Shown here: positions 1 through 64,000 of the stretch, piece after piece | Layout of the letters: every line of letters starts with the position of its first letter | Numbering within the stretch: position 1 is the stretch's first letter | Source: a virus | Virus record (IMG/VR): IMGVR_UViG_3300042197_002234 | Location: 131,528-195,527 of that record | DNA length: 64,000 bases | Reading direction: 5' to 3' (one strand) | Translations under genes and position numbers: made by a program | The notes under the pieces: model-generated | The model's input: only the letters and a program-made list of their open reading frames with translations | What the model was told of the DNA's origin: nothing | The model's database searches: none

Positions 1-44
1 TTTGTAAAATTGATAAAGTTTTATTTGTACATAATTAATATAAA

Positions 45-536
45 ATGGAAAAGGTATTAGTTTTAAATTCCGATTACACTCCAATAAACGTAACAACTGT
101 TGTACGCGGTTTTGTTTTGGTAAGTAAGGGTAAAGCGGAGATATTAAAGTCTTCAGAAAACCCTATTGTAACTGGTTATCAAACATATATTAGACCTGTA
201 ATAATTAGATTGTTAACATATGTTAGATATAGGGTTAGAAATCTAAAAATTAATAGAAATCGTATTTTTAAAAGGGATTTGAATCAGTGTGTATACTGTG
301 GTTCAAGAAAAAGTTTAACTATTGACCACGTGTTACCAAAGTCGAGAGGTGGTGATAACTCATGGACCAATTTAGTAACTTGTTGTTCGCCATGTAATAG
401 AAAAAAAGGTGATAAGACACCTGAAGAGGCTAATATGAAACTTACTCGCAGACCTTACGAACCTACTTTATTCTCCGAAATTATAAATCCAAGTATTTCA
501 GATGTTTGGATTGATTTTCAAAAGGATTATGTATAA
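45..536 (+). CDS. HNH endonuclease
   Basis: CVYCG...LTIDHVLPKSRGG...NLVTCCSPCN zinc-knuckle HNH motif. Confidence 0.9.
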   Translation: MEKVLVLNSDYTPINVTTVVRGFVLVSKGKAEILKSSENPIVTGYQTYIRPVIIRLLTYVRYRVRNLKINRNRIFKRDLNQCVYCGSRKSLTIDHVLPKSRGGDNSWTNLVTCCSPCNRKKGDKTPEEANMKLTRRPYEPTLFSEIINPSISDVWIDFQKDYV

Positions 537-537
537 A

Positions 538-567
538 ATAAAAGAGTATCTTTCGATACTCTTTTAT
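538..567. terminator. Bidirectional intrinsic terminator
   Basis: Perfect 13-bp inverted repeat ATAAAAGAGTATC-tttc-GATACTCTTTTAT between convergent genes. Confidence 0.8.
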
Positions 568-635
568 TAGATGTGAACTACCCCCTTTCTTTTAGATGGT
601 TTATACACTTTCAGATTTTACTCTGATAGTCTCTT

Positions 636-2417
636 TTAGGATAAAGCCTTTTCTTTCATTGTTTCACCCGCTAAATCCATTTTATCTTTAATTTTTGATA
701 TACTAGGACAAACTAAGTCAGCAATAGCCCCTTCAATTTTTTGACCAAAGCTTGAGTCTGTAAACATATCAACCAAAGAATTTCTAATTATATCATATAA
801 ATATCCTTCCATTCCTTGTTCTTTTTGTATTTTTCTTGCGATACCTTCACCAACACCTTTGGATATTGCGTTACTTAGATATTCACAATTAAATATTTTA
901 CCATTTGCGTAATCTCCGATTGGTATGTCACCTATTGTTGCGATAAAAATGTTTGCTAAGTAACCTTCAGTACCAATACCTAACTTTTCAAGTATTAATT
1001 GTACAAATCTTTCTTTAATTGTATCAAAAATTCCACCAGGTACTTGACCAAAAAAACTTTTTATAATATCTAAAAATTGTTCATTTATTAAAATATCATT
1101 GAAACCTTGAGACTTTAAGTAAAACATTTCACTAAGTAAGTCGTCAACAAATTTTTCTTTTTGTTTTTTTGTTTTAGGTTTCCCTGATTCAGAAATTATT
1201 TTAAATCTGGTATTTATTATCTTATACTCTTCTACCAAACTTTTTTTTTTAGACTCAGAAAGTTCGTTAAGGTTTTCTCTGATTATCTTTTTAAGGATTG
1301 AATCTCTGTTTTCAAATACAGTGGTTTTTTGTTGACCACTACCACTACCAATTCTAAAGTCAATTGATTGTCCGTATTCATTTTTTCTAATACCTAAATT
1401 GTTAATATCTGTTTTAATGTCTTCCCATTTCTTACTACCAAAAATGTTACCAATATCTTGTGTATACGATGCACATTTATTAACACCAGGTTTTATTCTA
1501 AGTAATGTGTAATAATTTATTGGGTAGTTACCGTAAGCAAAATCGTAATATTGTTTAAATAATTGTCTACATGCAGTTCTAAACTCTTTACTTTTAACTT
1601 CACTACTAGTGACTGTCTTAACATTAGTAATCATATTAGCCGCTAATGTTCTGAAGTTATCACCAACAGATTTACAGTACATAGTATTACCAATAGTTAC
1701 ACTTAAAATACTAGTACCTCCCTTCTTAACAAAATCTATTTGTTGACCAGTACATGCCGAATATCCTAAACCACCTTCTTCTTCAGGGGTAGTATAGTTA
1801 CCTATTTCCGACTTCATTTCTGAAGACCTAGATGTTTGTTTACAAACCCAAATAAATGTGTCAGTATTTGTAGGTATTAATGATTTAATATCGGTTCTGT
1901 CTGAAAGTTGTTTAGTAGCAGTAATAAAATCTGATAATTTTGTTAAAGTACAAACACCGTTAACTTTATCAGTGTTTTTAACATTTTCATCGCCATAAGT
2001 GAAAATTTGTAAGTCAGGATTTGCATCTCTAACTGAATTTACAAAATTTATAAGTTCTGGATTCATGGAATCTTCTTGCAATTTTCTTAATTTAGCACAA
2101 GTCCATATACGGGTAGTGGGGTTTTTAGTTTTAAGTTCGTTATCACTATAATATTCTAACACACCATTGTCTTGCCCTTGTACTGGTGCTCGTAACACCG
2201 CGTTTGGGAACCCAGGGACTTTTGTGGAATTTTTCTTAAGCCACACTTCCTCACCATTAAGATTATATACGTCACCATCCGCTGGAAAACAACCAGCTTG
2301 ATAAGCCATTTTTAATTGTTGATTCATCATTTTAACCGCGGTTACATCACTAGCACCGCCTCTGACACCCTGTTCAGTTAAAACTTTTTTTACTAATTTG
2401 TTTATATTTGTTTTCAT
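636..2417 (-). CDS. Large hypothetical protein, probable virion/internal protein
   Basis: 593-aa ORF; N-terminal KLVKKVLTEQ and internal LKKIIRENLNELSE leader-like motifs. Confidence 0.7.
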   Translation of the reverse strand: MKTNINKLVKKVLTEQGVRGGASDVTAVKMMNQQLKMAYQAGCFPADGDVYNLNGEEVWLKKNSTKVPGFPNAVLRAPVQGQDNGVLEYYSDNELKTKNPTTRIWTCAKLRKLQEDSMNPELINFVNSVRDANPDLQIFTYGDENVKNTDKVNGVCTLTKLSDFITATKQLSDRTDIKSLIPTNTDTFIWVCKQTSRSSEMKSEIGNYTTPEEEGGLGYSACTGQQIDFVKKGGTSILSVTIGNTMYCKSVGDNFRTLAANMITNVKTVTSSEVKSKEFRTACRQLFKQYYDFAYGNYPINYYTLLRIKPGVNKCASYTQDIGNIFGSKKWEDIKTDINNLGIRKNEYGQSIDFRIGSGSGQQKTTVFENRDSILKKIIRENLNELSESKKKSLVEEYKIINTRFKIISESGKPKTKKQKEKFVDDLLSEMFYLKSQGFNDILINEQFLDIIKSFFGQVPGGIFDTIKERFVQLILEKLGIGTEGYLANIFIATIGDIPIGDYANGKIFNCEYLSNAISKGVGEGIARKIQKEQGMEGYLYDIIRNSLVDMFTDSSFGQKIEGAIADLVCPSISKIKDKMDLAGETMKEKALS

Positions 2418-2447
2418 TTTGAAATTTATTTTTTTGATTTAAATTTA

Positions 2448-3320
2448 TTACACATCGGTACCTGTTATAATATTATCTTCAACACTACCTCCGTCAACGT
2501 CAACTTGAGTTTTACGACAATTTTTAATAATTTTATCGTAAACTTCTTGAGTGATTGTTGTTGGATACCCTTTTTCTTTTAATTTAGTTTCAGTTTCAGG
2601 ACCGTAATACCCATCAGGTTCTGCTCCAATACATTCTTGAATCTCTTTAAGTTTAGGGTTCTTACAATATTTAGTGAATGGTAAATCAGGACAACCCCTA
2701 TATTTTCCATCTTCAGGAACTGGTGGTGGAACTGGTTCTTCTTCATCTTCTTCAGGTGGTGTTTCGCCAGGATAAAAATATGCGAAAATAGCCGCTAAAA
2801 TTCCTGCTGCCGCGTATTTTTTCCAATGCTTACCAAAGTGTTTTTTAATCGCCTCCCAAGTACCACTTTTTGTTGGTTGTTTAGTTATTTCTTTAGCGTA
2901 TTTTTCGGCTAATTCTTTGGAAGTTTTATTTATAGATTGTTTAATTTCTTCCGTCATAGTTCTTCTAATTTCTTGTTCTAACGTTAACTTTTCAGCGTTA
3001 GTTAAAGTTCTTCCACCTTGTTTTTCAATCTGTTGTAAAACTTTCTCAACGGTTTGTTTTTCTATATTTTTAGCCCCTTGAGCACCAGCTCTATAACTAG
3101 TTGCGGTACCTTTTTTAATTTCCTGTATTGCTAATTCTTTAGCCTCACTTTTCATAAACGCTTCGATTTCCTTTTCAATAGACTCCAAACCCATTCGTTT
3201 TAATGCAGCAAATTGTTCAGATAATACACTGTGGGTAACATCTTCATTAATAGCGGTAATTGGTTTAAGGGACACCAATTCTCTAAATCTATTAATTTCT
3301 TCTAAAACTTCTTTTCTCAT
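2448..3320 (-). CDS. Membrane-anchored protein with C-terminal peptidoglycan-binding-like domain
   Basis: TM segment YAAAGILAAIFAYF, Pro/Glu linker, then IQECIGAEPDGYYGPETE resembling PG_binding_1 (DG.YGP.T). Confidence 0.6.
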   Translation of the reverse strand: MRKEVLEEINRFRELVSLKPITAINEDVTHSVLSEQFAALKRMGLESIEKEIEAFMKSEAKELAIQEIKKGTATSYRAGAQGAKNIEKQTVEKVLQQIEKQGGRTLTNAEKLTLEQEIRRTMTEEIKQSINKTSKELAEKYAKEITKQPTKSGTWEAIKKHFGKHWKKYAAAGILAAIFAYFYPGETPPEEDEEEPVPPPVPEDGKYRGCPDLPFTKYCKNPKLKEIQECIGAEPDGYYGPETETKLKEKGYPTTITQEVYDKIIKNCRKTQVDVDGGSVEDNIITGTDV

Positions 3321-3340
3321 TTTATTTTTATTTTTTTATT

Positions 3341-5074
3341 TTAAACTTTTGTTTGTTTATTACTTATTGGTGATAATACTTTTTCAGCACCTTTAGATAA
3401 TGTTTTCATTACATTACCAATTGTATTACTAAATGCTGATTTAACTGAATGTGGTATATACTTTGTAACCAAACCTCTATCATCCATTTCAACATTGGTG
3501 TATAATGCCAATTCATAATTGTTGATTTCACCATCAACTTTTTCAATAACACCTTTATATTGAGGATTTTTACTAATACACCCTTCAAATGTTTTTACAG
3601 CGGTTTCGGTATTTTTGGTAAATTTATTACCATCATTTTTTAATGAATTTACAATATTGTCATCTATTTTACAATCAGGCCACATAGTATTATGGTATTC
3701 TGAAAAATATTGGTTAACACCCGCAATATCATTACCTGAATCTCCAACTTTGAGGTTTCTTTCTTTAAAAAACCAAGCTATTGCTAATCCACTTCCAACC
3801 GCAACTACACCTTTCTTAGAAAATAATTGTTTAATAAATGTTTCAACACCTGAAATAACTTTATTCAAACCGTTAAATACAGTTTGAATTACTTTATTAA
3901 TACCTGGCATTTTTTCAGCCAAATAAGCTCCAACACGGCTTAAACCATTTTTCAACCCTGGTAATTTTTCAATCAAACCTTGTAATAATTTACCTGTCGC
4001 TGAAGTTGTAGTAACTTTACCCGCAGTTTTTAATGCTGCTTTAGTTGATTGTCCCGCTGCCGCAGCGAATAACCACGCGATTAAATCAATTATTAAAAAC
4101 ATATATGGGTTCGCATTACGTTCAGGGTCTTTAGGGTCTGACTCTCCACTTACTATTTCATACAAATCAAGTATCACTATTAAACCCCATATCGCTTTAT
4201 TAATTCCTGTTGTAATAGGAAGTAATGCGGTTGCAACGTCAACAACAATACCTATTGTCGTATAAGCGTTTCTTCTAATCCATCTTAACAAAGGAATGAC
4301 ACCTTTTTTAAGAATCGGCAATATAATTTTTTTAGCCGCAGCACTTAATCCTGACAACACTATACCACCAACTTTAGCACCTGCATCGACAACTTTACCT
4401 GTTGCTCGTAAGAATTTATTTGATTTATAACCTGAAGATAAAGTAGCGTCAAGAGTTTTTAAATGGTCGTAAATGGCTTTATATTCCCAATCAATATCAG
4501 ACATCTCATCGTTAATATACGCTTTGATATCCATGTTTTTTTTCTTTTTTAGTTGTTGATTAACTTTATCTAATAATTCTTTATTATTGATTCTTTTAAT
4601 TTGTTTTAACGCTTCTTCTTCATCGTCGTTGAATGTTTTTGATAAAGCATCAACTAATTTTGTTGTGATATCTAAAGCGGTTGCGTCAACATTTTGTTCT
4701 GAAATCAAAGTTCTTAATCCATCAAATGACTCACTAACAATTTGTTTAGCGGTTTTAGTATTAATAGATTCAGTTATTATTGTTTTTTTACCGAAATTTT
4801 CTTCCCATTCTTTAACCAATCTCAATGATTGTTGTGGTGAAAATATTTCAGAAATAATTGTTAAAATTTTTCTTGGCTTTGATAGATATTCTTTTAAAGT
4901 TATCTCACCTGAATTAAATTCAAAATCGTTATTATCTTTAGCGATTTGAACTAAATATGGTAACATACTTTCATTGTATGGTACATAAAAACCTTCATTT
5001 TCACAAACATAAAAACCTTTGTTTGTAAAAACATATTTTTCATCTTTTGATACCCCTAATAGCTCTGTATTCAT
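3341..5074 (-). CDS. Large protein with hydrophobic helices and a PG-binding-like segment
   Basis: 577 aa; several Gly/Ala-rich hydrophobic helices; LKVGDSGNDI motif; ATATTTAT upstream. Confidence 0.6.
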   Translation of the reverse strand: MNTELLGVSKDEKYVFTNKGFYVCENEGFYVPYNESMLPYLVQIAKDNNDFEFNSGEITLKEYLSKPRKILTIISEIFSPQQSLRLVKEWEENFGKKTIITESINTKTAKQIVSESFDGLRTLISEQNVDATALDITTKLVDALSKTFNDDEEEALKQIKRINNKELLDKVNQQLKKKKNMDIKAYINDEMSDIDWEYKAIYDHLKTLDATLSSGYKSNKFLRATGKVVDAGAKVGGIVLSGLSAAAKKIILPILKKGVIPLLRWIRRNAYTTIGIVVDVATALLPITTGINKAIWGLIVILDLYEIVSGESDPKDPERNANPYMFLIIDLIAWLFAAAAGQSTKAALKTAGKVTTTSATGKLLQGLIEKLPGLKNGLSRVGAYLAEKMPGINKVIQTVFNGLNKVISGVETFIKQLFSKKGVVAVGSGLAIAWFFKERNLKVGDSGNDIAGVNQYFSEYHNTMWPDCKIDDNIVNSLKNDGNKFTKNTETAVKTFEGCISKNPQYKGVIEKVDGEINNYELALYTNVEMDDRGLVTKYIPHSVKSAFSNTIGNVMKTLSKGAEKVLSPISNKQTKV

Positions 5075-5106
5075 ATTAAATGACGATTATCTATAAATAT
5101 ATCGAT

Positions 5107-5346
5107 TTACAATAAAGTATTTGCCTTTCCTCTTGTTAACCCAGAAGTCCATACTTTTTGTTCAGGATTATGAGTTGGTCCAAATTTTCTACCACTAGAC
5201 CACTTAGTTACAGTCGGGTAAGCTGGTTTAGAACCACCACCTGAAGAAGGTGCTGCAGCAGCATCTTGTTCATCAATCTCACCATTATTTTCTTTTGTGG
5301 TGAACTTTTTCATTAAATAGATAATTTGGTCAACATCACTCTTCAT
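5107..5346 (-). CDS. Hypothetical protein
   Basis: ORF with upstream TATTTAT motif; codirectional with neighbours. Confidence 0.6.
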   Translation of the reverse strand: MKSDVDQIIYLMKKFTTKENNGEIDEQDAAAAPSSGGGSKPAYPTVTKWSSGRKFGPTHNPEQKVWTSGLTRGKANTLL

Positions 5347-5398
5347 ACCAATAAATAGTTTGATAATAAAAAACCCACTGTGATGTGGGTTTATTTCT

Positions 5399-5731
5399 TT
5401 AAAAAAAATCTGATTTAGGCAATTTGTCAGGATATATCAGATAATACTCATTCAAAAATGATTTGATTTCATCTTCTTCATTTCCTTTTTCCAACTCATC
5501 GTCAAAAAAATTACCAAATAAATCATCAATATCGTCGTCCTCCTCGTTATACATTTCAATTAATGTATTTTCGGTAAAATTATCAAAATCATACCCAAAA
5601 GATTCTACCTCATCTAACTGTACTTGGTCTGTTCTTATTTCATCATCACCATCGGTAGTTAATCTAAAGGTAACGTCCAATGTTTTTGACGATTCATTAA
5701 TGTAATACGAAACTAATTCTTTAATTTCCAT
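5399..5731 (-). CDS. Acidic hypothetical protein
   Basis: 110-aa D/E-rich ORF. Confidence 0.65.
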   Translation of the reverse strand: MEIKELVSYYINESSKTLDVTFRLTTDGDDEIRTDQVQLDEVESFGYDFDNFTENTLIEMYNEEDDDIDDLFGNFFDDELEKGNEEDEIKSFLNEYYLIYPDKLPKSDFF

Positions 5732-5795
5732 GTTATTTTTGTTTAATTTTGTTTATAACAAAGAAATATCGCAAATTTATTAAAAAGACAAAAAA

Positions 5796-6353
5796 TTAAT
5801 TATATTTTTTAAATCTATTAAACATATCCAATGACTCTTGTATGTTAAATGCGATTTCACCCTTTTCATCATCTTCAAAATCATCACCAAACATATTATT
5901 TTCCCACTCACCTTCAACATCCTCATCATTAAAAAACATACCTCTCATTGTTTCAAAATCATCGTTTTCAACTTCAGGTTCTATTAAAAACATTGTTTCA
6001 CTTTCAGTATCATCAACGTCAACGGTTCCATTTGGTAAATCATATGGGCCGTCACCAATCATATCAAGTCTTTCACCTAAAGTAACATATTCTTCATCTT
6101 CAAAAGTTTCTTCTGGTTCAAAGCCATGTGAACCTGAATAAACATCTTCATTAATGTTCATGTTTCTGTATGTCATAACATCACCTTTGTTACTTACAGT
6201 TATACCACCTTTATCATTGGCGAAATCTTGGGTATATAATGGACTCATATTTGATGAGACGTTATTGGTCGCAAAACCATTATAAAGTTCTTTGTGTTGG
6301 TCAAGGATATTATTTCTTTCCTCTTTTGACATTTTGAAAAAATAAGCGTTCAT
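5796..6353 (-). CDS. Acidic hypothetical protein
   Basis: 185-aa D/E-rich ORF; ATATTTAT upstream. Confidence 0.65.
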   Translation of the reverse strand: MNAYFFKMSKEERNNILDQHKELYNGFATNNVSSNMSPLYTQDFANDKGGITVSNKGDVMTYRNMNINEDVYSGSHGFEPEETFEDEEYVTLGERLDMIGDGPYDLPNGTVDVDDTESETMFLIEPEVENDDFETMRGMFFNDEDVEGEWENNMFGDDFEDDEKGEIAFNIQESLDMFNRFKKYN

Positions 6354-6412
6354 AGTTTTCTTTTACTAATAAATATATTGATTGATGAGAATATTTTATC
6401 TATGATTATAGT

Positions 6413-6706
6413 ATGTTTAAAGTAGATATAAACGAGTATGCTGAAGGTGCTATTTTATTAGATGGTCTTGAGTCTGCAATAATTGGTGTTGTTGAAGAAT
6501 TTGGAAATGGTCGTAGAATTTTATATTCTAAAGCTAAGATTTTAAAAATTCTTGAGGAGAGAGATTTAATGACACAAGGTGAGGCTGAAGAGTTTTTTGA
6601 CTATAATATATTGGGTCTTTATGCTGGAGAACAGAATGCCGTGTTTTTAGATTTGGAAATTGAACCTGTTGAAAACGGTGGTAATTGGGAATATATGTTA
6701 AAATAA
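6413..6706 (+). CDS. Hypothetical phage protein
   Basis: 97-aa ORF with typical codon use. Confidence 0.65.
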   Translation: MFKVDINEYAEGAILLDGLESAIIGVVEEFGNGRRILYSKAKILKILEERDLMTQGEAEEFFDYNILGLYAGEQNAVFLDLEIEPVENGGNWEYMLK

Positions 6707-7303
6707 CAACATATAATTTTCAAGAACCATTTGTGAATAACGATGTAAGTATCTATTAATTTGGTCTAAGTCAGGTTCAATATTTTTAGATTCTAAAGCT
6801 TTAATAGTACCATTAATCATTTCAGCTTGAGCTTGGTCAGCCATTTCAATTACTTTATCAAAGGCCTCTTCGTCGTGAATTGGTCGGTATTTGAATTCGT
6901 GTTTTATTCTTTCTGAACCCATGTATAAATACGGTGCGGCGCCAAACATATTTGTAATACCTGACTCTCTAACAGCAATTAAATATTCTTTTAAAAACTT
7001 CCTATTAAAGAATTTAAATATATCCATATTCTTTACTAGTTTTTTAAATTTTTCAATTTCACCTTGGTTTTCACCTAACTTAACTTTTTTTCTTTTTTCA
7101 AAACTATCAACTAAATCCCACTTATCAATTCCATCAATTAACGCTAATTTACTTCCGTTATCCCACTCCACATAATACTGAGTATCCCCAAATATAGTGA
7201 TTTTCTTAATAACAGTACCTTTAGTTCCAATTGGAACAGGTGTATTGTCTTCCATGTGAAATAATATAATTCTATCACCTTCTTTTAATTCAGGATTTAT
7301 CAT
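6698..7303 (-). CDS. DUF4314-like N-terminal domain protein
   Basis: GDRI.L..M.D..PVPIGTKGTV...VEWDNGSKLALI..D pattern. Confidence 0.6.
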   Translation of the reverse strand: MINPELKEGDRIILFHMEDNTPVPIGTKGTVIKKITIFGDTQYYVEWDNGSKLALIDGIDKWDLVDSFEKRKKVKLGENQGEIEKFKKLVKNMDIFKFFNRKFLKEYLIAVRESGITNMFGAAPYLYMGSERIKHEFKYRPIHDEEAFDKVIEMADQAQAEMINGTIKALESKNIEPDLDQINRYLHRYSQMVLENYMLLF

Positions 7304-7350
7304 CTGTCGTAATATTTATTAAATAAATATAATCAAAGTATTTATTGTAT

Positions 7351-7989
7351 ATGAGTAAAACCTTGTTAATTAATGAATCCCAAAAAAAATTGATTCTTTT
7401 AGAATCGGCTAATGACGAGTTTGGTGATATTATAAAAAAGAATTATGACTTTGTTAAGAAGGTTATTAAACTGTCTTCAGAACAAATGAGTCTTAATTTG
7501 GAATTTTTATTAACTTGGGGTGCAACTATTGGTGGTTTTGTCGGTCCTTTAAATGATTTTATTGTTGGTAAATTTCCTGAAGTTTCGGATGTTGAGTTAA
7601 GTCTTATAATCACGGGAATAATTGCGGTTTATTATGTTGACAATAAAGAAACAGTTAAAAAAATAATTGAACATATAAAAGAAAAAGGTGTTTTTAACAT
7701 TTTTACCTCAGCATTTAATAAAAGTAAGGAATTAAAAAGTACTTTTTTAAATTTTATGAGTAGTTTAAATTTGACTCTGCATAAAGTAACAAATATTATG
7801 TCATATGCGTTTATAATTCCACTTATACCTATGATTTATGAATCAGTTTCAAGTGGGATTATGACACCTGAGGATGGTAAAGAAATTGCTCTTAGATTAG
7901 GGTTATTTGGTTTATTAACCGTATCAGGTATTGCTCTAAGAGAGTTTATAATTAAATTAATTAAGAGATTTAGAGGTCCCCATCAATAA
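7351..7989 (+). CDS. Multi-TM hypothetical protein with xINE leader
   Basis: MSKTLLINESQK start; several hydrophobic helices; GTATTTAT upstream. Confidence 0.65.
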   Translation: MSKTLLINESQKKLILLESANDEFGDIIKKNYDFVKKVIKLSSEQMSLNLEFLLTWGATIGGFVGPLNDFIVGKFPEVSDVELSLIITGIIAVYYVDNKETVKKIIEHIKEKGVFNIFTSAFNKSKELKSTFLNFMSSLNLTLHKVTNIMSYAFIIPLIPMIYESVSSGIMTPEDGKEIALRLGLFGLLTVSGIALREFIIKLIKRFRGPHQ

Positions 7990-8734
7990 AATCAGATAGT
8001 TTATTTCTAAACATTTCAATCGATTCATAACTTAATGGGTAATTATCCGATTTATTACCCAAAATTATTGTTGGGTAGAACTGTACCGCGGTATATATGT
8101 CATCACAATTATATATGTCTTGTTCATTATTAAGTAGTTGCCAACAATCATCAGCAATAATGTCCCTATAGTTATCTAATATTTGATAACTTACACCAGC
8201 AATCGATTCTAAAAGTACTTCATTATCAGTAATTAATGGTTCACCATTCAAAGTAATTTTATAAATATTTAAATCAAAATAGAACCAAAAAGTGTTGTCA
8301 TTATGTTCAACACCATCATGTTTAAATTTAGAATAAAACTTTACAGTAATTCTTTCACCTTTATGGTATGTGTTTAACGCGAATAGTTTTATGGTGTCAT
8401 TAGTAAAATCAGTCATTTCTTTTGACATTTTTTTAGATATTGAATAATCACCTAAACTAACCTGTTCCCCATTTAAATAAACTAAATCAATTTGATACTC
8501 AACATCATCTAACCCAATTAGTTTTGAACCATAATTAATTATTTCATTAATTTGGCAGGTAAACGCGTCAATAATATACGACGAATAATTTTCAGTTGGG
8601 ATTATATTGATATTAATTAATAAAAAATCATCATCAAGAACTTGAATATCTAAAAATTCAATTAGATATTTTTTATCTTTATGTTTCTTTTTTTTAAGAT
8701 AATTGATTAATGCTTTTATTTTGGCGTTGCTCAT
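7970..8734 (-). CDS. Hypothetical protein
   Basis: 254-aa ORF coupled to upstream gene. Confidence 0.65.
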   Translation of the reverse strand: MSNAKIKALINYLKKKKHKDKKYLIEFLDIQVLDDDFLLININIIPTENYSSYIIDAFTCQINEIINYGSKLIGLDDVEYQIDLVYLNGEQVSLGDYSISKKMSKEMTDFTNDTIKLFALNTYHKGERITVKFYSKFKHDGVEHNDNTFWFYFDLNIYKITLNGEPLITDNEVLLESIAGVSYQILDNYRDIIADDCWQLLNNEQDIYNCDDIYTAVQFYPTIILGNKSDNYPLSYESIEMFRNKLSDFIDGDL

Positions 8735-9678
8735 TTTTGTTTACCGTAATCTAATATTTTATCAATAACAATCTTAATTTCTTCATCATTCATTTCGTGA
8801 ATATCTTTATTGTTTTCAAACCATTCTTTAGCAATAACCTCAATAGGTTTTTTCGTTAATTTAGATAACCTTTTAAACCCTCTATATTGTGCGGGAATTT
8901 CATGTTCTTGAGTATAATATGGTAATGATTCTTCGGGTTCTTCATCTTTATCTAAAAACTCACCTTTGTATTCTTGTCTTCCGTGTTCTAGTTCGTGAGC
9001 CATTAGCTCGTTTATTTCGCCAACTAGTTCGTACATTTGTGATTCTATTTTTTCAGGATTAAAAAGTATTAATACCTCAACAACATCTTCATCAGGTACA
9101 TAATAACCGTTTACTTTAAATCTATCTTGCATTTTAGAAGCTTTAAGTGTTAGTTCTACTGTAAAAGTAAATGGTAAGTTAGTAAACTTGTATTCATCAC
9201 TTTCTTCAGGTAAATAAAAAAACCCACTTTTTTTCTTTTTAATTTTTTTAATAATATCTTTTACCGCAGTTCTTATGGCTAATCTACTCATTGTACTTTC
9301 ATTAACGATTTCTTCTTTTGGTACTTTAAAGTTAATCTCTTCAATTAAAACTCTATTGTTGTCAACATCAAACATAGATAAAATTTGACTAATATCATTA
9401 GTTAAAACTCGTTTAAAATAAAACGGAGCTTTTTCACTAGTTAACTTTGAGGATAATATAATTTTTGATATATCATCATTTAAATTAATAATATTAACCG
9501 AAACTTTAATATAATCATACCACTCTCCAACGCTTATCATTTTTTTATACCCCAAAATCTCAAATGTATAATCAATATCAGATTCGAAATCAACATTCAA
9601 TATAATCGGATTCCTATACTTAAAAACCTTATCTTTAAGAATAAGATTAACTTTATTTACTTGATTTTGATTTAACAT
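8731..9678 (-). CDS. HExxH putative zinc metallopeptidase-domain protein
   Basis: AHELEH plus downstream EHEIPA; internal VNE/IIKK leader-like motif. Confidence 0.6.
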   Translation of the reverse strand: MLNQNQVNKVNLILKDKVFKYRNPIILNVDFESDIDYTFEILGYKKMISVGEWYDYIKVSVNIINLNDDISKIILSSKLTSEKAPFYFKRVLTNDISQILSMFDVDNNRVLIEEINFKVPKEEIVNESTMSRLAIRTAVKDIIKKIKKKKSGFFYLPEESDEYKFTNLPFTFTVELTLKASKMQDRFKVNGYYVPDEDVVEVLILFNPEKIESQMYELVGEINELMAHELEHGRQEYKGEFLDKDEEPEESLPYYTQEHEIPAQYRGFKRLSKLTKKPIEVIAKEWFENNKDIHEMNDEEIKIVIDKILDYGKQK

Positions 9679-9769
9679 ATCAATAAATACTTTTTTTTGA
9701 CAAATAGTTCTTTATATAATTTGGTTTGGTAGTTAATTACTTTTTGGTGGTTAATTAATATTTATGTAT

Positions 9770-10438
9770 ATGAACTATAGAAAAATATGGGAATCATATC
9801 ACGGTAAGATACCCACAGATAATTTAGGTAGAACTTTTGATATTCATCATATAGACGGTAACCGTAATAACAACGATATTACAAATTTAATGTGTTTGTC
9901 ACTGGAAGACCATTATAAAATACACCTAAAACAGTATAATGAAAATAAATCCGAAAAAGAATTTCGTTCATTAGTTTTCTTGTCTAGTCGACTTAGTAAA
10001 CCAATTGATGATTTGAGTGGGTGGTCAGTTTCAGACAAAACTAAGGAGAAAATTAGAAACACTTTATTGGGTAGTAAGAGACCTCCTGAGGTTGTTAAAA
10101 AATACCAAGAAAAGTTAAAAGGTTATGTATGGAAGCCTGAAGATATCGAGTCCAGACGACAAGGTTTATTAAGGTATCATAAGGAAATGACCGAAGATTT
10201 TAAAAATGAATGGAGAAGTAAACTATCAAATTCCCATAAAGGGAAAGTTCTTAGTGATTCAACCAAAGAAAAATTATCAAAGGTAAATTCAAAATTGACG
10301 GATAACGAAGTTTTATTGATTTATGACTTGATTATGTCAGGTGAAAGGTATAAAATTATATCTGAAAGATTTAATATTAGTCAATCACAAATAACATCAA
10401 TAAAACAGAAAAAAACATATAAATGGTTATGGAGTTAA
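9770..10438 (+). mobile_element. Free-standing HNH/NUMOD3-type homing endonuclease
   Basis: DIHHIDGNRNNNDITNLMCL..EDH HNH motif; NUMOD3-like SDKTKEKI and HKGKVLSDSTKEKLS repeats; C-terminal HTH-like segment. Confidence 0.8.
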
Positions 10439-10860
10439 TATCAACACATCCAATTAAAAAATCAGACTTAGGATTTCACGGTAATCTTTTTGGAGGTTCG
10501 TTACTTAAATGGATTGATTCAGCAGCTGCGGGTTATTCAATGCAGTTGTGCGATACTCCAAGGATGGTTACTATATCAATAGATAAATGTTTTTTTGAAA
10601 GACCTGCCAAGGAAGGTCAATTGCTGAAAATTTATGGGACACCATCTAAATTAGGTAACACTTCCATAACTTTATATATGGAGGCGAGAGCACATAATGT
10701 TTACACGGGAAAACAGACAATTATTTTAAGAACTAACATTAGGTTTGTTTCAATCGATGGTGAAGGTAATCCAATCCCAATAGGTGAAAGAGGTAAAATA
10801 AGAATTCAAAATATAATAGACACACAAATAGAAAACAAAAATGAAAACGAAGAAGTTTGA
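10429..10860 (+). CDS. HotDog-fold acyl-CoA thioesterase (YciA-like)
   Basis: DLGFHGNLFGGSLLKWID.AA motif. Confidence 0.85.
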   Translation: MELISTHPIKKSDLGFHGNLFGGSLLKWIDSAAAGYSMQLCDTPRMVTISIDKCFFERPAKEGQLLKIYGTPSKLGNTSITLYMEARAHNVYTGKQTIILRTNIRFVSIDGEGNPIPIGERGKIRIQNIIDTQIENKNENEEV

Positions 10861-11869
10861 TTTTAAAGACATTACAATTGTACCAGAAATGGTTTCCTCA
10901 ATCTCAAGTCGTAAAGAGATTAATATTTTAACATCAGAACTCAAGTTACCTTTAATGGTGTCCCCAATGGATACTGTTGTTGATACTGAAAACTTTTTTA
11001 AATTTAGTAAAAAAGGAATGGTTGTTTGTATGCCAAGAGGTGAATCTGAAATTTCAGGAGTGTTTTGGTCAATATCATTAGAAGAGTTTGATTTAATAAT
11101 TACCAATGAGATTATTCTTGATACGTGTGAACCAGTACATATTTTAGTTGATATGGCTAATGGTCATATTAAAAAGTTACACAAATTGTGTGAAAAATTT
11201 GTAAAACAAAATAAAAAAGGTGTGCATAAGTTAATGGTTGGTAATGTCGCAAATCCTGAAACATATGCCGTTTTATCGGAAATAGGTGTTGATTATGTTA
11301 GAGTTGGTATTGGTGGTGGTTCAGGATGTTTAACTTCTGCAAATACAGGTGTTCATTATCCAATGGCATCATTAATTAATGAATGTTTTAAAATTAAAAA
11401 AATTAACAGTTATAGAACAAAAATTGTTGCTGATGGCGGTTTTAGTAATTATGACGACATTATCAAAGCTTTAGCTTTAGGTGCTGATTATGTTATGTTG
11501 GGGGGTATTTTAAATAAAACTTTAGAGTCGTGTTCACAAACAAAACTTTTTAATTTAATACCGATTAATGAATCGACTGCGGAAAAAATATGGTATGATT
11601 TACCTTTTTTAAGAAAATACATGTATAAAAACTTTAGAGGTATGAGTACTAAAGAAGTTCAAAGGAAATGGGGTAAGTCTGTTTTAACAACATCTGAAGG
11701 CATTGTAAAAACTAATAAAGTTGAATACACGTTAGGTCAATGGGTTGATAATTTTGGCGACTACTTGAGGTCCGCAATGTCTTATACTAACTCAAGAAAT
11801 TTAGAAGATTTTAAAAATTGTGAGATTGTGTTTATTACAGAAAACGCCTTAAAAAGATTTAATAAATAA
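10841..11869 (+). CDS. guaC: GMP reductase / IMP dehydrogenase family protein
   Basis: SPMDTV, DMANGH, VRVGIGGGSGCLT (catalytic Cys), IVADGG, ALALGADYVMLG, FRGMST, TSEG; lacks CBS domains; GuaC versus GuaB not certain. Confidence 0.75.
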   Translation: MKTKKFDFKDITIVPEMVSSISSRKEINILTSELKLPLMVSPMDTVVDTENFFKFSKKGMVVCMPRGESEISGVFWSISLEEFDLIITNEIILDTCEPVHILVDMANGHIKKLHKLCEKFVKQNKKGVHKLMVGNVANPETYAVLSEIGVDYVRVGIGGGSGCLTSANTGVHYPMASLINECFKIKKINSYRTKIVADGGFSNYDDIIKALALGADYVMLGGILNKTLESCSQTKLFNLIPINESTAEKIWYDLPFLRKYMYKNFRGMSTKEVQRKWGKSVLTTSEGIVKTNKVEYTLGQWVDNFGDYLRSAMSYTNSRNLEDFKNCEIVFITENALKRFNK

Positions 11870-12145
11870 TTAGACAAATGATATGGAGACTTTAAGGTCT
11901 CCATTTCCTTTTATAACCCTGTGATAAGTACCCTCAGGTATTAAATAACTTTTACCCACTTCTAATGTGATTGGTAATTCGTTATCTAACTGAACTTTCC
12001 AATTGTCGGACTCTAATACTTCAACTATTCTATTTTCTCTATCTCGATGCCATTTTAATTCATGTTCATCAACATTAGAATCAAAAGTTCTTATTTTAGT
12101 ATTATTATGTTCTTTTTGAATAAAAGGTAATTTATTTTTCATCAT
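11870..12145 (-). CDS. Cupin-like hypothetical protein
   Basis: KWHRD...IPEGTYHRVIKG His pattern. Confidence 0.55.
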   Translation of the reverse strand: MMKNKLPFIQKEHNNTKIRTFDSNVDEHELKWHRDRENRIVEVLESDNWKVQLDNELPITLEVGKSYLIPEGTYHRVIKGNGDLKVSISFV

Positions 12146-12154
12146 ATTTAAATT

Positions 12155-12745
12155 TTACCAATATCCACCGTATGTTTTACCACCCCATAAATGAGCATAT
12201 CTGTTAATTCTACAAGCCCAATATCCTGCGGTCATTCTATCTTTTTTTGCCTTACAATTATGTCTTGATGCAAATTTTCTTCTAGCTTCAGGGTTAGATA
12301 CTTTAGCTGTGAGCCCACCTTTAACATCACCAAAACTTATTTTTTTAACCTTACCTGTCGATGGGTTTTTTACATACACAACATATTTTTTACCACCACC
12401 ACTATTTCTCATTGGTTTACCTAGTTCAACTTTCCTACCTTGATATTCAGCCTCATTAATAGATTCAATAACATAAGGTACTTCTAACCTAACCATTTTA
12501 CCATTAGATAATTTAACTTTTTTACCAAAGTCAGACTCCATCAACCACTTGTCCTCAAGACCAATTTGTATTAAATTTTTATTATATAATTTTCTAGTTT
12601 CATTAATTAACTCAAAAAAATTTTTAGAATAAGGTCTAAAAACATTCTCAGTTACGGATAAACCCTCATCTAAATGGAATTGTAGATTCTTTGATACTTC
12701 TGTTTCAGTTATTAAACTTATTGGTGTCATAATTTGTCTTTTCAA
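12155..12745 (-). CDS. Conserved phage hypothetical protein
   Basis: LITE/INE motifs, then a basic C-terminal domain VYVKNP..GKVKKISFG...RH.C...AGYWAC. Confidence 0.65.
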   Translation of the reverse strand: MKRQIMTPISLITETEVSKNLQFHLDEGLSVTENVFRPYSKNFFELINETRKLYNKNLIQIGLEDKWLMESDFGKKVKLSNGKMVRLEVPYVIESINEAEYQGRKVELGKPMRNSGGGKKYVVYVKNPSTGKVKKISFGDVKGGLTAKVSNPEARRKFASRHNCKAKKDRMTAGYWACRINRYAHLWGGKTYGGYW

Positions 12746-12778
12746 ATAAATATCACTAACTTTGCTTATATTATTACT

Positions 12779-13174
12779 ATGAACGAAAAAGTATTATACA
12801 TTGTTAGAGGATTACCAGGTAGTGGTAAATCAACGTTTGCAAAATCATTAGGTGGGAAACACTTTGAGGCTGATATGTATTTTATTGATGAAAACGGAGT
12901 ATATAACTTTGATTTTGCTAAAATAAAAATGGCTCACAATTGGTGTATGATTCAAACCCAAAAAGTAATGGTTGATGAGGAACCAAAAATAGTTGTCTCA
13001 AACACATTTACTCAAGAGTGGGAAATGGATACATATTTTAAATTAGCGAAAGAGAATAATTACAAAGTATTTTCTGTAGTCGTCGAAAATCGTCATGGTG
13101 GTAAAAACGAACATGGGGTTCCTGAAGATAAATTACAAATAATGAAGGACAGGTTTGAATTTAAACTATTATGA
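12779..13174 (+). CDS. AAA_33-type P-loop kinase
   Basis: VRGLPGSGKST Walker A; EAD.YF; VVSNTFT; HGVP; start reassigned downstream of TAACTTTG promoter. Confidence 0.85.
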   Translation: MNEKVLYIVRGLPGSGKSTFAKSLGGKHFEADMYFIDENGVYNFDFAKIKMAHNWCMIQTQKVMVDEEPKIVVSNTFTQEWEMDTYFKLAKENNYKVFSVVVENRHGGKNEHGVPEDKLQIMKDRFEFKLL

Positions 13175-13365
13175 AAATATTTTTTAATTTATTAATTTTT
13201 ATTATAAAACTTTTAATATCAATTAAAGTTTCATACCTATTATATATTACATATAACAATCCAACCAATGCTATTATAGATAAATTATCTTGGTGGATTT
13301 GTTTATTAGTTTTTGATGTTTGGTTAATGTCTAATTTACCACAACCAAAAGAAGATGAATCTTAA
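13171..13365 (+). CDS. Small 2-TM protein
   Basis: Two hydrophobic segments; ATGA overlap with upstream gene. Confidence 0.55.
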   Translation: MKIFFNLLIFIIKLLISIKVSYLLYITYNNPTNAIIDKLSWWICLLVFDVWLMSNLPQPKEDES

Positions 13366-14435
13366 GGTTGTGGGTTTAAAACAGATATAGCCTCAGGATA
13401 ATTTTGTGACAATACTTTTTCATTTTTATTTTCATAAGGTATGTTCTGAAGTACATATCTAATTGAATTTAATCCTGATATTCTTTTATCGTTTGAATCT
13501 ATAACAACCCAAGGATGATTTACAGTTGACGTTTTATCAAATAATCTATCCTTAAACTCTGTGAATCTGCCCCATAAATCTTGCATTTTTTCATCATTTG
13601 GTGAATATTTCCAAGATTTAAGAGGTGATTGTTGTCTCATTTGAAATCTTTTAGCTTGAGTATCTTTTTCGATTGAAAACCATAATTTAAATAGATAATC
13701 ACCGTCTTTAACTAAATCATTTTCAAAATCTTCAACATTATTCATAAAATCCTCATACTCTTCAGGCTCACCATAACCCATTAACGGTTCTATTAAACCT
13801 CTATTATACCAACTTCTGTCTAGTAAATTTATTTTACCTTTTTGTATTCTACTTCTATATCTATCCCACCAATTTTTTCTTTCTTCGGGTGTTGGTATTC
13901 CAAGAGCAATTACATTATAATATCTCGGATTCATATTTTCAATAAACTTTTTAATTGTGGAGCCTTTACCTGCAGAATCCCTACCTTCAAAAACAATAAT
14001 AACAGTTTTACCTGTCTTATTTAACCATTCCTCTAATTTCAACAATTCAATTTGTAGATAATAAAGTTCTTCTCTGTAAACTTTTTTTGGTAGTATTGAA
14101 GGTTCTTGTGGTACCATTGAAAATTCTTCGGGTTCATCCACAATATCTTTAATATTTTGTTGTCTAACTTCTAAAGACTTTAAAAGCTCATTGAAGAATT
14201 TAGACACATTCATTTTTCTATTACCTTTTAATTTTGTAATTTTTTCTAAACCACGTTCAAATAACGATAATTCAATTAAACCTTTGTCATGATATTCTTT
14301 TATTTTAATTAAATTCATTTTGTTTTCAGTGTTATATAATCTGTGTAATTTTAACAATGTTGTAATTTTTTCCATGTAAAATTCAGAGTTATCGCTAACA
14401 CCCTCTTCAATAATAAATTTATATAAATTAGACAT
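13362..14435 (-). CDS. ppk2: Polyphosphate kinase 2 with N-terminal extension
   Basis: LQIELLKL, VFEGRDSAGKG, DRSWYNR, SWKYSPND, PWVVIDSNDKR motifs. Confidence 0.92.
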   Translation of the reverse strand: MSNLYKFIIEEGVSDNSEFYMEKITTLLKLHRLYNTENKMNLIKIKEYHDKGLIELSLFERGLEKITKLKGNRKMNVSKFFNELLKSLEVRQQNIKDIVDEPEEFSMVPQEPSILPKKVYREELYYLQIELLKLEEWLNKTGKTVIIVFEGRDSAGKGSTIKKFIENMNPRYYNVIALGIPTPEERKNWWDRYRSRIQKGKINLLDRSWYNRGLIEPLMGYGEPEEYEDFMNNVEDFENDLVKDGDYLFKLWFSIEKDTQAKRFQMRQQSPLKSWKYSPNDEKMQDLWGRFTEFKDRLFDKTSTVNHPWVVIDSNDKRISGLNSIRYVLQNIPYENKNEKVLSQNYPEAISVLNPQP

Positions 14436-14438
14436 AAA

Positions 14439-14657
14439 TTATTTAGAGCGTTTTTGAAAATAAAAATACAATCCAAAACAAAGACCCGATAAAAAATACA
14501 AAATTAGATTGGCGCACCAAATACTCCCTGTTAAAACAAAAAGTTGATATTGAATTATATCGAATCCAAACGGGTTGAAAAACATAGCTAACATTAAAAA
14601 TTTTACTGACAAGTTTTCTAAAAAAACTTTTCTCCACGTTCTCTGTATGTTCATCAT
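14439..14657 (-). CDS. Small membrane protein
   Basis: FLMLAMFFNPFGFD plus second TM segment. Confidence 0.55.
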   Translation of the reverse strand: MMNIQRTWRKVFLENLSVKFLMLAMFFNPFGFDIIQYQLFVLTGSIWCANLILYFLSGLCFGLYFYFQKRSK

Positions 14658-14770
14658 CCATAGATTTGTAATTAAAATTTATGTTTCTTTTGGAAACTGT
14701 TTTATTATAAATATTATAAACAACGAATAATTGTTAAGTGATGAATATTTATTGAGTAAAGACCAATTGT

Positions 14771-15277
14771 ATGAGAAAAAATATTATTGACGAAAGAAAA
14801 ATTCGTAAAATTATTAGACAACATATTTTAGAACAAGTTAACATAGAAAAAGAACCTGAAAAAAAACAAAGATGTGTTGCGGGTAATGTTATTCCGTTAG
14901 ACGATATTGTAGGACCTTCAGATAGTTTTAATAGTTATGCGAAAAATCTATCTAAGAGAGATGGTGGAATTAACGGTATGACAGATACTTTAGATATGTT
15001 AAGAACATTAAGATTACATCCAGATATTAATGATGGTGGTGAACATTTGTCCTATAGTTTAATGAATCATTTAAATAAGTTTAGAAACAAAAATTATTTT
15101 GATGAGACAAATAGTGGTTGTATGAAAGCTATGGATAAAGTAATTGAACTTTACAAGGAAAATGAACATGGTGAAGATTTAGTTAGAGACATTGAAAAAG
15201 TTTTAAAACACAACGACCCGACACCAAGAGCTAAAGAATATCTGAAAAGATGTCTTGTGTTAATTAAAGAAAAATAA
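14771..15277 (+). CDS. Hypothetical protein with KIIRQHILEQ leader
   Basis: ATATTTAT upstream; leader motif. Confidence 0.65.
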   Translation: MRKNIIDERKIRKIIRQHILEQVNIEKEPEKKQRCVAGNVIPLDDIVGPSDSFNSYAKNLSKRDGGINGMTDTLDMLRTLRLHPDINDGGEHLSYSLMNHLNKFRNKNYFDETNSGCMKAMDKVIELYKENEHGEDLVRDIEKVLKHNDPTPRAKEYLKRCLVLIKEK

Positions 15278-15325
15278 TCCTCAATCGAGGACTTTTAGGA
15301 CCGTTATCGTTTCGGTAACAAAATT

Positions 15326-15354
15326 AAAGGGGAATCCGCTACTCCCCTTTTTTA
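15326..15354 (+). terminator. Intrinsic terminator
   Basis: AAAGGGGA..loop..CTCCCCTTTTTT hairpin with U tract. Confidence 0.65.
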
Positions 15355-15392
15355 TTTAATAACTTTTTATTACCTTTGTAGAAAAAATAGAG

Positions 15393-16001
15393 ATGAAAAC
15401 TAATTTTGCAAATTCATTTTTTGATAGTTTTAAAAAAATGATGAATAGAGGTCGTTGGTATTGGAAACTTTGGGATTTGTTTAGATATGATATCCCAAGA
15501 TTTTTCCGTAATCTATGGTTGTTCCGTAAAAACCTGTGGAATCACACTTGGTATAATGGAGACGGTTCAATATTACCATGGGTCAAAACAGCGGTTGATG
15601 ATATGTGCTGGAGGATTGAAAAACATGGTATGGAGGTTGAAGAAAGTCGTATGAAAAAAGTTGCTAAAATGAAAAGACTTTCATACTTAATTGATGTTTG
15701 TGTTAATGATAATTTTATTGATGTGGCGGAAGAAGAATTAGGCGTTAGAATGATTTATCATGATTGGGTATTCAAACCTGTTGAGGGAAGAGAGGATGTT
15801 GTTGAATTGGTGGATATGGACACCCCTGAAGAAAAGGAGATTAATACAAAAATCATAAAAAGAGCTCACGAAATTCAAAAAGAATACTGGGAAGAACTAA
15901 TATCAATTATTAAAGGTCCCGATTACGATAAAATTAGAGAGTCTGAAGAAGATTTTGATAAATTATATGATGGTTCTGATATTAGAGCTTGGTGGGATTA
16001 A
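15393..16001 (+). CDS. Hypothetical protein
   Basis: 202-aa ORF; TACCTTTG promoter at 15371-15378. Confidence 0.7.
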   Translation: MKTNFANSFFDSFKKMMNRGRWYWKLWDLFRYDIPRFFRNLWLFRKNLWNHTWYNGDGSILPWVKTAVDDMCWRIEKHGMEVEESRMKKVAKMKRLSYLIDVCVNDNFIDVAEEELGVRMIYHDWVFKPVEGREDVVELVDMDTPEEKEINTKIIKRAHEIQKEYWEELISIIKGPDYDKIRESEEDFDKLYDGSDIRAWWD

Positions 16002-16118
16002 AAATTATTATTATCTTTGTATTATGAAATCAATTATCAAAAAATATTCAGTGGGAATTGCAATCATAACTTGGTTTGTTGCTATTATAACTTTTGCTTA
16101 CTTTATGACTAAATAGAC

Positions 16119-16811
16119 ATGAAAATTACATTAATATCCGATACGCACAATAAACACAAGCAAATCACGGAAGATTTGATTGGTGGTGACTTGTTGTTAC
16201 ACGCTGGTGATATGTCAAGTATGGGATATCAGCATGAAATTAGAGAATTTCTCAAATGGTTTAACAATCTAAACAACTATACTCATAAAATTTTTATTGC
16301 GGGTAATCATGATTGGGGTTTCCAAGACAGTCCTATGATGTGTGAAGGACTTTTAGATTTTTATAATAAGGTAACCTACCTTGAAGATATGTTGGAGGTT
16401 ATTGGGGATGATTATAATAGTTCTGTTAAAGTTTGGGGTAGTCCTTGGCAACCAGAATTCTATAATTGGGCATTTAATTTACCACGTAATGGTGAACAAC
16501 TCAAGGAAAAATGGGATATGATTCCTATGGACACTGATATTTTAATTACTCATGGACCCGCCTGGGGATATGTTGATGACGTTGAGGGTCGTAGAGGTGA
16601 GCACTTGGGTTGTGAGTTGTTGGCAGAAAGAATTAAAGTTGTTAAACCTAAAATTCATCTATGTGGTCACATTCACACTGGTAATGGTTATATGTTTGAT
16701 GGTAACACTCATTATATTAACGCATCTGTGTTAAATGAAAGATACAATTACGCTCACAAACCATTTCACATTGATTGGAATCCTGAAACTAACGATTTAA
16801 TTTTCTTATAA
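16119..16811 (+). CDS. Calcineurin-like metallophosphoesterase
   Basis: SDTH, HAGD, AGNHD, ITHGP, CGHIH motifs. Confidence 0.9.
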   Translation: MKITLISDTHNKHKQITEDLIGGDLLLHAGDMSSMGYQHEIREFLKWFNNLNNYTHKIFIAGNHDWGFQDSPMMCEGLLDFYNKVTYLEDMLEVIGDDYNSSVKVWGSPWQPEFYNWAFNLPRNGEQLKEKWDMIPMDTDILITHGPAWGYVDDVEGRRGEHLGCELLAERIKVVKPKIHLCGHIHTGNGYMFDGNTHYINASVLNERYNYAHKPFHIDWNPETNDLIFL

Positions 16812-16815
16812 AAAT

Positions 16816-17433
16816 ATGAAATACATACTTGAAACTTATGGGTGGACTATGGATGTATCCTGTCACTCTCTAACTGATGAACAAGTCTCAGAAATCCAAC
16901 AAATTATGACTGAAAATGGTTATGAAGAACTGTGGGAGGCTAGATACGACATTGAAGATAAATTAGGAATTTATATTCATGAACCTAACATGTTTCAAAT
17001 TTCTAAAGGATTTCATAATGGAACCATGTATTTTTATGTTAAAGATGAGGATGGTAAAATTGTTACTGAATTTGGTATTGAGGACACTACTGATGTATAT
17101 GACGCGGTACCAAATATTGATGACTATGAATATGAAGGTTATGACGCTTTTCCATCAAAAGACAAACATAAAAACATTTTGTTAGTTATTGATGAAAATA
17201 AAGGTGGTATTAATGACTATCACTTTGAAAGTGATAAAATTCCTACCGCAGCGGATTTTTCATATCAACCAGGTTGTATTGAAACCCCTGATGGTGATTG
17301 GGATTTTATATCAAGAATATTTTTTAAAACAACCGAACTAGAAGTTTACGACCATTTGGACAATACTGGTAAGGCATCAACAATCGAGTTGTGGACATTG
17401 GAAAATTCAGGTGTTTTGGGTAATGAGGAATAA
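16816..17433 (+). CDS. Acidic hypothetical protein
   Basis: 205-aa ORF in operon with metallophosphoesterase. Confidence 0.65.
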   Translation: MKYILETYGWTMDVSCHSLTDEQVSEIQQIMTENGYEELWEARYDIEDKLGIYIHEPNMFQISKGFHNGTMYFYVKDEDGKIVTEFGIEDTTDVYDAVPNIDDYEYEGYDAFPSKDKHKNILLVIDENKGGINDYHFESDKIPTAADFSYQPGCIETPDGDWDFISRIFFKTTELEVYDHLDNTGKASTIELWTLENSGVLGNEE

Positions 17434-17461
17434 AAAATGGGGGTTAGTGACCCCCATTTTA
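17434..17461. terminator. Bidirectional terminator
   Basis: AAAAATGGGG..loop..CCCCATTTT between convergent genes. Confidence 0.7.
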
Positions 17462-17462
17462 T

Positions 17463-18377
17463 TTATAGACTTAATAACATCTCAACTAATTCAGGCTGTG
17501 GAAACATGTCTACTTTACCTCTCATAACATTAGTATGGGACCACATACCTTTAGTTCTTTCGCACATGGCAACATCCATCCTATCAAAAGCCTTAAACTC
17601 ACCATCTTTTTTAATTAATTTAATTAAACCTTCTCTAACATCAATTGAATGTTTGTTACCTATATATAAAATTAGTTCTTTTAAACTAACAATTTGGTTG
17701 TCGGAATATTTGTGCCAATATTTAAACCCTCTAAATTCTTGACGTAATTCAACAATCTGACTTGGGTGAGCTTCGGTACCAACATAAGTATAAAATTTAT
17801 CAGGATTTAATTTAATCCAAACACCATTTTTACTATAACCGCCTTTGGTTAATTGACCAAAATTACAAACTTCAATTCCTATTGAATTTCTGTGCATAAT
17901 ATTGTTTCCAGTACCAAGATGCCATCCATATCCTCCGTCAGGTATGCACTTTACAACTTCACCATCAAATTTTTCATCATTACCTCTTATTGACGGTCCC
18001 CCAAGAACAAATTCAGTGGCGACTTGACCTCTATTGTCATTAGCCCAAGCATCTATTGTATTGTATGGGTTATGCCATCCTGCGGTGTGATGTAAAAATA
18101 ACCATTCTTTTTTTGTTGGTCCTGGTAAAAATTGACCTTTAGGTAGTAATTTTTCCTTAATTAAAATCTCATTATTTTCTGTAATGTCTGTTGTCGCAAT
18201 CGCCATTGCGTTCCAAGTTACTGGACCAACCAAACCATCATCGAGTAAACCATTTTCTTTTTGCCATTTTTTAACCGCTTTTTCAGTTTTTGGACCAAAA
18301 TCACCATCAACATAAATGTTTAAAAATTCTTGTAGTAATTCTACGTTTTTTCCTTTTGAACCTAATCTTAGTGTCAT
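17463..18377 (-). CDS. N-acetylmuramoyl-L-alanine amidase (Amidase_2) with N-terminal PG-binding domain
   Basis: LRLGSKG...DGDFGPKTE.AVKKWQ...DG.VGP.TW; LHHTAG, HLG, SIGIEVC, SHT..., K.D amidase motifs. Confidence 0.88.
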   Translation of the reverse strand: MTLRLGSKGKNVELLQEFLNIYVDGDFGPKTEKAVKKWQKENGLLDDGLVGPVTWNAMAIATTDITENNEILIKEKLLPKGQFLPGPTKKEWLFLHHTAGWHNPYNTIDAWANDNRGQVATEFVLGGPSIRGNDEKFDGEVVKCIPDGGYGWHLGTGNNIMHRNSIGIEVCNFGQLTKGGYSKNGVWIKLNPDKFYTYVGTEAHPSQIVELRQEFRGFKYWHKYSDNQIVSLKELILYIGNKHSIDVREGLIKLIKKDGEFKAFDRMDVAMCERTKGMWSHTNVMRGKVDMFPQPELVEMLLSL

Positions 18378-18425
18378 AATATTTCTTTTACTATAAATAA
18401 TCTAAAAAAATAAAAAAGGTGGGAA

Positions 18426-18614
18426 TTATTTTTTCCCACCTAATTTAGTTCTTTTTACACCCTTAGTTATTGGGGGTTTTTTGTACTTAATCTCAACCTG
18501 ATATGGGTTTACTGTACTTATCTTAGAGTCGTACTTCCAAATACTAATAGTGTCTTCATCTTCATAAATTCTTTCCCATTTTTTATGTTCTTCTTGACTT
18601 ATTTTTTTACTCAT
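18426..18614 (-). CDS. Hypothetical protein
   Basis: TATATTTG promoter at 18619-18626 on minus strand. Confidence 0.55.
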   Translation of the reverse strand: MSKKISQEEHKKWERIYEDEDTISIWKYDSKISTVNPYQVEIKYKKPPITKGVKRTKLGGKK

Positions 18615-18637
18615 ACTGCAAATATAATAAAAAAATA

Positions 18638-19462
18638 TTAATCCACCTCAACCTCAACCATATTTAGTTCATAAGCCCTTGCAAGTCTTGTCATTCCAAT
18701 ACCCCCTCCGAATCTTGGGAAAAATTTGTGAGATAGAAATTCTTCTAATTCGGCTTCAACTCTTTCTTTACCGAATAACTCAAACAACTTGGCGGAATAA
18801 CCACCATTTTCAATTGTATAGAACATATTTCTCATTTCTTCAACATCACAACTTCTTTCCGCACTACCAATGGTTTCTTGACCATATAAAATAACATCCA
18901 CTTTGTTAAATACACCATTAGTTCCGTGTTTCATATTCCAAAATGGATTAGTTCTAAGTGGAAAGTGTTGTAATGAGATTGATTCGCTAATCTCTTTCCA
19001 CATTTTGGTTTCGTGTTCTGCTTCCAATATATCAGTACCATATTGAGAACACATTCCTTCATAAGCAACAGCCTTAGGACTTCTAAATCCTAAATAATTT
19101 AGTAAATCCTCTTCAAGTTTTATCATTTCAGATATGGTACCCTTGGATTCGAACTCAAACATTGGAAAAATTAATTCGTGTCTACCAGGTATTGGATTTT
19201 TTTCTTCTCTATATGAAGTTGATATACAAAAAACTCCATTCCATTCAGGGTTTTTAAGTAATTCATATTCTAACCACATCTGACCTGTCTGTGGTAATGG
19301 CCATATTAAACCACCATACTCAAAAGTTTTAACCGAGTGAGGGTTTTCACATGCTGCTAAAATTGATAATCTGGATTGTGTTGGAACTTCAACAAATCCT
19401 CTCTTTAAGAAGAATTCTCTCATCTTCTGCACAAGTTCATTGTAAATTTTTGTGTTTTTCAT
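18638..19462 (-). CDS. Class II aaRS (Asp/Asn/Lys-type) catalytic-domain-only protein, asparagine-synthetase-like
   Basis: Motif 1 REFFLKRGFVEVPT, motif 2 YREE...RH..IFPMFEFE, motif 3 GGGIGMTRL; no anticodon-binding domain (274 aa). Confidence 0.8.
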   Translation of the reverse strand: MKNTKIYNELVQKMREFFLKRGFVEVPTQSRLSILAACENPHSVKTFEYGGLIWPLPQTGQMWLEYELLKNPEWNGVFCISTSYREEKNPIPGRHELIFPMFEFESKGTISEMIKLEEDLLNYLGFRSPKAVAYEGMCSQYGTDILEAEHETKMWKEISESISLQHFPLRTNPFWNMKHGTNGVFNKVDVILYGQETIGSAERSCDVEEMRNMFYTIENGGYSAKLFELFGKERVEAELEEFLSHKFFPRFGGGIGMTRLARAYELNMVEVEVD

Positions 19463-19648
19463 TTTAATTTAATTTATGGTTTATGTTTATTTTTGTTTGG
19501 GCAAAAAAAATCCCCTCAATAGAGGGGACTAATAATGGTAATGATTTATTAAAATTTTTATATTTTCGTAAGTCGCTCAGTATTTTTACCATCAGAATAT
19601 AAATATGATAAAAGTTTGTAAAATGTAAATTGTTTTGTATTTATTGTT

Positions 19649-20695
19649 ATGAAACTTGTAATAACCGAAAGTAAACTAAATTACATATTGGAAAGGTTAG
19701 GGGTTGCAGAACCAACACTACCATATGTTAATTTAGTGTATGAAATTTTAGAAGATAAAATTCACAAGTTATTAGAAGAAAAACCAAAAAATTATGTTGA
19801 AGAAGTAAAAATAGGTCACGATTATATAAAAGACATTTACACCAATTATTTTGATGAATTTGAGGAATTACCTATCGAAAGCATGTCAATAGATTTATAT
19901 TTCAAAATTGTTAAGGAAGTTGAGTCTAATAATTTTGCAACTGGCGGCGCCGCTTATCAGATTGAAAAAAAGAAAAAAGGTGGTTCTTATATTAAAAGAA
20001 AAAATATATTACTACCTAAAAAAATTTTAAAAGAGATTGATGATTGTGTTGTTGTTAAAATGGATATCGAAATTTACATAACAAAAAAATTCGATTCATC
20101 ATCAACTGACGAATTGTTGTATGACTTAAGAGATACTATACTACATGAGTTTAATCATATTTATGAGTTTTATAAAAGAAGTCAGTCCGACAAAAGTTTA
20201 GTAGATACTAGTTTAGGTTTATCAGGTGGTAAAAATTATAATGTACCTAAAAGTATTTTTAATGTTTGGAATGATTTTATCTATTTTGTTTACTACTCTC
20301 AACCCCATGAAATAAACGCTAAAACTCAAGAAGCATATAGTAAGAGACTCAGAATGAGTTTTGATGATTTCAAAAACACTTACTATTGGAAAACAGCTAA
20401 AGGGATGGAGGAATTTGATTCAAGTGTGTTTTATAATAAATTAGTAGATACCATAAAATCACATAATCCTGAATATGTTGAGTCTGTTTTAAATAGACTT
20501 TATTCGTGGTTTATGAGAGATTATAAAGAAGTATTAAACTACTTCGATAATGAACCAATAAGTTTAGTTAAGAAATCTAAAAACTTGGAAAGTTTAATAC
20601 GTAATTTTGAACCTAAAATTAAAAATGCGGGTAAAAAATTACAAAGAAATTATATAAGATTGTACAGTTTGTCACCTGAAGAAAATAATTTATGA
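19649..20695 (+). CDS. HExxH protein with MKLVITE leader
   Basis: LHEFNH and PHEINA; leader motif; GTATTTAT upstream. Confidence 0.65.
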   Translation: MKLVITESKLNYILERLGVAEPTLPYVNLVYEILEDKIHKLLEEKPKNYVEEVKIGHDYIKDIYTNYFDEFEELPIESMSIDLYFKIVKEVESNNFATGGAAYQIEKKKKGGSYIKRKNILLPKKILKEIDDCVVVKMDIEIYITKKFDSSSTDELLYDLRDTILHEFNHIYEFYKRSQSDKSLVDTSLGLSGGKNYNVPKSIFNVWNDFIYFVYYSQPHEINAKTQEAYSKRLRMSFDDFKNTYYWKTAKGMEEFDSSVFYNKLVDTIKSHNPEYVESVLNRLYSWFMRDYKEVLNYFDNEPISLVKKSKNLESLIRNFEPKIKNAGKKLQRNYIRLYSLSPEENNL

Positions 20696-20705
20696 CAATT
20701 TGTCA
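20693..20705. promoter_or_regulatory. TGACA-N3-TGTCA palindrome upstream of UVR-dnaK operon
   Basis: Perfect palindrome TGACAATTTGTCA; function inferred only. Confidence 0.4.
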
Positions 20706-20781
20706 GTAATTTTCTGTTGGCATAGTTTTTTATATTGATTTGCGAAAAAAAATAAACTAAATTTCGTAAAAAAAGAAAACT

Positions 20782-21249
20782 ATGGATTTATTCAGGTATT
20801 TTAGAAACAACAAAAGCTTAGATGAGCTAATTAAAGACTTAAACAAAAATTTAAAAGATTTTGGGTTTGAACCTTATTCAACAAATTTTAACACATCGGA
20901 AGAATCGGGATTTGATGATAACGGTGAATGGACTAAATCAACATTCAAATCAGACGATGGTAAAATAATGATGGTTACCGTAACACGTAATTACAATTTT
21001 AACGATGAGTCAACTAACGATGAAATAAATTCATCAGACATTAAATTTTTGGAAAGTGAGCTATCTAAAGCCGTAGACTCTCAGAACTTTGAAATGGCGG
21101 TTAAATTAAGAGACAAAATTAAACATTTAAAATCTAATGAAAAGGTTTTAAAACAGTTTGAAAAAGAATTGGAGTTGGCAATTAAAGAACAAAATTTTGA
21201 AAAGTGTATTGACCTTAGGGATAAAATTAAAAGTATAAAGACAAAATAA
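20782..21249 (+). CDS. Protein with two UvrB/UvrC (UVR) coiled-coil motifs
   Basis: [17 protein letters not shown] and [17 protein letters not shown]. Confidence 0.8.
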
Positions 21250-21250
21250 T

Positions 21251-23107
21251 ATGGGAAAAATAATAGGAATTGATTTAGGAACAACTAACTCTTGTGTTGC
21301 GGTAATTGAAGGTAAAGAACCTGTGGTTATTGCAAACAGTGAAGGTAAAAGAACCACACCTTCAATTGTAGGATTTGTAGGTTCGGGAGAAAGAAAGATT
21401 GGTGACCCAGCTAAAAGACAAGCGATTACCAACCCTGATAAAACAATTTATTCAATCAAAAGATTCATGGGTACTAACTATAACGAATCCAAATCTGAGA
21501 TTGGTAAAGTAACTTATAAAGTGGTTAATGAAAAAAATAGTCCTCGAGTTAAAATTGATGATAGAAATTATTCTCCTCAAGAAATTTCAGCAGCTATTCT
21601 TCAAAAAATGAAACAAACCGCTGAAGATTATTTGGGTGAAAGTGTTACTGAGGCGGTTATTACGGTTCCCGCATATTTTAACGACGCTCAAAGACAAGCA
21701 ACCAAAGAGGCGGGTGAAATTGCTGGTTTAAATGTTCGTAGAATTATCAATGAACCAACCGCAGCGGCTTTAGCATACGGTTTAGATAAGAAATCAACAG
21801 ACATGAAAATTGTTGTTTTTGACTGTGGTGGTGGTACTCATGATGTTTCAGTTCTTGAATTAGGTGATGGTGTATTTGAAGTTTTATCAACAGATGGTGA
21901 TACTAATTTAGGTGGTGATGACTTTGATAGAGTTTTAGTTGAGTATTTAGCAGAACAATTCAAAAAAGAACACGGTATGGATATTTTGAAGGACACTATG
22001 GCGTTGCAACGTCTTAGAGAAGCGGCGGAAAAAGCTAAGATTGAATTGTCATCTTCGTCTCAAACCGAAGTTAACTTACCTTATATCACCGCAGATTCTT
22101 CAGGTCCTAAACACTTACTTACAACAATAAACAGGGCTAAGTTTGAACAGTTAACTCAGTCTTTGGTTGAAAGAACCATTAAACCTTGTGAATCGGCTTT
22201 GAAAAATGCAGGTTTAAAACCGAGTGACATTGATGAGATTATTTTAGTGGGAGGTTCCACACGTATTCCAGCTATTCAAGACGCGGTTAAAAAGTTTTTT
22301 GGTAAAGAACCTTCAAAAGGTGTCAATCCTGATGAAGTTGTTGCTTTAGGAGCGGCAATTCAAGGAGGTGTTTTAGCAGGAGATGTTAATGATGTTTTAT
22401 TATTAGATGTAACACCATTGTCTTTGGGTATTGAAACTATGGGGGGTGTGTTTACTAAACTAATTGAATCTAACACAACTATTCCAACAAAAAAATCCGA
22501 AACATTTTCAACAGCTGTTGACAATCAACCTTCAGTAGAAATTCATGTACTTCAAGGAGAAAGAGCAATGGCTAAAGATAATAGAACTATTGGTAGATTT
22601 CATTTAGACGGATTACCACCATCTATGAGAGGTGTTCCAAAAATTGAAGTAACTTTTGATATTGACGCTAATGGGATAATTAATGTATCGGCAATTGATA
22701 AAGCAACTAACAAACAACAATCAATTAGAATTGAGTCTTCTTCGGGTTTGTCCAAAGAAGAAATTGAAAAAATGAAATTGGAAGCTGAACAAAATGCCGA
22801 ATCTGATAAAAAAATGAAAGATGATGCCGATACTCTAAATTCCGCAGATTCTTTAATATTCCAAATTAACAAATCAATGTCTGATTTTGGTGATAAATTA
22901 ACTGAAGAACAAAAAATAGATATTGATACAACAATGAATAAACTTAAAGAAGCTCATTCTCAGAGAAATGTTTCCGAGGTTAAAACTTTAATGGAAGAAG
23001 TTAACACAAAATTCCAAAAAATAAGTCAGGAATTGTACAATTCAACAACAGAAACGAATGAATCTGGTTTTGACGCATCAGATGTCGAATTTGAGGAAAT
23101 GAAATAA
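21251..23107 (+). CDS. dnaK: Chaperone DnaK (Hsp70)
   Basis: [45 protein letters not shown]. Confidence 0.98.
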
Positions 23108-23127
23108 CAGTTTTTATTCTAAAAAAT

Positions 23128-23158
23128 TAAATCCCGATTTATATATCGGGATTTTTTA
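23128..23158 (+). terminator. Intrinsic terminator after dnaK
   Basis: AAATCCCGAT..loop..ATCGGGATTTTT. Confidence 0.7.
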
Positions 23159-23172
23159 TTTATATTTGCATT

Positions 23173-23760
23173 ATGAAAGTTATTTTTTTAGACAATGATG
23201 GGGTAATCTGTTTATCTGATAATTGGGGAGGTAGGTTTAAAAAACAAAAGAAGTGGGGTGGACGAAAATTATCAATGACTAATAAAGAAATTCCTGTAGA
23301 ATATAGATTTGATAACTTTAACAAAAAAGCGGTTAAAGTTCTTAATGAAATCTTAGAAGAAACAGGTGCTGAAATCGTAGTGTCTTCTGATTGGAAGCAT
23401 CACTCCACTTTGGAAGAATTGGGGGAATATTACCTTTCTCAAGGAATTATTAAGAAACCTATTGCGGTAACACCTAATTTAGGTCAATGTACTTGGTATA
23501 AAGACTGGGTATGGTCAAGGGATTGGGGTTTAGAAATGACTCGTGTTATCGAAATTAAACAGTACTTAAATGACCATCCTGAAATAACTAATTGGGTCGC
23601 CATTGATGATTTAAATATGGGTAAAACTGGTATGTACTACGGTATGTCATTTGAGCACGATTGGGCTTTAGATAATTTTGTATACACACCTTTGGCTAAA
23701 GAAGGTATTAAACAAAGTGGTGTAAAAGATAAAATTTTAAAATTTCTTATAAATGATTAA
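23173..23760 (+). CDS. HAD-family (HAD_SAK_2-like) protein
   Basis: FLDNDGVI, VVSSDW, WVAIDD. Confidence 0.8.
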   Translation: MKVIFLDNDGVICLSDNWGGRFKKQKKWGGRKLSMTNKEIPVEYRFDNFNKKAVKVLNEILEETGAEIVVSSDWKHHSTLEELGEYYLSQGIIKKPIAVTPNLGQCTWYKDWVWSRDWGLEMTRVIEIKQYLNDHPEITNWVAIDDLNMGKTGMYYGMSFEHDWALDNFVYTPLAKEGIKQSGVKDKILKFLIND

Positions 23761-24757
23761 TTACGCGGATGTGATTGTAGACCTACAAGCTGGGGATACA
23801 GGTAAAGGTAAAGTTGCCCACTCTTTATTAAAAAGTGGTGAATATACTCATGTTGTTAGGTATAATGGTGGTGGAAATGCGGGACATACAATATACCATA
23901 ATGGTAAAAAAATTGTAACTCATTTTATACCTTGTGGTGTTCTTTACGGTATTAAATCAATCATTGGTCCAGGATGTGTAGTTAATATTGATAAGTTGGT
24001 TAATGAAATTAATGAATTAAAAAACGAAGGTATTGAGATTTATGGTAAGTTGTTCATTGACAAACGAGTTCACATTATAACTGACAAACACGTTGAAGAA
24101 GATTCTAAAGACACTGAAATTGGTACGACTAAAACGGGGAATGGACCTTGTTATCGAGACAAGTATTACCGTAAAGGTTTACAAGCCAAAGACATTTCTT
24201 TTTTATCCCCAATGATGATTGATGTTTACGAAGAGTTTCATATGTCACAAAAAGTATCTATTTTGTTTGAAGGTGCTCAGGGGTTTGAATTGGATATTGA
24301 TTGGGGTGATTATCCATATGTAACTAGTTCTCATTGTACTATTGGTTCCGCAATACTTAACGGTGTTCCACCACAAAAAATTAAAAATGTGTTTGGAGTT
24401 GCAAAAGCTTATAGGACTTACGTAGGTGCAAAAAATTTTGAGGGTGATTCCGAATATTTCCAAAAAATTCGTGAAGTTGGTAATGAGTTTGGTGCAACAA
24501 CTGGTCGTCCAAGACAAATCAACTGGATTGATTTGAATGATTTAATAAAATCTATTCAAATTAACGGGGTTAATAAATTAATTATCAATAAAATTGATGT
24601 TCTTGAAAGTATTAATATTTTCAAAACAATTTACAATGGTTTGGAATTGTCACATGATAATAGAAAACACATGGAAGAGTTTATCGAAGACGCGATTTAT
24701 ACGTCCTGTCCTAGTGTAGAAAGTATTATATTCTCAACCACACCATTCGATATTTAA
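23753..24757 (+). CDS. purA: Adenylosuccinate synthetase (short form)
   Basis: QAGDTGKGK, GGGNAGHT, GPGCV, EGAQG..LDIDWGDYPYVTSS, GATTGRPR. Confidence 0.9.
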   Translation: MINYADVIVDLQAGDTGKGKVAHSLLKSGEYTHVVRYNGGGNAGHTIYHNGKKIVTHFIPCGVLYGIKSIIGPGCVVNIDKLVNEINELKNEGIEIYGKLFIDKRVHIITDKHVEEDSKDTEIGTTKTGNGPCYRDKYYRKGLQAKDISFLSPMMIDVYEEFHMSQKVSILFEGAQGFELDIDWGDYPYVTSSHCTIGSAILNGVPPQKIKNVFGVAKAYRTYVGAKNFEGDSEYFQKIREVGNEFGATTGRPRQINWIDLNDLIKSIQINGVNKLIINKIDVLESINIFKTIYNGLELSHDNRKHMEEFIEDAIYTSCPSVESIIFSTTPFDI

Positions 24758-24826
24758 TTGTCATAAAATTGTCATATTTTAAACCTCTCATTTTTTTGAG
24801 AGGTTTTTTTGTTTATAATTGTGGGT

Positions 24827-25222
24827 ATGAAAAATTTATTAATTCTATTATTATTTTTGACCCCTGTTATAGGTAAAAGTCAGTATGTTAAAATACCAAC
24901 AAATTATGACGCAAAAAAAACTGCCGAACATATTATGATGGGACATATTAAAATGTTTCTGAATGACTCTATAACTGAAGTGGTAGTTGAAAAAAATAAT
25001 GGTAGATGGGTAACGTCATATCTAAACAAATCTCAGGTTGAAAAAATTGTTTGGAAAACACTTAAAAAGGGTAAGTCACATTTTACAGGTAAAACAAATG
25101 GGGGTTACAGATTTTACATAACAATTGAAGATGTAAACGATGACACTAAAATTTTAAATTCCTTAGATATTACTATGGATTCATTTACCCAACAGATAAA
25201 ATCAATTGAAATAAAAAATTAA
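24827..25222 (+). CDS. Secreted hypothetical protein
   Basis: Signal-peptide-like MKNLLILLLFLTPVIGKS. Confidence 0.6.
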   Translation: MKNLLILLLFLTPVIGKSQYVKIPTNYDAKKTAEHIMMGHIKMFLNDSITEVVVEKNNGRWVTSYLNKSQVEKIVWKTLKKGKSHFTGKTNGGYRFYITIEDVNDDTKILNSLDITMDSFTQQIKSIEIKN

Positions 25223-25226
25223 TAAT

Positions 25227-26051
25227 ATGAAAAAACTACTATCTATTTTAATGGTGTTGTTCACAGCCTTAAATGTGACAGCAAAATGCGATTTTTCAAA
25301 AATAAAATTGCAACGATGGAATCAAGGAATTTATTACAAGTGGTATCTATCTGGTTGGGAAAGAGACACTTGTAAAGGTTTTATGTTTACCGTTTATGAC
25401 TTTCAGAAGAAAAAAACAGACACTGTTGTTGACACTCGAGGAATTCTTGAGGTAGGATTTAATGCTCCTGGAAAGTATAAACTTATTGTTAAACTTTGGG
25501 ACAAATGTAATAAGTGTGATACTGTATTGTATGATTATGTAGACATTATTGCTTGGAAACCTACTGCTGGTTTAAAATGGATAAAGAAAACTTGTGATAG
25601 TGCTTGGTTTGAGTTGAATTCTTTTAATATGAAGGATACTTGTTGGGACTATTATTTTTGGATTTATAACGGTCCTGAATTGGAAAAACTATCTGACAAG
25701 GATTTCTTGGGTATGAGTGATTATCAACTTTACAACTATTATAGCTTTTCAGATGATGATATTAAGTTGTTTAAAAATGAACGATTGATTAAATTTAAAT
25801 TCCCTAAAAAAGGTAAATATCTAATTGTGGGTTATTATTATAATAAATGTTTGGGTCAAGACACAATGTTTTTTAATCGTCAAATTATAGATTGTAATAC
25901 CACGTCTGTAAATGTTTATAATAAACCCGAACCAAAACTCATTGGAATATATGATATGATGGGTAGGTCTGTATACAATATTCGAGAAAACGAAATATTA
26001 ATATACGTCTACGATGATGGGTCTAAGATAAAAAAACAAGTAATTAAGTAA
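25227..26051 (+). CDS. Secreted Cys-rich PKD-like protein with T9SS-CTD-like tail
   Basis: Signal peptide; two repeats ending PGKYKL/KGKYLI...CDT/QDT; IGIYDMMGRSV near C-terminus. Confidence 0.55.
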   Translation: MKKLLSILMVLFTALNVTAKCDFSKIKLQRWNQGIYYKWYLSGWERDTCKGFMFTVYDFQKKKTDTVVDTRGILEVGFNAPGKYKLIVKLWDKCNKCDTVLYDYVDIIAWKPTAGLKWIKKTCDSAWFELNSFNMKDTCWDYYFWIYNGPELEKLSDKDFLGMSDYQLYNYYSFSDDDIKLFKNERLIKFKFPKKGKYLIVGYYYNKCLGQDTMFFNRQIIDCNTTSVNVYNKPEPKLIGIYDMMGRSVYNIRENEILIYVYDDGSKIKKQVIK

Positions 26052-26081
26052 TAAAAAACCCCTTAGTTGGGGGTTTTTATT

Positions 26082-26324
26082 TTATTCCTCAGAATTATCT
26101 TCCTTAAAAAAGTTAGTTAAGAATTTACCTACAACACCTGAGACTATAGATGTAATTATTAATAATTTTAATTCTGAAGGTGTGAAAATATCTTTTAAAT
26201 TATCGAATTGCCACAACCCACCTATCGCCAATACAGAAGCAACCGCCAATAAAGAGTCTCCGACTTTTCTCCATTTTTTTGGGGTTGGTTTCCAATAATT
26301 TTTAAGTTCAGGTTTTTTAATCAT
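26082..26324 (-). CDS. Small 2-TM protein, holin candidate
   Basis: Basic N-terminus, two TM helices, charged C-terminus. Confidence 0.5.
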   Translation of the reverse strand: MIKKPELKNYWKPTPKKWRKVGDSLLAVASVLAIGGLWQFDNLKDIFTPSELKLLIITSIVSGVVGKFLTNFFKEDNSEE

Positions 26325-26352
26325 ATATCTATAAATATTTGAAAAATCCTAT

Positions 26353-26481
26353 TTATCTACCTTGACCTTTATATTTCTTTGGTTTTGCCTCTTTTGGGCC
26401 GAACTTCTTTTTTGCTTTACCAACACTCTTTTTACCAAAAGACTGTTTCATTGAGTTTGATGTTGATTTTCCTTTAGTCAT
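26353..26481 (-). CDS. 42-aa highly basic peptide ending KYKGQGR (not in ORF track)
   Basis: Manual translation MTKGKSTSNSMKQSFGKKSVGKAKKKFGPKEAKPKKYKGQGR. Confidence 0.5.
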   Translation of the reverse strand: MTKGKSTSNSMKQSFGKKSVGKAKKKFGPKEAKPKKYKGQGR

Positions 26482-26665
26482 TTCACTTATTATAAAATTT
26501 TTGTTTATATATCAATAAATATCAAAAATTTTAAACAAAAAAAGGGAGTAAAAACTCCCCTTTTTTGTTATATATATAAAGGCCCTCAAGATGAGAGTGA
26601 TAGTAATAATAAATATACCTAAACCTAAAAAAGTTTTATTTTAAATATATTCAGAAGTATTTTTT

Positions 26666-26884
26666 TTACTTTTTAAATTTAGAAAACATTCCGTTCATTT
26701 CTTTAAATAAATCATCCATACTTTTAAGTGATGACATATCCATTTTTTTTGGGGTACCAATAGTTTGAATTTTTTCAATCATATCAAACAATTTTTTACC
26801 ATAATTTTTCCACCAAAAATAAATACCAACTGAAATTAGAACTAAAACAATTACTAAAATAGTTAACACAATTTCTAAAAACAT
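26666..26884 (-). CDS. Single-TM hypothetical protein
   Basis: N-terminal hydrophobic helix. Confidence 0.55.
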   Translation of the reverse strand: MFLEIVLTILVIVLVLISVGIYFWWKNYGKKLFDMIEKIQTIGTPKKMDMSSLKSMDDLFKEMNGMFSKFKK

Positions 26885-26966
26885 AATTTTTTTTTCTAAT
26901 TATAAGGTATTAACGGTGTTAAGTCAAATAAATTGATTATTGTTTTATTTAAACTATATTTAAGTT

Positions 26967-27236
26967 ATGAAGCGTTGTATAGAAGTTCTACTTAATAAGG
27001 TCTTCAAATCTGACTTGGAACTACTATTTGGTATTGGTAGTTACGTTATCATAAATTACTGTAAATACAGTACAAATAATTTGAGTTTTGTAATTGACTG
27101 TAAAGTAATGGTATCCGATGTTGAGTTAACAAAAGAGGTGTATCCTGACGGATTAATCTTATTAGTTGAGGAATCTTGGAAATTTATAGGTTTTAATGAA
27201 AAAATATCTGTAGTAACATCAATAGACATTACCTGA
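26967..27236 (+). CDS. Hypothetical protein
   Basis: 89-aa ORF. Confidence 0.55.
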   Translation: MKRCIEVLLNKVFKSDLELLFGIGSYVIINYCKYSTNNLSFVIDCKVMVSDVELTKEVYPDGLILLVEESWKFIGFNEKISVVTSIDIT

Positions 27237-27410
27237 AACCCCTATTAATCCGTTTTTGATATACTCATAATAGACTTCTTCAATAACCAAAATACTATTG
27301 TTATTTGTCGTATTTTTTAATCTAACACAAACCTCATCACGAAAAGTATCAATAACACCATGCTGATGAGCGGTCCAATAAATTTCTTCAATTAGTTCTT
27401 CGTTTGTCAT
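27219..27410 (-). CDS. Hypothetical protein
   Basis: 63-aa ORF with upstream TATTTAT. Confidence 0.5.
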   Translation of the reverse strand: MTNEELIEEIYWTAHQHGVIDTFRDEVCVRLKNTTNNNSILVIEEVYYEYIKNGLIGVSGNVY

Positions 27411-27517
27411 TTTAATAAGATTTGTTATGTCTATATAAATATAGTAATAAGGGAATATTAAATCAAATAAAGGTTGATTATTAAATAAAAAAGGTCTAAA
27501 CTTATAAAAAAAATATT

Positions 27518-27943
27518 ATGAGACAAATTAAAATCGGTGATACTGTAAAGGTACACTACACAGGAAAACTTGAGGATGGTACAGTTTTTGATTCCTCATT
27601 AGTAGAAGGTCGAGAGCCGTTAGAAACAGTATTGGGTAACAATATGTTGATTAAAGGTTTTGAAAACGGTCTGATTGGATTATCCGAAGGTGATAAAAAA
27701 ACTTTGGAAATCGAACCATCAGAAGGGTATGGCGAATACCAAGAAGAGATGGTAAACGAAATACCTAAAGGTAATGTCCCTGAAAATGTTAAAGCGGGAG
27801 AAATGTTACAAGGTATGAGTCAAATGGGGCCTATCAATGTTAAAGTCATTGAAGTTAAAGATGAAACTGTTGTTATTGATGCCAATCACCCTTTGGCTGG
27901 TAAAAAATTGGTTTTTGATATTGAAGTTGTAAACATAAAATAA
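27518..27943 (+). CDS. FKBP-type peptidyl-prolyl isomerase (SlyD/SlpA-like, no His tail)
   Basis: VKVHYTGKLEDGTVFDSS, IKGFE, DANHPLAGKKLVFDIEVV. Confidence 0.93.
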   Translation: MRQIKIGDTVKVHYTGKLEDGTVFDSSLVEGREPLETVLGNNMLIKGFENGLIGLSEGDKKTLEIEPSEGYGEYQEEMVNEIPKGNVPENVKAGEMLQGMSQMGPINVKVIEVKDETVVIDANHPLAGKKLVFDIEVVNIK

Positions 27944-27949
27944 TTTAAC

Positions 27950-28273
27950 ATGACAAGTATTTTAAATAAAATCTCAGAAAAACTAAAACAATTATTTAAA
28001 ACAACATTCATTTATGTTGTAATTTTAATATCATCATCAGCTTCATTTTTTGTTGGCATGTATTACCAAAAAATTAACACTAAAACTAAAAAACATGAAG
28101 TAACCAAAATATTAAAACATGAAGTTGTTTTAGCTGTTGATGAAAATAATAGTCTGATTATCATCCAAAAATCCACAGGAGATTATACAATATTTCAGGA
28201 TTCAATCGGGAAACACATTTTTAATATGTACGCAAATAGCGTTTGGAATCAAAACACACAAAAAACTCAATAA
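27950..28273 (+). CDS. Single-TM hypothetical protein
   Basis: TM helix near N-terminus. Confidence 0.55.
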   Translation: MTSILNKISEKLKQLFKTTFIYVVILISSSASFFVGMYYQKINTKTKKHEVTKILKHEVVLAVDENNSLIIIQKSTGDYTIFQDSIGKHIFNMYANSVWNQNTQKTQ

Positions 28274-28275
28274 TT

Positions 28276-28821
28276 ATGAAAACTAAGAACATATTTTTAT
28301 TTTCACTACTAACAATATCAACAATTGTTATATGTAGTTATTTTATTGAAAATAAATATGTTCATAACGAGTATGTTTATATCGATGGAACAGGTGGAGA
28401 ATCGTCTTTACCTGTTTCGTTAAAGATGTATGAAATTATTGAGGAACTCAGTTCAAAATATAATATTCCAAAACACATAGCATACAATGTGGCATTTAAA
28501 GAGACTAAATATAAGGGACCTTTTGATTGGAATTATAACCCTTATTTAACCTCTTCAGCTGGAGCTGAAGGCCCAATGCAAATAATGCCAGCAACCGCAA
28601 ACGGTATAAATAAAAAGAAAATTGATACAGAAACTTTAAGAACTGATTTAAGACTTAATGTTGAAACTAGTATGAAACTATTAAGAAGACTATACGACAA
28701 ATACGGTAATTGGTCTATTGTTTGCGGATACTACAACACTGGTCAACCTATTGTTAATGATTATGCGTCTTTTTGTTCAAACAATACCGAATACGTAAAT
28801 AACTGGGTTTCTCCAAGATAA
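28276..28821 (+). CDS. Signal-anchored lytic transglycosylase (SLT)
   Basis: FKET (catalytic E), SSAGAEGPMQIMPATA, L.RLYDKYGNW...YYNTG; N-terminal TM. Confidence 0.85.
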   Translation: MKTKNIFLFSLLTISTIVICSYFIENKYVHNEYVYIDGTGGESSLPVSLKMYEIIEELSSKYNIPKHIAYNVAFKETKYKGPFDWNYNPYLTSSAGAEGPMQIMPATANGINKKKIDTETLRTDLRLNVETSMKLLRRLYDKYGNWSIVCGYYNTGQPIVNDYASFCSNNTEYVNNWVSPR

Positions 28822-28822
28822 C

Positions 28823-29212
28823 CTATTCGTACATTTTAGGTTCTTTTTTTGGATTTTCTTTTTCAAACGTCTTAACCAAAGCACCAGCCTTAGAATTAGC
28901 CTCGTTTTCATTTTTACCGCCAATATTAGGTCCGTGGTCTCTGTTTAACACACTAAATTGATGTTCGTGAACCCATTCGTGAGCTAAAGTTCTACAGATA
29001 TCACGATTCATTCTATTCTTACTTAAAACTTTTAAAACACTATGTTTGTTTCTACTACCTGTAGACATTTTTTCTGTTTTTTTACCCAAAAATAAAACAG
29101 TAATATCCTTACTTAAAGGAATTTCTTTTTGCAAAAATTTAATGAAATTATTGAAAAACTTATGGTCTTTAATAGGTATACCAGAATCAATATGTTTTAC
29201 AGTTACTTTCAT
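28823..29212 (-). CDS. HExxH hypothetical protein
   Basis: RTLAHEWVH...ENEANSKAG. Confidence 0.6.
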   Translation of the reverse strand: MKVTVKHIDSGIPIKDHKFFNNFIKFLQKEIPLSKDITVLFLGKKTEKMSTGSRNKHSVLKVLSKNRMNRDICRTLAHEWVHEHQFSVLNRDHGPNIGGKNENEANSKAGALVKTFEKENPKKEPKMYE

Positions 29213-29268
29213 CTCTATAAATATAATTAACTTAATTAATAATTAAGATATTTATTTAAAAAGTCATC

Positions 29269-30105
29269 ATGTACAAAAAAATATTGATAAATGAATCTGA
29301 AAAAAACCATATAAAAAATTTATATGGATTAAATGAGCAGAATGATGTAAATCCGTTTTTAATGGATTTTATAAAGAAAGCATTATCATCTCAAAAGCCT
29401 AGTACTGATTACACATTAGATGATATTAAAAAAGATTTTGAAACCTCAACAAAAGGAGACACTTCAGTAACTGGTTCAGGTAATGTTGAAATCACAGGTA
29501 ATTTTAATTCGTCTCAAAAAGAAAATATTAATTTAATTATTGATGAGATGAATAAAATGGGTATTACAGACCCATTGTCTCAAGTTGGTGTATTATCTGT
29601 AATTGCTAAAGAAAGTAATTTTAACACGTTTAAAGAAGTTGGGTATGGGGGAACCTCAGATAGTAGAATTGAAAGTATATTTGGTAGGAGAGGTAAAAAA
29701 TGTAAACATCTCAAAAATAGTAATCCTGAGTTTTTTGATTGTGTCTATGGTTATAAATCAGGTATGAGATTGGGTAATGACCAACCAGGTGATGGATGGA
29801 AATATGTTGGTAGGGGATTCAACGGACTGACAGGTAAAGCTAATTACAAAAAATATGGTGGTATGGTAGGTTTAGATTTAGTTGGTAATCCTAATTTAAT
29901 GGAAGACCCAAGAGTTGCCGCCAAAGTAGCCATAGCATTTTTTACAAAAGGAAAACCAGCAAGTTCATTCCCTAAATTTAATGATAAAGTCGAAGCCGCA
30001 ACATATTTTGCCGATATAAATGCGGGTGGTCGTTCTGAGTTTGGTAGAACACCCGCAATCGCCGCGGCTCAAAAATTTGATGTTAAGACTGACGGTTTAG
30101 CTTAA
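29269..30105 (+). CDS. GH19/chitinase-like lysozyme with xINE leader
   Basis: AKESNF..FKE, GNDQPGDGWKYVGRGFNGLTGKANY, NPNL. Confidence 0.8.
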   Translation: MYKKILINESEKNHIKNLYGLNEQNDVNPFLMDFIKKALSSQKPSTDYTLDDIKKDFETSTKGDTSVTGSGNVEITGNFNSSQKENINLIIDEMNKMGITDPLSQVGVLSVIAKESNFNTFKEVGYGGTSDSRIESIFGRRGKKCKHLKNSNPEFFDCVYGYKSGMRLGNDQPGDGWKYVGRGFNGLTGKANYKKYGGMVGLDLVGNPNLMEDPRVAAKVAIAFFTKGKPASSFPKFNDKVEAATYFADINAGGRSEFGRTPAIAAAQKFDVKTDGLA

Positions 30106-30344
30106 TTTGTGACTATTATTTGAATTGTAATTCCAGCACTACCTGACGATATTCTATAATCATTAAATCTGTTATCATTGACAAATCCATAATTTTTAAA
30201 TTTAAAAATTATTACATCTTCATTCCCAAAGTAACCGTGTATTGCGTTTGTGGCGTAATCAATGTGGGGACTTTTTATCAAATCTTGTTTCCAAGGTTCT
30301 ATAAAATCTTTTTCAAACTCTTCAGGTGTTATGTGAATAAACAT
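30102..30344 (-). CDS. Hypothetical protein
   Basis: 80-aa ORF with upstream TATTTAT. Confidence 0.55.
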   Translation of the reverse strand: MFIHITPEEFEKDFIEPWKQDLIKSPHIDYATNAIHGYFGNEDVIIFKFKNYGFVNDNRFNDYRISSGSAGITIQIIVTN

Positions 30345-30361
30345 AAATAATAGTTATTTCA

Positions 30362-30694
30362 TTAGCAACCCCCCAATCCTGGCCAAGGGTCTAAAATCGG
30401 TAGATGTTCAAGTTGGTCTTCATTAAAAATATGTAAGAGACCATACTGGTCCATTTCTCCAACCACCCTAACATTACCTTCAACAGTCTCAAAAACTGAT
30501 ACAATGGTACAAGGAAATTTGTATCCTTTAGGTTTGTAAGCTTTATCACCTACTTTAAATTTTGTTTGTTTTTCCATTTTTATATTATTATCTGTTAATT
30601 TCCAAAAATTTTCACTAATTATTCTATTGAACTCAATGGGTATGTCTTTTTGAGCCATTATGAAATTATTTAAACAATCTTTAATATTTGTCAT
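30362..30694 (-). CDS. Hypothetical protein (SH3/KOW-like C-terminal half)
   Basis: KFKVGDKAYKPKGYKFPCTIVSVF pattern. Confidence 0.55.
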   Translation of the reverse strand: MTNIKDCLNNFIMAQKDIPIEFNRIISENFWKLTDNNIKMEKQTKFKVGDKAYKPKGYKFPCTIVSVFETVEGNVRVVGEMDQYGLLHIFNEDQLEHLPILDPWPGLGGC

Positions 30695-31256
30695 AATATT
30701 CCCATACTTCTTCTATCTGTGATGGGTCAACAACAAATGATTCCCAATCATCCTCAGCCACTTCAACATCTTTAACATCGATATAAAATGTTTTTGGTGT
30801 AAATGGAAATGATTTAATATACCCTCTTTTACCAACCATTTTACTTCTGTCACCTGACTTATAATCTTCTTCGGACAACCAAGCCATTCCACTCCAACAA
30901 ATACCCTTTTGGTCTCTTTTAACAATAGCATCAATATAGTATGGTTTACCATCTTTACCATCCTTAAATAAAGCTGAGCATCGTTTATTTTGGTACCATG
31001 GCACACCATTACCCAAATCTCTCACATCACCCCATTCTTCATCTTTACCTGTAATTGGTTGTAGTGGTTCGTAGTTTGCTAATCTCTTAAATAAGTCAGC
31101 AATAATAGGTGCTGACATACCTGAGTGTCCTTGCTTATCAAAAACTTCTATTAATTCCATAACAGCTTTACCTGTTGCTCCTTCATAGAAATCACCTTCT
31201 TCGTTAAAGAGTCCTGATAATTCTAACTCTAATTTTGCATGTTCTATTAGTCCCAT
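30681..31256 (-). CDS. Conserved phage hypothetical protein
   Basis: FDKQGHSGMSA...PLQPITGKDEEW...QNKRCSALFK pattern. Confidence 0.65.
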   Translation of the reverse strand: MGLIEHAKLELELSGLFNEEGDFYEGATGKAVMELIEVFDKQGHSGMSAPIIADLFKRLANYEPLQPITGKDEEWGDVRDLGNGVPWYQNKRCSALFKDGKDGKPYYIDAIVKRDQKGICWSGMAWLSEEDYKSGDRSKMVGKRGYIKSFPFTPKTFYIDVKDVEVAEDDWESFVVDPSQIEEVWEYYDKY

Positions 31257-31261
31257 AATGT

Positions 31262-32476
31262 TTAATTCGATAAAGGTGCTTTAATTGTTGGGTGTGATTG
31301 ATAGTTTTCTATTGTGAAATCATTAGGTTCTAAATGAGTAAACAGCGATACATCATCAGATAATGACTTGTAAAAATCATCAGTTTTCATCATTACTAAT
31401 TTTGGTAATTCATAAGGTGTTCTACTAATCTGCTCTTTTGCTTGTTCAATGTGGTTGCTGTAAAGGTGTACGTCTCCTAAGTTACCAATCAATTCATCTG
31501 GAACCATATTAACCATTTTGGCAATGATGTGGAGTAATAAACCATAAGATGCTATGTTGAATGGTAAACCTAAGAATGTATCTACTGAACGTTGATTCCA
31601 CATTAGAGAGATTGCTCGTTTAGGAATATTGTTCATAGTTAATAACTCTTGAACTGTATCAGTTATTTTCTCACCTTCATATCCTTTCGGATTATGCAGT
31701 TTAACAAATAATTTAATTCTTTCTTCATCACTTAACTCTCTTGTATAAACTTGAAATCCATAATGACAAGGTGGAAGAACCATTTGGTCTAATTCACCTA
31801 CATTCCAGGCCGAAACCATTAGTCGTCTTGAATCTGGATTTGTTTTAAGTTCGTTGATTAGGTTTGCAATTTGGTCTATTGAATTGTTTTGGTATTCTAT
31901 TTTAACACCATACTTGGTAACATCTTCACCATTTTCAATTGCCTTTATTACTTTATATTGGTCAGAACCTTTTACATCTTTTAAGTCATAATTAGTCACA
32001 TTCTTTCTACCCCAACTTCTCCATTGCTTACCATAAATGGAACCGAGGTCACCCCACTTCTTAGCAAACTCATCATCTGTTTTGATTCGCTCAATAAACT
32101 CATCTTTAGAGTAAGGTTCAATAGTCGGTACTCCGTTTGTATCAACAGAGTATGATTTTAAGTAACGAACAATATCCTTATCACGAATTACTTTATGTAA
32201 GTAGTTCTTATAAGCATCACCATCCCAAATATGACAATCATTATCAACAAGGTATTTGATGTTTGTATCGCCTTTCAAAAACCATAACAATTCAGTTACA
32301 ATTTGTTTCCAAGCCATCTTTTTAGTTGTGAGTAGCGGAAACCCATCACTCATTTTATGACGGATTGTATAACCAAAAATAGATTTGGTACCAGTTCCTG
32401 TCCTATCTTGTTTTTCAACCCCATAGTCAAGAATATCTTGAACTAATTGGAGGTATTGTTTGTCAATTCTATTCAT
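31262..32476 (-). CDS. thyA: Thymidylate synthase with three insertions
   Basis: DRTGTGT, FPLLTTKK, ELLWF, PDSRR, LPPCH, WNQRSVD.FLGLPFNIASY, HLYSNH. Confidence 0.96.
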   Translation of the reverse strand: MNRIDKQYLQLVQDILDYGVEKQDRTGTGTKSIFGYTIRHKMSDGFPLLTTKKMAWKQIVTELLWFLKGDTNIKYLVDNDCHIWDGDAYKNYLHKVIRDKDIVRYLKSYSVDTNGVPTIEPYSKDEFIERIKTDDEFAKKWGDLGSIYGKQWRSWGRKNVTNYDLKDVKGSDQYKVIKAIENGEDVTKYGVKIEYQNNSIDQIANLINELKTNPDSRRLMVSAWNVGELDQMVLPPCHYGFQVYTRELSDEERIKLFVKLHNPKGYEGEKITDTVQELLTMNNIPKRAISLMWNQRSVDTFLGLPFNIASYGLLLHIIAKMVNMVPDELIGNLGDVHLYSNHIEQAKEQISRTPYELPKLVMMKTDDFYKSLSDDVSLFTHLEPNDFTIENYQSHPTIKAPLSN

Positions 32477-32477
32477 A

Positions 32478-32663
32478 TTAATAAGTTTGTTGTACTGTTA
32501 GTGCATAACTAAAATTTAACCACCCAAGATTAACACCAAATGCTGGGGTATATAATCCAGTTTCTAAAAATCTACGTTTGTCATACCAAATAGAAACACA
32601 TGGTACTATCATATAGTAACCAACGTGTTTAAAAAATTTGTTTGTTTCAATAGACCATCTCAT
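32478..32663 (-). CDS. Hypothetical protein
   Basis: 61-aa ORF in operon. Confidence 0.5.
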   Translation of the reverse strand: MRWSIETNKFFKHVGYYMIVPCVSIWYDKRRFLETGLYTPAFGVNLGWLNFSYALTVQQTY

Positions 32664-32673
32664 TGTTTATATT

Positions 32674-33072
32674 TTAAGTTATTCTTATCCATTTTCTGTC
32701 CGAATTTAATACAAATCCACCAATAAAACAATCTTTTCTGTTCCATTCTTCAGGTGATATTAGTGAAAGAGTGTTAATTCCATTAAAATCATATAAATAA
32801 TAGGTTTTTCCAACGATAGGGTCAAATGAAATTTTGGATTCCCACACCAAAACTGAATCTGAGTACTCCTGATACAATTTTTCAATCTTTTCTACTATTT
32901 CTCGTTTTTCTCTCTCAAAAACCTCAATCATTTTTTTAGATGACTCAGTTTTTATAAGACCTACATTGGGTAAATCAAAACTTGGGGCACCCAAATTAGT
33001 CGGATATGACTTAATTTTAGCGTCATACCCATTTTCTTCACTCCAAACTATTAAATCAGGTTTTTTATTCAT
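32674..33072 (-). CDS. DUF2452-like protein
   Basis: SFDPIVGKTYYLY...LSLISPEEW...G.F.LNSD..W. Confidence 0.65.
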   Translation of the reverse strand: MNKKPDLIVWSEENGYDAKIKSYPTNLGAPSFDLPNVGLIKTESSKKMIEVFEREKREIVEKIEKLYQEYSDSVLVWESKISFDPIVGKTYYLYDFNGINTLSLISPEEWNRKDCFIGGFVLNSDRKWIRIT

Positions 33073-33305
33073 ATTCTACTTACAGCAAATTCGTATCCCG
33101 TGAAGTTTGTGAAATAATCGGTCAACAATAATCCTTTACTATCAAAATTATCACATTTAATTTCTACAAAAACAGCGGGTACGTCTGAAACCCACTCACC
33201 ATTTTCATTTAATTGATTTCTTTCTAAAAGTTGATAACTAACGACCTGTATGTTTTGGTCAGGATACAGCTTAGTTAGCATTTTTTCAAAAATTTCACGT
33301 CTCAC
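33069..33305 (-). CDS. Hypothetical protein
   Basis: 78-aa ORF coupled to downstream gene. Confidence 0.55.
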   Translation of the reverse strand: MRREIFEKMLTKLYPDQNIQVVSYQLLERNQLNENGEWVSDVPAVFVEIKCDNFDSKGLLLTDYFTNFTGYEFAVSRI

Positions 33306-33427
33306 GCTTAAAATTAAGTAATATATGAAGATTTATCAATAATTCTTATCTAACGACTTGTTAAATTAAAATTTTACTAGTATCTTTGTGGTGTAATTAA
33401 TGTTAAACAAAAATAATTAAGAAAAAA

Positions 33428-33664
33428 ATGGCAACAAAATCAGGAACAAAAGGACGGTACATTTGCAAGGTAGGTTTTTACGACGTTTACGCAAAAGATT
33501 CAATGAAAAAAGGGTCTAATGGTAAAGAAATGGTTGGTTCAACAGAATATTTGGTGTATCATTCCAAAAAAGTGGTTGAGAAAGGATTTAAAACTAAACA
33601 TTTGGCGGTGGCCAAGGCTACTGATTTGTTGGGTGATAAATATAGAGGTGTTTACGGTCTCTAA
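33428..33664 (+). CDS. Basic hypothetical protein
   Basis: TATCTTTG promoter 33381-33388; followed by terminator. Confidence 0.6.
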   Translation: MATKSGTKGRYICKVGFYDVYAKDSMKKGSNGKEMVGSTEYLVYHSKKVVEKGFKTKHLAVAKATDLLGDKYRGVYGL

Positions 33665-33669
33665 AAAAT

Positions 33670-33699
33670 GAAAAAGTCGGAATTTCCGACTTTTTTTAT
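33670..33699 (+). terminator. Intrinsic terminator
   Basis: AAAAAGTCGGAATTTCCGACTTTTTT hairpin. Confidence 0.7.
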
Positions 33700-33747
33700 T
33701 TGAATTTAATTCATTTTATAACTATACTTAGGAGAAACAAATATTTT

Positions 33748-34422
33748 ATGAATTTAGGTAAAGATTTTAAAAAGTACGCTAAAAGTGAGTACAACTTGTC
33801 GTCAATGAATCTTCATTATTTTGGTCAACAAATTGAAGATTCCATGACACCTTACATTTTAGAGGAAAGAGAAATGAGAGCAACTCAAATTGATATTTTT
33901 TCACGATTAATGAGAGATAGGTTATTGTGGGTTGCAGGTCCTGTTGATGATAGAATGTCAACTGTGGTTCAAGCACAACTTATGTACTTGGATTCTGTAG
34001 ATTCTACCGATATTACAATGCACATTGATAGTCCAGGTGGTTCAGTTAAGTCGGGTCTAAGTATGGTTGACGTTATGGACTACATTAAATGTGATATTAG
34101 GACTGTAAACACAGGTATGGCGGCTTCAATGGGTTCTGTATTACTTGGGGCTGGAACTAAAGGTAAACGTTCTTCACTTAGATTCTCTCGTACAATGTTA
34201 CACCAATCTTCAGGTGGATTCAGAGGTAATATTCAAGACGCGGAAATTGACATGGTTGAATGGAAAAAGATAAATCAAATACTTTTTGATTTATTAGGTT
34301 CTTATTGTGGTAAACCCGCAAAACAAGTTATGAAAGACGCTAGTCGTGATTTGTGGTTGAGTTCAGAAGAAGCTTTAAAGTATGGAATAATCGACGAGAT
34401 TGTAACTAACAAGAAAAAATAA
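33748..34422 (+). CDS. clpP: ATP-dependent Clp protease proteolytic subunit
   Basis: DIFSRLMRDR, IDSPGGSV, GMAASMG (Ser), MLHQ (His), DASRD.W. Confidence 0.96.
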   Translation: MNLGKDFKKYAKSEYNLSSMNLHYFGQQIEDSMTPYILEEREMRATQIDIFSRLMRDRLLWVAGPVDDRMSTVVQAQLMYLDSVDSTDITMHIDSPGGSVKSGLSMVDVMDYIKCDIRTVNTGMAASMGSVLLGAGTKGKRSSLRFSRTMLHQSSGGFRGNIQDAEIDMVEWKKINQILFDLLGSYCGKPAKQVMKDASRDLWLSSEEALKYGIIDEIVTNKKK

Positions 34423-34443
34423 AAGGGGTTAAAACCCCTTTTT

Positions 34444-34701
34444 TTATTTTAAATTACGATTAACATAAACATAAGTTATTGTATCACCAATTTTGTAGGT
34501 ATTACCACGATAAGAAATCAATTCAGTTCCACAATCTGTTTTATAAGTGTATAGTGGTTCATACTCTAATGTACTTTGACTTTGATGTTGTTTCATCTCA
34601 GTAATAACACATTTGAAAACCAAATCGTTTTTACTTATCTCATGTTTATTTTTACAAGAAAATATTAAAAGTATTGTAATAGATGATAATAGTTTTTTCA
34701 T
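34444..34701 (-). CDS. Putative lipoprotein
   Basis: MKKLLSSITILLIFSC lipobox. Confidence 0.6.
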   Translation of the reverse strand: MKKLLSSITILLIFSCKNKHEISKNDLVFKCVITEMKQHQSQSTLEYEPLYTYKTDCGTELISYRGNTYKIGDTITYVYVNRNLK

Positions 34702-34744
34702 TTAACTAATATAGTTAAAATAATAAAAAGTGTCAAATTATATT

Positions 34745-35209
34745 TTACTTAATATTTGGTATGATAGTACCAAATATGTTTCGTATATTATCACCCAGTG
34801 ATTTTTTCCATTTTTGATAAATTTCATCATCTCCAACACCTGAAGTCCCCATAGTTCCTGAGGTCCCTAGCATACCAATAATTCCCTTAGAAGATGCGAC
34901 AATATCCATATAACCTTTCGCATCATTTTCTGAATTATACTCTATAAAATAATTTTTAAAAGCACTAATTTTTTTCCATAAATCAGGATTACTTTTTTCT
35001 AAAGTTAATGGGTCAACACCATTGGTTTCATTTTTAAGTTTAACGTACATTTTGAACTTAGTACTATTAGGTACATTTGATTTACCAACATACCATTGGT
35101 TACCATCACTATCTACTTTAGTTATTGTAGTCCCTGTTGTTGCTTCAATTAAAAATCTTCTTTCTAATAAAAGATTTGCTTGCTCAATTGCTCTTTTTTT
35201 ATTACTCAT
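34745..35209 (-). CDS. Hypothetical protein with NLLLERRFLIE leader
   Basis: 154-aa ORF; leader-like N-terminus. Confidence 0.6.
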   Translation of the reverse strand: MSNKKRAIEQANLLLERRFLIEATTGTTITKVDSDGNQWYVGKSNVPNSTKFKMYVKLKNETNGVDPLTLEKSNPDLWKKISAFKNYFIEYNSENDAKGYMDIVASSKGIIGMLGTSGTMGTSGVGDDEIYQKWKKSLGDNIRNIFGTIIPNIK

Positions 35210-35702
35210 TTTGTTTAAAAGTTTCTATGTTTATAGTTACTAAAGTTTCATATTTTCCAAAATTACCATCATGTATATAGTATATTTTAATTTCATCGGG
35301 TAATAAATTATACAGATAGTTAATATATTCATTTAATTCTTTTCTAACATCATATAATCTATCAAATAATTCTTCATCATTTCTATAATTTTCTTCCTGA
35401 CCCTTTTCTTTGAAAAAAACGCTGAGAGACCCTGAATAGAGCTCACTAGGGGATTCTTGGTATAATTTTAAATAATAATCCCTAACATCTAAATCCAAAA
35501 TTTCAGATAGTTCTAAAATATCAATGAATAGATTGATGTATAATGTTGTTGAATATTTTTCAAAGTCTTTGCTAAACTCCCATCCTTTAATATATGGATT
35601 TTTTTTCTTAGTTGCGTTAATAACCATATTCAAACCTTTAATTTGGTCTTTATTAAAGTTATTATCTCTATATGAAATTGGAGTCATATTGATAAATATC
35701 AA
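35202..35702 (-). CDS. Hypothetical protein
   Basis: 166-aa ORF; true start may be the second Met. Confidence 0.55.
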   Translation of the reverse strand: MIFINMTPISYRDNNFNKDQIKGLNMVINATKKKNPYIKGWEFSKDFEKYSTTLYINLFIDILELSEILDLDVRDYYLKLYQESPSELYSGSLSVFFKEKGQEENYRNDEELFDRLYDVRKELNEYINYLYNLLPDEIKIYYIHDGNFGKYETLVTINIETFKQNE

Positions 35703-35741
35703 TATAAATAAAAAACCCTCGATTTAGGGTTTTAATACTGT

Positions 35742-35933
35742 TTATCTACCTGACATCAAAACATTAATTTGATTCATAATCCTAACCTGTAATGACTCAA
35801 GTTTTCTAATCTCAGCAATTTGATTAGGATTTAGGTCTATATTCTGACCTTTAATCTCATTAATTTTATTGTGTAATCTGGTGTGTTCATTTAATAAACT
35901 ACCATACATTTCGGCTTTCTGTTGCTCTGTCAT
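35742..35933 (-). CDS. Small coiled-coil protein
   Basis: 63-aa helical ORF. Confidence 0.55.
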   Translation of the reverse strand: MTEQQKAEMYGSLLNEHTRLHNKINEIKGQNIDLNPNQIAEIRKLESLQVRIMNQINVLMSGR

Positions 35934-35971
35934 ATTTTAAATTTAATTTTTATTTTTATTATGTAAATATA

Positions 35972-36349
35972 TTAACCCCTTTCTCGGTCAACTTTTTTAA
36001 CTTCTAAGTTAAAAGTATTTTCAAACCAATCTTTAAGGAGTTTTTCAAAAATTTCAACGCCCAAAATAGAGATTATGTTTCTAAACTCCCATTCACCATA
36101 CAATAATAAAGGAACCTCGTCTTTTGTAGCTGAATCACCCTCATATTCATGATATTGTAAAACCCATTCGTCATCTTCCCAATCCGCCTCAACATCTTTA
36201 TAAAAATTAACCACATCAATATCAGAGTATCTACCTTTTTCTTGTACCCAATAATCATAACTTTTGTCGGCACTTTCTAATAAAGAATATTCTTTCATTA
36301 AAGAGTTGAATACTGATGATAATTGATTTTGATTAATTTTTATATCCAT
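35972..36349 (-). CDS. W[VF]E-family small protein, array-less paralog
   Basis: C-terminus LLKDWFENTFNLEVKKVD; start reassigned to MDIKINQ after GTATTTAT. Confidence 0.65.
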   Translation of the reverse strand: MDIKINQNQLSSVFNSLMKEYSLLESADKSYDYWVQEKGRYSDIDVVNFYKDVEADWEDDEWVLQYHEYEGDSATKDEVPLLLYGEWEFRNIISILGVEIFEKLLKDWFENTFNLEVKKVDRERG

Positions 36350-36423
36350 AACAATAAATACTTTAAAAAACAAAAACCCCACCTTGTGAGTGGGGATTAG
36401 GTAATTTAGTATGTAAAAATAAA

Positions 36424-36597
36424 TTAAGCCTTAGCTTTTTCAACAACTGACCAAATAGTACCAACTAGTGTAATAACACCACCGATAATTTCAGAAGCAA
36501 TTGTTTCATCAATTAGTCCTTTAGTAATTAAAACACCACCCACAAATGTTAAAGTGTGTCTTACAATTCCAAGTACTTGTTCTTTAGTTAATTTCAT
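36424..36597 (-). CDS. 57-aa 2-TM holin-like protein (not in ORF track)
   Basis: Manual translation MKLTKEQVLGIVRHTLTFVGGVLITKGLIDETIASEIIGGVITLVGTIWSVVEKAKA. Confidence 0.6.
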   Translation of the reverse strand: MKLTKEQVLGIVRHTLTFVGGVLITKGLIDETIASEIIGGVITLVGTIWSVVEKAKA

Positions 36598-36647
36598 AAT
36601 TTTGTTTTTTTTGTTACGTTTATTAGTTTTATATAAATATCTCTTAA

Positions 36648-37472
36648 CTAACTAATTTTCAATTTAGTTCTGTCATACCCCATATTTTCCCACAAATCAA
36701 AAATTTCTTCTTTAAGTTTTCTATTACTTTCCCATCTGGAATGTCCTGTAAATTTTAATTTAAAATAAACGTATCTTTCATCTGTTGAATAAGACATTGA
36801 ATGTAAAGTGTAATAGTTTGGTAGCTTTTTTATCTCGGGTCTTATTTGTGTTTTATATATTACATCAAACTTATCTTGACCTTTTATTGTATTATATGCA
36901 ATTGTTTTTAAATTACCATGAACCGCACTACCAAATTTAGTACCCATAAAATTAGTCATAAAATCTAATATTCTTTTATTATAATGTAAGTAACCCAAAA
37001 ACTCTTCTTTAGATTTTAACATTTCAATATAGTCTAAAGTATATTCAAACTTAATAATGTATGGTTCGTCTTCGATAATAGTTAGTGTTACGTAATCAGG
37101 TAATTTTACTTGAGCTAAAGATAATTTGAACGCCTTTTCGTATTTTTTAGTAAACTTAACCTTTGGTTGTAGTGTTGGTAGTTTTTTAATCTTTTTATCA
37201 AAGATAAACCTACCTAATTCTATTAATTTTCTATTATTACCACCGTAAACCGTGTTTGAATAATTTATTTCTTCTTTAAACCGTTCAAAATAATTTGTAA
37301 CTAAAAGCGAAAGAGGATATCTTGATGTTTTACTATCAATATTTTTTTTAATCCATTCTCGAAAAACAATAACACCTAATTCGAAAAAATCTTCATCATC
37401 GTATCCAGATGAATCTTCTTTGAGTATATTACTCAGTATCTTGTATTGATATTCATTAACAATTAACTTCAT
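36648..37472 (-). CDS. Hypothetical protein with MKLIVNE leader
   Basis: 274 aa; ATATTTAT upstream. Confidence 0.65.
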   Translation of the reverse strand: MKLIVNEYQYKILSNILKEDSSGYDDEDFFELGVIVFREWIKKNIDSKTSRYPLSLLVTNYFERFKEEINYSNTVYGGNNRKLIELGRFIFDKKIKKLPTLQPKVKFTKKYEKAFKLSLAQVKLPDYVTLTIIEDEPYIIKFEYTLDYIEMLKSKEEFLGYLHYNKRILDFMTNFMGTKFGSAVHGNLKTIAYNTIKGQDKFDVIYKTQIRPEIKKLPNYYTLHSMSYSTDERYVYFKLKFTGHSRWESNRKLKEEIFDLWENMGYDRTKLKIS

Positions 37473-37645
37473 TTAAAGTATCTATGTTATATAAATATTC
37501 AGTAAATCAAGTTTATTACAATAAATAAGACAGTATAAAAGCCGTTAATCCACCACACATTAAAGCGTATATAATATTGTCTTGGTTTTTAATTAAAAAT
37601 CGTTTGTATTTCATAACACAAATATAAAAATAAAGTAGATAAACT

Positions 37646-37972
37646 TCAATTATTTGTGTCTATAATTTGATTAATATATAATTCTACTTTTGGTAACCAC
37701 TCATTAATCATGTATTGCAACTCACCTATTATATTATCAAATTCCTCTCTATCTGAATTTCGATACAAATCAACATAAACTTTTATTTTACTGTAAGGAA
37801 CGATTCTATCAATTATAATTTTATCAATAGAACTAAGTTCGTTGTATTCATCAATTTCACCTAACCCCCATTCTTCAGACTCTTCTCGAATAATATTTAA
37901 TTGGGAGTCTATTAAACCCTGTATAATACTACTAAGTTTGTCTAATTGTTTATCGGTGATTTCAATATTCAT
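37646..37972 (-). CDS. Hypothetical protein with MNIEITDKQL leader
   Basis: GTATTTAT upstream. Confidence 0.6.
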   Translation of the reverse strand: MNIEITDKQLDKLSSIIQGLIDSQLNIIREESEEWGLGEIDEYNELSSIDKIIIDRIVPYSKIKVYVDLYRNSDREEFDNIIGELQYMINEWLPKVELYINQIIDTNN

Positions 37973-38006
37973 TACATATAAATACTTTTTATTTTAAAAA
38001 CAATTA

Positions 38007-38372
38007 CTACACGTTAATAAAAGTTGCCCCTGAAACTACCGCAACTGATTTTACCTCATATTCCCTATATATGTATTTATATTCATCGATACCCTTTTTT
38101 TTCCAATATATTTTAATTTTAATATCAGGTAAAAAACTATCTAACACATCATAAAACCCAAGGTCGACAGTGTATTCATCAATAGTCATAACTATTTTAT
38201 CATCCCTCATAAACTTAAAAACAGGAGTAAATCTGTTTGGGTCATAAACCATAACAAATTCCTCTTTTATGTGTATTGAGTATTCACCATCCTTAACTCC
38301 AACAATCGGTGTTAACTCATGGTAGTCAATTTTAAACAATCTCTCAATTATAGGTATTAGTTTATCATTCAT
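38007..38372 (-). CDS. Hypothetical protein
   Basis: 121-aa ORF. Confidence 0.55.
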   Translation of the reverse strand: MNDKLIPIIERLFKIDYHELTPIVGVKDGEYSIHIKEEFVMVYDPNRFTPVFKFMRDDKIVMTIDEYTVDLGFYDVLDSFLPDIKIKIYWKKKGIDEYKYIYREYEVKSVAVVSGATFINV

Positions 38373-38616
38373 GTGGTATTATTTTTCTATCCGAAAATGA
38401 ATTAATGTTCACATATTCTTCATTTAAATACTCAATAATTTGTGACATTAATTCTGATTCATTTTTGGAACTACGAATACATAATGCTAAAGCACCTGAA
38501 AGTATTTTAGCCATTTCATCTGTTGTTGTTTTTTCACCTTCAGGTAATAGTATATTAAAATAAGCTCTTTCACCGTCGTGTTTAAAATCAACAACAATTC
38601 GTTTTGTTATTTCCAT
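38365..38616 (-). CDS. Hypothetical protein
   Basis: 83-aa ORF. Confidence 0.55.
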   Translation of the reverse strand: MEITKRIVVDFKHDGERAYFNILLPEGEKTTTDEMAKILSGALALCIRSSKNESELMSQIIEYLNEEYVNINSFSDRKIIPHE

Positions 38617-38642
38617 AGAATAAAAATAACAAAATAATAAAA

Positions 38643-38831
38643 CTATGTCAATTTTTTTAAAGACATAAGACTAGGTATAATATCCCCCAATCTAACATTT
38701 AAACTAATACCATCTTTTTTTAGTTGAACATATAGTTCAGGATTATTGGGAATGAAATAAACATTCCCTATTTCATATTTTTCTTTTTTGTAGGTTATAA
38801 TCTGACCTTCAATTATGTGCGCATCTCTCAT
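38643..38831 (-). CDS. Hypothetical protein
   Basis: Divergent ATATTTAT motif at 38837-38844. Confidence 0.55.
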   Translation of the reverse strand: MRDAHIIEGQIITYKKEKYEIGNVYFIPNNPELYVQLKKDGISLNVRLGDIIPSLMSLKKLT

Positions 38832-38866
38832 GGATTATAAATATATTATTATCTATATTTATAGAT

Positions 38867-39361
38867 ATGAGAAACATAAAATTAGAAAAAGCTTTATACA
38901 AAGTTTTTAACAATCTGTTTATAAAAGACAGACTTGATTTTTATGTTGAGGTTAAACCACACAAATTTGACGAAAATTCATATAAAATATACGTATGGTT
39001 AATTATTGACCAATCAAAATATTGGAAGAGTTCGCCAAATTATTCACAAGAATATTTTGATTTTGTTATGTCAATTTTTGAGGGTGATACTGAAGAAACC
39101 TTTAATGAGCTGGGTAAGTATGTAATACACGATAAATTGTTTTTCACTGGTGTTTTTTACAGACTTAGTAATAGGGGCGTATACAAACCATTATTTAATT
39201 CTCTAAAAGAAATGGGAATACATTACGTAATGAAAGAAAGTTATAGATTTCCATATCCTGAAATAATTTTAGATAAAAATATTCCTATGACAGTTGAGGA
39301 TGTTCAGGAAGAATTGAATGATGAATTTAATTTAGATGATATATTAATTTACTTCGGATAA
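38867..39361 (+). CDS. Hypothetical protein
   Basis: ATATTTAT at 38855-38862. Confidence 0.6.
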   Translation: MRNIKLEKALYKVFNNLFIKDRLDFYVEVKPHKFDENSYKIYVWLIIDQSKYWKSSPNYSQEYFDFVMSIFEGDTEETFNELGKYVIHDKLFFTGVFYRLSNRGVYKPLFNSLKEMGIHYVMKESYRFPYPEIILDKNIPMTVEDVQEELNDEFNLDDILIYFG

Positions 39362-39670
39362 TCCTTTACAACCCTCTTCGGATTTTGTTACTACTACCAC
39401 AACAGTCTCAACAGGAATAAAACTCTTAACGAAATTACTAATCTTAGTTTCAATACCCGACGTAAAATATTTGTTAACTAAGGCAAGAATTACTATTGTT
39501 TCATTATTTAAATAACTTGTGGTTACCACCGCAGTATCACAAACATTTTTAGCACCTAAAAATTGTACAACCATTTTTTCTATAGAGTCATCATACTTAC
39601 CCTTTTCAATATTTTCTTTATTGAATTTGGTAATTTCAAATAATTGATTCTCAGTTATAATGATTTTCAT
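39344..39670 (-). CDS. MKIIITE-leader hypothetical protein
   Basis: Leader plus ATATTTAT upstream. Confidence 0.65.
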   Translation of the reverse strand: MKIIITENQLFEITKFNKENIEKGKYDDSIEKMVVQFLGAKNVCDTAVVTTSYLNNETIVILALVNKYFTSGIETKISNFVKSFIPVETVVVVVTKSEEGCKGLSEVN

Positions 39671-39739
39671 ATTGATAAATATGACTTAAAAAGGAATTAC
39701 TCTTTTTACTTGGATTATATTTATAGTTAAACTAAGTTG

Positions 39740-40162
39740 ATGAACATAATTTTAACTTTATTATTGATTTTTAGTTTAATATCGTCTAAAGGTCAGGAAA
39801 TTGTTCCGTCAGTTACCGTAAATAATAAAGGTACTGCAGTACAATTATATTATCAGGAAATATTTAAGGAGGGTGATTTTAAATTTGGACCGAGAGTTGG
39901 TGTAACTTATCACCCGATAAACACAACTTGGTCACATTTTTATTGGCAAAATATTATTGAGTATAAAGGGGTATTTTTTTCACCATTTTGGTTAAGAAGT
40001 TATAACAAATCGATTGGGTATCAAATCCCAACAACTTTGGGTTACAAAGGTGAAACAAATATCGCAGACATTGAAGTGTGGGGTAACTATGTATATCACG
40101 CACGTACTTTTGATTTACACATTGTTATCTCACCTAAAAAACAAAGAATCCCTCTTAATTAA
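39740..40162 (+). CDS. Secreted beta-rich protein
   Basis: Signal peptide; alternating aromatic beta-strand pattern. Confidence 0.55.
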   Translation: MNIILTLLLIFSLISSKGQEIVPSVTVNNKGTAVQLYYQEIFKEGDFKFGPRVGVTYHPINTTWSHFYWQNIIEYKGVFFSPFWLRSYNKSIGYQIPTTLGYKGETNIADIEVWGNYVYHARTFDLHIVISPKKQRIPLN

Positions 40163-40290
40163 AGTTCGCACCATCCAAGACAAACTTTACCGAATGTGAT
40201 TTTTTTAACAAATTTACATAAACACTTTTTCATATTACATTTTTATAGATTTTTATTTTACACTTTGCAAGGTTTTTACTTTACAGATTA

Positions 40291-40656
40291 TTAATAATGG
40301 TCAACGGTTTTAACCTCTTCATTAAAATTATTTTCAAACCATTTGGCCATAACAGGTTTCCATCTATTACCAAATAACCCAAACAGACTACTAACCAAAT
40401 TTTCATCCTCAACCATTAGTATTGGTGACAATTTTTTTCTAAAATCATCATCATTGTACCAATAATCTTCTTTGTAAATACGAAAAATTGTATTGTCGTC
40501 ACCATAATCACCAAGATAATATTGAATTGCATTATCTGATTCATTATACTCATCATCAATATAATAAGTGTAATTAATATCATTAAAGTCATAATACTTG
40601 TCTAAGTAATCGACAATAACCTGAGTTAACTTATCTTCAGTGATAATAATTTTCAT
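40291..40656 (-). CDS. MKIIITE-leader W[VF]E-family protein, array-less
   Basis: C-terminus AKWFENNFNEEVKTVDHY; start reassigned. Confidence 0.7.
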   Translation of the reverse strand: MKIIITEDKLTQVIVDYLDKYYDFNDINYTYYIDDEYNESDNAIQYYLGDYGDDNTIFRIYKEDYWYNDDDFRKKLSPILMVEDENLVSSLFGLFGNRWKPVMAKWFENNFNEEVKTVDHY

Positions 40657-40738
40657 ATAACAATAAATAGTTTGTTTACAGTAAACGTTTACTGTAAACA
40701 AAAATCCCCTCTTTGTGGAGGTAGATTATTTTTTTAAA

Positions 40739-41083
40739 TTAGTTTAAATTTATTTTTACACCACCACCTGGTAATTCCGTACAACTCCATTTACCATTCT
40801 CAATCCCAACATTTTTCTCGTTCCATTTAGTCCAAGTACCGTCAGGTTCAAGGTCAATGGTTACACCACCTTTATCACCAAAAGTGGCACCTTGACTTGG
40901 TATATTTTCAATAAAACTTAAAAAAGGGTAATCACCTAGTTTATATCCAGACTTAAACGTTTTAGATAACTTATCCCAAGGAACTCTACATCCTATTGTC
41001 GTACTTTGCGACTGTTCTTCAGAAATAACTCGTTTAACAATTCTAATTAAATCTGTTTCTGTTAATCTTACAATTTTTGACAT
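40739..41083 (-). CDS. MSKIVRLTE-leader hypothetical protein
   Basis: Leader shared with 44413-44808. Confidence 0.65.
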   Translation of the reverse strand: MSKIVRLTETDLIRIVKRVISEEQSQSTTIGCRVPWDKLSKTFKSGYKLGDYPFLSFIENIPSQGATFGDKGGVTIDLEPDGTWTKWNEKNVGIENGKWSCTELPGGGVKINLN

Positions 41084-41091
41084 AATATTTT

Positions 41092-41442
41092 TTATATATA
41101 AATATTAATTAAATCATCAATTTTTAATCCCAAGGGGGGGATTCCAAGATATTCCATAATGTCATCTTCAGAATACAGTCTATCTCTATTATCTGTAATC
41201 GTGACACGTACAAAATTACTATCACCTTGATTTTGGTATAAGAATTTACCTTTAGGTGTTTCAATAACATACATTGGGCCAAAATTATTTAAATAACGGC
41301 TTAGCATTCTTGACCTAATATAACTAAATTCTTTAGGTAATTCATATTCGTTGGTCACCATATGAATTTTATCGGTCAGGTCAATACCTAATCTGTTCTC
41401 AATGAAATTTTTTAACTTATTCTCGGTGATTATTAACTTCAT
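41092..41442 (-). CDS. MKLIITE-leader hypothetical protein
   Basis: Start reassigned to MKLIITENKL. Confidence 0.65.
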   Translation of the reverse strand: MKLIITENKLKNFIENRLGIDLTDKIHMVTNEYELPKEFSYIRSRMLSRYLNNFGPMYVIETPKGKFLYQNQGDSNFVRVTITDNRDRLYSEDDIMEYLGIPPLGLKIDDLINIYI

Positions 41443-41603
41443 ACATATAAATAGCGTGAAATTAATAAACGCGGCGGGGAGGGGGTCGATTTTTAAGATG
41501 AATACCAAACAACCCGAAGGGGTCGGGGACGGACGACAAAAAATATACCGACGAAAGTCGGGTTCGGTTTATGCTGCCCCATTAAAAGTATGATTTTTTT
41601 ATC

Positions 41604-41777
41604 TTAATATTGTTCAAGCCAATTATTATACCACTTATCATTCCCCACATTTTCAAAAAACTCTTCTCTGTTTTTCTTAAACTCCTCAGAACATTTGGTA
41701 TGAACAAAATCACCATCTCCAACATGTTCCATTAGAGATTCATTTTCAATTTCTTTTTTACAGTGAAAACATTTCAT
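41604..41777 (-). CDS. 57-aa putative zinc-binding protein (not in ORF track)
   Basis: Manual translation MKCFHCKKEI...VHTKCSEEF; CxxC and HxxC; directly downstream of the tRNA-like gene. Confidence 0.55.
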   Translation of the reverse strand: MKCFHCKKEIENESLMEHVGDGDFVHTKCSEEFKKNREEFFENVGNDKWYNNWLEQY

Positions 41778-41794
41778 AACTTATATTTTAGTAG

Positions 41795-41914
41795 TAGTCA
41801 GGACAGGATTCGAACCTGTATGAAGAGTATGTGTGTCTCTTCTCCTATGGGTTTACCTCAAGGGTTTCCACCTGCCATCGCACGTTGTAGCGTCTACCAT
41901 TCCGCCACCTGACT
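41795..41914 (-). tRNA. Atypical tRNA-like RNA, 120 nt, no canonical anticodon arm
   Basis: Acceptor stem AGTCAGG/CCTGACT+A; D-arm GCGGAATGGTAGACGC; T-arm ACAGGTTCGAATCCTGT; about 70-nt central region; TATCTTTG promoter 41921-41928. Confidence 0.7.
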
Positions 41915-41957
41915 TGAATACAAAGATAGTACAGAATTTTGAATTTTCAAAATTTTT

Positions 41958-42335
41958 TTAATACCAATGGAACCAAACATTATTTACGTCCCAACCGTAG
42001 TGTCTCTTGGCAAACACTTTAATTAGATTATTAAAAGAATCTCTGGATGACTTATCTTTGTTAATTAAATTATGAACATTTAAAAACGGTAAGTTTGTAG
42101 AATTAAATAAGTCATCAATAAAATTAACTCCAACATAAAACTCTTTTCTTTCCCAATCATAATAAAATAATAAGTTTTCGTCATCCTCACTATCAAATAC
42201 TTCGGTATGGTCAATAGATTCAGAATAAGACTCGTAATTTTCAGGGTAAAACAAATACAATAACTTATACAAAACATCAGACTTTTTTTCCAAGTCCAAT
42301 AAATTAACTTGGTTTTCAGTTATAATGATTTTCAT
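41958..42335 (-). CDS. MKIIITE-leader protein, distant W[VF]E-family member
   Basis: Leader; C-terminus KVFAKRHYGWDVNNV. Confidence 0.65.
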   Translation of the reverse strand: MKIIITENQVNLLDLEKKSDVLYKLLYLFYPENYESYSESIDHTEVFDSEDDENLLFYYDWERKEFYVGVNFIDDLFNSTNLPFLNVHNLINKDKSSRDSFNNLIKVFAKRHYGWDVNNVWFHWY

Positions 42336-42715
42336 ACATATAAATATGATAGTTGTAACGGGATGTTCAACGTAGGTCCATCAACTATATAAACTGGTTC
42401 GTAGTAACTCGCCTTCCTTTGTAGGGTATGTTCAACCCACTTAACTATGAGTTCTTGAACTTCAGATTCTTGAAATCCAGTCATGGATGATAAAAATGAC
42501 CCAGTCATGGATGATAAAAATGATATTAAGTCATATGAAATATAACACGCGTCATCTTTATCAAACCTAATTTCAGCATATTCATCACCAATATTCTTAA
42601 CAAAATAAATCCTATCTTTAATTTCCACAAGATTATAATTCTTATTGTTTAATAACATAAAGATAAAACTCTTCTTAACATCCAATTCCTGATTTTCTGT
42701 TATAATTATTTTCAT
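42332..42715 (-). CDS. W[VF]E-family protein with C-terminal repeat-spacer unit
   Basis: Paralog of 43283 and 43645 ORFs; internal 24-nt duplication (SFLSSMTG x2). Confidence 0.75.
   Translation of the reverse strand: MKIIITENQELDVKKSFIFMLLNNKNYNLVEIKDRIYFVKNIGDEYAEIRFDKDDACYISYDLISFLSSMTGSFLSSMTGFQESEVQELIVKWVEHTLQRKASYYEPVYIVDGPTLNIPLQLSYLYV
42360..42436. CRISPR. Mini-array unit 1: partial repeat, 29-nt spacer, diverged 36-nt repeat
   Basis: Partial repeat 42360-42371; spacer 42372-42400; repeat 42401-42436 GTAGTAACTCGCCTTCCTTTGTAGGGTATGTTCAAC (6 mismatches to consensus). Confidence 0.55.
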
Positions 42716-42738
42716 ACATATAAATATGTTAGTTATAG

Positions 42739-42816
42739 GGTATGTTCAACACTCAGGTTAGCCTTTACTGTTCCTTTTGGGTTGTATCTCACCTCCATTT
42801 GTAAGTTATATTCAAT
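42739..42816. CRISPR. Mini-array unit 2, not attached to a family ORF
   Basis: Partial repeat 42739-42750; 30-nt spacer 42751-42780; repeat 42781-42816 (first 25 nt perfect, 3 mismatches after). Confidence 0.65.
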
Positions 42817-42997
42817 TTTTCCCAACATTACGTCTAAGTGGTTCTTTTTTGAAGAAGTACCCTGATATATCTACATAAGGTAATACCTCTCGGTCTCCTT
42901 CAATTGTGGTTGTACCATTTTTACCTTTTAACATCACAATTTTATATCCAAATTTGTTGGATAACCATTTGATAAATTTTACGTGTAATCTTTTCAT
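42812..42997 (-). CDS. Hypothetical protein
   Basis: 61-aa ORF; stop codon falls inside the repeat at 42781-42816. Confidence 0.55.
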   Translation of the reverse strand: MKRLHVKFIKWLSNKFGYKIVMLKGKNGTTTIEGDREVLPYVDISGYFFKKEPLRRNVGKN

Positions 42998-43000
42998 AAT

Positions 43001-43132
43001 TTAATTTATTTTAAGTTTTTTAGTAGTAATTTTTACTGAACCGTTTGTAATTGAGTTCATAATTTTTTGACATTCATTCCAGTTTTTACAATTAGTCAAA
43101 TCTACAGTAATTAAATTTCTTTCTTTTTTCAT
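43001..43132 (-). CDS. 43-aa hypothetical protein (not in ORF track)
   Basis: Manual translation MKKERNLITVDLTNCKNWNECQKIMNS...; TAAATTTG promoter 43164-43171. Confidence 0.5.
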   Translation of the reverse strand: MKKERNLITVDLTNCKNWNECQKIMNSITNGSVKITTKKLKIN

Positions 43133-43232
43133 ACAAATTTTAATTGTTTTAATATATGACAAACAAATTTACGAATAAAAACTGAATATAACAAATGATA
43201 AACAACATTAAAACGATTGTTTATCATCAGAC

Positions 43233-43375
43233 GGTATGTTCAACTTCCAATGACAAAGGGTATAATCGAAATGTGTTGTATCTCACCTCCATTTGTAAGG
43301 TATGTTCAACAACGGAAAATTGTCGATGTTCTTGACCATGTTGTATCTCACCTCCATTTGTAAGGTATGTTCAAC
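43233..43375. CRISPR. Mini-array 3: two perfect 36-nt repeats plus partial repeat, spacers 30 and 29 nt
   Basis: GTTGTATCTCACCTCCATTTGTAAGGTATGTTCAAC at 43275-43310 and 43340-43375; partial 43233-43244; spacers 43245-43274 and 43311-43339. Confidence 0.8.
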
Positions 43376-43630
43376 CCAGTTACCTATAAGTTCTTGAACT
43401 TCAGACCATTTAAACCCAGTCAAGGATGATAAAAATGATATTAAGTCATATGAAATATAACACGCGTCATCTTTATCAAACCTAATTTCAGCATATTCAT
43501 CCCCAATCTTTTTAACAAAATAAATATTATTGTTAATCTCAATAAGATTATAATTCATATTGTTTAATAACATGAAGATAATTTTCTTTTTAATATCCAA
43601 TTCCTGACTTTCAGATATGATGATTTTCAT
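43283..43630 (-). CDS. W[VF]E-family protein ending inside mini-array 3
   Basis: C-terminus WVEHTLQMEVRYN-(spacer)-LNIPYKWR; stop codon lies in the second repeat. Confidence 0.75.
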   Translation of the reverse strand: MKIIISESQELDIKKKIIFMLLNNMNYNLIEINNNIYFVKKIGDEYAEIRFDKDDACYISYDLISFLSSLTGFKWSEVQELIGNWVEHTLQMEVRYNMVKNIDNFPLLNIPYKWR

Positions 43631-43644
43631 GTAATATAAATATG

Positions 43645-43989
43645 TTAGTTATAGGGTATGTTCAACCATGAATCCAACTGTGCTTTTTTCAGTGGGTTGG
43701 ATTTCACCTCCATTTGTAAGGTATGTTCAACCCAGTTACCTATAAGTTCTATAACTTCATGCCTTAGGAACCCAGTCATGGTTGACAAAAATGAGATAAA
43801 TTTATGTGATATCAAACACGCACCATTACTTTTATTAAATCTAATATCACCTTTTTCATCCCCAATCTTTTTAACAAAATAAATATTATTGTTAATCTCA
43901 ATAAGATTATAATTCATATTGTTTAATAACATGAAGATAATTTTCTTTTTAATATCCAATTCCTGACTTTCAGTTATAATAATTTTCAT
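43645..43989 (-). CDS. W[VF]E-family protein with C-terminal repeat-spacer unit
   Basis: MKIIITESQELD start; WVEHTLQMEVKSN-(spacer)-LNIPYN. Confidence 0.75.
   Translation of the reverse strand: MKIIITESQELDIKKKIIFMLLNNMNYNLIEINNNIYFVKKIGDEKGDIRFNKSNGACLISHKFISFLSTMTGFLRHEVIELIGNWVEHTLQMEVKSNPLKKAQLDSWLNIPYN
43655..43731. CRISPR. Mini-array unit 4
   Basis: Partial repeat 43655-43666; 29-nt spacer 43667-43695; repeat 43696-43731 with 2 mismatches. Confidence 0.7.
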
Positions 43990-44324
43990 CACCAATTATC
44001 TTTGTTAACGAAGTTAATTCTTGTATTATCAACATATTTAAAACCTGTATACTCAATCATTTTTCTAAATTCGTATTTAAGAACAGATATATCAATTCCA
44101 TGAACAATCTTTTCTTTCTTTATTTCAGGTTTGTAATTAAAACTTTCTGGCATGTCAGGTTTTGAATGAATATCAACAACAAAACCATGGGATTCACCTC
44201 TATCACCATATCTAACATTAACTTTAAACTCAAATGGCTCGGTAACAAAATTATCAGTAAGATACTTGTTGCCAAGATTATTAAATAATTTAGTAAGAAT
44301 CGTAGATAGTGTGGTAAGATTCAT
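43989..44324 (-). CDS. Hypothetical protein
   Basis: Start reassigned to MNLTT after ATATTTAT; stop overlaps next start. Confidence 0.6.
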   Translation of the reverse strand: MNLTTLSTILTKLFNNLGNKYLTDNFVTEPFEFKVNVRYGDRGESHGFVVDIHSKPDMPESFNYKPEIKKEKIVHGIDISVLKYEFRKMIEYTGFKYVDNTRINFVNKDNW

Positions 44325-44412
44325 ATACATAAATATCGGACAGTCCGAAATAATGTCCAATAAAAAACCCCCAACATAAGAAGGGGGTTTATATTTTAAT
44401 TGTTAATTTATT

Positions 44413-44808
44413 TTAGTCTTCAAATGGGTCAGGAAAATCCATTCCTTCAATGGTGTCATAAAAATAATCAACCGTTCCTTCAATCATATCACTTGCGATT
44501 ATTTCTAATTCATTTAAGGTTTCATCAGATAAATCTTCCTCCTCCATGAAATTCATAAATAACTTATCAAGGTCGTATTGCATTTTATTTACATATACAT
44601 CAATATCATATGTTCCTCTAATGTGACCGTTTTCCAAATCTATTTCAAATAAGTTAACCACATTATTTATCACCTCTTCAATAAACTCTACATAATTCTC
44701 AGTTGGCAATGGAGGTAACATATCATAATCCTCATCTTCGTTTTCTTTAATTACTCTTTTTACGATACGAGCCAAATCGGCTTCGGTTAGTCTAACAATC
44801 TTTTTCAT
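44413..44808 (-). CDS. MKKIVRLTE-leader acidic protein
   Basis: Leader shared with 40739-41083. Confidence 0.65.
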   Translation of the reverse strand: MKKIVRLTEADLARIVKRVIKENEDEDYDMLPPLPTENYVEFIEEVINNVVNLFEIDLENGHIRGTYDIDVYVNKMQYDLDKLFMNFMEEEDLSDETLNELEIIASDMIEGTVDYFYDTIEGMDFPDPFED

Positions 44809-44838
44809 GATATTATTTTTATAATAAATATACGAAAA

Positions 44839-45180
44839 TTACAAAACTTTCCCATCTATAAGAACCTCATCAACATTAAAGTCGGATGACCAATCATAAT
44901 CATACGGAAACTTATCGGGTTCACAACAATTTCCAGTTTCAACATTCATCCTTGATTCAACCCAATGTTTAATCGGTTCTATTTTTTTCATCTCCATGGA
45001 AAGACATAAATAAATTGGTTTAAAAAAATCATAGTTCCACCAAGTGTATTTTGTTTTGGTATAATAAGATATAACCCATTCTTTTGTTTTTGGGTTAATT
45101 AACCAAATATGATTTTCGTGACCATAGACCAAGCAATCTTTGGTCATACCATCAATCATTTTAAAAAACGCGTTTTCCAT
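44839..45180 (-). CDS. W[VF]E-family protein, array-less
   Basis: KHWVESRMNVE; paralogous to 45161-45565; start ATG lies in the terminal partial repeat of array 5. Confidence 0.65.
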   Translation of the reverse strand: MENAFFKMIDGMTKDCLVYGHENHIWLINPKTKEWVISYYTKTKYTWWNYDFFKPIYLCLSMEMKKIEPIKHWVESRMNVETGNCCEPDKFPYDYDWSSDFNVDEVLIDGKVL

Positions 45181-45565
45181 TCAACACCTCTTCCACCCGT
45201 TCCCTACTTTGGAACCAACACAGTAAAGGTGTATTCACCTTGCAATTCAACACCTCTTCCACCTCCAACTCTAAAACGATGGTAGAATAAGGAGGTGTAT
45301 TCACCTTGCAATTCAACACCTCTTCCACCCACTCAGATATAATGGGTTCAAAATCATGTCGTTCAAATGAAAACCAAACAAAAAAATTATGAAAGAATGA
45401 ATGCCTCCACCATAGAGTTCCATCATTTTTATATTCAAAATACCAATACTTATTTTTCCTATCAATAAACCATATGGAATCATTGTATGGTATTATCTCA
45501 ACCTTAGATAATTCTTTATAAAGTTTCTTGAATATAGTATCTTTTAACTTGTTTGATATTTTCAT
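45161..45565 (-). CDS. W[VF]E-family protein translated through mini-array 5
   Basis: VEEVLNCKVNTP x2 plus VEEVLNG, separated by unrelated 10-aa spacers. Confidence 0.75.
   Translation of the reverse strand: MKISNKLKDTIFKKLYKELSKVEIIPYNDSIWFIDRKNKYWYFEYKNDGTLWWRHSFFHNFFVWFSFERHDFEPIISEWVEEVLNCKVNTPPYSTIVLELEVEEVLNCKVNTPLLCWFQSRERVEEVLNGKRVF
45179..45329. CRISPR. Mini-array 5: second repeat type, two perfect 36-nt repeats plus partial, two 30-nt spacers
   Basis: GGTGTATTCACCTTGCAATTCAACACCTCTTCCACC at 45228-45263 and 45294-45329; partial 45179-45197; spacers 45198-45227 and 45264-45293. Confidence 0.8.
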
Positions 45566-45723
45566 AATACAATGATACTAAAATAATTTGAAATAAAAAA
45601 ACGGGAGTGTTCCCAAAAATTTTATTTTAACTTTCCGACTCATTTTATATAAGGGGGTCGTTTTTATGGGAAAATAAAAAACCCCCACCAAAAGGTTTTT
45701 GAATCAAAGATATTTAACATCAG

Positions 45724-46158
45724 ATGAAACCAATAGAACAAACAAAATTTTCACTATTTTATCCAGACGGAAAAAGAGCCACATATGGAAATTGCTTAAT
45801 AGCAAATATTGCATCAATATTAGAAGAATCAATAAATGAGGTACCAAACATATACGTGTTTTACGGAATGGAAAAAAAAGAAACCCCCATTGAAGAACAA
45901 ACATGGTTTAATGTGTTAAACATATGGTTAAAATTTAAACACAATAAAATCATGACAAAACATGAACTATATGAACCAACTAAATCAAAATACGTAATAA
46001 TGAGAGGTCTATCACCAAAAGACAGAGCACATACTTGCATATATGAAAATACTAATAAAGGGTTTGTTATGGTTCATGACCCACACCCATTATCGGTCGG
46101 ATTAAAAACACTACAGTACTATTATACTATAGAAAATGTGACTACGACCCAAAAATAA
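45724..46158 (+). CDS. Hypothetical phage protein
   Basis: GNCL.A.IASILE...VP...H.C....VHDPHP pattern; A/C-rich codon use. Confidence 0.65.
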   Translation: MKPIEQTKFSLFYPDGKRATYGNCLIANIASILEESINEVPNIYVFYGMEKKETPIEEQTWFNVLNIWLKFKHNKIMTKHELYEPTKSKYVIMRGLSPKDRAHTCIYENTNKGFVMVHDPHPLSVGLKTLQYYYTIENVTTTQK

Positions 46159-46426
46159 ATTTAAATATCTTTCCCCTTATATTATCAATCTTTTTTATTG
46201 CCAACCATTTACCACACACCCCACCACCAACATAAAAAACAATTACAAAAACATCCCCACTTAATAACCCCTCTAATGAATAAAACACGGAACCTATTGA
46301 TAATAAATTAATCCATACTGTGTTGAGCAATAATGGAACCAATTTATTTTCATAGGTATACTTAATTTCCAAAACTTTGAATATGTTGAATAATAATTGA
46401 AATATGAAAATAATGAAATATGTCAC
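46142..46426 (-). CDS. 3-TM membrane protein
   Basis: Three hydrophobic helices; FYVGGGVCG. Confidence 0.6.
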   Translation of the reverse strand: MTYFIIFIFQLLFNIFKVLEIKYTYENKLVPLLLNTVWINLLSIGSVFYSLEGLLSGDVFVIVFYVGGGVCGKWLAIKKIDNIRGKIFKFIFGS

Positions 46427-46583
46427 AATTCAAATATAAAGTATGAACCCAACTTTATGAATATTTTCTCCAAAATTACAGAAAATTTTTTTTTAGGAAT
46501 TGGGGTCCAAATTAAAATGGGGGTCGTGCTCTGGGAAATAAAAAACCTCACTGTTTAGGTGGGGGTTTATAAGTATTATTTTT

Positions 46584-47030
46584 TTACTTTAATTTTTGAC
46601 TTGCTAATACCCCTATTTGTTGGACAAGATTTGTATAACTATTAAAGTGCCCAATTGCAGAATCAATAGCTCTTATTAAGTTATCTCTTTTTTGTGTCGG
46701 CATTTTTGAAGATGTTATCTTATTCTTTAATGATGACAATTCATTCATTATTTTTTGATTTGGTTTGTCAAGTTTTTGTAGACTATCCATCTGTCTCTTT
46801 AAATTATTTAGATATTTGAAATAATCGTATCCTTCACCTCTCCATACACCCTTAAGACCTGAAACCATATCAGATAGTCCCTCTGTCGGTTCTTCTTTCT
46901 TAATCTTTAATCCGTTTATTTCATCGCCAAACGCAACACCCTTCATGTTTTCACTAACGGTATGTCCTTCATTAACATATTGACTCAATATAGATTTTCT
47001 ATCTTCTTCAGAAATTATAAATCTTCTCAT
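46584..47030 (-). CDS. MRRFIISE-leader coiled-coil protein
   Basis: GTATTTAT upstream; internal EPTE motif. Confidence 0.65.
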   Translation of the reverse strand: MRRFIISEEDRKSILSQYVNEGHTVSENMKGVAFGDEINGLKIKKEEPTEGLSDMVSGLKGVWRGEGYDYFKYLNNLKRQMDSLQKLDKPNQKIMNELSSLKNKITSSKMPTQKRDNLIRAIDSAIGHFNSYTNLVQQIGVLASQKLK

Positions 47031-47120
47031 AATATATTCTTTAGTTATAAATACTTCCCATTTTCCAAAAATTTTTCTGGAAATTTTTTCCAGAATTTTT
47101 AATACATACTTTGCAAAGGG

Positions 47121-47250
47121 GATTATCCCCCCTTTTTGACCCCCAAAACCCTATATATGGAGGGGGGATACGGGGGAGGGGAGGGGTCCCCCACCCTATA
47201 GGGGGGTATATCAGGGGGTAGTCCTTTTGTTTTGACCCCTGACTCCCCAC
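47121..47250 (+). other. G/C homopolymer tract cluster with G-quadruplex potential
   Basis: GGGGGGATACGGGGGAGGGGAGGGG at 47162-47186 and further G runs at 47201 and 47214; C runs at 47127-47150. Confidence 0.6.
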
Positions 47251-47352
47251 CTCTCTGTAATGGTCTCTAATGAGGTCATGTCAAAACAATGACATATCCA
47301 AATAAAGTTATTAACATGACAGGATGACATGGGGGAATTGTTAATAAAAAGA

Positions 47353-47384
47353 TTTGGTAGTCTCGATTATTATTCGTAACTTTG
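47353..47384 (+). promoter_or_regulatory. Bacteroidetes sigma70-type promoter
   Basis: TTTG (47353-47356), 20-nt spacer, TAACTTTG (47377-47384). Confidence 0.7.
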
Positions 47385-47390
47385 TATACC

Positions 47391-47465
47391 TTTTGAGTTG
47401 GGGTCAAACCCATCTCCTCTAACACATAATCTTACATGTGGGAGCGAGTATACTCCAACCTGCTT
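47391..47465 (+). ncRNA. Candidate small structured RNA
   Basis: Directly after a consensus promoter, no ORF; nested stems GTTGGGG/CTCCAAC, CTCC/GGAG, CACAT/ATGTG. Confidence 0.35.
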
Positions 47466-47531
47466 TATAGTTAATATAAAGTTTCCCCATATTTGTTTGG
47501 TTAAGTGGACACTATTTTGTATCTTTGTGTT

Positions 47532-47936
47532 ATGTATTCAGCGACACCATTATCTACATTAAGGAAGAAGGACCTCAGAAAGATTGGTCAGGTCTGCATT
47601 AACTATTGTATTGAGAACCTTGGGGTTAATAAAAGAAAGAAGTTACCTCTTAAGTTATCCATCAAAAAGAATCCCCATGTTGATTCTTACTTTGGGGAGT
47701 ATTGTCCTGATACCAATACCATTGTTATATTCTATGATGAGTTGATTACCCTTGGGGAGTTTACCTCTACCATTGTTCATGAGTATACTCACCACTTACA
47801 GCCAATTGCTAGTAAGTACTACAAGTTACTTAAGGAACATGGATATGATAACCATCCCCATGAAGTGGAAGCTAGAAATAATGAGAAGTTCTATAACCGT
47901 AGAGTTCTTGCTTATCTAAGAAAAAACCTTCCTTAA
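47532..47936 (+). CDS. HExxH putative metallopeptidase
   Basis: VHEYTHH...HPHEVEAR; TTTG-N20-TATCTTTG promoter ending 47527. Confidence 0.7.
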   Translation: MYSATPLSTLRKKDLRKIGQVCINYCIENLGVNKRKKLPLKLSIKKNPHVDSYFGEYCPDTNTIVIFYDELITLGEFTSTIVHEYTHHLQPIASKYYKLLKEHGYDNHPHEVEARNNEKFYNRRVLAYLRKNLP

Positions 47937-48203
47937 TAGGGTTTCCCTTGAATGGGTTCTTATCTCCATGTTAATGTCGTTGAAGTCTTCTGAACTTAGT
48001 GGGGACTTCTGATGTATCATTTCTATTATGTCCCCCATGTTTGAGTTAACCATTAAGTATACAGGTTTACCTTTCATCAGTAGATTTGTCATTATGTAGT
48101 TTACATATGTAACACTACCTGAATATTCCCCCACATTATATATCACATCATACCCTTTCTCTGTGGGGACAACCTTTGTTTGTATTCCTTCTAAGTAACT
48201 CAT
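47916..48203 (-). CDS. Hypothetical protein
   Basis: ATATTTAT upstream. Confidence 0.55.
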   Translation of the reverse strand: MSYLEGIQTKVVPTEKGYDVIYNVGEYSGSVTYVNYIMTNLLMKGKPVYLMVNSNMGDIIEMIHQKSPLSSEDFNDINMEIRTHSRETLLRKVFS

Positions 48204-49224
48204 GTTAATAAATATATTATGGAACGTATAAATGTGAATAACTTTTTTATTATGAATTGGTCCTGACAGTATGACAGAGGGGAAAATTGTTGAAAACTTT
48301 TTGTTAAAAAACTTGTTTTTGTCAAAATGTCAGTCTTGCTCGATGATGGGGATAATCCCCTCACAGGGAAATCAGCTAACACAAGTTCCCACTTTTTCCC
48401 ACCATAACATACCGATTTCCTTTGTGGCTATACCGTAATGAGGATTTTTTCCCCTCTGACAATAGTCTAAACAATACTTTTTTTACTATATGTATTTCCC
48501 AGTAAATAATGTACTTAACGGTACATAGAGCGGGGAAACACGTAGTGTGTTAGAAACTAACACCCGATTACCATGAGATGTGTTAGAAATAATCTTCAAC
48601 CCCCGACTATAAGGAGGTTTAGTGGACCAATATAGACCACTTAATAGACCATTATATCACCCACCATAACAACAACTTATGGACATCTAAGACATGTGGG
48701 GGAAAGTGGGAGTGTCGAAGACCGACCACAGGGAGTTATCGTTTATATCCTTATTGTCAGGTTTCACCTGACCATGGTGATATACTATACAACTCCCTAA
48801 TTATACCATTTAGTATAATACCATAAGGTATAAAATAATATATACCCTTTAGGGTATTACTCTATACAATACCATATATATTATACCCTATCAGGTCCAT
48901 TATTGTGTTGACCATAATAAAGGGGGGGCAGTATAATGGGGGGATTTTACCGTATGGTAATAATATGACGGTAAAGTATTGGTCTATATAGGAATATTCC
49001 TGAACGGTAATATTTACTCTCGTTTTTAATACGAAGGTAATGTTTACCCACATATTCCTTTTCGTAATCCCCATTACTGTAATGACCATTACGATAAATG
49101 GAACGATGGATTAAGAAATGAAGATTCTAATGGAACGAAACGCCAGTGGAGTGGAATGGTCACGATAGTGAAGAATCTGAATTACTTAATTCATTGTTTC
49201 GTTTATCCTTATATTTATATCTAT

Positions 49225-49530
49225 ATGAAGTATATCATAACTAATAAACAACTACATAACCTAATGACTAATCACTTAAATCAATTTATGGATAGTCGTG
49301 ATGTTAGTAAGTTTGATAACTTTATTATCATTTCAGAAACTGACGAATTATATGATTTTAACAATGTTAGTATTGAATACGATTACGAAGATGGTAGATT
49401 GTTTATTGATGAACACTTTATAAACGATTTCATTTCTTGGTTCCCAGTTGGTGTAGAAAGCGCTGAGGATTTCATAAAAGATTGGTTTGAAGAAACCTTT
49501 AACGTTAAAGTAGAATATACACAATCGTAG
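49225..49530 (+). CDS. MKYIIT-leader W[VF]E-family protein, array-less
   Basis: C-terminus IKDWFEETFNVKVEY; ATATTTAT at 49211. Confidence 0.7.
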   Translation: MKYIITNKQLHNLMTNHLNQFMDSRDVSKFDNFIIISETDELYDFNNVSIEYDYEDGRLFIDEHFINDFISWFPVGVESAEDFIKDWFEETFNVKVEYTQS

Positions 49531-49531
49531 T

Positions 49532-49966
49532 ATGAAAATAGTAATCACAGAATCTAAAATGCAAAGTGCACTTCTTAAGTTACTTAAGATTACATTCCCT
49601 GGCTTTGAGGATATATACTACGATTGGGCTAACTATAATTGTGGTATGGGTGAATGTTGTGACCCTTATGCCATTGGATTTGTTCTATCCCAAAACAATT
49701 ATGACGATTACCTATTTAAGTTGGTTGAAAGTAAGTATTATGATGATGATGGTGATTACTCTAGAAACCTTAGTGATGACCTACCTGAACTCTGTTATGA
49801 GTCACCTGATGTTAGAGACCCTCGTTTTGATGTTATTATATTTTATGAAGTATTCGCTGAAGAACTTGAACAATACTTGGGACCAAAGTCTCTATGGGAA
49901 AATGAATTATTAAATTTATTAAACAGAATGTTCTTTATGGACGCTAAAACAATTTTATTTATATGA
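49532..49966 (+). CDS. MKIVITE-leader protein
   Basis: Leader; coupled to neighbours. Confidence 0.65.
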   Translation: MKIVITESKMQSALLKLLKITFPGFEDIYYDWANYNCGMGECCDPYAIGFVLSQNNYDDYLFKLVESKYYDDDGDYSRNLSDDLPELCYESPDVRDPRFDVIIFYEVFAEELEQYLGPKSLWENELLNLLNRMFFMDAKTILFI

Positions 49967-50367
49967 AATTTATTATTACTGAAAATCAACAAGAAAATAT
50001 TATAAAACAATTGGTTAAATCTAATGGGTTTAGATTTGCATCTCGTGTTGTTGGTAGTCCTGATAGAGTTATTGATATAGGATTTAATAATGACCCGAAT
50101 GAATTTTTAAAATTATTTAATGACATGAGTGTTCGTAAACTTAAATCAACACTATGGGTTTATAGTACAGATGGTCATAACATTGTATTATATAATCCTA
50201 GAAAAAAAGAAGCCACCGTAAACTATAATGATTTCTATGAAGTTCTTATTGAGGGATTTAAGCTTACGAGTCAAGAAGTTAGGTCAATAACTGAAAAGTT
50301 ATTATTGGACAATTATAAAATAAAAGTTAATAAGATTGGTTTTTTCCCTATTAATCAATCGTTATAG
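49963..50367 (+). CDS. MKFIITE-leader protein
   Basis: Leader; coupled to neighbours. Confidence 0.65.
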   Translation: MKFIITENQQENIIKQLVKSNGFRFASRVVGSPDRVIDIGFNNDPNEFLKLFNDMSVRKLKSTLWVYSTDGHNIVLYNPRKKEATVNYNDFYEVLIEGFKLTSQEVRSITEKLLLDNYKIKVNKIGFFPINQSL

Positions 50368-50373
50368 TAAAAT

Positions 50374-50703
50374 ATGAAATACATTATAACAGAATCTAAA
50401 ATTAATACGTTAATTGATAAATTTATCACACAACAGTTTGGTAAACTAAATCATGAGTTTGACGGTGATAGACTTATATTGGTTAGTGACACTGGTGAAC
50501 CTATGATTGTTATTGTGGATAGAGGTGACGGACCTGAGGTTCACGTTGATATGGATGTCTATGGTGCCATTTATAATATGTTCTCCATGAATGATTTTGA
50601 GGATATTCAGTCCTCTTTAATTAAATGGTTTCGTAAACACTATAATATATCCGTGGACGATATATTTACATTTGCCAGTGGTGAAGAAAATTATATATAT
50701 TAA
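50374..50703 (+). CDS. MKYIITE-leader W[VF]E-family-like protein
   Basis: LIKWFRKHYNISVDD C-terminus. Confidence 0.65.
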   Translation: MKYIITESKINTLIDKFITQQFGKLNHEFDGDRLILVSDTGEPMIVIVDRGDGPEVHVDMDVYGAIYNMFSMNDFEDIQSSLIKWFRKHYNISVDDIFTFASGEENYIY

Positions 50704-51540
50704 TTACCACTGTCTTTCTTCAGGAGGAAATGTATTTATATAATCCTCCACTTCCACGTAATTATCACCAATCCATTTTCTTAATTCTTTGCTAAGTTCA
50801 TATACGAACTCATCCTCACTAAGGTAACGCCAATTCTTATACTTAATAACAACCAATACTCTTTTTCTATCATTAACAATACCTACATCTGATACACTAA
50901 CTTTTACATCAGCATCAATTAACTCACAAGCACTAAATGAAATAATTTCATCATCTTCTGAGTTCATTATTTCACAAGTAAGTTTCATATCATTTACTAT
51001 ATCATCAACAAGTTTCTGAATACGTTCCCTCCTAATTTGGTATTGTGGTTTTTCAATTTCCTCATTCATGTTTCTTATTATTTTTCTTATGGATTCATAT
51101 AAGTTCGGCGAATCTTTGTTCCATTTTTTTACATCACCACTTCCTGTTCCTTCATACTTTAGAGTTATTGCTTCTTTTGGTATATCTTGAAATGTTACAA
51201 TATGTTTTTTTGTTGACTCAAAGTGTCTATCTTTATACCATTTAACATCAGGAATCATCCTTGTGTCTATAAACCATATATCATCATCGTATGATGAATC
51301 GAACCACGCTCTTTTATTTGTTGAATTGGTTGCAAATATTGCTGGTTTACATTTAACTCCATAACCCACATATATTTTATAACATTCCCCCGCCCTTACT
51401 TTAAGTCCCTGTTCCATTATCTTATCTCTAAACATTGGATTAGACTTATGAACAATAATTGAATTGGGTATGATTTCTTTCCCTGCTGGAGAATAATCAT
51501 CTTCCCTTAATATTCTTCTTATGGATTCTTGTAGGTTCAT
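50704..51540 (-). CDS. MNLQE-leader fusion protein; N-terminal ADP-ribosyltransferase-like domain
   Basis: VHKS.....DKIMEQGL...AIFAT pattern; internal second leader NLYESIRKIIR. Confidence 0.55.
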   Translation of the reverse strand: MNLQESIRRILREDDYSPAGKEIIPNSIIVHKSNPMFRDKIMEQGLKVRAGECYKIYVGYGVKCKPAIFATNSTNKRAWFDSSYDDDIWFIDTRMIPDVKWYKDRHFESTKKHIVTFQDIPKEAITLKYEGTGSGDVKKWNKDSPNLYESIRKIIRNMNEEIEKPQYQIRRERIQKLVDDIVNDMKLTCEIMNSEDDEIISFSACELIDADVKVSVSDVGIVNDRKRVLVVIKYKNWRYLSEDEFVYELSKELRKWIGDNYVEVEDYINTFPPEERQW

Positions 51541-51541
51541 A

Positions 51542-52069
51542 TTAATCTAACCATTTTGCGTTTAATCCTATATATACATTGGGTTGTATGAATCCGTCAG
51601 GGAATTGAATGAATGTTTGTGTCGTTCTATGCCACCCTTCACCTAATTCATATTTACCATCTTTGGTTTCAAATAAAATAATTGGTTCTTGTGATATGCC
51701 TTTGCTTTGAAGTAATTCTTTTTGTGTTTCGTGTCTTTCAGTATCTTTTTCCACATCTTGTCTTACTTCACCTTGAATTCTACTTTCCAATTGTTTTTTT
51801 GTGTTTTCAGTAAAAATATCCATTGACATTGGAAAATCTTTTTCATATACCCACTCTAAATCTTTTACCCATTCATCAATCCATTCTGTAATACCTTCAT
51901 ATGTGTTTACATCATCTGATTGTGTTATCATTTTATAAACCCAATCTCTTAATACATATTCAGGAGTGTTTGGTAATTTTTTTTTTAACCAATTAAACAT
52001 TCCTTGTCTTGTTTCAGTAACAATCCCCATCATTTGTCTAATTCTTTGTATGTTTTCTTGTAGGTTCAT
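51542..52069 (-). CDS. MNLQE-leader ParB/sulfiredoxin-like domain protein
   Basis: EPIILFETKDGKYELGEGWHRT. Confidence 0.6.
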   Translation of the reverse strand: MNLQENIQRIRQMMGIVTETRQGMFNWLKKKLPNTPEYVLRDWVYKMITQSDDVNTYEGITEWIDEWVKDLEWVYEKDFPMSMDIFTENTKKQLESRIQGEVRQDVEKDTERHETQKELLQSKGISQEPIILFETKDGKYELGEGWHRTTQTFIQFPDGFIQPNVYIGLNAKWLD

Positions 52070-52497
52070 ATCGTATAACAAAATTTAACTTCTAATTCTA
52101 TCTCATCCCATAATGGATTATTTTTATCCATATAGTTTTGTAATAAATAGATTGCAGATATTCTATGTGCCCCATCTTGAATTACATCATCCACAACAAT
52201 AATTGGTGGTAAGTTTCTCAACGACTTTGGATTTCGTTTCATGTATCTTGCATACTCAACAACTTTTTTGGTTACACCCCAACTATAATCGTCATTAAGA
52301 ACATCTTCTAAAACTTCTTTGTAATAAGGAATTCTTTGTATTCTACCATCTAATATTTCGTCAATTGTAAGATAATCGGTATCACAATCCATATTATCCA
52401 TTTCATAGTTTGATAATGGTTTTCCTGATGACTCACCAGGTTGTGGGACATTTAATTCTTCCCTTAATATTCTTCTTATGTTTTCTTGTAGGTTCAT
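52066..52497 (-). CDS. MNLQE-leader ParB/sulfiredoxin-like domain protein
   Basis: LPPIIVVDDVIQDGAHRISA. Confidence 0.65.
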   Translation of the reverse strand: MNLQENIRRILREELNVPQPGESSGKPLSNYEMDNMDCDTDYLTIDEILDGRIQRIPYYKEVLEDVLNDDYSWGVTKKVVEYARYMKRNPKSLRNLPPIIVVDDVIQDGAHRISAIYLLQNYMDKNNPLWDEIELEVKFCYTI

Positions 52498-52979
52498 TTC
52501 TTCGTTTTCTTTACACAATTAGGGTATCTCTTACCAAACATTGTCTTCATTCCTTTTTGGGTGTATCCTGGCCAACACTTTTCTGTTAACTCACCTTCAT
52601 TCTGTTCTTGTTTCTGTAATCTAATTGTCTTTTCCTTTGACTTTTCTTTTACAGTTTCAATATAGTCGTATGCTCTTTTTAACCTTTGTTTTGTTTCTGG
52701 GTCTTTTGCGTTTTGATATGCGGCTCTTACTCTTTGGTGTATAAGATTAATTATCTGTGATTGTCTCTTATGGGGTTTAGATTTGAAACTATCTTTGTTT
52801 AATGTATCCACGATATCCTCTTTTGTTCTAAACTTTACAGATACCGTATCATTTGGATTCTCGTCGGTATATAATCTTCTTCCTGAACCTTTGGGTTTCT
52901 TACCTGTTCCTGTCTTGGGGTCAGATTCATTCAATAGTTCTTCCCTTAATATTCTTCTTATGGATTCTTGTAGTGTCAT
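52494..52979 (-). CDS. MTLQE-leader basic protein with C-terminal CWxGY module
   Basis: SGRRLYTDENP domain; CWPGYTQKGMKTMFGKRYPNCV tail. Confidence 0.65.
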   Translation of the reverse strand: MTLQESIRRILREELLNESDPKTGTGKKPKGSGRRLYTDENPNDTVSVKFRTKEDIVDTLNKDSFKSKPHKRQSQIINLIHQRVRAAYQNAKDPETKQRLKRAYDYIETVKEKSKEKTIRLQKQEQNEGELTEKCWPGYTQKGMKTMFGKRYPNCVKKTKK

Positions 52980-52989
52980 ATTAATACTT

Positions 52990-53580
52990 TTAAAATCCTA
53001 ATTGTTTTCTTCTTTCTACAGTATCTACAATGTCCAGATAGAAATCTTCAAGGTCTCTTTCTCCTGATTTAATTTTATCAATTATTTCATCTCTTCTATA
53101 TGCCGTATTTTTATTAATAAAATCAATCATTTCTTCATCAGTAATTCCTTCAGGTTTTGTTGGTTCAGGAATACAATCATATTCTTCGGTGTAATCAATA
53201 TCCGTTATATATAAACCACTTTCTCCAGTTATTTTTTCAAATTCAGGCACCATAGTTTCATCATACCATTCCTCAATTATTTGAACTATGTATGATTTTC
53301 TCACACTAAAAAAAGATTGTAGGTCATCGATAAGTGATTCTGAAACCATTAAACTCCCATTTATGAATTCTTCGTCGTCAAAGTAATAAACTACTGTGAT
53401 GGTTTCTTTTCCGTTAACGCACCAATCTTCTCGTAAATTACCATAAGTACGAGATTTAATCCCTATTTTTCGTCTACCTTTTGAAATATACGTGTTTAAA
53501 TAATTCTTTATTGAGTCACTAATTTTGGGACTAGAAGTTAAAAACTTTTTATATTGTGTTTCAGTAATAATAAATCTCAT
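52990..53580 (-). CDS. MRFIITE-leader protein
   Basis: Start reassigned; ATATTTAT at 53609-53616 on minus strand. Confidence 0.65.
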   Translation of the reverse strand: MRFIITETQYKKFLTSSPKISDSIKNYLNTYISKGRRKIGIKSRTYGNLREDWCVNGKETITVVYYFDDEEFINGSLMVSESLIDDLQSFFSVRKSYIVQIIEEWYDETMVPEFEKITGESGLYITDIDYTEEYDCIPEPTKPEGITDEEMIDFINKNTAYRRDEIIDKIKSGERDLEDFYLDIVDTVERRKQLGF

Positions 53581-53608
53581 ATAATGTTTTCTGTTAAATT
53601 CACTATTA

Positions 53609-53627
53609 ATAAATATTCGATATTTAT
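53609..53627. promoter_or_regulatory. Back-to-back ATATTTAT motifs serving divergent leader-bearing genes
   Basis: ATAAATAT 53609-53616 and ATATTTAT 53620-53627; same layout at 38837-38862 and 7323-7345. Confidence 0.6.
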
Positions 53628-53634
53628 CTTTAAG

Positions 53635-53922
53635 ATGAAACTCATTATAAAAGAAGCACAAGTAAGTCAATTGTTAAGTGTTTATGATAGACTGATGAAC
53701 TCAGAACAGTATGATGGTGTCTGTAACATTAATATTGATTACGATGAAATTATGGATAGGTTCGTATTGAACGTGTTTTTTAATCGTAGTTTTATTATAA
53801 ATCTTGGGTCAGGAGGTCAACAGTCTCGTTACTTAAAAAAAACTTTTAATGAGATTGGTAAAAAGTTCTTATCTTTTACAAATAATAACCCGTTAATGTA
53901 CCAACACTTTTCAGATTGTTAA
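53635..53922 (+). CDS. MKLIIKE-leader protein
   Basis: Start reassigned. Confidence 0.6.
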   Translation: MKLIIKEAQVSQLLSVYDRLMNSEQYDGVCNINIDYDEIMDRFVLNVFFNRSFIINLGSGGQQSRYLKKTFNEIGKKFLSFTNNNPLMYQHFSDC

Positions 53923-53926
53923 TAAC

Positions 53927-54289
53927 ATGAAAATTATAATAACAGAGTCTAAATTAGAAGATACTATCCTTAAGTTTTTGGACAATAATAATTTTGTTGT
54001 TTATAAAGGAGGAAGAAGTTTCAACTCTTACATTTATTTTTTGGAAGATGGAGATGATAATCAAGCAATGATTAGTGTGTATCATAGAAACGCTTTTGGA
54101 GAAATTAGAAATTGGGTTTATGTTAATCCCAAACTAATTAATCGTGTAACTTTATTTGTTCCTATTGATGAAAAAGATTTTTTAAATATTGTTTCACATT
54201 GGGTGAGTAATGTTTTAAATATGAAAATAAATAGTGTTGAAAACGCATTCCGTACAGACCAAGGACATAGATTGGATGTACGTCTTTAA
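53927..54289 (+). CDS. MKIIITE-leader W[VF]E-family protein
   Basis: SHWVSNVLNMKINS...LDVRL tail, aligns loosely with repeat-spacer-LNIP tails but shows no DNA repeat. Confidence 0.65.
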   Translation: MKIIITESKLEDTILKFLDNNNFVVYKGGRSFNSYIYFLEDGDDNQAMISVYHRNAFGEIRNWVYVNPKLINRVTLFVPIDEKDFLNIVSHWVSNVLNMKINSVENAFRTDQGHRLDVRL

Positions 54290-54295
54290 ATTATT

Positions 54296-54577
54296 TTAAA
54301 CACCTGATTTAAGAATAACTTCTAACATATGAATCTTATCCCTATCCTCTTTGGTCTTGGTCTTCTTTGACTTAAGATATTCAATGGCGTTAACAATCTC
54401 TTCCCTTTTATTGATTACAGGAGTTGATTGCTGTGGTTCTATAATAACGGGTTGGATGGTCTCAGGTTTCTGAGGAATTGCATCATCACCACAATACAAT
54501 ATCCACATAGCTCGTAAGACCTTCTTTGGGTCCTTTACGAACATACTCATAACAATGTATATCAAGACTCTTCCCAT
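54296..54577 (-). CDS. Hypothetical protein
   Basis: TATCTTTG promoter 54582-54589. Confidence 0.5.
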   Translation of the reverse strand: MGRVLIYIVMSMFVKDPKKVLRAMWILYCGDDAIPQKPETIQPVIIEPQQSTPVINKREEIVNAIEYLKSKKTKTKEDRDKIHMLEVILKSGV

Positions 54578-54800
54578 AACACAAAGATACAAAAAAACCC
54601 CCATTTTGCAATGAAGGTTCGTTAATTAAATTCCGTCCCATTACAGATTTTCTTCAATCCATTTTTCATCTGTTTCAATCCAAGGCCATCCAGTACATTC
54701 TTTAGAGTATTTTTGAATTAATTCAATAACTTCTTCTCTACTCCAACTATCCTTTGGTTCTTTGATAAAATCATCTATTGTTTTTTCCATAATTTAAATT

Positions 54801-55064
54801 TTAAAAATTACCCCAATCTGTTAAATCTATTTCGTCCCCAAGTAATTCATCTTTAACCTTAACAATAGTACCAAGACCTGTTGGCGTAAACATAAATGTC
54901 CATCTCTCACCTGCAGTAGGAAATGTTGGGTCTTTCTTTTTTTGTTTTTTTCTCCATGATTCAAACTTTTTAATCATGTCTTTATCTAACTCAAAGTTCA
55001 TATTATTGTGGATTAAATAATTCAAAATCTGTGTTTTCGTCCATTTCTTTCCAACCACCTTCAC
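54801..55064 (-). CDS. Hypothetical protein
   Basis: C-terminal GERWTFMFTPTGLGTIVKV...DLTDW pattern; true start uncertain. Confidence 0.5.
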   Translation of the reverse strand: MKVVGKKWTKTQILNYLIHNNMNFELDKDMIKKFESWRKKQKKKDPTFPTAGERWTFMFTPTGLGTIVKVKDELLGDEIDLTDWGNF

Positions 55065-55254
55065 CTTCCATAGATGTGAAGGCTAACGTAACAATACAAT
55101 TTCGTATATTGTCCATCTCATCAGAAATGTCTTCAGGGTCAATAACGATGGTTGCATCCCAACTCTTGTCCTTGATATTATTATTTAATTTTCGAGTTAA
55201 TGAGTTATAGTTTCTAATTAAACTTTTCCTCAGTCCATCCATTGATACTTCCAT
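55003..55254 (-). CDS. Hypothetical protein
   Basis: 83-aa ORF. Confidence 0.5.
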   Translation of the reverse strand: MEVSMDGLRKSLIRNYNSLTRKLNNNIKDKSWDATIVIDPEDISDEMDNIRNCIVTLAFTSMEGEGGWKEMDENTDFELFNPQ

Positions 55255-55351
55255 ATTATTTCCTTTAATTAAATAAAGGTAATAAATCAGGCCAATACTG
55301 TCAAATCCTGTATTTCTGTGAAGATAATATTTAATTAACTTTTTTAAAAAA

Positions 55352-56071
55352 TCAAAACTTAAGTATCGACCACTCTCCGTTGTAATCTTCCACTAAACAA
55401 GTACTATTTTCACAAAAATCACCTGAATTCATATAATCATTACTTAATTTTGGTTGATGAATGTGTCCACATACTGCAACATCATAACCTTTTTGTTTTG
55501 TTAATCCTTTTGCATTTTCCTCAAAATCAGACACAAAATTAATAGCTCCTTTGACAGATTGTTTTATATCATTAGCCAGTGAATGATATGGTAAATTAAA
55601 TTTTCTTCTGATAAAGTTGTAAACCGTATTTAATCGTATTACAAAATCGTATGACCATCCACCGATAACCGCCAACCATCTAACTTTCATAATCACGAAA
55701 TCTAATACATCACCATGAAAACAAAAATATTTTCTACCGTCAATACCTATATGTACATACTTTCTAACAATCTCAATGTTATTCATCTTGAATGGTACAA
55801 ATGGTTTTAAAAAGTCATCGTGATTACCCCTTATATAAATTACTTTAGTTCCATTCTCACTTCTTTTCATAAACTTTCTGAATATTTTGGAGCATTCTTT
55901 CTTCCACTTACCTCCTGATTTTAGAGCCCATCCATCTATTATATCACCATTTAATATTAATACTTCGGATTCATTGTTTTCTAAAAATTCTATTATTTTG
56001 TTTGTCTGTGATTGTCTCGCCCCTAAATGTAAATCACTCATTATTATTGTTTTCCACTTTCTCATTTCCAA
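55352..56071 (-). CDS. UDP-2,3-diacylglucosamine hydrolase-like (LpxH/LpxI-family) metallophosphoesterase
   Basis: SDLHLG, LNGDIIDGW, RGNHD, HGD, CGHIH, MNSGDF.E. Confidence 0.8.
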   Translation of the reverse strand: MEMRKWKTIIMSDLHLGARQSQTNKIIEFLENNESEVLILNGDIIDGWALKSGGKWKKECSKIFRKFMKRSENGTKVIYIRGNHDDFLKPFVPFKMNNIEIVRKYVHIGIDGRKYFCFHGDVLDFVIMKVRWLAVIGGWSYDFVIRLNTVYNFIRRKFNLPYHSLANDIKQSVKGAINFVSDFEENAKGLTKQKGYDVAVCGHIHQPKLSNDYMNSGDFCENSTCLVEDYNGEWSILKF

Positions 56072-56766
56072 TATGTGTTATGGTCCTTAAAAAACTGTTT
56101 ATTATTTCTGTTTAGAAATGAACCAATCATTAATTTTATCATGTACATTAAACCTTTATTTTCAAATCTCCTCGGTGGTGTATATATAACTTTGTTTAAT
56201 AGTCCAAATTTTTTAGGTTTTACTTGTTTTGATAATAGATAATCTTCCGCAACAATTACATCTTCATCAAAACCATTTAACTCATTAAAAACACTTGTCC
56301 TTATTAACATAAATCCACCTAAACAAAATGGTGATATTGGTTTTGTAATTCTTTGAATTATATCAAAAAACTTAAACACATAATTATATTTACCATTTGT
56401 TGTTCTTACTTTAACTGTTAATAAATCTAATTTGTTTTTTATTATGGTTTTTAAAGATTTGTTAAGGAGATTATTATCCAATATAAACATGTCAGAATCC
56501 AAAAACAAAATAAATGGTGTATTAACCATTTTGGCACCATTATTTCTCGCCTTTGCTGGTAATCCACCATCAACGATAATTAAATCAAAATCATCTTTGT
56601 TTCTGTTTTCTAAAATAAATTTTGTATTGTCATCTGATGAGTCCGCAACTATAACTTTAACACCTTCTATGTCTTTATGATAATTTAATAGTGTTAAGGT
56701 TGTATCAATAGTTTTTGATTCGTTCTTACACGGAATTACAATAGTAATAAATTTTCGTAGTTCCAT
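56062..56766 (-). CDS. Glycosyltransferase family 2
   Basis: VIPCKNE, VADSSDD.T, ARNNGA, FLDSD, GFDE...AEDY. Confidence 0.88.
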   Translation of the reverse strand: MELRKFITIVIPCKNESKTIDTTLTLLNYHKDIEGVKVIVADSSDDNTKFILENRNKDDFDLIIVDGGLPAKARNNGAKMVNTPFILFLDSDMFILDNNLLNKSLKTIIKNKLDLLTVKVRTTNGKYNYVFKFFDIIQRITKPISPFCLGGFMLIRTSVFNELNGFDEDVIVAEDYLLSKQVKPKKFGLLNKVIYTPPRRFENKGLMYMIKLMIGSFLNRNNKQFFKDHNTYWK

Positions 56767-56831
56767 AATGATAAGTATAACATAACGGTTAGGTTTGACA
56801 TTATCAAATTGTTAATAATATCGTTAAATAT

Positions 56832-57287
56832 TTACTTTTTCTTTTTTACACAGTTTGGATATCTTTTACCAAACATAGTCTTCATTCCCTTCTGAGTATA
56901 TCCTTTCCAACATCTTTCAGTTAGTTCAGATTCATTTTGTTCTTGTTTTTCAACACAATTATGATTATAGTACTCCTCCATCATTTTACCATATTTGTGT
57001 TTAAGGTATTTTTGTATCCCAATGTAGATTCTTGTCCATTCATCAGATAAATCATCAATATCACCAAAATAATCATAATACATTCTTTCAATTACCGCAG
57101 AGGTTACAACCTCAATGAACTCATCTGAATCAGTATACCTACATATCTTTTCAGGTCTATAAATTTTATCCATTAGATAAATGAAAAGTTCGTCAACTGC
57201 CGCCAATCGTCTTTTAACTCTCAAAGGAATATTTTCGGAATTAAATTCTTCTTTTAATACTCTTTTTATGGTTTCTTGTAGATTCAT
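56832..57287 (-). CDS. MNLQE-leader protein with C-terminal CWxGY module
   Basis: CWKGYTQKGMKTMFGKRYPNCV tail. Confidence 0.65.
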   Translation of the reverse strand: MNLQETIKRVLKEEFNSENIPLRVKRRLAAVDELFIYLMDKIYRPEKICRYTDSDEFIEVVTSAVIERMYYDYFGDIDDLSDEWTRIYIGIQKYLKHKYGKMMEEYYNHNCVEKQEQNESELTERCWKGYTQKGMKTMFGKRYPNCVKKKK

Positions 57288-57291
57288 ATTA

Positions 57292-57555
57292 TTAAATAAT
57301 GTCAATATTTTGAACCCACTCTGAAGTTATCAATATATTCATAATTTCATTATACGTATATGGACCCTCAGAAGTCGTTAATTGTTGTACTGAAGGTGGT
57401 ATTGCGTTTCCTTCCCATTTAACAAATGTTTTTGTTTGGTCAACAGATTTTCTTACTGTGTCAATATCAGTCTCTAAAACTTCATTAAAATTTATTTTGT
57501 TTAGTTCTGACACATTAAAAATCATATACTCTCTATCTTCAAATTCATCAACCAT
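57292..57555 (-). CDS. Hypothetical protein
   Basis: ETD.DTVRKSVD.TKTFVKW pattern; next to LamG gene. Confidence 0.6.
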   Translation of the reverse strand: MVDEFEDREYMIFNVSELNKINFNEVLETDIDTVRKSVDQTKTFVKWEGNAIPPSVQQLTTSEGPYTYNEIMNILITSEWVQNIDII

Positions 57556-57569
57556 ATTAATAAATATTT

Positions 57570-58604
57570 TTATAAACCAAATCTATCTTTTTGAGCATTA
57601 TAATTTTGTGTAACTTCACTTGCGGATAATACTTTATTATAAAATAATGCGTTTGCCATATTTCCAGGTAAAAAACCATAAACACTTAAACTACTAAAGA
57701 AGTTAGCCCCTAAAAGTGTATATGTTGGATTAGTTGGAAATGCAATAGTTGCGGTATTAACAATGGTTGTTAACGGCATGTCAACACCATTTACGTATAT
57801 TTTATAACTCGATGCGGTTCTTGTAAAAACTATATTATACCATCCAGGTGTCCAACTATTTTGTTGGGTGTATACTCTACCTCTAATACTCCCCCCACTA
57901 ACTAATAAACTACCTAAAGTTCCTACATAACCCGCATCAGAAGCGAAATAAACTATACCCCGATTGCTATTATCAGTGTAGGAACCAAATAAAAATTGAC
58001 CAACTGCAGTGTTAGATGTGTTAAATGTTGTTGTCCTGTAGAACCAAAAAGATATTGTACTTGTTGTTGAAATCGCATTACCTATTGCGGTATTAATACT
58101 AACATAATCGTTAGTTCCATCAAACGATATTGTACCTCCTGTGGCAGAATTAAAGGTCGCTCCGTTGGTCAATGTTCCTGTTCTCCCATTTGGACCTAAA
58201 TCATACCAAGATGAACCGTTTTGTGGATATGAAGGTAAAAATCCAGCGTCAAGATTCAAGACCAATCCATCAGTAACAATATTTTCATAGTCTCTCTGAA
58301 CAACCATTTTATCGGATTGTGTTTGGAAATAGTTAAAACATTGTGTTACTGATGTATATGATTGAGATGCAATTTGATTAGTTATCGCAATTAATTCAGC
58401 ATCGTTATTCGCAACTCTTATACTTGGTCCATTATTAGCTTTGTTAACATATATGGTATACCCATTTGTGGGTGGTGTTATACCATGCCAATAGTCGGTA
58501 CTAGATGTTGGTCCTTTTGGTACATCACCAACACCAATCCAATAGTTACCAACTTTTAAAGCTAGTGATTGAGCACTTGAAGAGTATTTTATTGCATTTG
58601 CCAT
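57570..58604 (-). CDS. Concanavalin A-like/LamG domain protein
   Basis: IVTDGLVLNLDAG..SYP...WYDL, FDGTNDYV, FYNKVLSASEVTQNYNA. Confidence 0.8.
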   Translation of the reverse strand: MANAIKYSSSAQSLALKVGNYWIGVGDVPKGPTSSTDYWHGITPPTNGYTIYVNKANNGPSIRVANNDAELIAITNQIASQSYTSVTQCFNYFQTQSDKMVVQRDYENIVTDGLVLNLDAGFLPSYPQNGSSWYDLGPNGRTGTLTNGATFNSATGGTISFDGTNDYVSINTAIGNAISTTSTISFWFYRTTTFNTSNTAVGQFLFGSYTDNSNRGIVYFASDAGYVGTLGSLLVSGGSIRGRVYTQQNSWTPGWYNIVFTRTASSYKIYVNGVDMPLTTIVNTATIAFPTNPTYTLLGANFFSSLSVYGFLPGNMANALFYNKVLSASEVTQNYNAQKDRFGL

Positions 58605-58609
58605 ATTAA

Positions 58610-58951
58610 TTAGTGTATGTAACCATGTTTAGAGGAGAAAACAAATCCTTCGCCATCACCACAATCAAAAAATAACATTACTTTATTACCACCAATATTA
58701 AATGGGTTATCACTAACATTAGTTAGTGAAGCCATTTTAAATAAAGTTTTTACTTCAGTGTCAATCTCCATCATTTCTTCGGTTGATAAACATTCATTTG
58801 TTACAATGTTTACAAAGTAGCTGTCACCTCTAAAGTCACTAGCAATGACTTCAATATCTTCTATGTGAGATAATTTATTATATTTAGGTAATATAACTTT
58901 TTCAATTAATTTTTTTAAAACTTCTGAATTATCTTTAAAATCCACTTTCAT
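58610..58951 (-). CDS. Hypothetical protein
   Basis: 113-aa ORF. Confidence 0.6.
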   Translation of the reverse strand: MKVDFKDNSEVLKKLIEKVILPKYNKLSHIEDIEVIASDFRGDSYFVNIVTNECLSTEEMMEIDTEVKTLFKMASLTNVSDNPFNIGGNKVMLFFDCGDGEGFVFSSKHGYIH

Positions 58952-58953
58952 AA

Positions 58954-59556
58954 TTATAAAGAATCTTTAACTATGTTATAAAAAAACTCACTTATTTTTT
59001 CGGGTGAATTAACATTATTTTGTTTTAACATTCTTCTGTAATTAACGACCATGGCTTTTATCTGATTTGGGTGAAAATTTTTATAAGGTTGTGGTGGTAC
59101 AAATGAAGAATTTATTAATCCTAATTTTTGTAATTCTCTTATTTTTCTAGCAGCAAAATCATCAGCAACAATTTCAGTTTTTCTCATGAAATCGGCTGCT
59201 TCGTCATCCGATATTTCACCAATATAACATTCGTACATTTTGTCTTTACCGTATTTTTTAAATTGGTATTGGTGAGCAATTTCATGAAATACAATATATA
59301 ATAAATTTTCAAGACCTTGATTTAAAACAACCTGATTTATCAAAACACCATCATGTAAAGCTATACCCATCGCAGGCATTTTAAATTTAGCAAACTCTAT
59401 TTTTTCACAATCCGATTTTCTAATAAATTCTTCAACTTTGTTTCTTAATTCATCACTCATTTTGTAAGTTCTATCTATCGTATTTAAAAACGAAGATATA
59501 CCGTCACCATTTTCTTCCTTTATTAATTTTATTATTTTGAAAACCAAACTATCCAT
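58954..59556 (-). CDS. HExxH putative metallopeptidase with IKE leader
   Basis: FHEIAHQYQ...EIVADDFA. Confidence 0.65.
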   Translation of the reverse strand: MDSLVFKIIKLIKEENGDGISSFLNTIDRTYKMSDELRNKVEEFIRKSDCEKIEFAKFKMPAMGIALHDGVLINQVVLNQGLENLLYIVFHEIAHQYQFKKYGKDKMYECYIGEISDDEAADFMRKTEIVADDFAARKIRELQKLGLINSSFVPPQPYKNFHPNQIKAMVVNYRRMLKQNNVNSPEKISEFFYNIVKDSL

Positions 59557-59569
59557 AAAAATAAATATC

Positions 59570-59971
59570 TTAATCCGTGAACATAAAATCTAATTCAAAA
59601 TAAATTTCGTCATCTTTATGAGATGTTTCAATTTTACTAACTAAACCCTCAACATTATAGAAAATACCACCAAGTGTTTTTGTAGACTTAAGATTACCAT
59701 TATCGTCAAATGATATTTTAGATAATAAGTTATTTAATTTACTTCTAACCATTTGACATGCTGTAATAAATTCATCAAAAGTTTGTTCTGAATACATTGT
59801 TAGTTTAATTTCTATTAAAACCATGTACAAATGATTTGTGTTTTCATTATAATCCATATCTATAATAGATATATCAAGTGAATTAAAATCAGGTTCACTG
59901 GCATAAATTAAAGACTTTATCTTTTGTATTGAGTTTTTTAAATTAACTTTAAATTCTGCTTTAGTTGTCAT
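59570..59971 (-). CDS. Hypothetical protein
   Basis: 133-aa ORF. Confidence 0.55.
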   Translation of the reverse strand: MTTKAEFKVNLKNSIQKIKSLIYASEPDFNSLDISIIDMDYNENTNHLYMVLIEIKLTMYSEQTFDEFITACQMVRSKLNNLLSKISFDDNGNLKSTKTLGGIFYNVEGLVSKIETSHKDDEIYFELDFMFTD

Positions 59972-60293
59972 TTTTGTTATATTTTAATTTTTGTTCTTCG
60001 TACCACCATTTTTGACTATTATAACTATCTATAGTACTATTAGAAACTGAAATATCTAATCTAAAATTATCAAAAAGTTTTTTTATAGTTGATTTAATAT
60101 CTCTTGATATATCAAATAGTTTATCAGAGTCTTCACGTTTAAATGGTTTTTCAAACAACATAGTTATGTGTATTTGCTCACCATATTCACTTGGGTAAAT
60201 ATCTACAGCAACACCGCTGAAATCTTTTGGTTTGTTAAATCCACTCAAAAGACTCTTTACCATATTGGTAATCATAATTTCTTTTTTATTCAT
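59961..60293 (-). CDS. Hypothetical protein
   Basis: 110-aa ORF coupled to neighbours. Confidence 0.55.
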   Translation of the reverse strand: MNKKEIMITNMVKSLLSGFNKPKDFSGVAVDIYPSEYGEQIHITMLFEKPFKREDSDKLFDISRDIKSTIKKLFDNFRLDISVSNSTIDSYNSQKWWYEEQKLKYNKNDN

Positions 60294-60655
60294 TAAAACT
60301 CACCTATTAATTCGTCGTTTATGTTATATACGAAAACTTCCCTAAAAAAATCATTAGGATTTAAACTAAGATATTTTAACATTTCATCAACATGATGGTG
60401 AGCCATCCATGAAAAATCCATATCACGATACTCACTAGTCCAATAATCTTCTTTAGTTATTCCTTCAGGTATCGTAGTATAGACATTAATCTCATAATTT
60501 AAAAATGTAATCCAACCTCTCATTTGTTTTTCGGGTCCTTCAATTTTAATATATCTAATTACAGGATATATTTTTGGCATTAATTCATTTAACATTCGTT
60601 CTAATAAATGAATTCTCTTTGAATTAACCTTGTCTTTATTTAAGTCAGATTCCAT
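60293..60655 (-). CDS. Hypothetical protein
   Basis: 120-aa ORF; ATATTTAT upstream. Confidence 0.6.
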   Translation of the reverse strand: MESDLNKDKVNSKRIHLLERMLNELMPKIYPVIRYIKIEGPEKQMRGWITFLNYEINVYTTIPEGITKEDYWTSEYRDMDFSWMAHHHVDEMLKYLSLNPNDFFREVFVYNINDELIGEF

Positions 60656-60667
60656 ACTATATAAATA

Positions 60668-61234
60668 TTAAGAAATACTAATTGGTATTTTAATTTTTGA
60701 CCCATCTGTTTTAGAATAGACCCCGTGTTGTGGTTTAAGAGACATTTCACCATATTTACTACCTAACGTATCAATATATTTTTTACCCATACCAGGTTTG
60801 AGATAAGCTATTGTCATGTGTGGATGATAATCAGGATAATCAGTTGTGTATGGAAATTGTTTTAAATCCTCATTTGTATCATGTAAACTATCACCTGAAA
60901 CATCAAATTTTAATACATCGTATTTTTCATTATTAAAACACGATAAATTGTGACCTTTACATGTACCATATGTGTGTTTGTCTAAAACATTTTGAATATC
61001 ATCGTCAGTAACATTATCGTGTAACCCATAAAGTAATGTACAATGAGGCTCACCTTCAATTCCATAACCATCACCTTCAACATATAAATCTTCAAGGTCT
61101 ATTTGAGAGTGAATATCTTTAACTTGATTATCATCAAAATATAACATTACACACCCATAAGGATAAACCTGTTTGTTTTCATTAAGTCCCATAATTCTTT
61201 TTATTTTACTAATTTGTTCATTAAGTGTTTTCAT
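60668..61234 (-). CDS. 2H phosphoesterase (T4 57B/Acb1-like) with LNE leader
   Basis: Two HxT motifs: EPHCTLLYG and YHPHMTIAY; YGCVML N-terminal strand. Confidence 0.75.
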   Translation of the reverse strand: MKTLNEQISKIKRIMGLNENKQVYPYGCVMLYFDDNQVKDIHSQIDLEDLYVEGDGYGIEGEPHCTLLYGLHDNVTDDDIQNVLDKHTYGTCKGHNLSCFNNEKYDVLKFDVSGDSLHDTNEDLKQFPYTTDYPDYHPHMTIAYLKPGMGKKYIDTLGSKYGEMSLKPQHGVYSKTDGSKIKIPISIS

Positions 61235-61236
61235 AT

Positions 61237-61881
61237 TTATTTATTATTTACATCATAGAAAAAATCATCAGAGTCGTCAACCGCCCATTTGTTTCCATCT
61301 TCACAATAAAACTCTTTTGTTGAAACTTTAAAGTCTGGTATTTTAATCCCACCTGGCGTTAAAGATTGGTCGTGGAATAATACTCTGTTATTTGGTTGTG
61401 CGGCGAACTGTCCGTTTTCTAATTTTATTATATTGAATGATTTGTGTTCGTTTGGTGTTTCAGATAAAGAAACATTTAATTCGTTTGGTTCTGAGTGACA
61501 TGAATCTATTGTAAACAAATAAGTACCATTGTATTGTTTTTTATTCTTCATAAAAACCTTACATGTTAAACCTGACAATGTTGATTTCTTTATAACAGAT
61601 ATGTTGTATGAGAAAGCGTCCCAAATTTCTAAGAAGTCTAAAGGTAATTGTTCTTCTGTTTTTATATCTGTTTTCCAAACATATGCTGATATTGGTAACT
61701 TATCATACAAAGCTCCATAGTTGGTTAAATAAGATTCAAAGTATAAAGCTTTACCCTTAATAGATTTTACCGATACCCAATAACAAGGTTCAAATTCACC
61801 AAAACCTTTTTCAAAGTCATAAAGATATTCTTTTTTTATAAAACATTGGATTGGTGGTAAATTGGCAACTAAATAACTCAT
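61237..61881 (-). CDS. Conserved phage hypothetical protein
   Basis: 214-aa ORF, LPPI...KEYL...GALYDKLPISA...AQPNNR. Confidence 0.65.
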   Translation of the reverse strand: MSYLVANLPPIQCFIKKEYLYDFEKGFGEFEPCYWVSVKSIKGKALYFESYLTNYGALYDKLPISAYVWKTDIKTEEQLPLDFLEIWDAFSYNISVIKKSTLSGLTCKVFMKNKKQYNGTYLFTIDSCHSEPNELNVSLSETPNEHKSFNIIKLENGQFAAQPNNRVLFHDQSLTPGGIKIPDFKVSTKEFYCEDGNKWAVDDSDDFFYDVNNK

Positions 61882-62270
61882 AAATTATCATAAACATTAA
61901 CTAATATATCAAAAACTTCTTTAAGTATTTCTTCAGGTAAATTGTAGTATGATATTCCATATTCACCACCGTGCGATTGATATTTATATCCTTCCCAAAC
62001 ATCAACAACTACTTTGTTAAGACCAAGATGAACTATTTCGTGATATTCTTGACCAATTTCTTTAAGAAAAATAGGTTCTTCATCAATTTCATGTAAAGCG
62101 ACACCACCAACTTCACTTGTTGTTTCTTTTATAAATCTAAGAATATCATCCAATTTTAAATTTTCAACACCATTAATCATATTAAATACTTTATGTATTG
62201 AAACTCCTAAAAATTTTGGCGTATTATATAAACCAACTTCGTCAATTAATTTTAAAACCCTATCTTTCAT
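61878..62270 (-). CDS. Hypothetical protein
   Basis: 130-aa ORF coupled to neighbours. Confidence 0.6.
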   Translation of the reverse strand: MKDRVLKLIDEVGLYNTPKFLGVSIHKVFNMINGVENLKLDDILRFIKETTSEVGGVALHEIDEEPIFLKEIGQEYHEIVHLGLNKVVVDVWEGYKYQSHGGEYGISYYNLPEEILKEVFDILVNVYDNL

Positions 62271-62680
62271 TAAAACTCTTTTTCTTCTAAGTTAATAAAC
62301 TTAACTGACAGTGGTGTGCCGTATCGAGTAATTGGAATACCAAAAACATCCTCTATATAATCATAAACTTTATTACCTACGTCTCGTTTTTCACTATAAG
62401 TTAATTCAACAAATTTTAGAGTTATTAAATAAGATTTACCAACATACGGACTTGCCTTACCTTTTTCCTCATCATAAACCCAAGTTGACCCATACGCGGT
62501 TGATTTTTCACCAACACTTATGTCATATAATTTTTCATCAGATAAATTTTCTTGTAAAAACTTAATCAGTTTAGGAATTGTTTTTTCAACCCTATCAAGC
62601 ATTCGTGTTCGTTTCTCAATAAACTCTTGAGTACTTTCTTCAGATTGTTCACGCAATACTTTTTTGATTATTTCTTTCAT
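62270..62680 (-). CDS. MKEIIKKVLRE-leader protein
   Basis: Leader; ATATTTAT upstream. Confidence 0.6.
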   Translation of the reverse strand: MKEIIKKVLREQSEESTQEFIEKRTRMLDRVEKTIPKLIKFLQENLSDEKLYDISVGEKSTAYGSTWVYDEEKGKASPYVGKSYLITLKFVELTYSEKRDVGNKVYDYIEDVFGIPITRYGTPLSVKFINLEEKEF

Positions 62681-62831
62681 TAACAATAAATATCAATAAA
62701 TAGGATTTAGTCCCACCCATCGTTATTCGTGTGCTTATTTTTTCTATCTTGACTTGAGAATAGTAGTACAATAACAAGCAAGGTTAACAACGTGATTTCC
62801 ATACTACGAAGATAATACTTAAAGTTTAATA

Positions 62832-63959
62832 TTACAAACCGTATTTAGATTTTGTTGCGTTAAAGTTTTGACTAATTTCTGAGGTATTTAAACCTTTGGT
62901 ATAGAAATAACAAGCACCTATTTTACCATTTAAATAAAGAGAGCTAATACCAGAACCAATCCATCCTAAATACAGTGGATTAGTTTCACCATATGTATCA
63001 GTTCCATGGGCATTACTTCCATACTCTGTTTCATTAATGTAAACTAATGTTGTGTTTGAGGTTGATGTTATTTGAGAAATAAACGTAAATAAATACCACG
63101 TATTAATATTAACTGTTAGTGTTGAAGTTGTGACTCTTTGTAATGATGTTCCATTTGTGACAACCCTAACAGTTCCAGTGTTTGAAAATAAACCACCCCA
63201 ATAACCGTCAAAGCCAGACGCACTTGATAACTTACCAAATACAGGTACTTGGGTTCCTGCAGCAGGTAGAGTGTCAAATTTAACCCAAACTTGAATTGTT
63301 TTTTGAATTGTTGTTGATAATGATAAAGAAGAATTGTGTGGAATTGAAATAGTATCATTAGAACCATCAAAATCAAATATACCACCGTCAGTAGATGACC
63401 ATGTAGCACCATTAATAGTTGCGTTATTTCCATTACCAGTTTCATCTAACCATAATCCACTTACATAGTTAGTGGCATCTAATTCCATAAATAAATCACT
63501 TTGAACTATTCCCCCGCCTGATGGTGATGGTGTTGGAGTAACTGTTGGTGTTGGGGTAACTGTTGGTGTTGGGGTAACTGTTGGTGTTGGGGTAGGTGAA
63601 ACACTAATCCATGAAGTCCAATACCCATTATTGTTTAAATAAGTTTTACAATCATCTCCAGTTGCAAAAGATTGATTAAAAAGTTGATTAACTAAATCAA
63701 CAAAAGATTGTTCAGTTTTAGCAGTACTTCTTTTAAACCCAACATAAGCAGGAATCCCTAACTGATTTGGTTGTGTACCACCGCTAATAGGTACACAAAT
63801 AACATAGCCTAAATCTTCATCGGGACCATTCCACCATTGAACTCCACCTGGTTGTTCTGAATAATCTAAAGAATCAACACCAATCGCTAAGTCACCAAGT
63901 TGTTCAGTACCTGAAATTGTATTACCTGTATTATATGCGAATGGTCTTGCGGTCGGCAT
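62832..63959 (-). CDS. LamG-domain protein with Pro/Thr linker
   Basis: N-terminal WWNGPDE domain, (PTPTVT)n linker, ELDA...FDFDGSND...YTKGLNTSEISQNFNA. Confidence 0.8.
   Translation of the reverse strand: MPTARPFAYNTGNTISGTEQLGDLAIGVDSLDYSEQPGGVQWWNGPDEDLGYVICVPISGGTQPNQLGIPAYVGFKRSTAKTEQSFVDLVNQLFNQSFATGDDCKTYLNNNGYWTSWISVSPTPTPTVTPTPTVTPTPTVTPTPSPSGGGIVQSDLFMELDATNYVSGLWLDETGNGNNATINGATWSSTDGGIFDFDGSNDTISIPHNSSLSLSTTIQKTIQVWVKFDTLPAAGTQVPVFGKLSSASGFDGYWGGLFSNTGTVRVVTNGTSLQRVTTSTLTVNINTWYLFTFISQITSTSNTTLVYINETEYGSNAHGTDTYGETNPLYLGWIGSGISSLYLNGKIGACYFYTKGLNTSEISQNFNATKSKYGL
63541..63594. repeat. 18-nt tandem repeat x3 encoding TPTPTV linker
   Basis: ACTGTTGGTGTTGGGGTA repeated three times. 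Confidence 0.85.
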
Positions 63960-64000
63960 TTAGTAAAATAAATTATATTTCTTTTATTTTTATAACTTTA

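Follow-up and report, generated by a model that had tools for sequence, protein, structure and literature searches.

A gene family with and without arrays

The window studied here is a stretch of 64,000 nt from a large lake phage. Between positions 35972 and 54289 it contains 13 paralogous small genes, linked by phmmer and HMM searches. An all-vs-all phmmer comparison of the ORFs of the record links 11 of them (35972, 40291, 42332, 43283, 43645, 44839, 45161, 49156/49225, 49532, 52990 and 53927), and the HMM adds 50374 (E 3e-7) and 41958 (E 1e-5); 41092 and 49963 are also found, weakly. The homology spans the whole domain of about 100 amino acids, beyond the C-terminus alone. A preliminary description had proposed a W[VF]E paralog family in this same region: the family is real, all 13 members lie there, and phmmer and HMM both uphold the homology of ORFs with and without arrays. 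The motif itself is present in most of the genes then listed, 41958 and 49532 lack it.

The family does not match any Pfam, PHROG or PADLOC profile. Foldseek comparison of the domain fold with the PDB gives only matches with E > 0.3, the best Z obtained with VIA-align is 4.9, and BFVD matches are only uncharacterised freshwater phage proteins. In the AF2 model of the family protein, one helix precedes four strands, after which come two more helices. A 36-nt stretch codes for the final helix; its first base is that of the codon following the conserved Trp, or lies one base earlier.

Five repeat-spacer clusters are found in the window, four in family members and one at an orphan site. They contain seven unique spacers of 29–30 nt, mutually unrelated, and the last repeat is truncated in all five arrays. 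The A-type repeat, GTTGAACATACCTTACAAATGGAGGTGAGATACAAC, encodes VEHTLQMEVRYN and has four matches with at most three mismatches, against 0 expected; 42332 contains a further, diverged copy. The B-type repeat encodes VEEVLNCKVNTP, and two exact copies and a 19-nt remnant are present. Both types share ...ATACAAC, in different reading frames. The duplication of the motif with foreign inserts, as first described, is confirmed by these two repeat types and their unrelated spacers.

All arrays and the genes which carry them are on the minus strand. The B-type gene (45161..45565) codes for 134 aa: According to sequence comparison and AF2, residues 1–88 form the domain and the tail is the translated array. 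This array (45179..45329) is in frame, with R1 at 45294–45329, S1 at 45264–45293 (30 nt), R2 at 45228–45263, S2 at 45198–45227 (30 nt) and a truncated R3 at 45179–45197. Its 36-nt register has been taken over from 121 related arrays. The ATG of the next gene (45180) sits within the R3 remnant. In the AF2 model pLDDT is above 90 for residues 1–88 and below 40 for residues 89–134, the array-encoded tail being predicted as disordered.

Two family genes contain A-type arrays. The first (43283..43630, 115 aa) stops inside its second repeat, which is read LNIPYKWR*. Its array (43233..43375) consists of R1 at 43340–43375, S1 at 43311–43339 (29 nt), R2 at 43275–43310, S2 at 43245–43274 (30 nt) and a truncated repeat at 43233–43244. 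The other (43645..43989, 114 aa) has a repeat at 43696–43731, a spacer at 43667–43695 (29 nt) and a truncated repeat at 43655–43666. An A-like gene (42332..42715, 127 aa) presents the diverged repeat at 42401–42436, followed by a spacer at 42372–42400 (29 nt) and a truncated repeat at 42360–42371. The orphan A-type array (42739..42816) has a repeat with three mismatches at 42781–42816, a spacer at 42751–42780 (30 nt) and a truncated repeat at 42739–42750. No family gene leads into it; an unrelated 61-aa ORF (42812–42997) precedes it.

The remaining nine members have no array. Five are found by phmmer and HMM: 35972..36349 (minus strand; WFENTFNLEVKKV plus 5 aa), 40291..40656 (minus; WFENNFNEEVKTV plus 3 aa), 44839..45180 (minus; WVESRMNVETGN, with a 36-nt motif without inverted termini), 49225..49530 (plus; WFEETFNVKVEYT plus 2 aa) and 53927..54289 (plus; WVSNVLNMKINSV plus 16 aa). 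A member with a long C-terminal extension (52990..53580, minus; WYDETMVPEFEKI plus 79 aa) and a divergent one without the W[VF]E motif (49532..49966, plus) are also detected by both methods. The HMM alone detects a weaker member (50374..50703, plus; WFRKHYNISVDDI plus 12 aa; E 3e-7) and a weak one without Trp at the motif position (41958..42335, minus; E 1e-5). Array-less genes had been said to stop just past the motif. This is so in three of the nine (49225, 40291 and 35972), with 14–17 residues after the Trp, that is, the 12-aa motif and 2–5 more. Elsewhere the claim fails: 24 residues follow the Trp in 50374, 28 in 53927, 40 in 44839 and 91 in 52990.

Within the window, the presence of an array can be predicted from the ends of the motif, a test which had been suggested. 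Inverted 4-nt termini 36 nt apart are found in four of the four array-bearing genes of the window versus none of the nine array-less ones; in 42332, three of the four bases pair. In the W-V-E branch, the ends of the 36-nt stretch are GTTG..CAAC or GGTG..CACC/CAAC, and its antisense strand starts with GTTGT. W-V as opposed to W-F is likewise predictive of a tail which is long or an array (84/6 versus 2/13). The first repeat is, in the model, part of the last helix of the folded domain. Since the motif lies within the protein fold and is kept in array-less paralogs, the gene came first and the arrays arose on it.

Behaviour of the related arrays

The related set comprises 85 loci with 121 unique arrays. 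Of their 360 intervals, 334 have a period of 66 nt and only two have 65 nt. Another 14 intervals have 57–75 nt, always multiples of three, and ten are double (132–135 nt), bridging an undetected repeat. The edges of the repeat are sharp and do not coincide with codon boundaries: In the 121 arrays identity is 0.8–1.0 at offsets −1 to +34 and 0.2–0.3 outside. The spacers are mutually unrelated 30-mers. Silent sites of the repeat are fixed: Of two adjacent Glu codons, one is GAA in 96% of sequences and the other GAG in 100%, compared with 36:29 for a conserved Glu of the gene body, and the 4-fold site of an ACA codon is A in 99%, while the next 4-fold site, just beyond the repeat, is free.

Metagenomic homologues, about 1,200, repeat the same picture. 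The whole family has 907 cluster representatives with at least eight distinct repeat peptides, and arrays are present on several paralogs per genome and across many subfamilies. For 45161 there are 963 homologues, whose lengths step by 22 aa and whose tails consist of VEEVLNCKVNTx plus 10 variable amino acids, two to seven times over. There are 212 homologues of 43283. The array-less 40291 has 12, each with 119–127 aa.

Gene bodies which are 97–100% identical between phages carry arrays which differ, by whole units rather than by substitutions: Unit turnover outpaces point mutation. Unshared units are gene-proximal in 92 cases, distal in 40 and interleaved in nine, a bias and not a rule. Repeat identity to the first copy drops from 34.6 to 28 of 36 positions with distance from the gene body. 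These arrays thus share the generic features of CRISPR arrays, namely identical direct repeats, whose 36 nt fall within the usual 23–50 nt, unique spacers of nearly constant length, and polar gain with degenerate repeats at the far end. The usual non-coding AT-rich leader is missing, the growing end adjoins the coding region. Because units are gained mostly beside the gene body, the coding region occupies the place of the leader; the 10 nt before the repeat have no DNA-level conservation beyond that of codons. On the gene-sense strand the A repeat may fold as RNA into a terminal stem and an internal hairpin, the form known from Cas13b repeats (−6.5 kcal/mol, z −2.0), weakly on the other strand. 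The B-type repeats give no stable or consistent RNA fold, and neither repeat matches Rfam CRISPR-DR.

Taken together, these features strongly support a CRISPR-adaptation-like integration which acts on a coding motif. The preliminary description had host Cas1-Cas2 integrating spacers into it: The process holds up, and host Cas1-Cas2 is the inferred enzyme.

Two subfamilies differ in translation. The arrays of 45161-like genes add a tail of 22-aa modules, with frame kept and stops avoided: An in-frame stop is found in one of 278 spacers, versus 31–49% in the other five frames, and shuffling leaves only 50% of spacers without a stop. The sequences thus support translation of the B-type arrays. 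In 43283-like genes most spacers have 29 nt. The reading frame then runs into a stop in the following repeat, translated LNIPYK(WR)-stop; the arrays continue past this stop, mostly untranslated beyond the first spacer. The suggestion that spacers diversify a C-terminal peptide fits the open, in-frame B-type arrays and not the A-type ones. Since the latter are most of those in the window, such diversification cannot be a general purpose. Delivery of the protein by the virion, also proposed, finds no support at all.

Possible explanations

Protospacers were looked for in 530 kb of related phage DNA with about 370 spacers, in cultured phages (INPHARED) with about 20, and in IMG/VR with three from the window; none of these searches gives a match. 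The host group is likely to be Bacteroidota, because relatives include Flavobacterium phage immuto and because a protein with SprB repeats adjoins the A-type loci. Degenerate patterns of both repeats have no match in 185,579 bacterial species genomes, a search by exact pattern from which diverged host repeats could escape. No host array with a matching repeat is known, and an effector or tracrRNA of the host would depend on one.

Opinion on the integrase tips slightly towards host Cas1-Cas2 of the Flavobacterium II-C kind, acting in trans. No Cas1 or Cas2 is detected in 530 kb (195 kb from this phage, 335 kb from five relatives), in records which are 13–65% complete and imply genomes of about 290–300 kb. 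The missing part could hold cas1-cas2 genes, or the phage could encode an unrecognised integrase: No bacterial array is known with these repeats, and several diverged subfamilies use one repeat register. We consider a phage enzyme unlikely, given that neither Cas1, Cas2 nor reverse transcriptase appears in 195 kb of this phage, that Cas1 and Cas2 are also absent from the 335 kb of its relatives, and that adaptation genes are lacking in almost all huge-phage CRISPR loci (PMC7162821).

As a whole, we regard the following explanation as probable: CRISPR-type arrays are born on a motif of a phage gene, are filled by host Cas1-Cas2 in trans and are kept as cas-less arrays. The motif of the W-V-E branch, with its inverted ends, behaves as a CRISPR repeat. 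Each unit consists of an exact copy of the repeat and an unrelated insert of 29–30 nt; units are gained mostly next to the gene and are also lost, much more quickly than point substitutions occur, and a host Cas1-Cas2 of II-C type would supply the spacers. Readability of the arrays would be a constraint from their position inside an operon, not a goal. Their retention as guide sources or decoys which rely on host Cas proteins is a guess, to which we give slightly less than even chances. Some observations run against this explanation: No protospacers are found in the DNA searched, no host array has a matching repeat in the genomes scanned, the incomplete phage records leave room for a phage-borne integrase, the "leader" is coding sequence, polarity is a bias, B-type repeats do not fold stably, and the almost absolute avoidance of stops in B arrays could mean that the peptides are selected.

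The last point leads to a different reading, which we consider doubtful: The selected product would be the protein, spacer capture would write new 10-residue cassettes into its disordered C-terminal tail, and the DNA features of the repeat would be kept for continued variation of this tail. Even with as many as 10 units, B-type arrays do remain open, with a single stop in 278 spacers; deviating lengths are multiples of three (14 intervals of 57–75 nt), with 65 nt only twice; the first spacers of A-type arrays are also poor in stops (about 6/120); and there is a weak codon-like bias of spacers beyond stop filtering (chi-square 14–22, 3 df). Nevertheless, A-type arrays lose frame after the first 29-nt spacer and continue with up to three more untranslated units, the spacer peptides have a nearly random composition in a tail predicted as disordered, and the three array-less paralogs which end right past the motif imply that the domain needs no tail. 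Avoidance of stops would also be expected from nonsense polarity or from translational coupling, because the ATG of the next gene overlaps the end of the array ORF. The units might also be neutral or slightly harmful scars, left where the motif resembles a leader-repeat junction to the host integrase; insertions which break the frame or bring a stop would be purged and the rest would drift. The lack of detectable spacer targets, the frequent loss of units and the absence of cas genes from the phage DNA searched agree with this. It is improbable, however, since the silent sites that set the repeat ends are held constant over 70 non-redundant genes, where one silent change would destroy the site, and since single genomes have arrays on several paralogs and many subfamilies contain them.

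An ordinary protein tandem repeat of 22 aa, produced by slippage or unequal crossing-over, with its variable half under diversifying selection or DGR-type mutagenesis, would account for a 66-nt period of 22 codons, and a conserved 12-mer with a variable 10-mer recalls scaffold-and-loop repeats. We consider this extremely improbable: The repeats of one array are the same even at silent sites, next to spacers at random-level identity (0.2–0.3), the switch between them is completed in a single base and does not coincide with a codon boundary, A-type periods are 64–67 nt, no reverse transcriptase is found, and close phages are set apart by whole units and not by substitutions. A diversity-generating retroelement has been rejected, with no RVT_1 match in the 195 kb of this phage and no template-like similarity among spacers.

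Under the preferred explanation, birth of the arrays on the gene motif, spacer integration with repeat duplication is not limited to cellular, non-coding CRISPR loci; it appears to recur on the 3' ends of coding regions in many related phages. It provides a model for the birth of an array from existing sequence, here a motif within a gene whose short inverted ends are separated by 36 nt, and a natural test bed for the target requirements of Cas1-Cas2. Phage arrays may supply guides or act as sinks for host adaptation, and captured DNA may turn into new peptide. More specifically, lake jumbo phages may use or tolerate CRISPR-type spacer capture to build coding sequence, with the last helix of a small protein acting also as a repeat fit for integration and each captured 30-mer adding an in-frame cassette of 10 residues to a disordered tail that grows. 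We hold this last idea only tentatively, as rather unlikely; if true, it would mean heritable writing of foreign DNA into protein and a natural CRISPR array born from a gene.

Comparison with known systems

A close system is found in F. columnare, whose II-C and VI-B repeats have 36 bp and a common leader-distal GTTGT, and whose II-C Cas1-Cas2 fills the cas1-less VI-B array in trans with 30-nt spacers (Hoikkala et al. 2021, PMC8092290). Like the VI-B (Cas13b) array, those described here have a 36-nt repeat, spacers of about 30 nt, GTTGT at the repeat end away from the growing end, and no adaptation genes. The Flavobacterium-type 5'-GTTGT is seen in both repeats: The A repeat reads GTTGTATCTC... 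in antisense, and the B consensus ends in ...ACAAC at 80–99%. On the other hand, the phage arrays are inside an ORF, their repeat encodes part of a folded domain, their "leader" is coding, one subfamily is translated throughout, and the pattern search of the 185,579 species genomes finds no bacterial array with their repeats.

The arrays of huge phages are compact, usually without cas1/2/4 and often without effectors (Al-Shayeb et al. 2020, PMC7162821). The present ones are similar: short arrays of 1–10 units in a large phage (estimated at about 300 kb), with no adaptation genes seen and a presumed dependence on host Cas proteins. Huge-phage arrays are intergenic and have host-like repeats, whereas these form the 3' ends of genes from a multi-copy family, with several arrays in each genome, some of them in frame.

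RNA anti-CRISPRs (Racrs), or solitary repeat units of phages, are another related case; Racrs imitate a known host repeat and do not code for protein (Camara-Wilpert et al. 2023, PMC10651486). Our arrays are also phage-borne copies of a CRISPR-like repeat without cas genes, often with a single spacer. Their identity as RNA anti-CRISPRs has been rejected: The repeats are coding, no matching host repeat has been found in the species genomes searched, and the units turn over by acquisition.

Finally, Nivala, Shipman and Church reportedly observed in 2018 that off-target integration of spacers at repeat-like sites creates new arrays, an experimental and rare event in E. coli. The likeness is clear: a non-CRISPR site with repeat-like ends, duplication of the flanking stretch and the seeding of a new array. 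Unlike that case, the process described here is natural, recurrent and apparently maintained in a family of virus genes.

The gene family and its surroundings

The window lies at the end of an IMG/VR virus record of 195.5 kb, of which it makes up the final 64 kb; the record is estimated to be 65% complete and has a GC content of about 30%. Among cultured phages, the Flavobacterium phages "immuto" are closest to it, and a SprB-repeat protein is present at related loci, which suggests that the host is probably a member of the Bacteroidota. The related viral record G002 carries the label "provirus" but has no flank of host-like GC.

All ATG-started ORFs of at least 45 amino acids in the record were compared all-against-all. 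Eleven of them, located between 35972 and 54289, form a single connected group. The alignment shows that similarity spans the entire domain of about 100 residues, which terminates in W-[VF]-E-x-x-[LF]-N-x-x-V. An HMM built on these ORFs adds 50374 and 41958 (genes are named by their start coordinate), while 41092 and 49963 are faint matches. The preliminary description had grouped these small genes by their C-terminal pattern: The 11 linked ORFs are indeed homologues over the whole domain, and the HMM joins two more to them. The family has no match in Pfam, PHROGs or PADLOC. Structure prediction, also proposed there, gives a confident domain with AlphaFold2 (30 homologues) at residues 1–88, with pLDDT above 90 and the order helix, four strands, helix, helix; all residues past 88 are predicted to be disordered. 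The last predicted helix, residues 69–84, takes in W-VEEVL, where the repeat begins. Comparison of the fold with Foldseek PDB, BFVD and VIA-align wide gave nothing informative, and no similar solved structure. A resemblance to the MotA C-terminal domain (Pfam E 0.36, 1kaf_D E about 1) is too faint to be taken as evidence.

Several other features are found in this region. The start of the family genes in 39642–43989 and 49531–53955 is conserved as DNA, ATGAAAATnATTATAACnGAAA, which encodes MKIIITE. Gene 42332 contains a perfect 24 nt tandem duplication (42477–42523), in which the peptide SFLSSMTG is doubled; this is a plain duplication with no relation to the 36 + 29 nt units. A second set of small genes (50704–52979 and 56832–57287) has a common N-terminus, MNLQE(S/N)IRRILRE, conserved as DNA (repeat families D6, D7 and D9), and a third set (40739–41083, 44413–44808) starts with M(S)KIVRLTE(A/T)DL. 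A 143 amino acid ORF with an HEYTHH motif, of the HExxH type, lies among the small genes at 47505–47936, with no PADLOC match. Hairpins of the form AAAAAACCCCC...GGGGG(T)TT recur between gene blocks (36367–36401, 44359–44393, 45673–45707 and 46537–46571) and look like intrinsic terminators. Close to the end of the record, at 63528–63594, the 18 nt unit TGGTGTTGGGGTAACTGT is present 3.7 times, with 97% identity.

Geometry and translation of the arrays

Array sequences in the window are given in gene sense, which is the minus strand. The array of 43283 consists of a 36 nt repeat, a 29 nt spacer, an identical repeat, a 30 nt spacer and a last repeat copy that breaks off after 12 nt. In 43645 and in 42332, a single repeat is followed by a 29 nt spacer and a truncated repeat. 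The array of 45161 has its own distinct repeat, present twice and followed by a 19 nt remnant, with two 30 nt spacers, and is entirely in frame. Another array, at 42739–42816, has a repeat, a 30 nt spacer and a truncated repeat, and is found behind an unrelated 61 amino acid ORF (42812–42997). This ORF directly precedes the array, its stop codon falls within the mutated start of the repeat, and a hypothetical gene of Flavobacterium phage immuto is 82% identical to it as DNA. The arrangement at 42739–42997 suggests that the body of a family gene was replaced and the array left behind. The seven spacers in the window resemble neither each other nor the rest of the record.

Arrays of the 43283 type (A-type) usually leave the reading frame. 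Most of the 212 homologues of 43283 finish in WVEHTLQMEVKYN, about ten variable residues and LNIPYK(WR)-stop, because a 29 nt spacer puts the following repeat out of frame, where it supplies the stop. Even so, only about 6 of 120 first spacers contain a stop. The period, taken from 13 DNA loci, is 64–67 nt, with spacers of 29 nt (26 cases), 30 nt (6), 31 nt (3) and 28 nt (1). These arrays have one to four spacers and run on untranslated past the stop. The last repeat is shortened to 12–20 nt, followed by upstream sequence of the next gene. In the window, a conserved word, CATATTTATAT, possibly a signal for transcription (promoter) or for the gene start, is found upstream of family genes, and the truncated last repeat of every A-type array there leads directly into it. 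Further subfamilies have their own repeats in identical register, for example VGDILNRKVGTS, VEDTLQMEVTNT, VEEVLKRGVSST, VDEAYNLRGVTT and WLEETLKLEGYTP. Two of these occupy the same position of a family gene in related phages: WLEETLKLEGYTP with a 29 nt spacer in G002, around 48250–48400, and VDEAYNLRGVTT (GGTGGATGAAGC...TTACAAC) with a 30 nt spacer in the viral record G004, around 12800–12960 (loci L100 and L106, respectively).

The 45161 protein (B-type) has 963 metagenomic homologues, whose lengths differ in steps of 22 residues; their tails are formed by two to seven copies of VEEVLNCKVNTx plus ten variable residues. We have retrieved 85 DNA loci, from which 121 distinct arrays were parsed. 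Consecutive repeats are spaced 66 nt apart in 334 of 360 intervals and 65 nt apart in only two; 14 have other multiples of three, from 57 to 75 nt, and the ten intervals of 132–135 nt each bridge one repeat too degenerate to be detected. Per-base identity between neighbouring units is 0.8–1.0 over a stretch that opens one base ahead of the Val codon and closes at base 34 behind it, and drops to 0.2–0.3 just outside. Each unit thus has a 36 nt repeat, whose first base is the third of the Trp codon, and a 30 nt insert. The edges of the repeat are independent of codons, which points to a process at the DNA level.

Only one of 278 distinct spacers has an in-frame stop in the frame of the gene, while 87–137 have stops in each of the other five frames, and just half of the shuffled spacers are free of stops: B-type arrays are kept readable. 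The peptides encoded by the spacers look nearly random, with only a weak codon-like bias.

Conservation of the repeat, turnover and origin

Codons were counted in 70 non-redundant genes. The first Val of the repeat is GTG in 94%, and its adjacent Glu codons are GAA in 96% and GAG in 100%, as against 36 GAA and 29 GAG where a Glu is conserved within the gene body. Close to the repeat's end, 99% have A at the four-fold site of the ACA codon; the following such site, a single base beyond the repeat, is free. A and B repeats both terminate in ...ATACAAC, read in different frames (TAC AAC and ACA ACn). These features show that the ends of the repeat are conserved as DNA, and not only as protein.

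The preliminary description had suggested that palindromic ends might predict the presence of arrays, and this agrees with what is found in the window: Inverted ends of 4 nt, 36 nt apart, are present in the four array-bearing genes (three of four bases in 42332) and in none of the other nine. In 120 representatives of the family in which the motif can be recognised, long or array-type tails are found in 84 of 90 W-V forms and in 2 of 15 W-F forms, counts which are not corrected for shared ancestry. All 12 homologues of the array-less gene 40291 have 119–127 amino acids. Arrays were also mapped on a phylogeny, as had been proposed. Array state is clustered on the domain tree, with at least three changes needed (10 on the best tree, 18 when shuffled), but the tree is poorly resolved: 9 of 113 branches are well supported for 116 domains. 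The motif is part of the fold and is found without repeat features in array-less paralogs, so the simplest order of events is gene first, array second.

Whole units differ between arrays of phages whose gene bodies are 97–100% identical. In typical pairs of loci (L029/L031, L045/L049, L044/L053 and L068/L070) the distal units are common and the gene-adjacent ones different. Among the unshared units of 32 array pairs, 92 are gene-proximal, 40 are distal and 9 lie in between, so growth is strongly biased towards the gene-proximal end. Units are lost anywhere. Identity to the first repeat copy drops with distance, from 34.6 to about 28 of 36 positions.

Source of the spacers and agent of integration

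Spacers have 40–45% GC, as against 30% for the phage. About 370 of them were compared (blastn-short) with this record, the 85 loci and the complete sequences of five related viral records; only chance-level matches were found, and none of the spacers has a match in 530 kb of DNA from related phages. On both counts, the spacers are not copied from the phage itself. Array regions gave only noise against INPHARED, and an exact search for three window spacers in IMG/VR gave no matches. That silent sites are fixed and that each genome has many arrays both speak for retention of these sites by the phage. Units of A-type arrays that are not translated speak against a general goal of making peptides. 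The almost complete avoidance of stops in B-type arrays shows that translation through them matters, perhaps for the tail itself, or perhaps to spare the overlapping downstream gene polar effects.

A search of the full-text literature turned up phage mini-arrays, RNA anti-CRISPRs, in-trans adaptation and the biochemistry of off-target integration, with no account of arrays nested in phage genes and translated with them. Rfam gave no CRISPR-DR and no other credible family. Degenerate A and B repeat patterns had no bacterial match in 185,579 species genomes, and A-repeat patterns in IMG/VR gave nothing, or merely two already known loci. The 195.5-kb record showed no Cas1, Cas2 or reverse transcriptase, and neither Cas1 nor Cas2 was detected in five related records, all six being fragments; adaptation genes are generally absent from huge-phage arrays (PMC7162821). 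From this absence, together with the likeness to F. columnare, we infer that host Cas1-Cas2 would be the best-fitting agent of integration. In F. columnare, a II-C Cas1-Cas2 fills a VI-B array lacking cas1 in trans (Hoikkala et al., PMC8092290), and the arrays described here are similar to that II-C/VI-B system in their geometry of 36 + 29–30 nt, their inverted ends, their polarity and the location of GTTGT opposite the growing side.

Follow-up and report, generated by a model that had tools for sequence, protein, structure and literature searches.

A stretch of 64,000 nucleotides (the window), taken from positions 131,528 to 195,527 of the IMG/VR virus record IMGVR_UViG_3300042197_002234, which represents an uncultured jumbo phage, contains five small repeat-spacer clusters in or directly against the ends of small phage genes, and raises the question of what such clusters are, how they come to be written into protein-coding sequence and what they might do there. 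The evidence below identifies them as genuine CRISPR-type arrays that have grown from protein-coding sequence, and they are probably the product of spacer integration by a host machinery of the Cas1-Cas2 type into a gene end that resembles a repeat, subsequently filtered by translation.

Repeat-spacer arrays at the ends of small phage genes

The first-pass annotation described five clusters of 36-nt repeats with seven unique spacers of 29-30 nt; all five were recovered as described, and the terminal repeat copies are truncated. Both repeats, R1 and R2, lie on the minus strand, which is the coding strand, and they encode the last helix (WVEHTLQMEV.. or WVEEVLNCKV..) of two related families of small proteins, F1 and F2. 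Read on the plus strand, R1 is GTTGTATCTCACCTCCATTTGTAAGGTATGTTCAAC; its full copies start at 42401 (six mismatches), 42781 (three), 43275 (none), 43340 (none) and 43696 (two), and a 12-nt end fragment, GGTATGTTCAAC, is found at 42360, 42739, 43233 and 43655, so that this end 12-mer occurs eight times against 0.43 copies expected by chance. R2, GGTGTATTCACCTTGCAATTCAACACCTCTTCCACC, starts at 45228 and 45294 and a stub of 19 nt lies at 45179. Spacer lengths are 29, 30, 30, 29, 29, 30 and 30 nt; no second copy of any spacer, and no copy of R1 or R2 outside the five clusters, was found in the 195.5-kb record.

Four of the arrays (A, C, D, and E) follow paralogous minus-strand ORFs, the C-terminal motif of which is, as had been proposed, encoded by the first repeat (in-frame reading VEHTLQMEVRYN or VEEVLNCKVNTP). 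Array A (42360-42436) belongs to a 127-aa F1 gene (42332-42715) in which the C-terminal WVEHTLQ.. is the first repeat, and consists of a degenerate full repeat (42401-42436), a 29-nt spacer (42372-42400) and a stub (42360-42371) that immediately precedes the next paralog (41958-42335, minus strand), a family member that shares the MKIIITENQ start and has neither a repeat-like gene end nor an array. Array B (42739-42816), also on the minus strand, comprises a repeat (42781-42816), a 30-nt spacer (42751-42780) and a stub (42739-42750), and follows an unrelated 61-aa ORF (42812-42997), the stop codon of which lies within the first bases of the repeat. Array C (43233-43375) is carried by a 115-aa F1 gene (43283-43630); its two repeats (43340-43375 and 43275-43310) are identical, its spacers measure 29 nt (43311-43339) and 30 nt (43245-43274), and a stub (43233-43244) follows. 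Beyond the 29-nt spacer translation is in another frame, and it terminates within the second repeat (..LNIPYKWR*). In an AlphaFold2 model of this protein the repeat-encoded segment begins within the last helix, residues 75-90. Array D (43655-43731) follows an F1 gene (43645-43989; 114 aa if translation starts at the ATG at 43989) and contains a repeat (43696-43731), a 29-nt spacer (43667-43695) and a stub (43655-43666) joined to conserved sequence upstream of the next F1 gene. Array E (45179-45329) lies in a 134-aa F2 gene (45161-45565) that stays in frame across both 30-nt spacers (45264-45293 and 45198-45227), which are set among two identical R2 repeats (45294-45329 and 45228-45263) and the 19-nt stub (45179-45197). 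This stub holds the ATG (45180) of the next paralog, an F2-like minus-strand gene without an array (44839-45180; ..HWVESRMNVE..), which shares its first 20 nt with the end of the array-bearing ORF.

The layout extends well beyond this record. Nearly all of ∼600 metagenomic homologs carry at least one repeat-spacer unit. As the first-pass annotation proposed, the arrays form part of the 3′ coding end of genes for a phage protein family. Arrays comprise one to three units in F1, most of them a single spacer followed only by a 12-18-nt repeat stub, and up to nine in F2, where protein lengths increase in 22-aa steps. Repeat-bearing paralogs also occur in tandem, with five arrays within 3 kb in the window and six or more genes in L163. 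Paralogs in which the helix DNA starts TTTG... and lacks the ACAAC end have no array.

Growth of the arrays and likeness to type VI-B repeats

The population dynamics of the arrays are CRISPR-like. Among 354 F2 inserts from 102 arrays, 252 distinct 10-aa sequences were found, and the first spacers of 118 F1 homologs include 101 distinct ones. In related arrays, gene-proximal units are mostly unique and gene-distal units are shared, with degenerate repeats; an F2 spacer common to another protein is found at the gene-proximal position in 31% of arrays vs 61% at the distal position (p = 4e-5). All 70 array pairs having at least two spacers in common hold them in colinear order, and a 16-sample population of one phage contains ordered subsets of the spacer series a-b-c-(g)-d-e-f. 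In one population, however, it is the gene-proximal spacer that arrays have in common, with variation being internal; this counts against simple one-ended growth by integration, and ectopic integration or differential loss would be needed there. Spacer turnover is slow relative to sequence divergence.

The proposed membership of the repeats in the type VI-B (Cas13b) family of Bacteroidota was borne out in both shape and sequence. Searching with a 20-base pattern taken from R1 yielded 78 Bacteroidota loci, and the large neighboring ORFs encode Cas13b in all six cases tested (NF038190, E below 1e-190); a Cas13b-adjacent repeat found independently is identical to R1 at 25 of 36 positions. F2 repeats, which were not used to build the pattern, have a mean identity to the retrieved repeats of 17.5-22.7 of 36 (seven variants; at least 20 in six), compared with a background of 9.7 and a maximum of 19.5 among 20,000 random phage 36-mers. 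The best identity to any real repeat, 27 of 36, points to likeness at the level of the family and not to a match with the repeat of one host, and this counts against integration by a host machinery. In the mRNA sense R1 folds in a VI-B-like manner, with a terminal stem and a 6-bp inner stem (-6.5 kcal/mol, z = -2.0), and no repeat-like inner stem or hairpin was obtained on folding F2 repeats. The reported lack of cas genes in the window holds for Cas13b, Cas1, and Cas2 across the whole record, and none of these three, nor a reverse transcriptase, was found in the record, two partial relatives or a 100%-complete relative of 326 kb.

Spacers, reading frame, and rival explanations

The spacers show no relationship to one another and exceed the phage in GC content, at 43% that is flat across codon positions (N-domain 31/26/31%). 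Of 65 F2 spacers, 62 have a length of exactly 30 nt, vs 82% in real VI-B arrays. F1 spacers are 29, 30 or 31 nt and centre on 29 nt (15 of 26), a length shared by 13% of real VI-B spacers, which counts against integration by a host machinery. Overall, the range of 27-31 nt fits the 28-32 bp of newly acquired II-C/VI-B spacers (PMC8092290). No protospacer was found in the phage itself or three relatives, and 72 spacers gave no match across four genomes of related phages. IMG/VR, queried with two of the window spacers, gave none, nor did Flavobacterium rRNA; ∼800 sampled Flavobacteriales/Flavobacterium genomes likewise gave none, although these genome searches are weak tests because only two candidates were scored per genome. 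The lack of protospacers counts against spacer integration.

The strongest signal is translational. F2 arrays are kept in frame and almost free of stops, with one stop in 647 spacer codons in the gene frame and 24-50 in each of the other five frames, and only six of 118 F1 first spacers contain an early stop. The spacer peptides show no sign of purifying selection, their variable sites being distributed 9/5/6 over the codon positions as against 16/7/33 in the N-domain. Unit boundaries follow the DNA, not the codons: a unit starts at the first base of a Val codon in F1 and one base earlier in F2, therefore both read G[T/G]TG...ACAAC, and position 30 of the F2 'spacer' is G in 57 of 62. Spacer lengths in constant multiples of three, with conservation confined to the protein level, had been named by the first-pass annotation as grounds for abandoning a CRISPR reading; the multiple of three is largely what F2 displays, whereas conservation is at the DNA level, the CRISPR-like boundaries ignore codons and F1 spacer lengths vary.

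Ordinary protein tandem repeats, with 12 conserved and 10 variable residues arising by duplication and point mutation and a coincidental likeness to CRISPR, would account for the 66-nt period of 22 codons, the open F2 arrays and the synonymous share of single-base repeat substitutions within arrays (51% vs 24% expected), an excess that is also expected if each new repeat copies the first repeat, itself under selection. This origin is nonetheless exceedingly improbable, and was already disfavored, since the inserts have no residual mutual similarity although the flanking DNA of two relatives aligns at ∼78-84%, insert composition is unlike phage coding DNA at every codon position, F1 arrays run past the stop codon with inserts of uneven length, the F1 and F2 boundaries lie one base apart relative to codons yet have the same ends, and polarity and colinearity are those of CRISPR arrays. 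Working guide arrays, transcribed, processed and used by host Cas13b (or Cas9) against competing phages or host transcripts, would agree with the repeat family and geometry and with the hairpin that R1 can form, and huge phages are known to have compact arrays that lack adaptation genes, and in some cases effectors too, with some spacers directed at other phages or the host (PMC7162821). A guide role is nevertheless unlikely, given that F2 repeats lack a hairpin, spacers are unmatched in the phage and its relatives, their turnover is slow and a strong frame and stop-codon filter is not predicted by guide function; nor does anything support the RNA-protein cassette suggested earlier. Cas13b crRNA, according to work by Smargon in 2017, reportedly requires a repeat 3′ of the spacer, whereas in most F1 arrays the sole spacer is followed by a stub. 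An unrecognized integrase or nuclease encoded by the phage, perhaps diversifying protein tails, could explain why essentially all family members in many phage lineages have arrays and why F1 spacer lengths differ from those of host arrays, and the genomes of 200-330 kb are largely unannotated; it is quite improbable in view of the absence of Cas1, Cas2, and reverse transcriptase homologs from four phage records (one complete), unit termini and sizes that agree with the Bacteroidota II-C/VI-B system and do not suggest a novel one, and spacer peptides without a sign of selection.

The gene end might also be kept repeat-like by selection, the arrays being scars of that activity, a reading that shares the generative mechanism of spacer integration and adds a function. 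As DNA, it could present a multi-copy decoy leader-repeat junction diverting the host's spacer integrase from the host array; as RNA, in F1, the mRNA hairpin could act as a repeat mimic soaking up Cas13b in the manner of an RNA anti-CRISPR. A selected repeat-like end might also serve to vary the tail of the protein. Retention of units by almost all homologs, the tandem paralogs and the VI-B-like fold of R1 are consistent with such mimicry, as are the repeat codons ACC, GAG, GTG, TAC, and AAC, which run against the AT-rich bias of a phage of 30% GC, the near-invariance of GTGGAAGAGGT in 15 of 16 F2 genes and the probability of codon identity where two genes encode the same residue (0.77 in the repeat vs 0.62 upstream). 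The RNA anti-CRISPR survey masked ORFs and holds no type VI examples, so gene-embedded repeat mimics would have been missed (PMC10651486). Selected mimicry is still rather unlikely: the inner stem typical of a repeat is missing from F2 repeats, real repeats are matched at no more than 75% identity, short of the 90% applied in calling repeat mimics, the excess of codon conservation is modest and it is speculative that a lytic phage would gain from an adaptation decoy.

The explanation that probably applies is that spacers are integrated at a gene end resembling a repeat. The last 36 nt of the folded domain in F1 and F2 resemble a Bacteroidota type VI-B/II-C repeat, starting G[T/G]TG and ending ACAAC, and an integrase of the Cas1-Cas2 kind would take the gene end for a leader-repeat junction. 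The integrase would most likely be the candidate II-C-type adaptation module of the host: in Flavobacterium columnare, II-C Cas1/2 supplies VI-B arrays with spacers in trans, around half of new spacers are host-derived, and both array types share the leader-distal GTTGT as recognition motif, reading ACAAC at the VI-B repeat 3′ end (PMC8092290). Each event would insert ∼30 nt of foreign, probably host, DNA and duplicate the 36-nt coding segment, so that growth occurs mainly at the gene-proximal end, and deletion between repeats would shrink the arrays. Because an array lies within or directly after an ORF, only some insertions would survive; in F2 the inserts that remain are of 30 nt and without stop codons, the array thus being read as 12 conserved and 10 random-like residues per unit, and in F1 the first spacer is also nearly always stop-free, with translation ending in the next repeat or stub. 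The presence of at least one unit in nearly every homolog exceeds what a rare neutral accident would predict, which counts against this explanation and hints at selection or very efficient targeting. Bacterial spacer-capture machinery would, on this explanation, write foreign 30-base pieces into phage genes that stay readable.

Comparison with known systems

No description of a gene-embedded array layout was found in the literature searched. The closest counterparts are the type VI-B arrays of Bacteroidota, which likewise have 36-nt repeats with GTTG...ACAAC ends and spacers of 28-32 nt, mostly 30 nt (PMC8092290), grow at one end with degenerate far-end repeats, lack adaptation genes beside the array and tolerate host-derived spacers. 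The phage arrays differ in having no cas13b nearby or elsewhere in the phage, a protein-coding gene as 'leader' and its last helix as repeat, a short extent (one to nine units) in or against an ORF with frame and stop filtering and, in F2, no repeat hairpin. Compact arrays of huge phages (PMC7162821) and virus-borne mini-arrays (PMC7099407) are similarly short, phage-borne and without adaptation genes, but are intergenic, with repeats matching host or phage cas loci and some spacers matching other phages or the host, and none is reported within an ORF. Solitary repeat units (Racrs; PMC10651486) are phage-encoded mimics of host repeats, which the repeat-like folding of F1 mRNA recalls, but they are non-coding and reach 90% identity or more with a known repeat, and no type VI example was found. 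Off-target integration founding neo-CRISPR arrays (Nivala, Shipman and Church 2018, as cited in 10.1101/148544) also couples a spacer-length insert to a repeat-length target duplication, at targets that merely resemble a repeat, and a seeded site can become a new array; as represented in that citation, it was induced in Escherichia coli at chromosomal sites by over-expressed Cas1-Cas2, whereas the phage arrays would be natural, recurrent in hundreds of homologs and located inside translated sequence.

Repeat-spacer arrays at the ends of small phage genes

Within a run of small minus-strand genes at 42.3-45.6 kb of the window, which is the final 64 kb of a 195.5-kb IMG/VR virus record (∼65% complete, 30% GC), five repeat-spacer clusters lie exactly where the first-pass annotation had placed them, at 42360-42436 (array A), 42739-42816 (B), 43233-43375 (C), 43655-43731 (D), and 45179-45329 (E), all on the minus strand. 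The repeats are 36 nt long with 0-6 mismatches between copies, and the seven spacers, of 29 or 30 nt, are all unique; by the structural definition (repeats of 23-55 nt, unique spacers of uniform length) the clusters are CRISPR arrays. A self-targeting search of the 195-kb record found no second copy of any of these spacers within nine mismatches, and Rfam gave no match over the window at the gathering threshold and, at E-values up to 10 over 42300-45600, neither a CRISPR repeat family nor anything else relevant. One repeat, R1 (GTTGAACATACC...GATACAAC in gene sense), is used by the four arrays A-D, of which A, C, and D belong to genes of the small-protein family F1 and B follows an unrelated 61-aa ORF; another, R2 (GGTGGAAGAGG...ATACACC in gene sense), is used by array E, which belongs to the related family F2. 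Each cluster terminates on the side away from the gene in a repeat stub of 12-19 nt, and in array E the ATG of the next paralog falls within the stub, producing a 20-nt overlap with the upstream ORF. There is no need to suppose, as was done earlier, that a cassette at 42806-43232 splits one array: the repeat at 42781 carries a diverged 3′ end of its own, and F1 arrays regularly close with a stub.

As had been proposed, the first repeat in four clusters encodes, in frame, the end of the paralogous protein, which reads WVEHTLQMEVRYN in F1 and WVEEVLNCKVNTP in F2. An AlphaFold2 model of F1 (mean pLDDT 85) is a compact alpha/beta domain that places the first repeat-encoded residues inside its last helix; the repeat is thus real coding sequence. 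Paralogs in which the corresponding helix DNA starts with TTTG and lacks the ACAAC end carry no array. Pfam and PHROGs returned no function for the protein family and the PDB no fold match, while its matches in BFVD are only uncharacterized proteins of uncultured phages.

Protein searches recovered 203 homologs of F1 and 423 of F2, the latter with lengths that step by 22 residues, and no member of either family was found in GenBank phages. Hundreds more repeat-spacer units occur in relatives, F2 genes in IMG/VR carrying 3-9 repeats with a 66-nt period. Nearly all F1 proteins have a 12-aa repeat, ∼10 unique residues and then a second repeat that is out of frame (..LNIPYK..), and F1 spacers center on 29 nt (29 nt in 15 of 26, 30 nt in six, and 31 nt in five). 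The stub together with the upstream region of the next gene (..CTACAA followed directly by CTAACATATTTATA..) is conserved across phages, and the spacer that precedes it differs in almost every homolog.

Several other features were observed nearby. Across the whole record, 11 ORFs of 108-501 aa begin MK(I/L)(I/V)(I/L)TE(S/N/D)(Q/K), those with an MK..TE start in the window lying at 19649, 39670, 40656, 41442, 42335, 42715, 43630, 43989, 49532, and 53927, and the same start is seen in relatives (MKYLITESQL in locus L009). From the likeness of the I-T-E motif to the (L/I)xE cleavage/targeting signal of T4-type prohead proteases, the proteins may be packaged in the virion. A segment at 41795-41914 (minus strand) resembles a tRNA in its T-arm and acceptor end (minus-strand sequence GGTTCGAATCC) and had been noted earlier as a tRNA-shaped RNA; ARAGORN and Rfam called no tRNA over the whole window, this segment included. 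Repeated intergenic AAAAAACCCCC..GGGGGTTT hairpins (44359-44393, 45673-45707, and 46537-46571) look like bidirectional intrinsic terminators. A 3,343-aa ORF at 40764-50795 of the record, outside the window, was flagged by the detector of period-60-70 repeats on account of its many short periodic repeats; the ORF encodes a highly repetitive protein and has no relation to the arrays.

Array growth and the reading frame

The variable parts of the arrays are mutually unrelated: the 354 F2 inserts comprise 252 distinct ones, and the 118 F1 inserts comprise 101. In composition they are foreign, with a GC content of 43% vs 30% for the phage; the 43% holds at all three codon positions, where the adjoining domain has 31, 26, and 31%. 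Each repeat-spacer-repeat unit has as its repeat the gene's own 36-nt sequence, lineage-specific variants of which are copied within each array. Unit boundaries take no account of codons; units start one base before a Val codon in F2 and at the Val codon in F1, and in both families then run G[T/G]TG...ACAAC. A spacer-length insert is thus flanked by a repeat-length target duplication, which is the structure expected of a neo-CRISPR, an array founded by off-target Cas1-Cas2 integration. The alternative of a protein tandem repeat, which implies descent over the whole length of the unit and a period that is a multiple of three, is rejected because the variable parts are unrelated, F1 periods are 65, 66, and 67 nt, and F1 arrays extend past the stop codon.

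Differences between close relatives involve entire units, and shared units stand in the same order in all 70 of the array pairs that have at least two spacers in common. The gene-distal unit is shared in 61% of arrays vs 31% for the gene-proximal unit (p = 4e-5), with the exception of one population in which it is the gene-proximal unit that is shared. Far-end repeats are degenerate, arrays ending in stubs or degenerate repeats. A single 24-nt spacer probe retrieved the array of one phage from 16 lake metagenome contigs, where the arrays are ordered subsets of a single list, a-b-c-(g)-d-e-f, a pattern consistent with unit loss between repeats and a few insertions. Growth is accordingly polarized, with a colinear, shared old end and a degenerate terminal repeat, as in CRISPR arrays, and insertional growth of CRISPR type, by whatever enzyme, is considered very probable.

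The inserts bear the mark of translation. In 65 F2 spacers there is a single stop among 647 codons in the gene frame vs 24-50 in each of the five other frames, and 62 of these spacers are exactly 30 nt long, a length that preserves the reading frame. In certain phages the F2 ORF extends across older, degenerate units as far as a conserved end. Among F1 first spacers, only 6 of 118 contain an early stop. Selection of 29-nt F1 spacers for the shift of frame that they cause was also entertained and found to be unsupported, since untranslated internal F1 spacers are likewise mostly 29 nt. Variable sites in spacers are distributed 9/5/6 over the three codon positions vs 16/7/33 in the domain, and residue frequencies of the encoded peptides are, on our reading of the counts, nearly what random DNA of like composition would give; the spacer peptides look unselected. 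Substitutions in the repeats are synonymous in 51% of cases vs 24% expected, an excess to be anticipated if every new repeat is copied from the first, on which selection acts at the protein level.

Relation to type VI-B repeats

The first-pass annotation had likened the repeats to those of type VI-B (Cas13b), and this stands at the family level, the 36-nt repeats belonging to the family GTTG..TTTG.A.GGTA..CAAC with spacers of ∼30 nt. A 20-base pattern, composed of positions common to R1 and known Cas13b repeats, matched 78 genomic stretches, almost all of which are Bacteroidota arrays; for R1 this set is circular. ORFs of 1,100-1,250 aa immediately precede many of the arrays, and all six such ORFs tested proved to be Cas13b. 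Because of the circularity for R1, two independent checks were used: a profile search at the protein level led to a Cas13b locus whose repeat is identical to R1 at 25 of 36 positions, and the F2 repeats, which lie outside the pattern, average 17.5-22.7 identities of 36 to VI-B repeats (seven variants, at least 20 in six). For random phage 36-mers the mean is 9.7 and the maximum among 20,000 is 19.5. The best identity to any retrieved repeat is 27 of 36 (at most 75%), a likeness of family level only. Genuine VI-B spacers in the retrieved loci measure 30 nt in 82%, 29 nt in 13%, and 31 nt in 4% of cases.

The sense of a putative array RNA was weighed in both directions. The plus strand, antisense to the genes, was favored initially since plus-strand R1 matches Cas13b repeats at 25 of 36 positions, and was dropped: VI-B repeats are quasi-palindromic, so that R1 fits both ways, and gene sense is favored because mean identities of the F2 repeats are higher in that orientation (17.5-22.7 vs 14.7-17.0), the G-U-dependent hairpin of R1 is more stable (-6.5 vs -3.6 kcal/mol), the arrays grow from the side of the gene, and ACAAC, a motif common to II-C and VI-B repeats (PMC8092290), stands at the leader-distal end. 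In gene sense the R1 fold has the shape of a VI-B repeat RNA, a terminal stem plus an inner stem-loop, but is weak, at -6.5 vs -11 to -12 kcal/mol, and F2 repeats are without a repeat-like inner stem. Among genuine VI-B arrays (loci L052, L064, L072, L076, and L078), several have a first copy, in cas13b sense, that is degenerate in its 5′ part, while in others it is the last copy that is degenerate; array polarity relative to cas13b may differ between lineages.

Origin, possible roles and known systems

Profiles for Cas13b, Cas1, Cas2, and reverse transcriptase found nothing in the present record (65% complete), in two partial relatives (G002 and G004) or in a complete 326-kb relative (G003), and the arrays do not constitute a CRISPR-Cas locus in the sense of having cas genes in the same genome. 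A search for donors was likewise negative over the material covered: exact scans of IMG/VR with two window spacers gave no match, and the longest match to rRNA was 11 nt. In the opposite direction, 566 spacers of genuine VI-B arrays had only chance-level partial matches to these phages. Donors of the arrays of a further locus (L011), sought in 401 Flavobacteriales genomes, yielded AT-rich noise only, and those of the window arrays, sought in 401 genomes of the genus of the Flavobacterium columnare record, no spacer match, both searches being insensitive in that two candidates were scored per genome. The sole match in the latter, 80 nt at 78% identity to a phage-like gene, is on a 1.6-kb contig (L166; G712:C111:52-131) and corresponds to 44743-44822, the start of a phage gene at 44413-44808; this contig may be a binned phage fragment and gives a weak hint about the host. 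An example of a II-C-type acquisition motif is NNNNNTAAA.

The facts are consistent with spacer integration of the Cas1-Cas2 kind, targeted to a gene end that passes for a leader-repeat junction; 36 nt would be duplicated and ∼30 nt inserted every time. Precedents exist: in F. columnare the II-C Cas1/2 fills VI-B arrays in trans despite differing leaders and repeats, with new spacers of 28-32 bp of which about half derive from the host chromosome (PMC8092290); off-target sites can become the seat of new arrays when Cas1-Cas2 is over-expressed (Nivala 2018, as cited in 10.1101/148544); and internal (ectopic) insertion within arrays is documented (PMC7999890). Integration by host machinery followed by translational filtering is the origin toward which we lean, with less assurance than for insertional growth as such. 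The suggestion that the arrays act as guides for a host Cas13b is not supported, since a guide array would not predict the frame filter; moreover, arrays with a single spacer finish in a stub, the F2 repeats lack the fold, and 72 spacers compared with four phage genomes and nine loci had no target in relatives, the one match being a homologous trailer spacer. Alternatively, the repeat-like gene end may be a selected device and not an accident, a multi-copy leader-repeat mimic within small-protein genes that might serve as a decoy for adaptation or as a Cas13b-binding repeat in F1 mRNA. In its favor are the retention of units by nearly all homologs, the tandem multiplication of repeat-bearing paralogs, codons in the repeat that favor GC, against the AT-rich genome, and are conserved to an unusual degree, and the masking of ORFs in the published survey of repeat mimics, which reported zero type VI cases (PMC10651486); selection of such a device is nevertheless regarded as rather unlikely. 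Its use, whether diverting the spacer integrase or Cas13b (a new anti-CRISPR) or writing random 10-residue cassettes into protein tails (hypervariation), is put forward just as tentatively, and from the resemblance of the MKIIITES.. start to a prohead-protease targeting signal, the mimic-carrying proteins may be delivered with the virion.

Should host Cas1-Cas2 indeed write into phage genes, CRISPR adaptation would leave a readable record in viral genomes that could name hosts, the order of units being the order of events, and spacer integration could create coding sequence at +22 codons per event. It would also point to repeat mimicry inside ORFs, which are masked in surveys of phage CRISPR elements (PMC10651486). 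The arrays offer a concrete test of how promiscuous II-C-type integrases are in their choice of target site, and of possible interference by phages, be it with adaptation or with Cas13b.

Both off-target arrays and cas-less phage arrays are already known. No paper found in a literature search describes the gene-embedded layout, which had been thought undescribed at the outset, or arrays that grow from the last helix of a protein, recur in ∼600 homologs, and stay translatable. RNA anti-CRISPRs, solitary repeat units, are non-coding and at least 90% identical to a host repeat (PMC10651486), unlike the repeats in the window, which encode protein, come with spacers, and share at most 75% identity with any retrieved repeat.

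Follow-up and report, generated by a model that had tools for sequence, protein, structure and literature searches.

Small genes of a freshwater jumbo phage whose 3' ends double as Cas13b-type CRISPR repeats

Gene ends that carry repeats and spacers

The window that we analysed is a whole stretch of 64 kb, corresponding to bases 131528-195527 of the 195.5-kb IMG/VR record IMGVR_UViG_3300042197_002234, and on its minus strand, at 43283..43630, it encodes a small protein of 115 aa that starts MKIIISESQ. This gene, taken from the ORF list, has 212 homologs, and we refer to it and its relatives as A-type. Its last codons cross a repeat, a spacer and part of a second copy of the repeat (like all of the array features given below, these are on the minus strand). 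Repeat 1 (43340..43375) is 36 nt long, has the form GTTG...ACAAC and encodes VEHTLQMEVRYN, the motif that is conserved at the C terminus throughout the family. Spacer 1 (43311..43339), of 29 nt and 38% GC, moves the reading frame by one, and repeat 2 (43275..43310), which is identical to repeat 1 at 36/36 positions, is read as LNIPYKWR-stop. The C-terminal end of ORF 43283-43630 is accordingly ...NW-VEHTLQMEVRYN-MVKNIDNFPL-LNIPYKWR-stop. Past the stop codon lie spacer 2 (43245..43274, 30 nt) and a truncated terminal repeat (43233..43244), which holds the repeat's first 12 nt and is followed by GTCTGA. The duplicated 36 nt are the conserved last codons of the gene itself. Across the 195.5-kb record, and leaving aside a collagen-like gene, repeats spaced by 65-66 nt occur only at this locus and at 45161-45329; because the spacing is limited to these places, we do not regard the layout as a product of chance.

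An initial annotation of this DNA had reported that the same repeat is read in two frames, and that a 29-nt spacer is followed by an identical second copy; the ORF translation and the alignment of the two repeats agree with both statements. It had also placed a third spacer and a repeat beyond the stop codon. A 30-nt spacer is indeed present there, but it is the second spacer and not the third, and the last repeat has only 12 nt. Similarly, the interval that it had assigned to the array, 43233-43731, does contain the array of 43283-43630, but the upper part, 43655-43731, belongs to the neighbouring paralog at 43645-43989.

Besides the 43283-43630 locus, the window contains four more clusters of the same build, for a total of five. 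The A-type gene is the middle one of three tandem paralogs on the minus strand (42332-42715, 43283-43630 and 43645-43989). Its neighbour at 43645..43989 encodes 114 aa and carries an array at 43655..43731, in which a repeat with 2 mismatches (43696-43731) precedes 29 nt of spacer (43667-43695) and a truncated repeat of 12 nt (43655-43666); the next gene starts 24 nt beyond this array. The paralog at 42332-42715 has an array at 42360..42436 in which a decayed repeat (6 mismatches) is followed by a 29-nt spacer and a truncated repeat. An orphan unit, lacking any family gene body, is found at 42739..42816 and consists of a repeat with 3 mismatches, a 30-nt spacer and a truncated repeat; an unrelated ORF (42812-42997) has its stop inside the mismatched repeat. 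The fifth cluster belongs to a gene of a second kind, which we call B-type (45161..45565; 134 aa; 834 homologs) and which has a 36-nt repeat of its own. Its array, 45161-45329, has two full repeats (45293-45328 and 45227-45262) and an 18-nt truncated copy, separated by two 30-nt spacers, and all three copies are in frame. The B-type repeat encodes VEEVLNCKVNTP, homologous to the A-type repeat peptide, and the truncated copy is overlapped by the ATG of the downstream gene.

The source of the window is a freshwater jumbo phage: the stretch was recovered from freshwater metagenomes in several studies, and it encodes the phage auxiliary genes Hsp70, thymidylate synthase, PPK2 and purine enzymes. 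The GC content of the window is ~30%, and the completeness of the record is estimated at 65%. Rfam and tRNA scans of the 64-kb window returned nothing, and a promoter and terminator scan gave sites at chance level, with promoter-like sites no commoner than expected. In this genome, several small genes have last 36 bases that double as a Cas13b-type CRISPR repeat, and unrelated inserts of 29-30 bases lie behind them.

Members of the A-type family start MK-I/Y-I/L-I-T-E and end W-V-E-x-x-L. All 15 members that we aligned have the W, and V-E-x-x-L has been retained even by paralogs that lack an array. AlphaFold (AF2) models the A-type protein with confidence (pLDDT 86, pTM 0.79), except for the spacer-coded tail, where confidence is low; in this model the repeat encodes residues 86-97, which complete helix 3 and continue into the strand after it. 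Because the motif is conserved without arrays and lies within the confidently predicted fold, the first repeat copy is ordinary coding sequence for a conserved structural motif. The repeat had originally been called conserved as nucleic acid and not as protein. The first half of that statement holds for the downstream copies, which among 120 homologs are kept in any frame; the second half fails for the first copy, which is also conserved as protein through the family-wide W-V-E-x-x-L. Neither Pfam nor PHROGs gave a family for the ten members tried. With the A-type model as query, Foldseek against the PDB found nothing at E <= 0.001, and in a wide VIA fold search the best Z was 4.9, the weak helix-turn-helix-like rows being common arrangements. 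INPHARED gave no protein match, and its DNA matches were at chance level only.

Spacers, reading frames and turnover in related phages

In a set of 120 A-type homologs, 73 have a first spacer of 29 nt, 19 one of 31 nt and 10 one of 30 nt. Homopolymer sequencing errors were considered as a source of the 29-nt spacers and rejected, since 29 nt is the commonest length among these 120 independent homologs. The peptides encoded by A-type spacers are highly varied (91/102 are different), some of the spacers contain stops, and the repeat copies occur in all three frames. The later A-type copies are therefore kept as DNA, whatever the frame in which they fall.

The B-type arrays are longer and more regular. 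Lengths of the 834 B-type homologs step by 22 residues, and a sister phage of 294.7 kb has six B-type genes with up to 11 units each, its six arrays lying within 9 kb. From 33 IMG/VR loci we collected 60 B-type arrays with 224 spacers, of which 223 are exactly 30 nt long. These spacers form 131 unrelated clusters, and their pairwise differences are distributed as in random sequence (mode 22/30 positions). They are also distinct in composition: across 48 units, the spacers have 43% GC vs 31% in the gene bodies, with near-even base use and no codon periodicity.

The edges of the B-type units do not respect codons. In 48 units the true repeat begins one base ahead of the codon boundary; the last base of the spacer is G in 41/48, and position 36 of the codon-aligned repeat is free. 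The A-type and B-type repeats are homologs as proteins, and each is a 36-mer of the form G-K-T-G...ACAAC, the two being mutually offset by 1 nt. The reading frame of the B-type arrays nonetheless has 0 stops in 480 codons, vs 14-36 in each of the other five frames. The open frame and the off-codon repeat edges together imply that insertion acts on DNA and that translation is selected afterwards. Because the end of each B-type array is overlapped or abutted by the start of the next gene, translational coupling to that gene may be the reason for which an open frame is selected.

Growth of the arrays is polarised: it takes place at the gene-body end, and the terminal repeat is degenerate. Homologous arrays, written by their numbered units, read 0-1-2-3, 0-1-4-5-3, 17-4-5-3, 1-13-14-15-16-3 and 40-14-15-16-3; the gene-distal units are common to several phages and the gene-proximal units are new. 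Of the array pairs with spacers in common, 25 have just the last spacer in common and 2 just the first, although the arrays are related and these counts are not independent. Decay of the repeat rises with distance from the gene body (rho 0.51, again over related arrays). Single steps of growth can be recognised in both types. The A-type array P0210 equals P0232 plus one proximal unit, and in a ~95%-identical phage from a lake sample of another study, the array of 45161-45329 has one extra proximal 36-nt repeat with a new 30-nt spacer. The distal spacer of that array is also different in the lake phage, and in the 60-array set spacers have been reshuffled between arrays.

Likeness to type VI-B repeats and orientation of the arrays

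We scanned a pattern built from both ends of the B-type repeat over one genome each of 185,579 species. It was found at 17 loci, all of which are arrays of Bacteroidota, most of them Flavobacteriales; the matched arrays include those of F. columnare, F. covae, Bergeyella zoohelcum ATCC 43767, Riemerella, Capnocytophaga, Chryseobacterium and Aquimarina. Where large ORFs adjoining the matched arrays were scanned, 5/5 were Cas13b (NF038190, E 1e-139 to 1e-273). At their ends, B-type and VI-B repeats are alike in 18/19 positions, and the A-type and B-type repeats have the length of 36 nt by which the VI-B repeat is defined (bioRxiv 10.1101/092577). Two features of the B-type repeat count against the reading, developed below, that the arrays arose by CRISPR-type integration: its inner 17 nt agree with VI-B repeats at 3-4/17, which is chance level, with no inner stem, and the copy in this window starts GGTG and ends ACACC, not ACAAC.

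The A-type repeat shares GTTG(G)AACATACC with VI-B repeats of Chryseobacterium and Prolixibacteraceae. Its plus strand agrees with an Aquimarina repeat adjoining cas13b at 25/36 positions without gaps, the best identity to any VI-B repeat that we retrieved. The initial annotation had likened the repeat to those of Cas13b systems, and alignment to the retrieved VI-B repeats bears this out, in that both A-type strands exceed end-preserving shuffles in VI-B likeness (p ~0.005). The GTTG/CAAC ends and the ACCT/AGGT stem that it named are both present in the A-type repeat. When folded as ORF-sense RNA, the repeat is predicted to form a two-stem hairpin, with an outer stem of 4-5 bp and an inner stem of 6 bp, which is the topology of the F. 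columnare repeat. The A-type spacers, at 29-31 nt, are in the same range as those of the F. columnare arrays (periods 65-67).

The plus strand had been put forward as the possible crRNA sense, with guides antisense to the ORF. Our results do not favour this; architecture and RNA folding instead point to the ORF strand as the probable sense of the repeat. The variable end of the arrays is at the gene body. In real VI-B arrays the terminal repeat is cut short, with its 5' 20-25 nt retained, and only in the ORF sense do the phage terminal repeats, of 12 or 18 nt, keep the 5' part. Each phage repeat begins GTTGT when it is read towards the gene body; II-C and VI-B repeats have this motif in common at the leader-distal end (Hoikkala et al. 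2021, PMC8092290), which again fits the ORF orientation. The predicted folding energy of the A-type repeat is -6.5 kcal/mol (z -2.0) in the ORF sense vs -3.6 kcal/mol (z -0.3) on the plus strand. The ORF-sense loop, UUACAAAUGG, is A-rich, and the absence of the poly-U loop, a defining trait of VI-B repeats, counts against the integration reading. A U-rich loop, AUUUGU, forms on the plus strand only, whose fold is no better than that of shuffles; we note that this loop is the sole point for the plus strand as the sense of the repeat.

Origin of the arrays and competing explanations

We think it probable that the arrays arose through integration of the CRISPR-adaptation type at a phage gene end that resembles a VI-B repeat, most likely by Cas1-Cas2 of the host. 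The 36-nt repeat would in origin be the native 3' end of the coding region of a small phage gene, having the length and the ends of the VI-B repeats of Flavobacteriales. Pieces of unrelated DNA of 29-31 nt would be integrated beside this gene end, the 36 nt being duplicated each time, and the integration would most likely be carried out by host Cas1-Cas2 acting in trans. The gene body would stand in for the leader, with new units entering beside it and old units moving to the far end, where the array would close with a truncated repeat. Because insertion works on DNA, later copies fall in any frame. The A-type protein would then terminate within or shortly past the next repeat, both other frames of which contain stops, whereas in the B-type genes only stop-free 30-nt inserts would survive, such that the entire array is translated. 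What the sequences themselves establish is the build of the arrays, their polarity, their turnover among phages and the VI-B likeness of the repeat ends; the enzyme responsible, the origin of the spacers and any advantage to the phage are inferences.

We infer an integrase of the host because cas1 and cas13b were not found in the phages and because VI-B arrays are loaded in trans in F. columnare. The searches for cas1 and cas13b covered six phage records, one of which is 100% complete, and the search for cas2, likewise without a match, covered the window's own record. The NF038190 model of cas13b, which on bacterial loci gives E 1e-139 or better, had no match in the window's record and four related ones, in a comparison in which the control genomes gave no match either. 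VI-B loci are known to be missing cas1 and cas2 (Smargon et al., bioRxiv 10.1101/092577), and VI-B arrays without cas1 in F. columnare are filled in trans by the II-C Cas1-Cas2 (PMC8092290).

Compared with the VI-B arrays of Flavobacteriales, the phage arrays have the same 36-nt repeat, 29-31-nt spacers and GTTG...CAAC ends, the same leader-distal GTTGT on the opposite strand and, in the A-type, the same two-stem hairpin. They also grow at one end, close with a truncated terminal repeat that keeps its 5' part, and form loci without cas1 and cas2. They differ in that they are translated, are not accompanied by cas13b, have a protein-coding gene in place of a leader and have a first repeat that is coding. 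In addition, the phage repeats are without a poly-U loop in the sense given by the architecture, the inner stem is missing from the B-type repeat, and no protospacers are known for the phage spacers.

If the integration reading is right, the spacers may be DNA captured from elsewhere, and we searched several collections for their sources. Spacer 1 had no match elsewhere in the phage record or in IMG/VR, and spacer 2 had none in IMG/VR. There was likewise no match for the 131 spacers in the related 195-kb phage, or for the spacers in cultured phages. Exact 23-24-nt cores of three spacers returned nothing from IMG/VR; of two cores taken to the JGI metagenomes, one returned nothing and the other only four other arrays. 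BLAST-type searches of Flavobacteriales compared the 43 spacers of the sister phage with 401 genomes chosen by order, 401 by family and 371 by genus, and the arrays of this window with the 401 order genomes. In these ~1,170 sampled genomes no spacer was matched, at a sensitivity for 30 nt that was not validated and with only two candidates scored per genome, which makes this a weak negative; the hits returned were AT-rich chance hits only, outside the spacers. The flanking motif of the II-C system in F. columnare is NNNNNTAAA. The absence of a spacer match from the searched collections counts against the integration reading. So does the behaviour of the single-spacer A-type arrays, in which the spacer changes and the 12-nt stub stays, an exchange that needs deletions across very short homology.

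Insertions of this general kind have a precedent. Nivala, Shipman and Church are said to have reported in 2018 (Nat Microbiol) that Cas1-Cas2 integrates spacers off target at repeat-like sites, generating a 'neo-CRISPR'. As in the phage, an insert of spacer length is there flanked by a duplicated, repeat-length piece of ordinary sequence outside of a canonical array. The phage sites differ in that they are inherited, present in hundreds of metagenomic relatives and extended up to 11 times, with repeat ends that have been kept repeat-like. Off-target spacer integration by Cas1-Cas2 has also been mentioned as a concept (PMC6698737). By comparison with such events, the integration sites of the phage look selected rather than accidental. 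Going further, we suggest tentatively that the 3' gene end of the jumbo phage has evolved to pass for a Cas13b repeat of the host, leading the host integrase to write captured DNA behind it, and that the phage might benefit from an integration decoy, from RNA that occupies Cas13b or from variable protein tails.

A different proposal is that these are working guide arrays of the phage, transcribed as part of the mRNA or from the opposite strand and processed by host Cas13b into spacer-plus-repeat guides, with rival phages or host transcripts as targets, in the manner of the mini-arrays of archaeal viruses. This proposal concerns use and is compatible with an origin by integration. The A-type repeat does have the length, ends and hairpin topology of VI-B repeats, and repeat ends are kept across many phages. 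Read on the plus strand, moreover, even the single-spacer units have a complete repeat with a U-rich loop behind the spacer, as do all others, and viral mini-arrays and solitary repeats are known (PMC10651486). We nonetheless judge guide function to be unlikely. On the plus strand the RNA folds like shuffles (z -0.3), and in the ORF sense the spacer of most A-type arrays is not followed by a full repeat, while the B-type repeat lacks both the inner stem and the poly-U loop. No protospacer was found for five spacer cores in viral collections, nor for the spacers in cultured phages, and the related 195-kb phage matched none of the 131. Finally, the selection for an open frame seen in the B-type arrays (0 stops in 480 codons) would be superfluous for guides.

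Slightly less credible still is the proposal that the repeats themselves are what matters, either as RNA anti-CRISPRs that occupy Cas13b or as DNA decoys that divert the host integrase, with the spacers as a by-product. Solitary repeats of phages are an established form of anti-CRISPR mimicry (PMC10651486), the VI-B likeness is greatest at the ends, where the integrase reads, and copies are many per genome, with five clusters in the window and six arrays within 9 kb of the sister phage. However, type VI is the sole CRISPR type for which that survey contains no viral solitary repeats (PMC10651486), the repeats lie within coding sequence and not behind a promoter as small RNAs do, and binding or inhibition by them remains putative.

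It is most improbable that the arrays are an ordinary protein tandem repeat, with a 22-residue unit spread by unequal crossing-over and gene conversion among paralogs and a likeness to CRISPR that is coincidental. The motif encoded by the repeat is conserved as protein even in distant paralogs without arrays, the B-type arrays are translated in full and step in length by 22 residues, and the reshuffling of spacers between arrays indicates that recombination occurs. Duplication would, however, have copied the spacers along with the repeats, yet the spacers are unrelated and the repeats are identical even at synonymous sites; nor would it account for unit edges off the codon boundary, A-type copies in all three frames, a foreign spacer composition (43% vs 31% GC), a match to VI-B at both repeat ends (18/19 positions) or a terminal repeat truncated as in real arrays. 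Three other candidates were rejected: translational bypassing as in T4 gene 60, in which landing on the 12-nt stub would remove the conserved motif; a diversity-generating retroelement, as the A positions of the repeat are constant; and integron attC sites or PeSL-type shuffling cassettes, which do not have the fixed 36+30 geometry.

Cas-less arrays have already been described in viruses. Virus-borne mini-arrays were reportedly described by Faure and by Medvedeva in 2019, and Al-Shayeb et al. are said to have reported in 2020 (Nature) that huge phages carry CRISPR arrays without Cas. The latter resemble the arrays found here in that they come from jumbo phages of environmental metagenomes and have no adaptation module, but they are intergenic and non-coding. 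To our knowledge, an array that sits on a gene end and is read as protein was not described by Al-Shayeb et al. Viral solitary repeat units and RNA anti-CRISPRs have been surveyed (Camara-Wilpert et al. 2023, PMC10651486). Like this phage, the viruses with solitary repeats or mini-arrays are Cas-less and have copies of a host-type repeat in their genomes, at times accompanied by one or two spacers. The solitary repeats differ in being non-coding, placed behind promoters and near-identical to the host repeat, whereas the repeats of this phage are coding and VI-B-like mainly at their ends, and type VI is the sole type that the survey did not find. In the literature that we searched, there was no description of arrays that are built on a phage gene and translated with it.

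CRISPR arrays are usually seen as a non-coding memory of cells, or as separate loci of phages. In this phage the array forms an extension of a gene, with a repeat that is coding, inserts that join the protein and a gene that takes the place of the leader. If a host integrase is responsible, phage genomes would be substrates of CRISPR adaptation as well as sources of spacers, and repeat mimicry would extend to type VI, the sole type without viral repeat copies in the large survey (PMC10651486). The arrays would also show that, in nature, a DNA-capture enzyme can add near-random cassettes of 10 residues to proteins, and they could offer a route to the hosts of uncultured jumbo phages. For annotation, we note that such stretches are claimed by both CRISPR finders and gene callers, and that both are correct.

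An N-terminal signature shared across paralogs

At least 11 genes, located at 39344-54289 of the window and at 13813-15318 in coordinates of the whole virus record, begin with MK-I/L/Y-I/V-I/L-T-E-S/N followed by Q or K. Most of these genes encode approximately 110-145 residues, and their middles are unrelated. The N-terminal signature is common to a large set of paralogs.

Among the tandem A-type small-protein genes, the paralog at 42332-42715 carries the most decayed copy of the CRISPR-like repeat, with 6 mismatches. A 24-nt tandem duplication is also present within this gene (42401-42555), where SFLSSMTG occurs twice. In three runs from two studies, some contigs connect position 42349 directly with 43969, so that 1,619 bases are missing between them. 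Such a joint would delete the tandem A-type paralogs via their similar 5' ends, but the evidence for it is weak, as its shorter side spans only 21 bases.

Sequences flanking the repeats and genes

The truncated repeat is followed directly by a palindrome rich in A and T (43188-43232), which reads ATGATAAACAA...TTGTTTATCAT. Summed contig depth there reached 673 in one lake sample, versus approximately 20 in the flanks, and numerous contigs agree with the palindrome and then part ways at 43233-43242. Because depth is raised and the matching contigs diverge, the palindrome looks like a multi-copy element common to many contexts; perhaps it is a terminator.

The stretch at 44791-44843, just upstream of and into the start of the gene at 44413-44808, reads TTTTGTAATTTTCGTATATTTATTATAAAAATAATATC-ATG. 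Short matches to it, at 83-96% identity, were present in some twenty sampled Flavobacteriales genomes. A promoter or leader of Bacteroidota type is one possible explanation; another is that these are simply chance matches of AT-rich sequence.

Long direct repeats of VI-B loci and host-like genes

Smargon et al. (bioRxiv 10.1101/092577) describe the "long direct repeat" as 5' and 3' repeat fragments with another sequence between them. Such units are present in two genuine bacterial VI-B (Cas13b) loci used for comparison, L047 (Bergeyella zoohelcum; 4466-6298) and L058, where they are visible as alternating half-repeats.

Elsewhere in the window, a cluster of host-like metabolic genes (10841-32476) includes a GMP reductase/IMPDH-like gene, PPK2, Hsp70, a split-looking adenylosuccinate synthetase gene, and a long thymidylate synthase gene (404 aa).

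Follow-up and report, generated by a model that had tools for sequence, protein, structure and literature searches.

CRISPR arrays are regarded as non-coding host loci, and to our knowledge the CRISPR copies known so far from viruses are short, non-coding and made of repeats identical to those of the host. Off-target integration of spacers by Cas1-Cas2 at repeat-like chromosomal sites has reportedly been observed. Outside CRISPR biology, multi-core peptide precursors such as the cyanobactin gene patE carry hypervariable cassettes between identical flanks. In Flavobacterium columnare, a type VI-B array is filled in trans by the type II-C Cas1-Cas2, and many of the spacers taken up are self-derived, i.e. 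of host genomic origin (Hoikkala et al., 2021, PMC8092290). Viral mini-arrays, solitary repeat units and RNA anti-CRISPRs bring CRISPR-type repeats into viruses without cas genes; the known mini-arrays carry a repeat identical to that of the host, do not code for protein and are directed for the most part at viral relatives (PMC11656645; Camara-Wilpert et al., 2023, PMC10651486). The literature that we searched, including a review from 2024 on CRISPR in mobile elements (PMC11656645), describes no array within an open reading frame (ORF) and no translated array. Here, we report a phage gene family in which CRISPR geometry, a CRISPR-like repeat and polar turnover are found within an ORF that is kept translatable, and which is abundant in lake metagenomes.

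The window, i.e. the stretch of 64,000 nt that was analysed, has a GC content of about 30% and belongs to a 195.5-kb IMG/VR record estimated to be 65% complete. The source is an uncultured freshwater giant phage, and the only named relatives of this phage are Flavobacterium phages of the immuto group. The array forms the 3´ end of an ORF of 134 aa on the minus strand (P0001; 45161..45565), in which residues 1-87 make up a domain and residues 88-134 an in-frame tail of repeats and inserts. Read along the coding strand, the first 36-nt repeat (45294..45329, minus strand) opens with the final base of the Trp79 codon, and its translation is VEEVLNCKVNT(P). It is followed by a 30-nt insert or "spacer" (45264..45293, minus strand; translated (P)PYSTIVLEL(E)), a second repeat identical to the first (45228..45263, minus strand), a second 30-nt insert (45198..45227, minus strand; translated (P)LLCWFQSRE(R)) and a terminal partial repeat (45179..45197, minus strand) that consists of the 19 nt with which the repeat begins on the coding strand and encodes VEEVLN. 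The start-to-start period is 66 nt, twice, and the identical segment is a 37-mer (45227-45263 and 45293-45329) that holds the 36-nt repeats in the register of the family. Beyond the partial repeat the protein ends GKRVF*, with the stop region at 45161-45163, and its C-terminal translation reads VEEVLNCKVNTP-PYSTIVLELE-VEEVLNCKVNTP-LLCWFQSRER-VEEVLNGKRVF*, exactly as a first-pass annotation of this DNA had claimed.

An 18-nt core of the repeat is present in three copies where 0.07 would be expected by chance, and three copies were reached in 0 of 100 shuffles. The two inserts are not related to each other and, with up to 8 mismatches allowed, match nothing else in the 195.5-kb record. We thus found again, at the same places, the in-frame array of two identical repeats and a 19-nt remnant with unrelated 30-nt spacers that the first-pass annotation had described. 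The same applies to its placing of the ATG of the next gene (45180) inside the remnant repeat. This gene, P0002 (113 aa; 44839..45180, minus strand), is an array-less paralogue of P0001 (E = 1.8e-7); its ATG at 45178-45180 lies inside the terminal partial repeat, and the overlap with the array ORF is 20 nt. An Rfam scan of positions 41000-47000 at E up to 10 placed no CRISPR repeat or other RNA family over the array.

The window array is the smallest example of a large family. Exact searches for the repeat in IMG/VR gave no matches, and the further IMG/VR loci were found by a codon-degenerate repeat pattern alone. The same layout, in frame at the 3´ end of a homologous gene, occurs at five IMG/VR loci and 50 lake-metagenome loci. 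The family unit consists of a 36-nt repeat encoding VEEVLNCKVxTT and a 30-nt unique insert, and array size ranges from two repeat-insert units followed by a partial terminal repeat in the window to 16 units in the largest array (L024), which has an ORF of 440 aa. At least 907 homologous metagenome proteins exist, all without a name, and their lengths increase in 22-residue steps (134, 156, 178, 200, 222 and 244). Selection on the architecture, as put forward in the first-pass annotation, is supported by the conservation of the layout across this very large family.

Both the geometry and the reading frame are kept with little exception. At 61 loci, the spacing of adjacent repeats is exactly 66 nt in 262 of 267 pairs, and a stop in the coding frame is found in 0 of 210 distinct internal inserts, whereas each of the five remaining frames is interrupted by a stop in 32-58% of these inserts. 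For comparison, 30-mers drawn at random from phage or Flavobacteriaceae DNA would be open only about 55-58% of the time. The stop count confirms the earlier claim that the array is translated. The repeat, in turn, is defined at the DNA level. G precedes GTG in 255 of 262 internal copies, although this G is the third base of a hypervariable codon, and the repeats within one array are identical or nearly so, silent sites included. Differences between genomes are almost exclusively at synonymous sites. Entropy in the repeat core is mostly 0-1.3 bits, with higher values at residue 11 (1.7) and at the variable 10th (x) position (2.7), and is about 4 bits at each variable residue of the insert. The inserts have a mean in-register identity of 8.25/30 against 7.99 for shuffles (8.5 within arrays) and a GC content of 40.5% against 31.6% for the phage. 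The counter-explanation raised in the first-pass annotation, an ordinary tandem duplication in which the interspaces are diverged copies of one another, fails because the inserts are as unlike as shuffled sequence.

AF2 modelling with a 72-sequence alignment predicts a confident alpha/beta domain for residues 1-87 of P0001 (pLDDT about 93), with repeat copy 1 as the C-terminal half of helix alpha3, the last helix of the domain. The inserts and further repeat copies (residues 88-134) have a pLDDT below 50 and are predicted to be disordered. Foldseek found no match of the N-domain model in PDB at E up to 0.001 and thus gave no functional clue, and Pfam and PHROG scans of eight paralogues, P0001 among them, gave no family. 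The paralogues of P0001 in the same phage (P0002 and those designated 43645, 43283, 42332, 49156(+) and 53927(+)) have in common a W-[VF]-E-x-x-L-x-x-K-V motif near the C-terminus, and the array-less ones terminate a few residues past this motif. A similar V[DE]EVL motif ends the relatives of P0001 and the array-less P0002.

The arrays turn over as whole units and mostly at one end. Among proteins whose N-domains are 99-100% identical, entire inserts are present in some and missing or replaced in others. In four independent sets of lake variants with upstream sequences that are 93-99.5% identical, the distal inserts are common (..SCAYLEDIEG, ..SNSMAQPPKL, ..NSFQAGLVFE and ..DGDTFYISEE..KERLERFIFK) and the ORF-proximal end differs. 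One pair (L094 and L099) is 99% identical upstream, and the sole insert in common is the last one, a difference that is beyond point mutation. Among 52 pairs of arrays with one or more inserts in common, 159 unshared units are proximal, 14 internal and 56 distal, the last count being inflated in part by split chains. The repeats decay in the same direction, with 0.7, 2.3, 2.7, 3.5 and 5.4 mismatches per copy on moving away from the ORF and 6.8 in the last copy. These counts and the decay with distance bear out the proposal of the first-pass annotation that the degenerate copy is ORF-distal and that growth takes place at the ORF-proximal end. Units are gained proximally and lost internally. The check for population variants that was proposed along with it succeeded in part. 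Sister lineages do vary mostly at the ORF-proximal end, and no population variant was found of the window's own gene, to which the closest matches are L092, at 75% identity, and P0118, at 87.5% over the N-domain.

The extra repeat copies have an omega of about 0.5 (196 synonymous versus 375 nonsynonymous codon differences). The synonymous-only divergence of the repeat between genomes fits selection on the first copy, which is part of the folded domain. Judged from the sequences, a whole-unit duplication in L024 and an exchange between arrays, seen as a cassette (SAAQEYVGKK) common to two array sets, show that ordinary recombination also shapes the arrays.

The comparison to authentic CRISPR arrays rests on a pattern scan of 381 Flavobacteriaceae genomes, in which GTTG..N28..CAAC arrays with a period of 66 were found in three (G040, G264 and G330). 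We take these repeats to be of the Cas13b (type VI-B) class and the G040 repeat to be the Cas13b repeat of Bergeyella zoohelcum. Arrays of this class share with the phage arrays a 36-bp repeat alternating with 30-bp unique spacers, and growth from one end with a degenerate repeat at the other. The window-type repeat, here called R2, is 58-67% identical to the authentic repeats, both end motifs included. On the coding strand, the window repeat matches the G040 repeat at 21/36 positions, and the repeats of relatives match the G040 repeat at 21-24/36; the R2 repeats match the G264 repeat at 19-23/36. Antisense R2 reaches only about 17/36 with the authentic repeats, which match one another at 23-30/36, and 20,000 random phage 36-mers gave a mean of 9.4 (sd 2.6) and a maximum of 21. 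The likeness to Cas13b-type repeats, with which the first-pass annotation had advised a comparison, is consequently real at the level of sequence (21-24/36 versus a null maximum of 21), the Cas13b class being our own assignment. It is confined to the arrayed paralogues, in which the DNA of the C-terminal motif is repeat-like (19-26/36 versus 7-16/36 in array-less ones); the motif DNA of P0002 is unlike authentic repeats (7-15/36).

When R2 is aligned to the authentic repeats on the coding strand, the gene body occupies the place of the leader, and repeat copy 1 is positioned where the leader-proximal repeat would be. The R2 repeat of the relatives ends in ACAAC. The leader-distal end common to II-C and VI-B repeats is 5´-GTTGT-3´ (PMC8092290), which by our own reverse-complement reading would equate to ACAAC on the crRNA-sense strand. 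In orientation and polarity as well as in the lengths of its repeat and spacers, the phage array hence agrees with the type that we label VI-B. Many VI-B spacers come from the host genome (PMC8092290), and a possible further likeness is that two inserts in the phage family match host genes. In contrast to the Flavobacteriaceae arrays, the phage array lies inside an ORF, in frame and with every insert open; its first repeat belongs to a folded protein domain in the AF2 model; R2 lacks the hairpin; and neither an AT-rich leader nor a cas gene lies close to it.

One claim of the first-pass annotation is not supported, namely that a GGTG/CACC terminal stem is kept despite the sequence change. RNA of the window R2 repeat folds no better than shuffles (-4.7 kcal/mol, z = -0.3), and neither do the repeats of two relatives (z = +1.2 in L014 and -0.15 in L017), compared to -11.2 kcal/mol and z = -3.4 for the authentic repeat. 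Folding of R2 repeats from these three phages revealed no Cas13b-like hairpin of a terminal and an internal stem. The GGTG is the last base of the Trp codon followed by GTG (Val) and is invariant, whereas the CACC of the window is a Thr-to-Pro codon variant of the CAAC found in most relatives, in which a mismatch results; the repeat ends of the relatives are not complementary, because they end in ...ACAAC. The authentic GTTG..CAAC fold is kept by a different repeat, R1 (encoding VEHTLQMEV..; -6.5 kcal/mol, z = -2.0), of sister arrays at the ends of paralogues 42332, 43283 and 43645 (42360..43731, minus strand). A search of 185,579 species genomes with the codon-degenerate pattern found no R2 repeat array in a host; it gave single chance hits only, and we therefore consider R2 arrays to be restricted to phages.

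We give slightly better than even credence to the following reading: insertion of the Cas1-Cas2 type at a pseudo leader-repeat junction has built up the tail of the gene, probably through host machinery, and the frame has been kept by selection. The 36 bp encoding the end of the last helix (W-VEEVLNCKVNT.) resemble Flavobacteriaceae repeats, with the gene body at the place of the leader. Unrelated 30-bp pieces of DNA would then be inserted singly beside the gene-proximal repeat, and each insertion would duplicate the repeat, which is the signature of a Cas1-Cas2 integrase with a length ruler. The agent would most likely be the adaptation machinery of the host, because no Cas1 was found in the five incomplete phage records. 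Only frame-preserving insertions would survive, either because the protein needs its conserved terminal V-E-E-V-L motif, or because ribosomes have to get as far as the start of the next gene, which overlaps, or both. The protein would as a result end in a hypervariable and disordered tail made of 22-residue units, in which older, distal repeat copies decay under relaxed selection. We think that R2 acts as an integration target and as a tolerated or exploited protein tail and, because the Cas13b hairpin is lost, not as a source of crRNA. More tentatively, and with rather less than even confidence, we suggest that the phage gene family offers a pseudo leader-repeat junction into which the host Cas1-Cas2 writes 30-bp pieces of host or other DNA, the result being tolerated or else exploited, as a sink that diverts adaptation or as a generator of hypervariable tails.

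Integration at the junction would resemble the off-target integration mentioned above, in which a spacer is said to be inserted and a pseudo-repeat duplicated outside a bona fide CRISPR locus. That case reportedly concerns rare events in the E. coli chromosome upon over-expression of Cas1-Cas2, and differs from the long, evolving, translated and natural arrays of a conserved phage gene family. We know of no report of host Cas1-Cas2 integration into a replicating phage genome. Phage-encoded Cas1 was considered as the enzyme and rejected for the genome parts covered, as none of the five phage records, each 29-65% complete, contains PF01867. The Cas1 null from five records, the R2 repeat without hairpin, the finding of no host array of the same repeat, the low number of inserts with a host match (two of 53) and the signs of ordinary recombination in the arrays speak against the host-integrase reading.

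The origin of the inserts was addressed by searches for protospacers, in which AT-rich intergenic DNA produced many noise hits. The inserts have no match in the isolate-phage database or in five related phage records, and exact searches of IMG/VR with the 20-nt cores of both window inserts gave nothing. No convincing matches were obtained for the window, L024 and L122 arrays in 401 or 391 Flavobacteriaceae genomes, in a search of low sensitivity that scored two candidates per genome. Matches to host chromosomes were obtained for two of 53 inserts tested, both among the 17 inserts of L016 and neither from the window. The two best hits with L016 as the query in 401 Flavobacteriaceae genomes fall on inserts. 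The first (28/30) is in an aldehyde dehydrogenase gene, in the same strand and frame (GSSLLELGG versus GKSLLELGGN), and both ends of the alignment coincide with the insert borders. The second (27/30) is within an ORF of 762 aa, on the sense strand and in a shifted frame; its 3´ end is on the insert border, and its 5´ end extends 5 nt into the repeat. The coincidences with the borders have an estimated p of about 0.01-0.05 where noise hits of similar E-value also occur, and are suggestive only.

The most serious alternative, although in our view an unlikely one, is an ordinary 22-residue tandem repeat in a protein that arose by slippage or unequal crossing-over, with a core of 12 residues kept by selection and gene conversion, a linker of 10 residues that drifts or is diversified until saturated, and a coincidental 36+30 geometry and likeness to CRISPR repeats. 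In its favour, the array is translated and always open, and repeat differences between genomes are almost all synonymous. The unit duplication in L024, the cassettes common to different arrays, the missing Cas13b hairpin in R2 and the failure to find a cas gene (searched as Cas1 in five phage records) also fit. Against this stands that within an array the repeats are identical at synonymous sites and the linkers are at random level, with no intermediate pairs. A third-codon-position G is part of the repeat in 97% of copies, and 98% of the periods are exactly 66 nt, even though 63 or 69 would also preserve the frame. The linkers are 9 GC points above the phage and therefore off its mutational equilibrium, genes that are about 1% diverged differ by several whole linkers in a polar pattern, and the extra copies, with an omega of about 0.5, are predicted to be disordered. 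Finally, the sister R1 arrays share the geometry of R2 yet are mostly out of frame. The cyanobactin gene patE shows how short hypervariable coding cassettes can be combined with flanks identical even at silent sites; the phage arrays differ from it in having no known processing enzymes or recognition sites and in their CRISPR-array geometry and polarity.

An improbable alternative is that the array serves the phage as a mini-array or RNA decoy, in which the host Cas13b cuts and loads the mRNA tail and thereby either gains guides against competitors or host transcripts or is soaked up, the tail being an RNA anti-CRISPR. It is established that viruses use mini-arrays and solitary repeat units to exploit or block the CRISPR systems of their hosts (PMC11656645; PMC10651486), and the window copy resembles a mini-array in having two spacers. 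Moreover, the repeat is in the crRNA sense on the mRNA and is similar in sequence to authentic repeats, and the adjoining R1 repeat retains the hairpin. The loss of this hairpin in R2 from three phages makes such a role unlikely for R2. The known viral mini-arrays carry the repeat of the host, whereas an R2 array is found in 0 of 185,579 species genomes and the phage repeat is only about 60% like authentic ones, in translated arrays of up to 16 units. Searches with inserts in isolate phages, five related records and IMG/VR (20-nt cores of the window inserts) gave no viral target. The two inserts that match host genes have the same sense as the host mRNA and would therefore be unable to guide Cas13b there, and a role of the RNA alone leaves the 0/210 in-frame stops unexplained. 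A phage-encoded diversifier that writes the variable segments, be it a diversity-generating retroelement (DGR) or an unknown integrase or polymerase, would account for a rapid, localised and polar turnover of one defined site that recurs across many phages and among several paralogues of a genome, but is very improbable, since no reverse transcriptase (RVT_1) was found in the five incomplete phage records, the segments are not adenine-mutated copies of a template, with nothing similar or template-like in the phage's own record (on which grounds a DGR was rejected), and no conserved enzyme gene was noticed beside the arrays in neighbourhoods viewed unsystematically.

If the junction reading is true, the family is a natural record of integrase activity on viral genomes and at the same time a CRISPR-type array that is translated. 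Construction of the arrays by a host integrase would mean that the adaptation machinery acts on phage genomes in nature, that phage genomes carry datable records of CRISPR integrase activity, and that the CRISPR integrase is a source of protein hypervariability. If it is not the host integrase, an unknown mechanism copies CRISPR geometry exactly.

The geometry of the sister R1 arrays, 36 nt + 29-30 nt, is that of R2, but most of them are out of frame; the R1 repeat matches the authentic GTTG..CAAC repeats at 20-26/36 positions. An R1-type remnant is located at 42739-42816.

One phage carries two paralogous arrays (L016 1208-1273 and 1748-1813), which have only their last unit in common (TTHMYNNGEI versus TTHMYTNGEI, 27/30 nt). 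Because no other unit is common to both, the pair suggests that the gene was duplicated first and that units on the side of the ORF body were gained afterwards. One array insert of this phage matches an aldehyde dehydrogenase gene on a Flavobacteriaceae chromosome at 28/30 positions (L057 1501-1530), and a second matches a 762-aa ORF on a Flavobacteriaceae chromosome at 27/30 (L058 ~1506-1535).

Another phage has an orthologue of the type with the VEHTLQMEV-encoding repeat, R1 (L018 4001-4351). There a 36-nt repeat is followed by 29 nt of insert and a partial copy of 20 nt, the arrangement also seen for the R1 type in the window. The frame is shifted across the partial copy to give the ending LLNIPYKLI, and an LNIPY ending is common to this orthologue and the window paralogues. 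Within the window, a remnant R1-type unit of repeat, insert and partial repeat (42739-42816) is situated behind an unrelated 61-aa ORF (42812-42997). Read in a different frame, it encodes EYNLQMEVRYN-PKGTVKANLS-VEHTL followed by a stop, and it appears to be what is left of the 3´ end of a paralogue that has been lost.

Tandem repeats also occur in window ORFs. A perfect 24-nt duplication at 42477-42523, through which ORF 42332..42715(-) encodes SFLSSMTG twice, is ordinary and in frame and differs from the arrays. ORF 62832..63959(-) contains 3.7 copies of the 18-nt unit TGGTGTTGGGGTAACTGT at 97% identity (63528-63594).

ARAGORN called no tRNA in the whole window. The Rfam tRNA model matches 41795-41914 (-) (37 bits, E = 3.5e-5); the acceptor, D and T arms of this match are all intact, and the anticodon region is replaced by ~61 nt.
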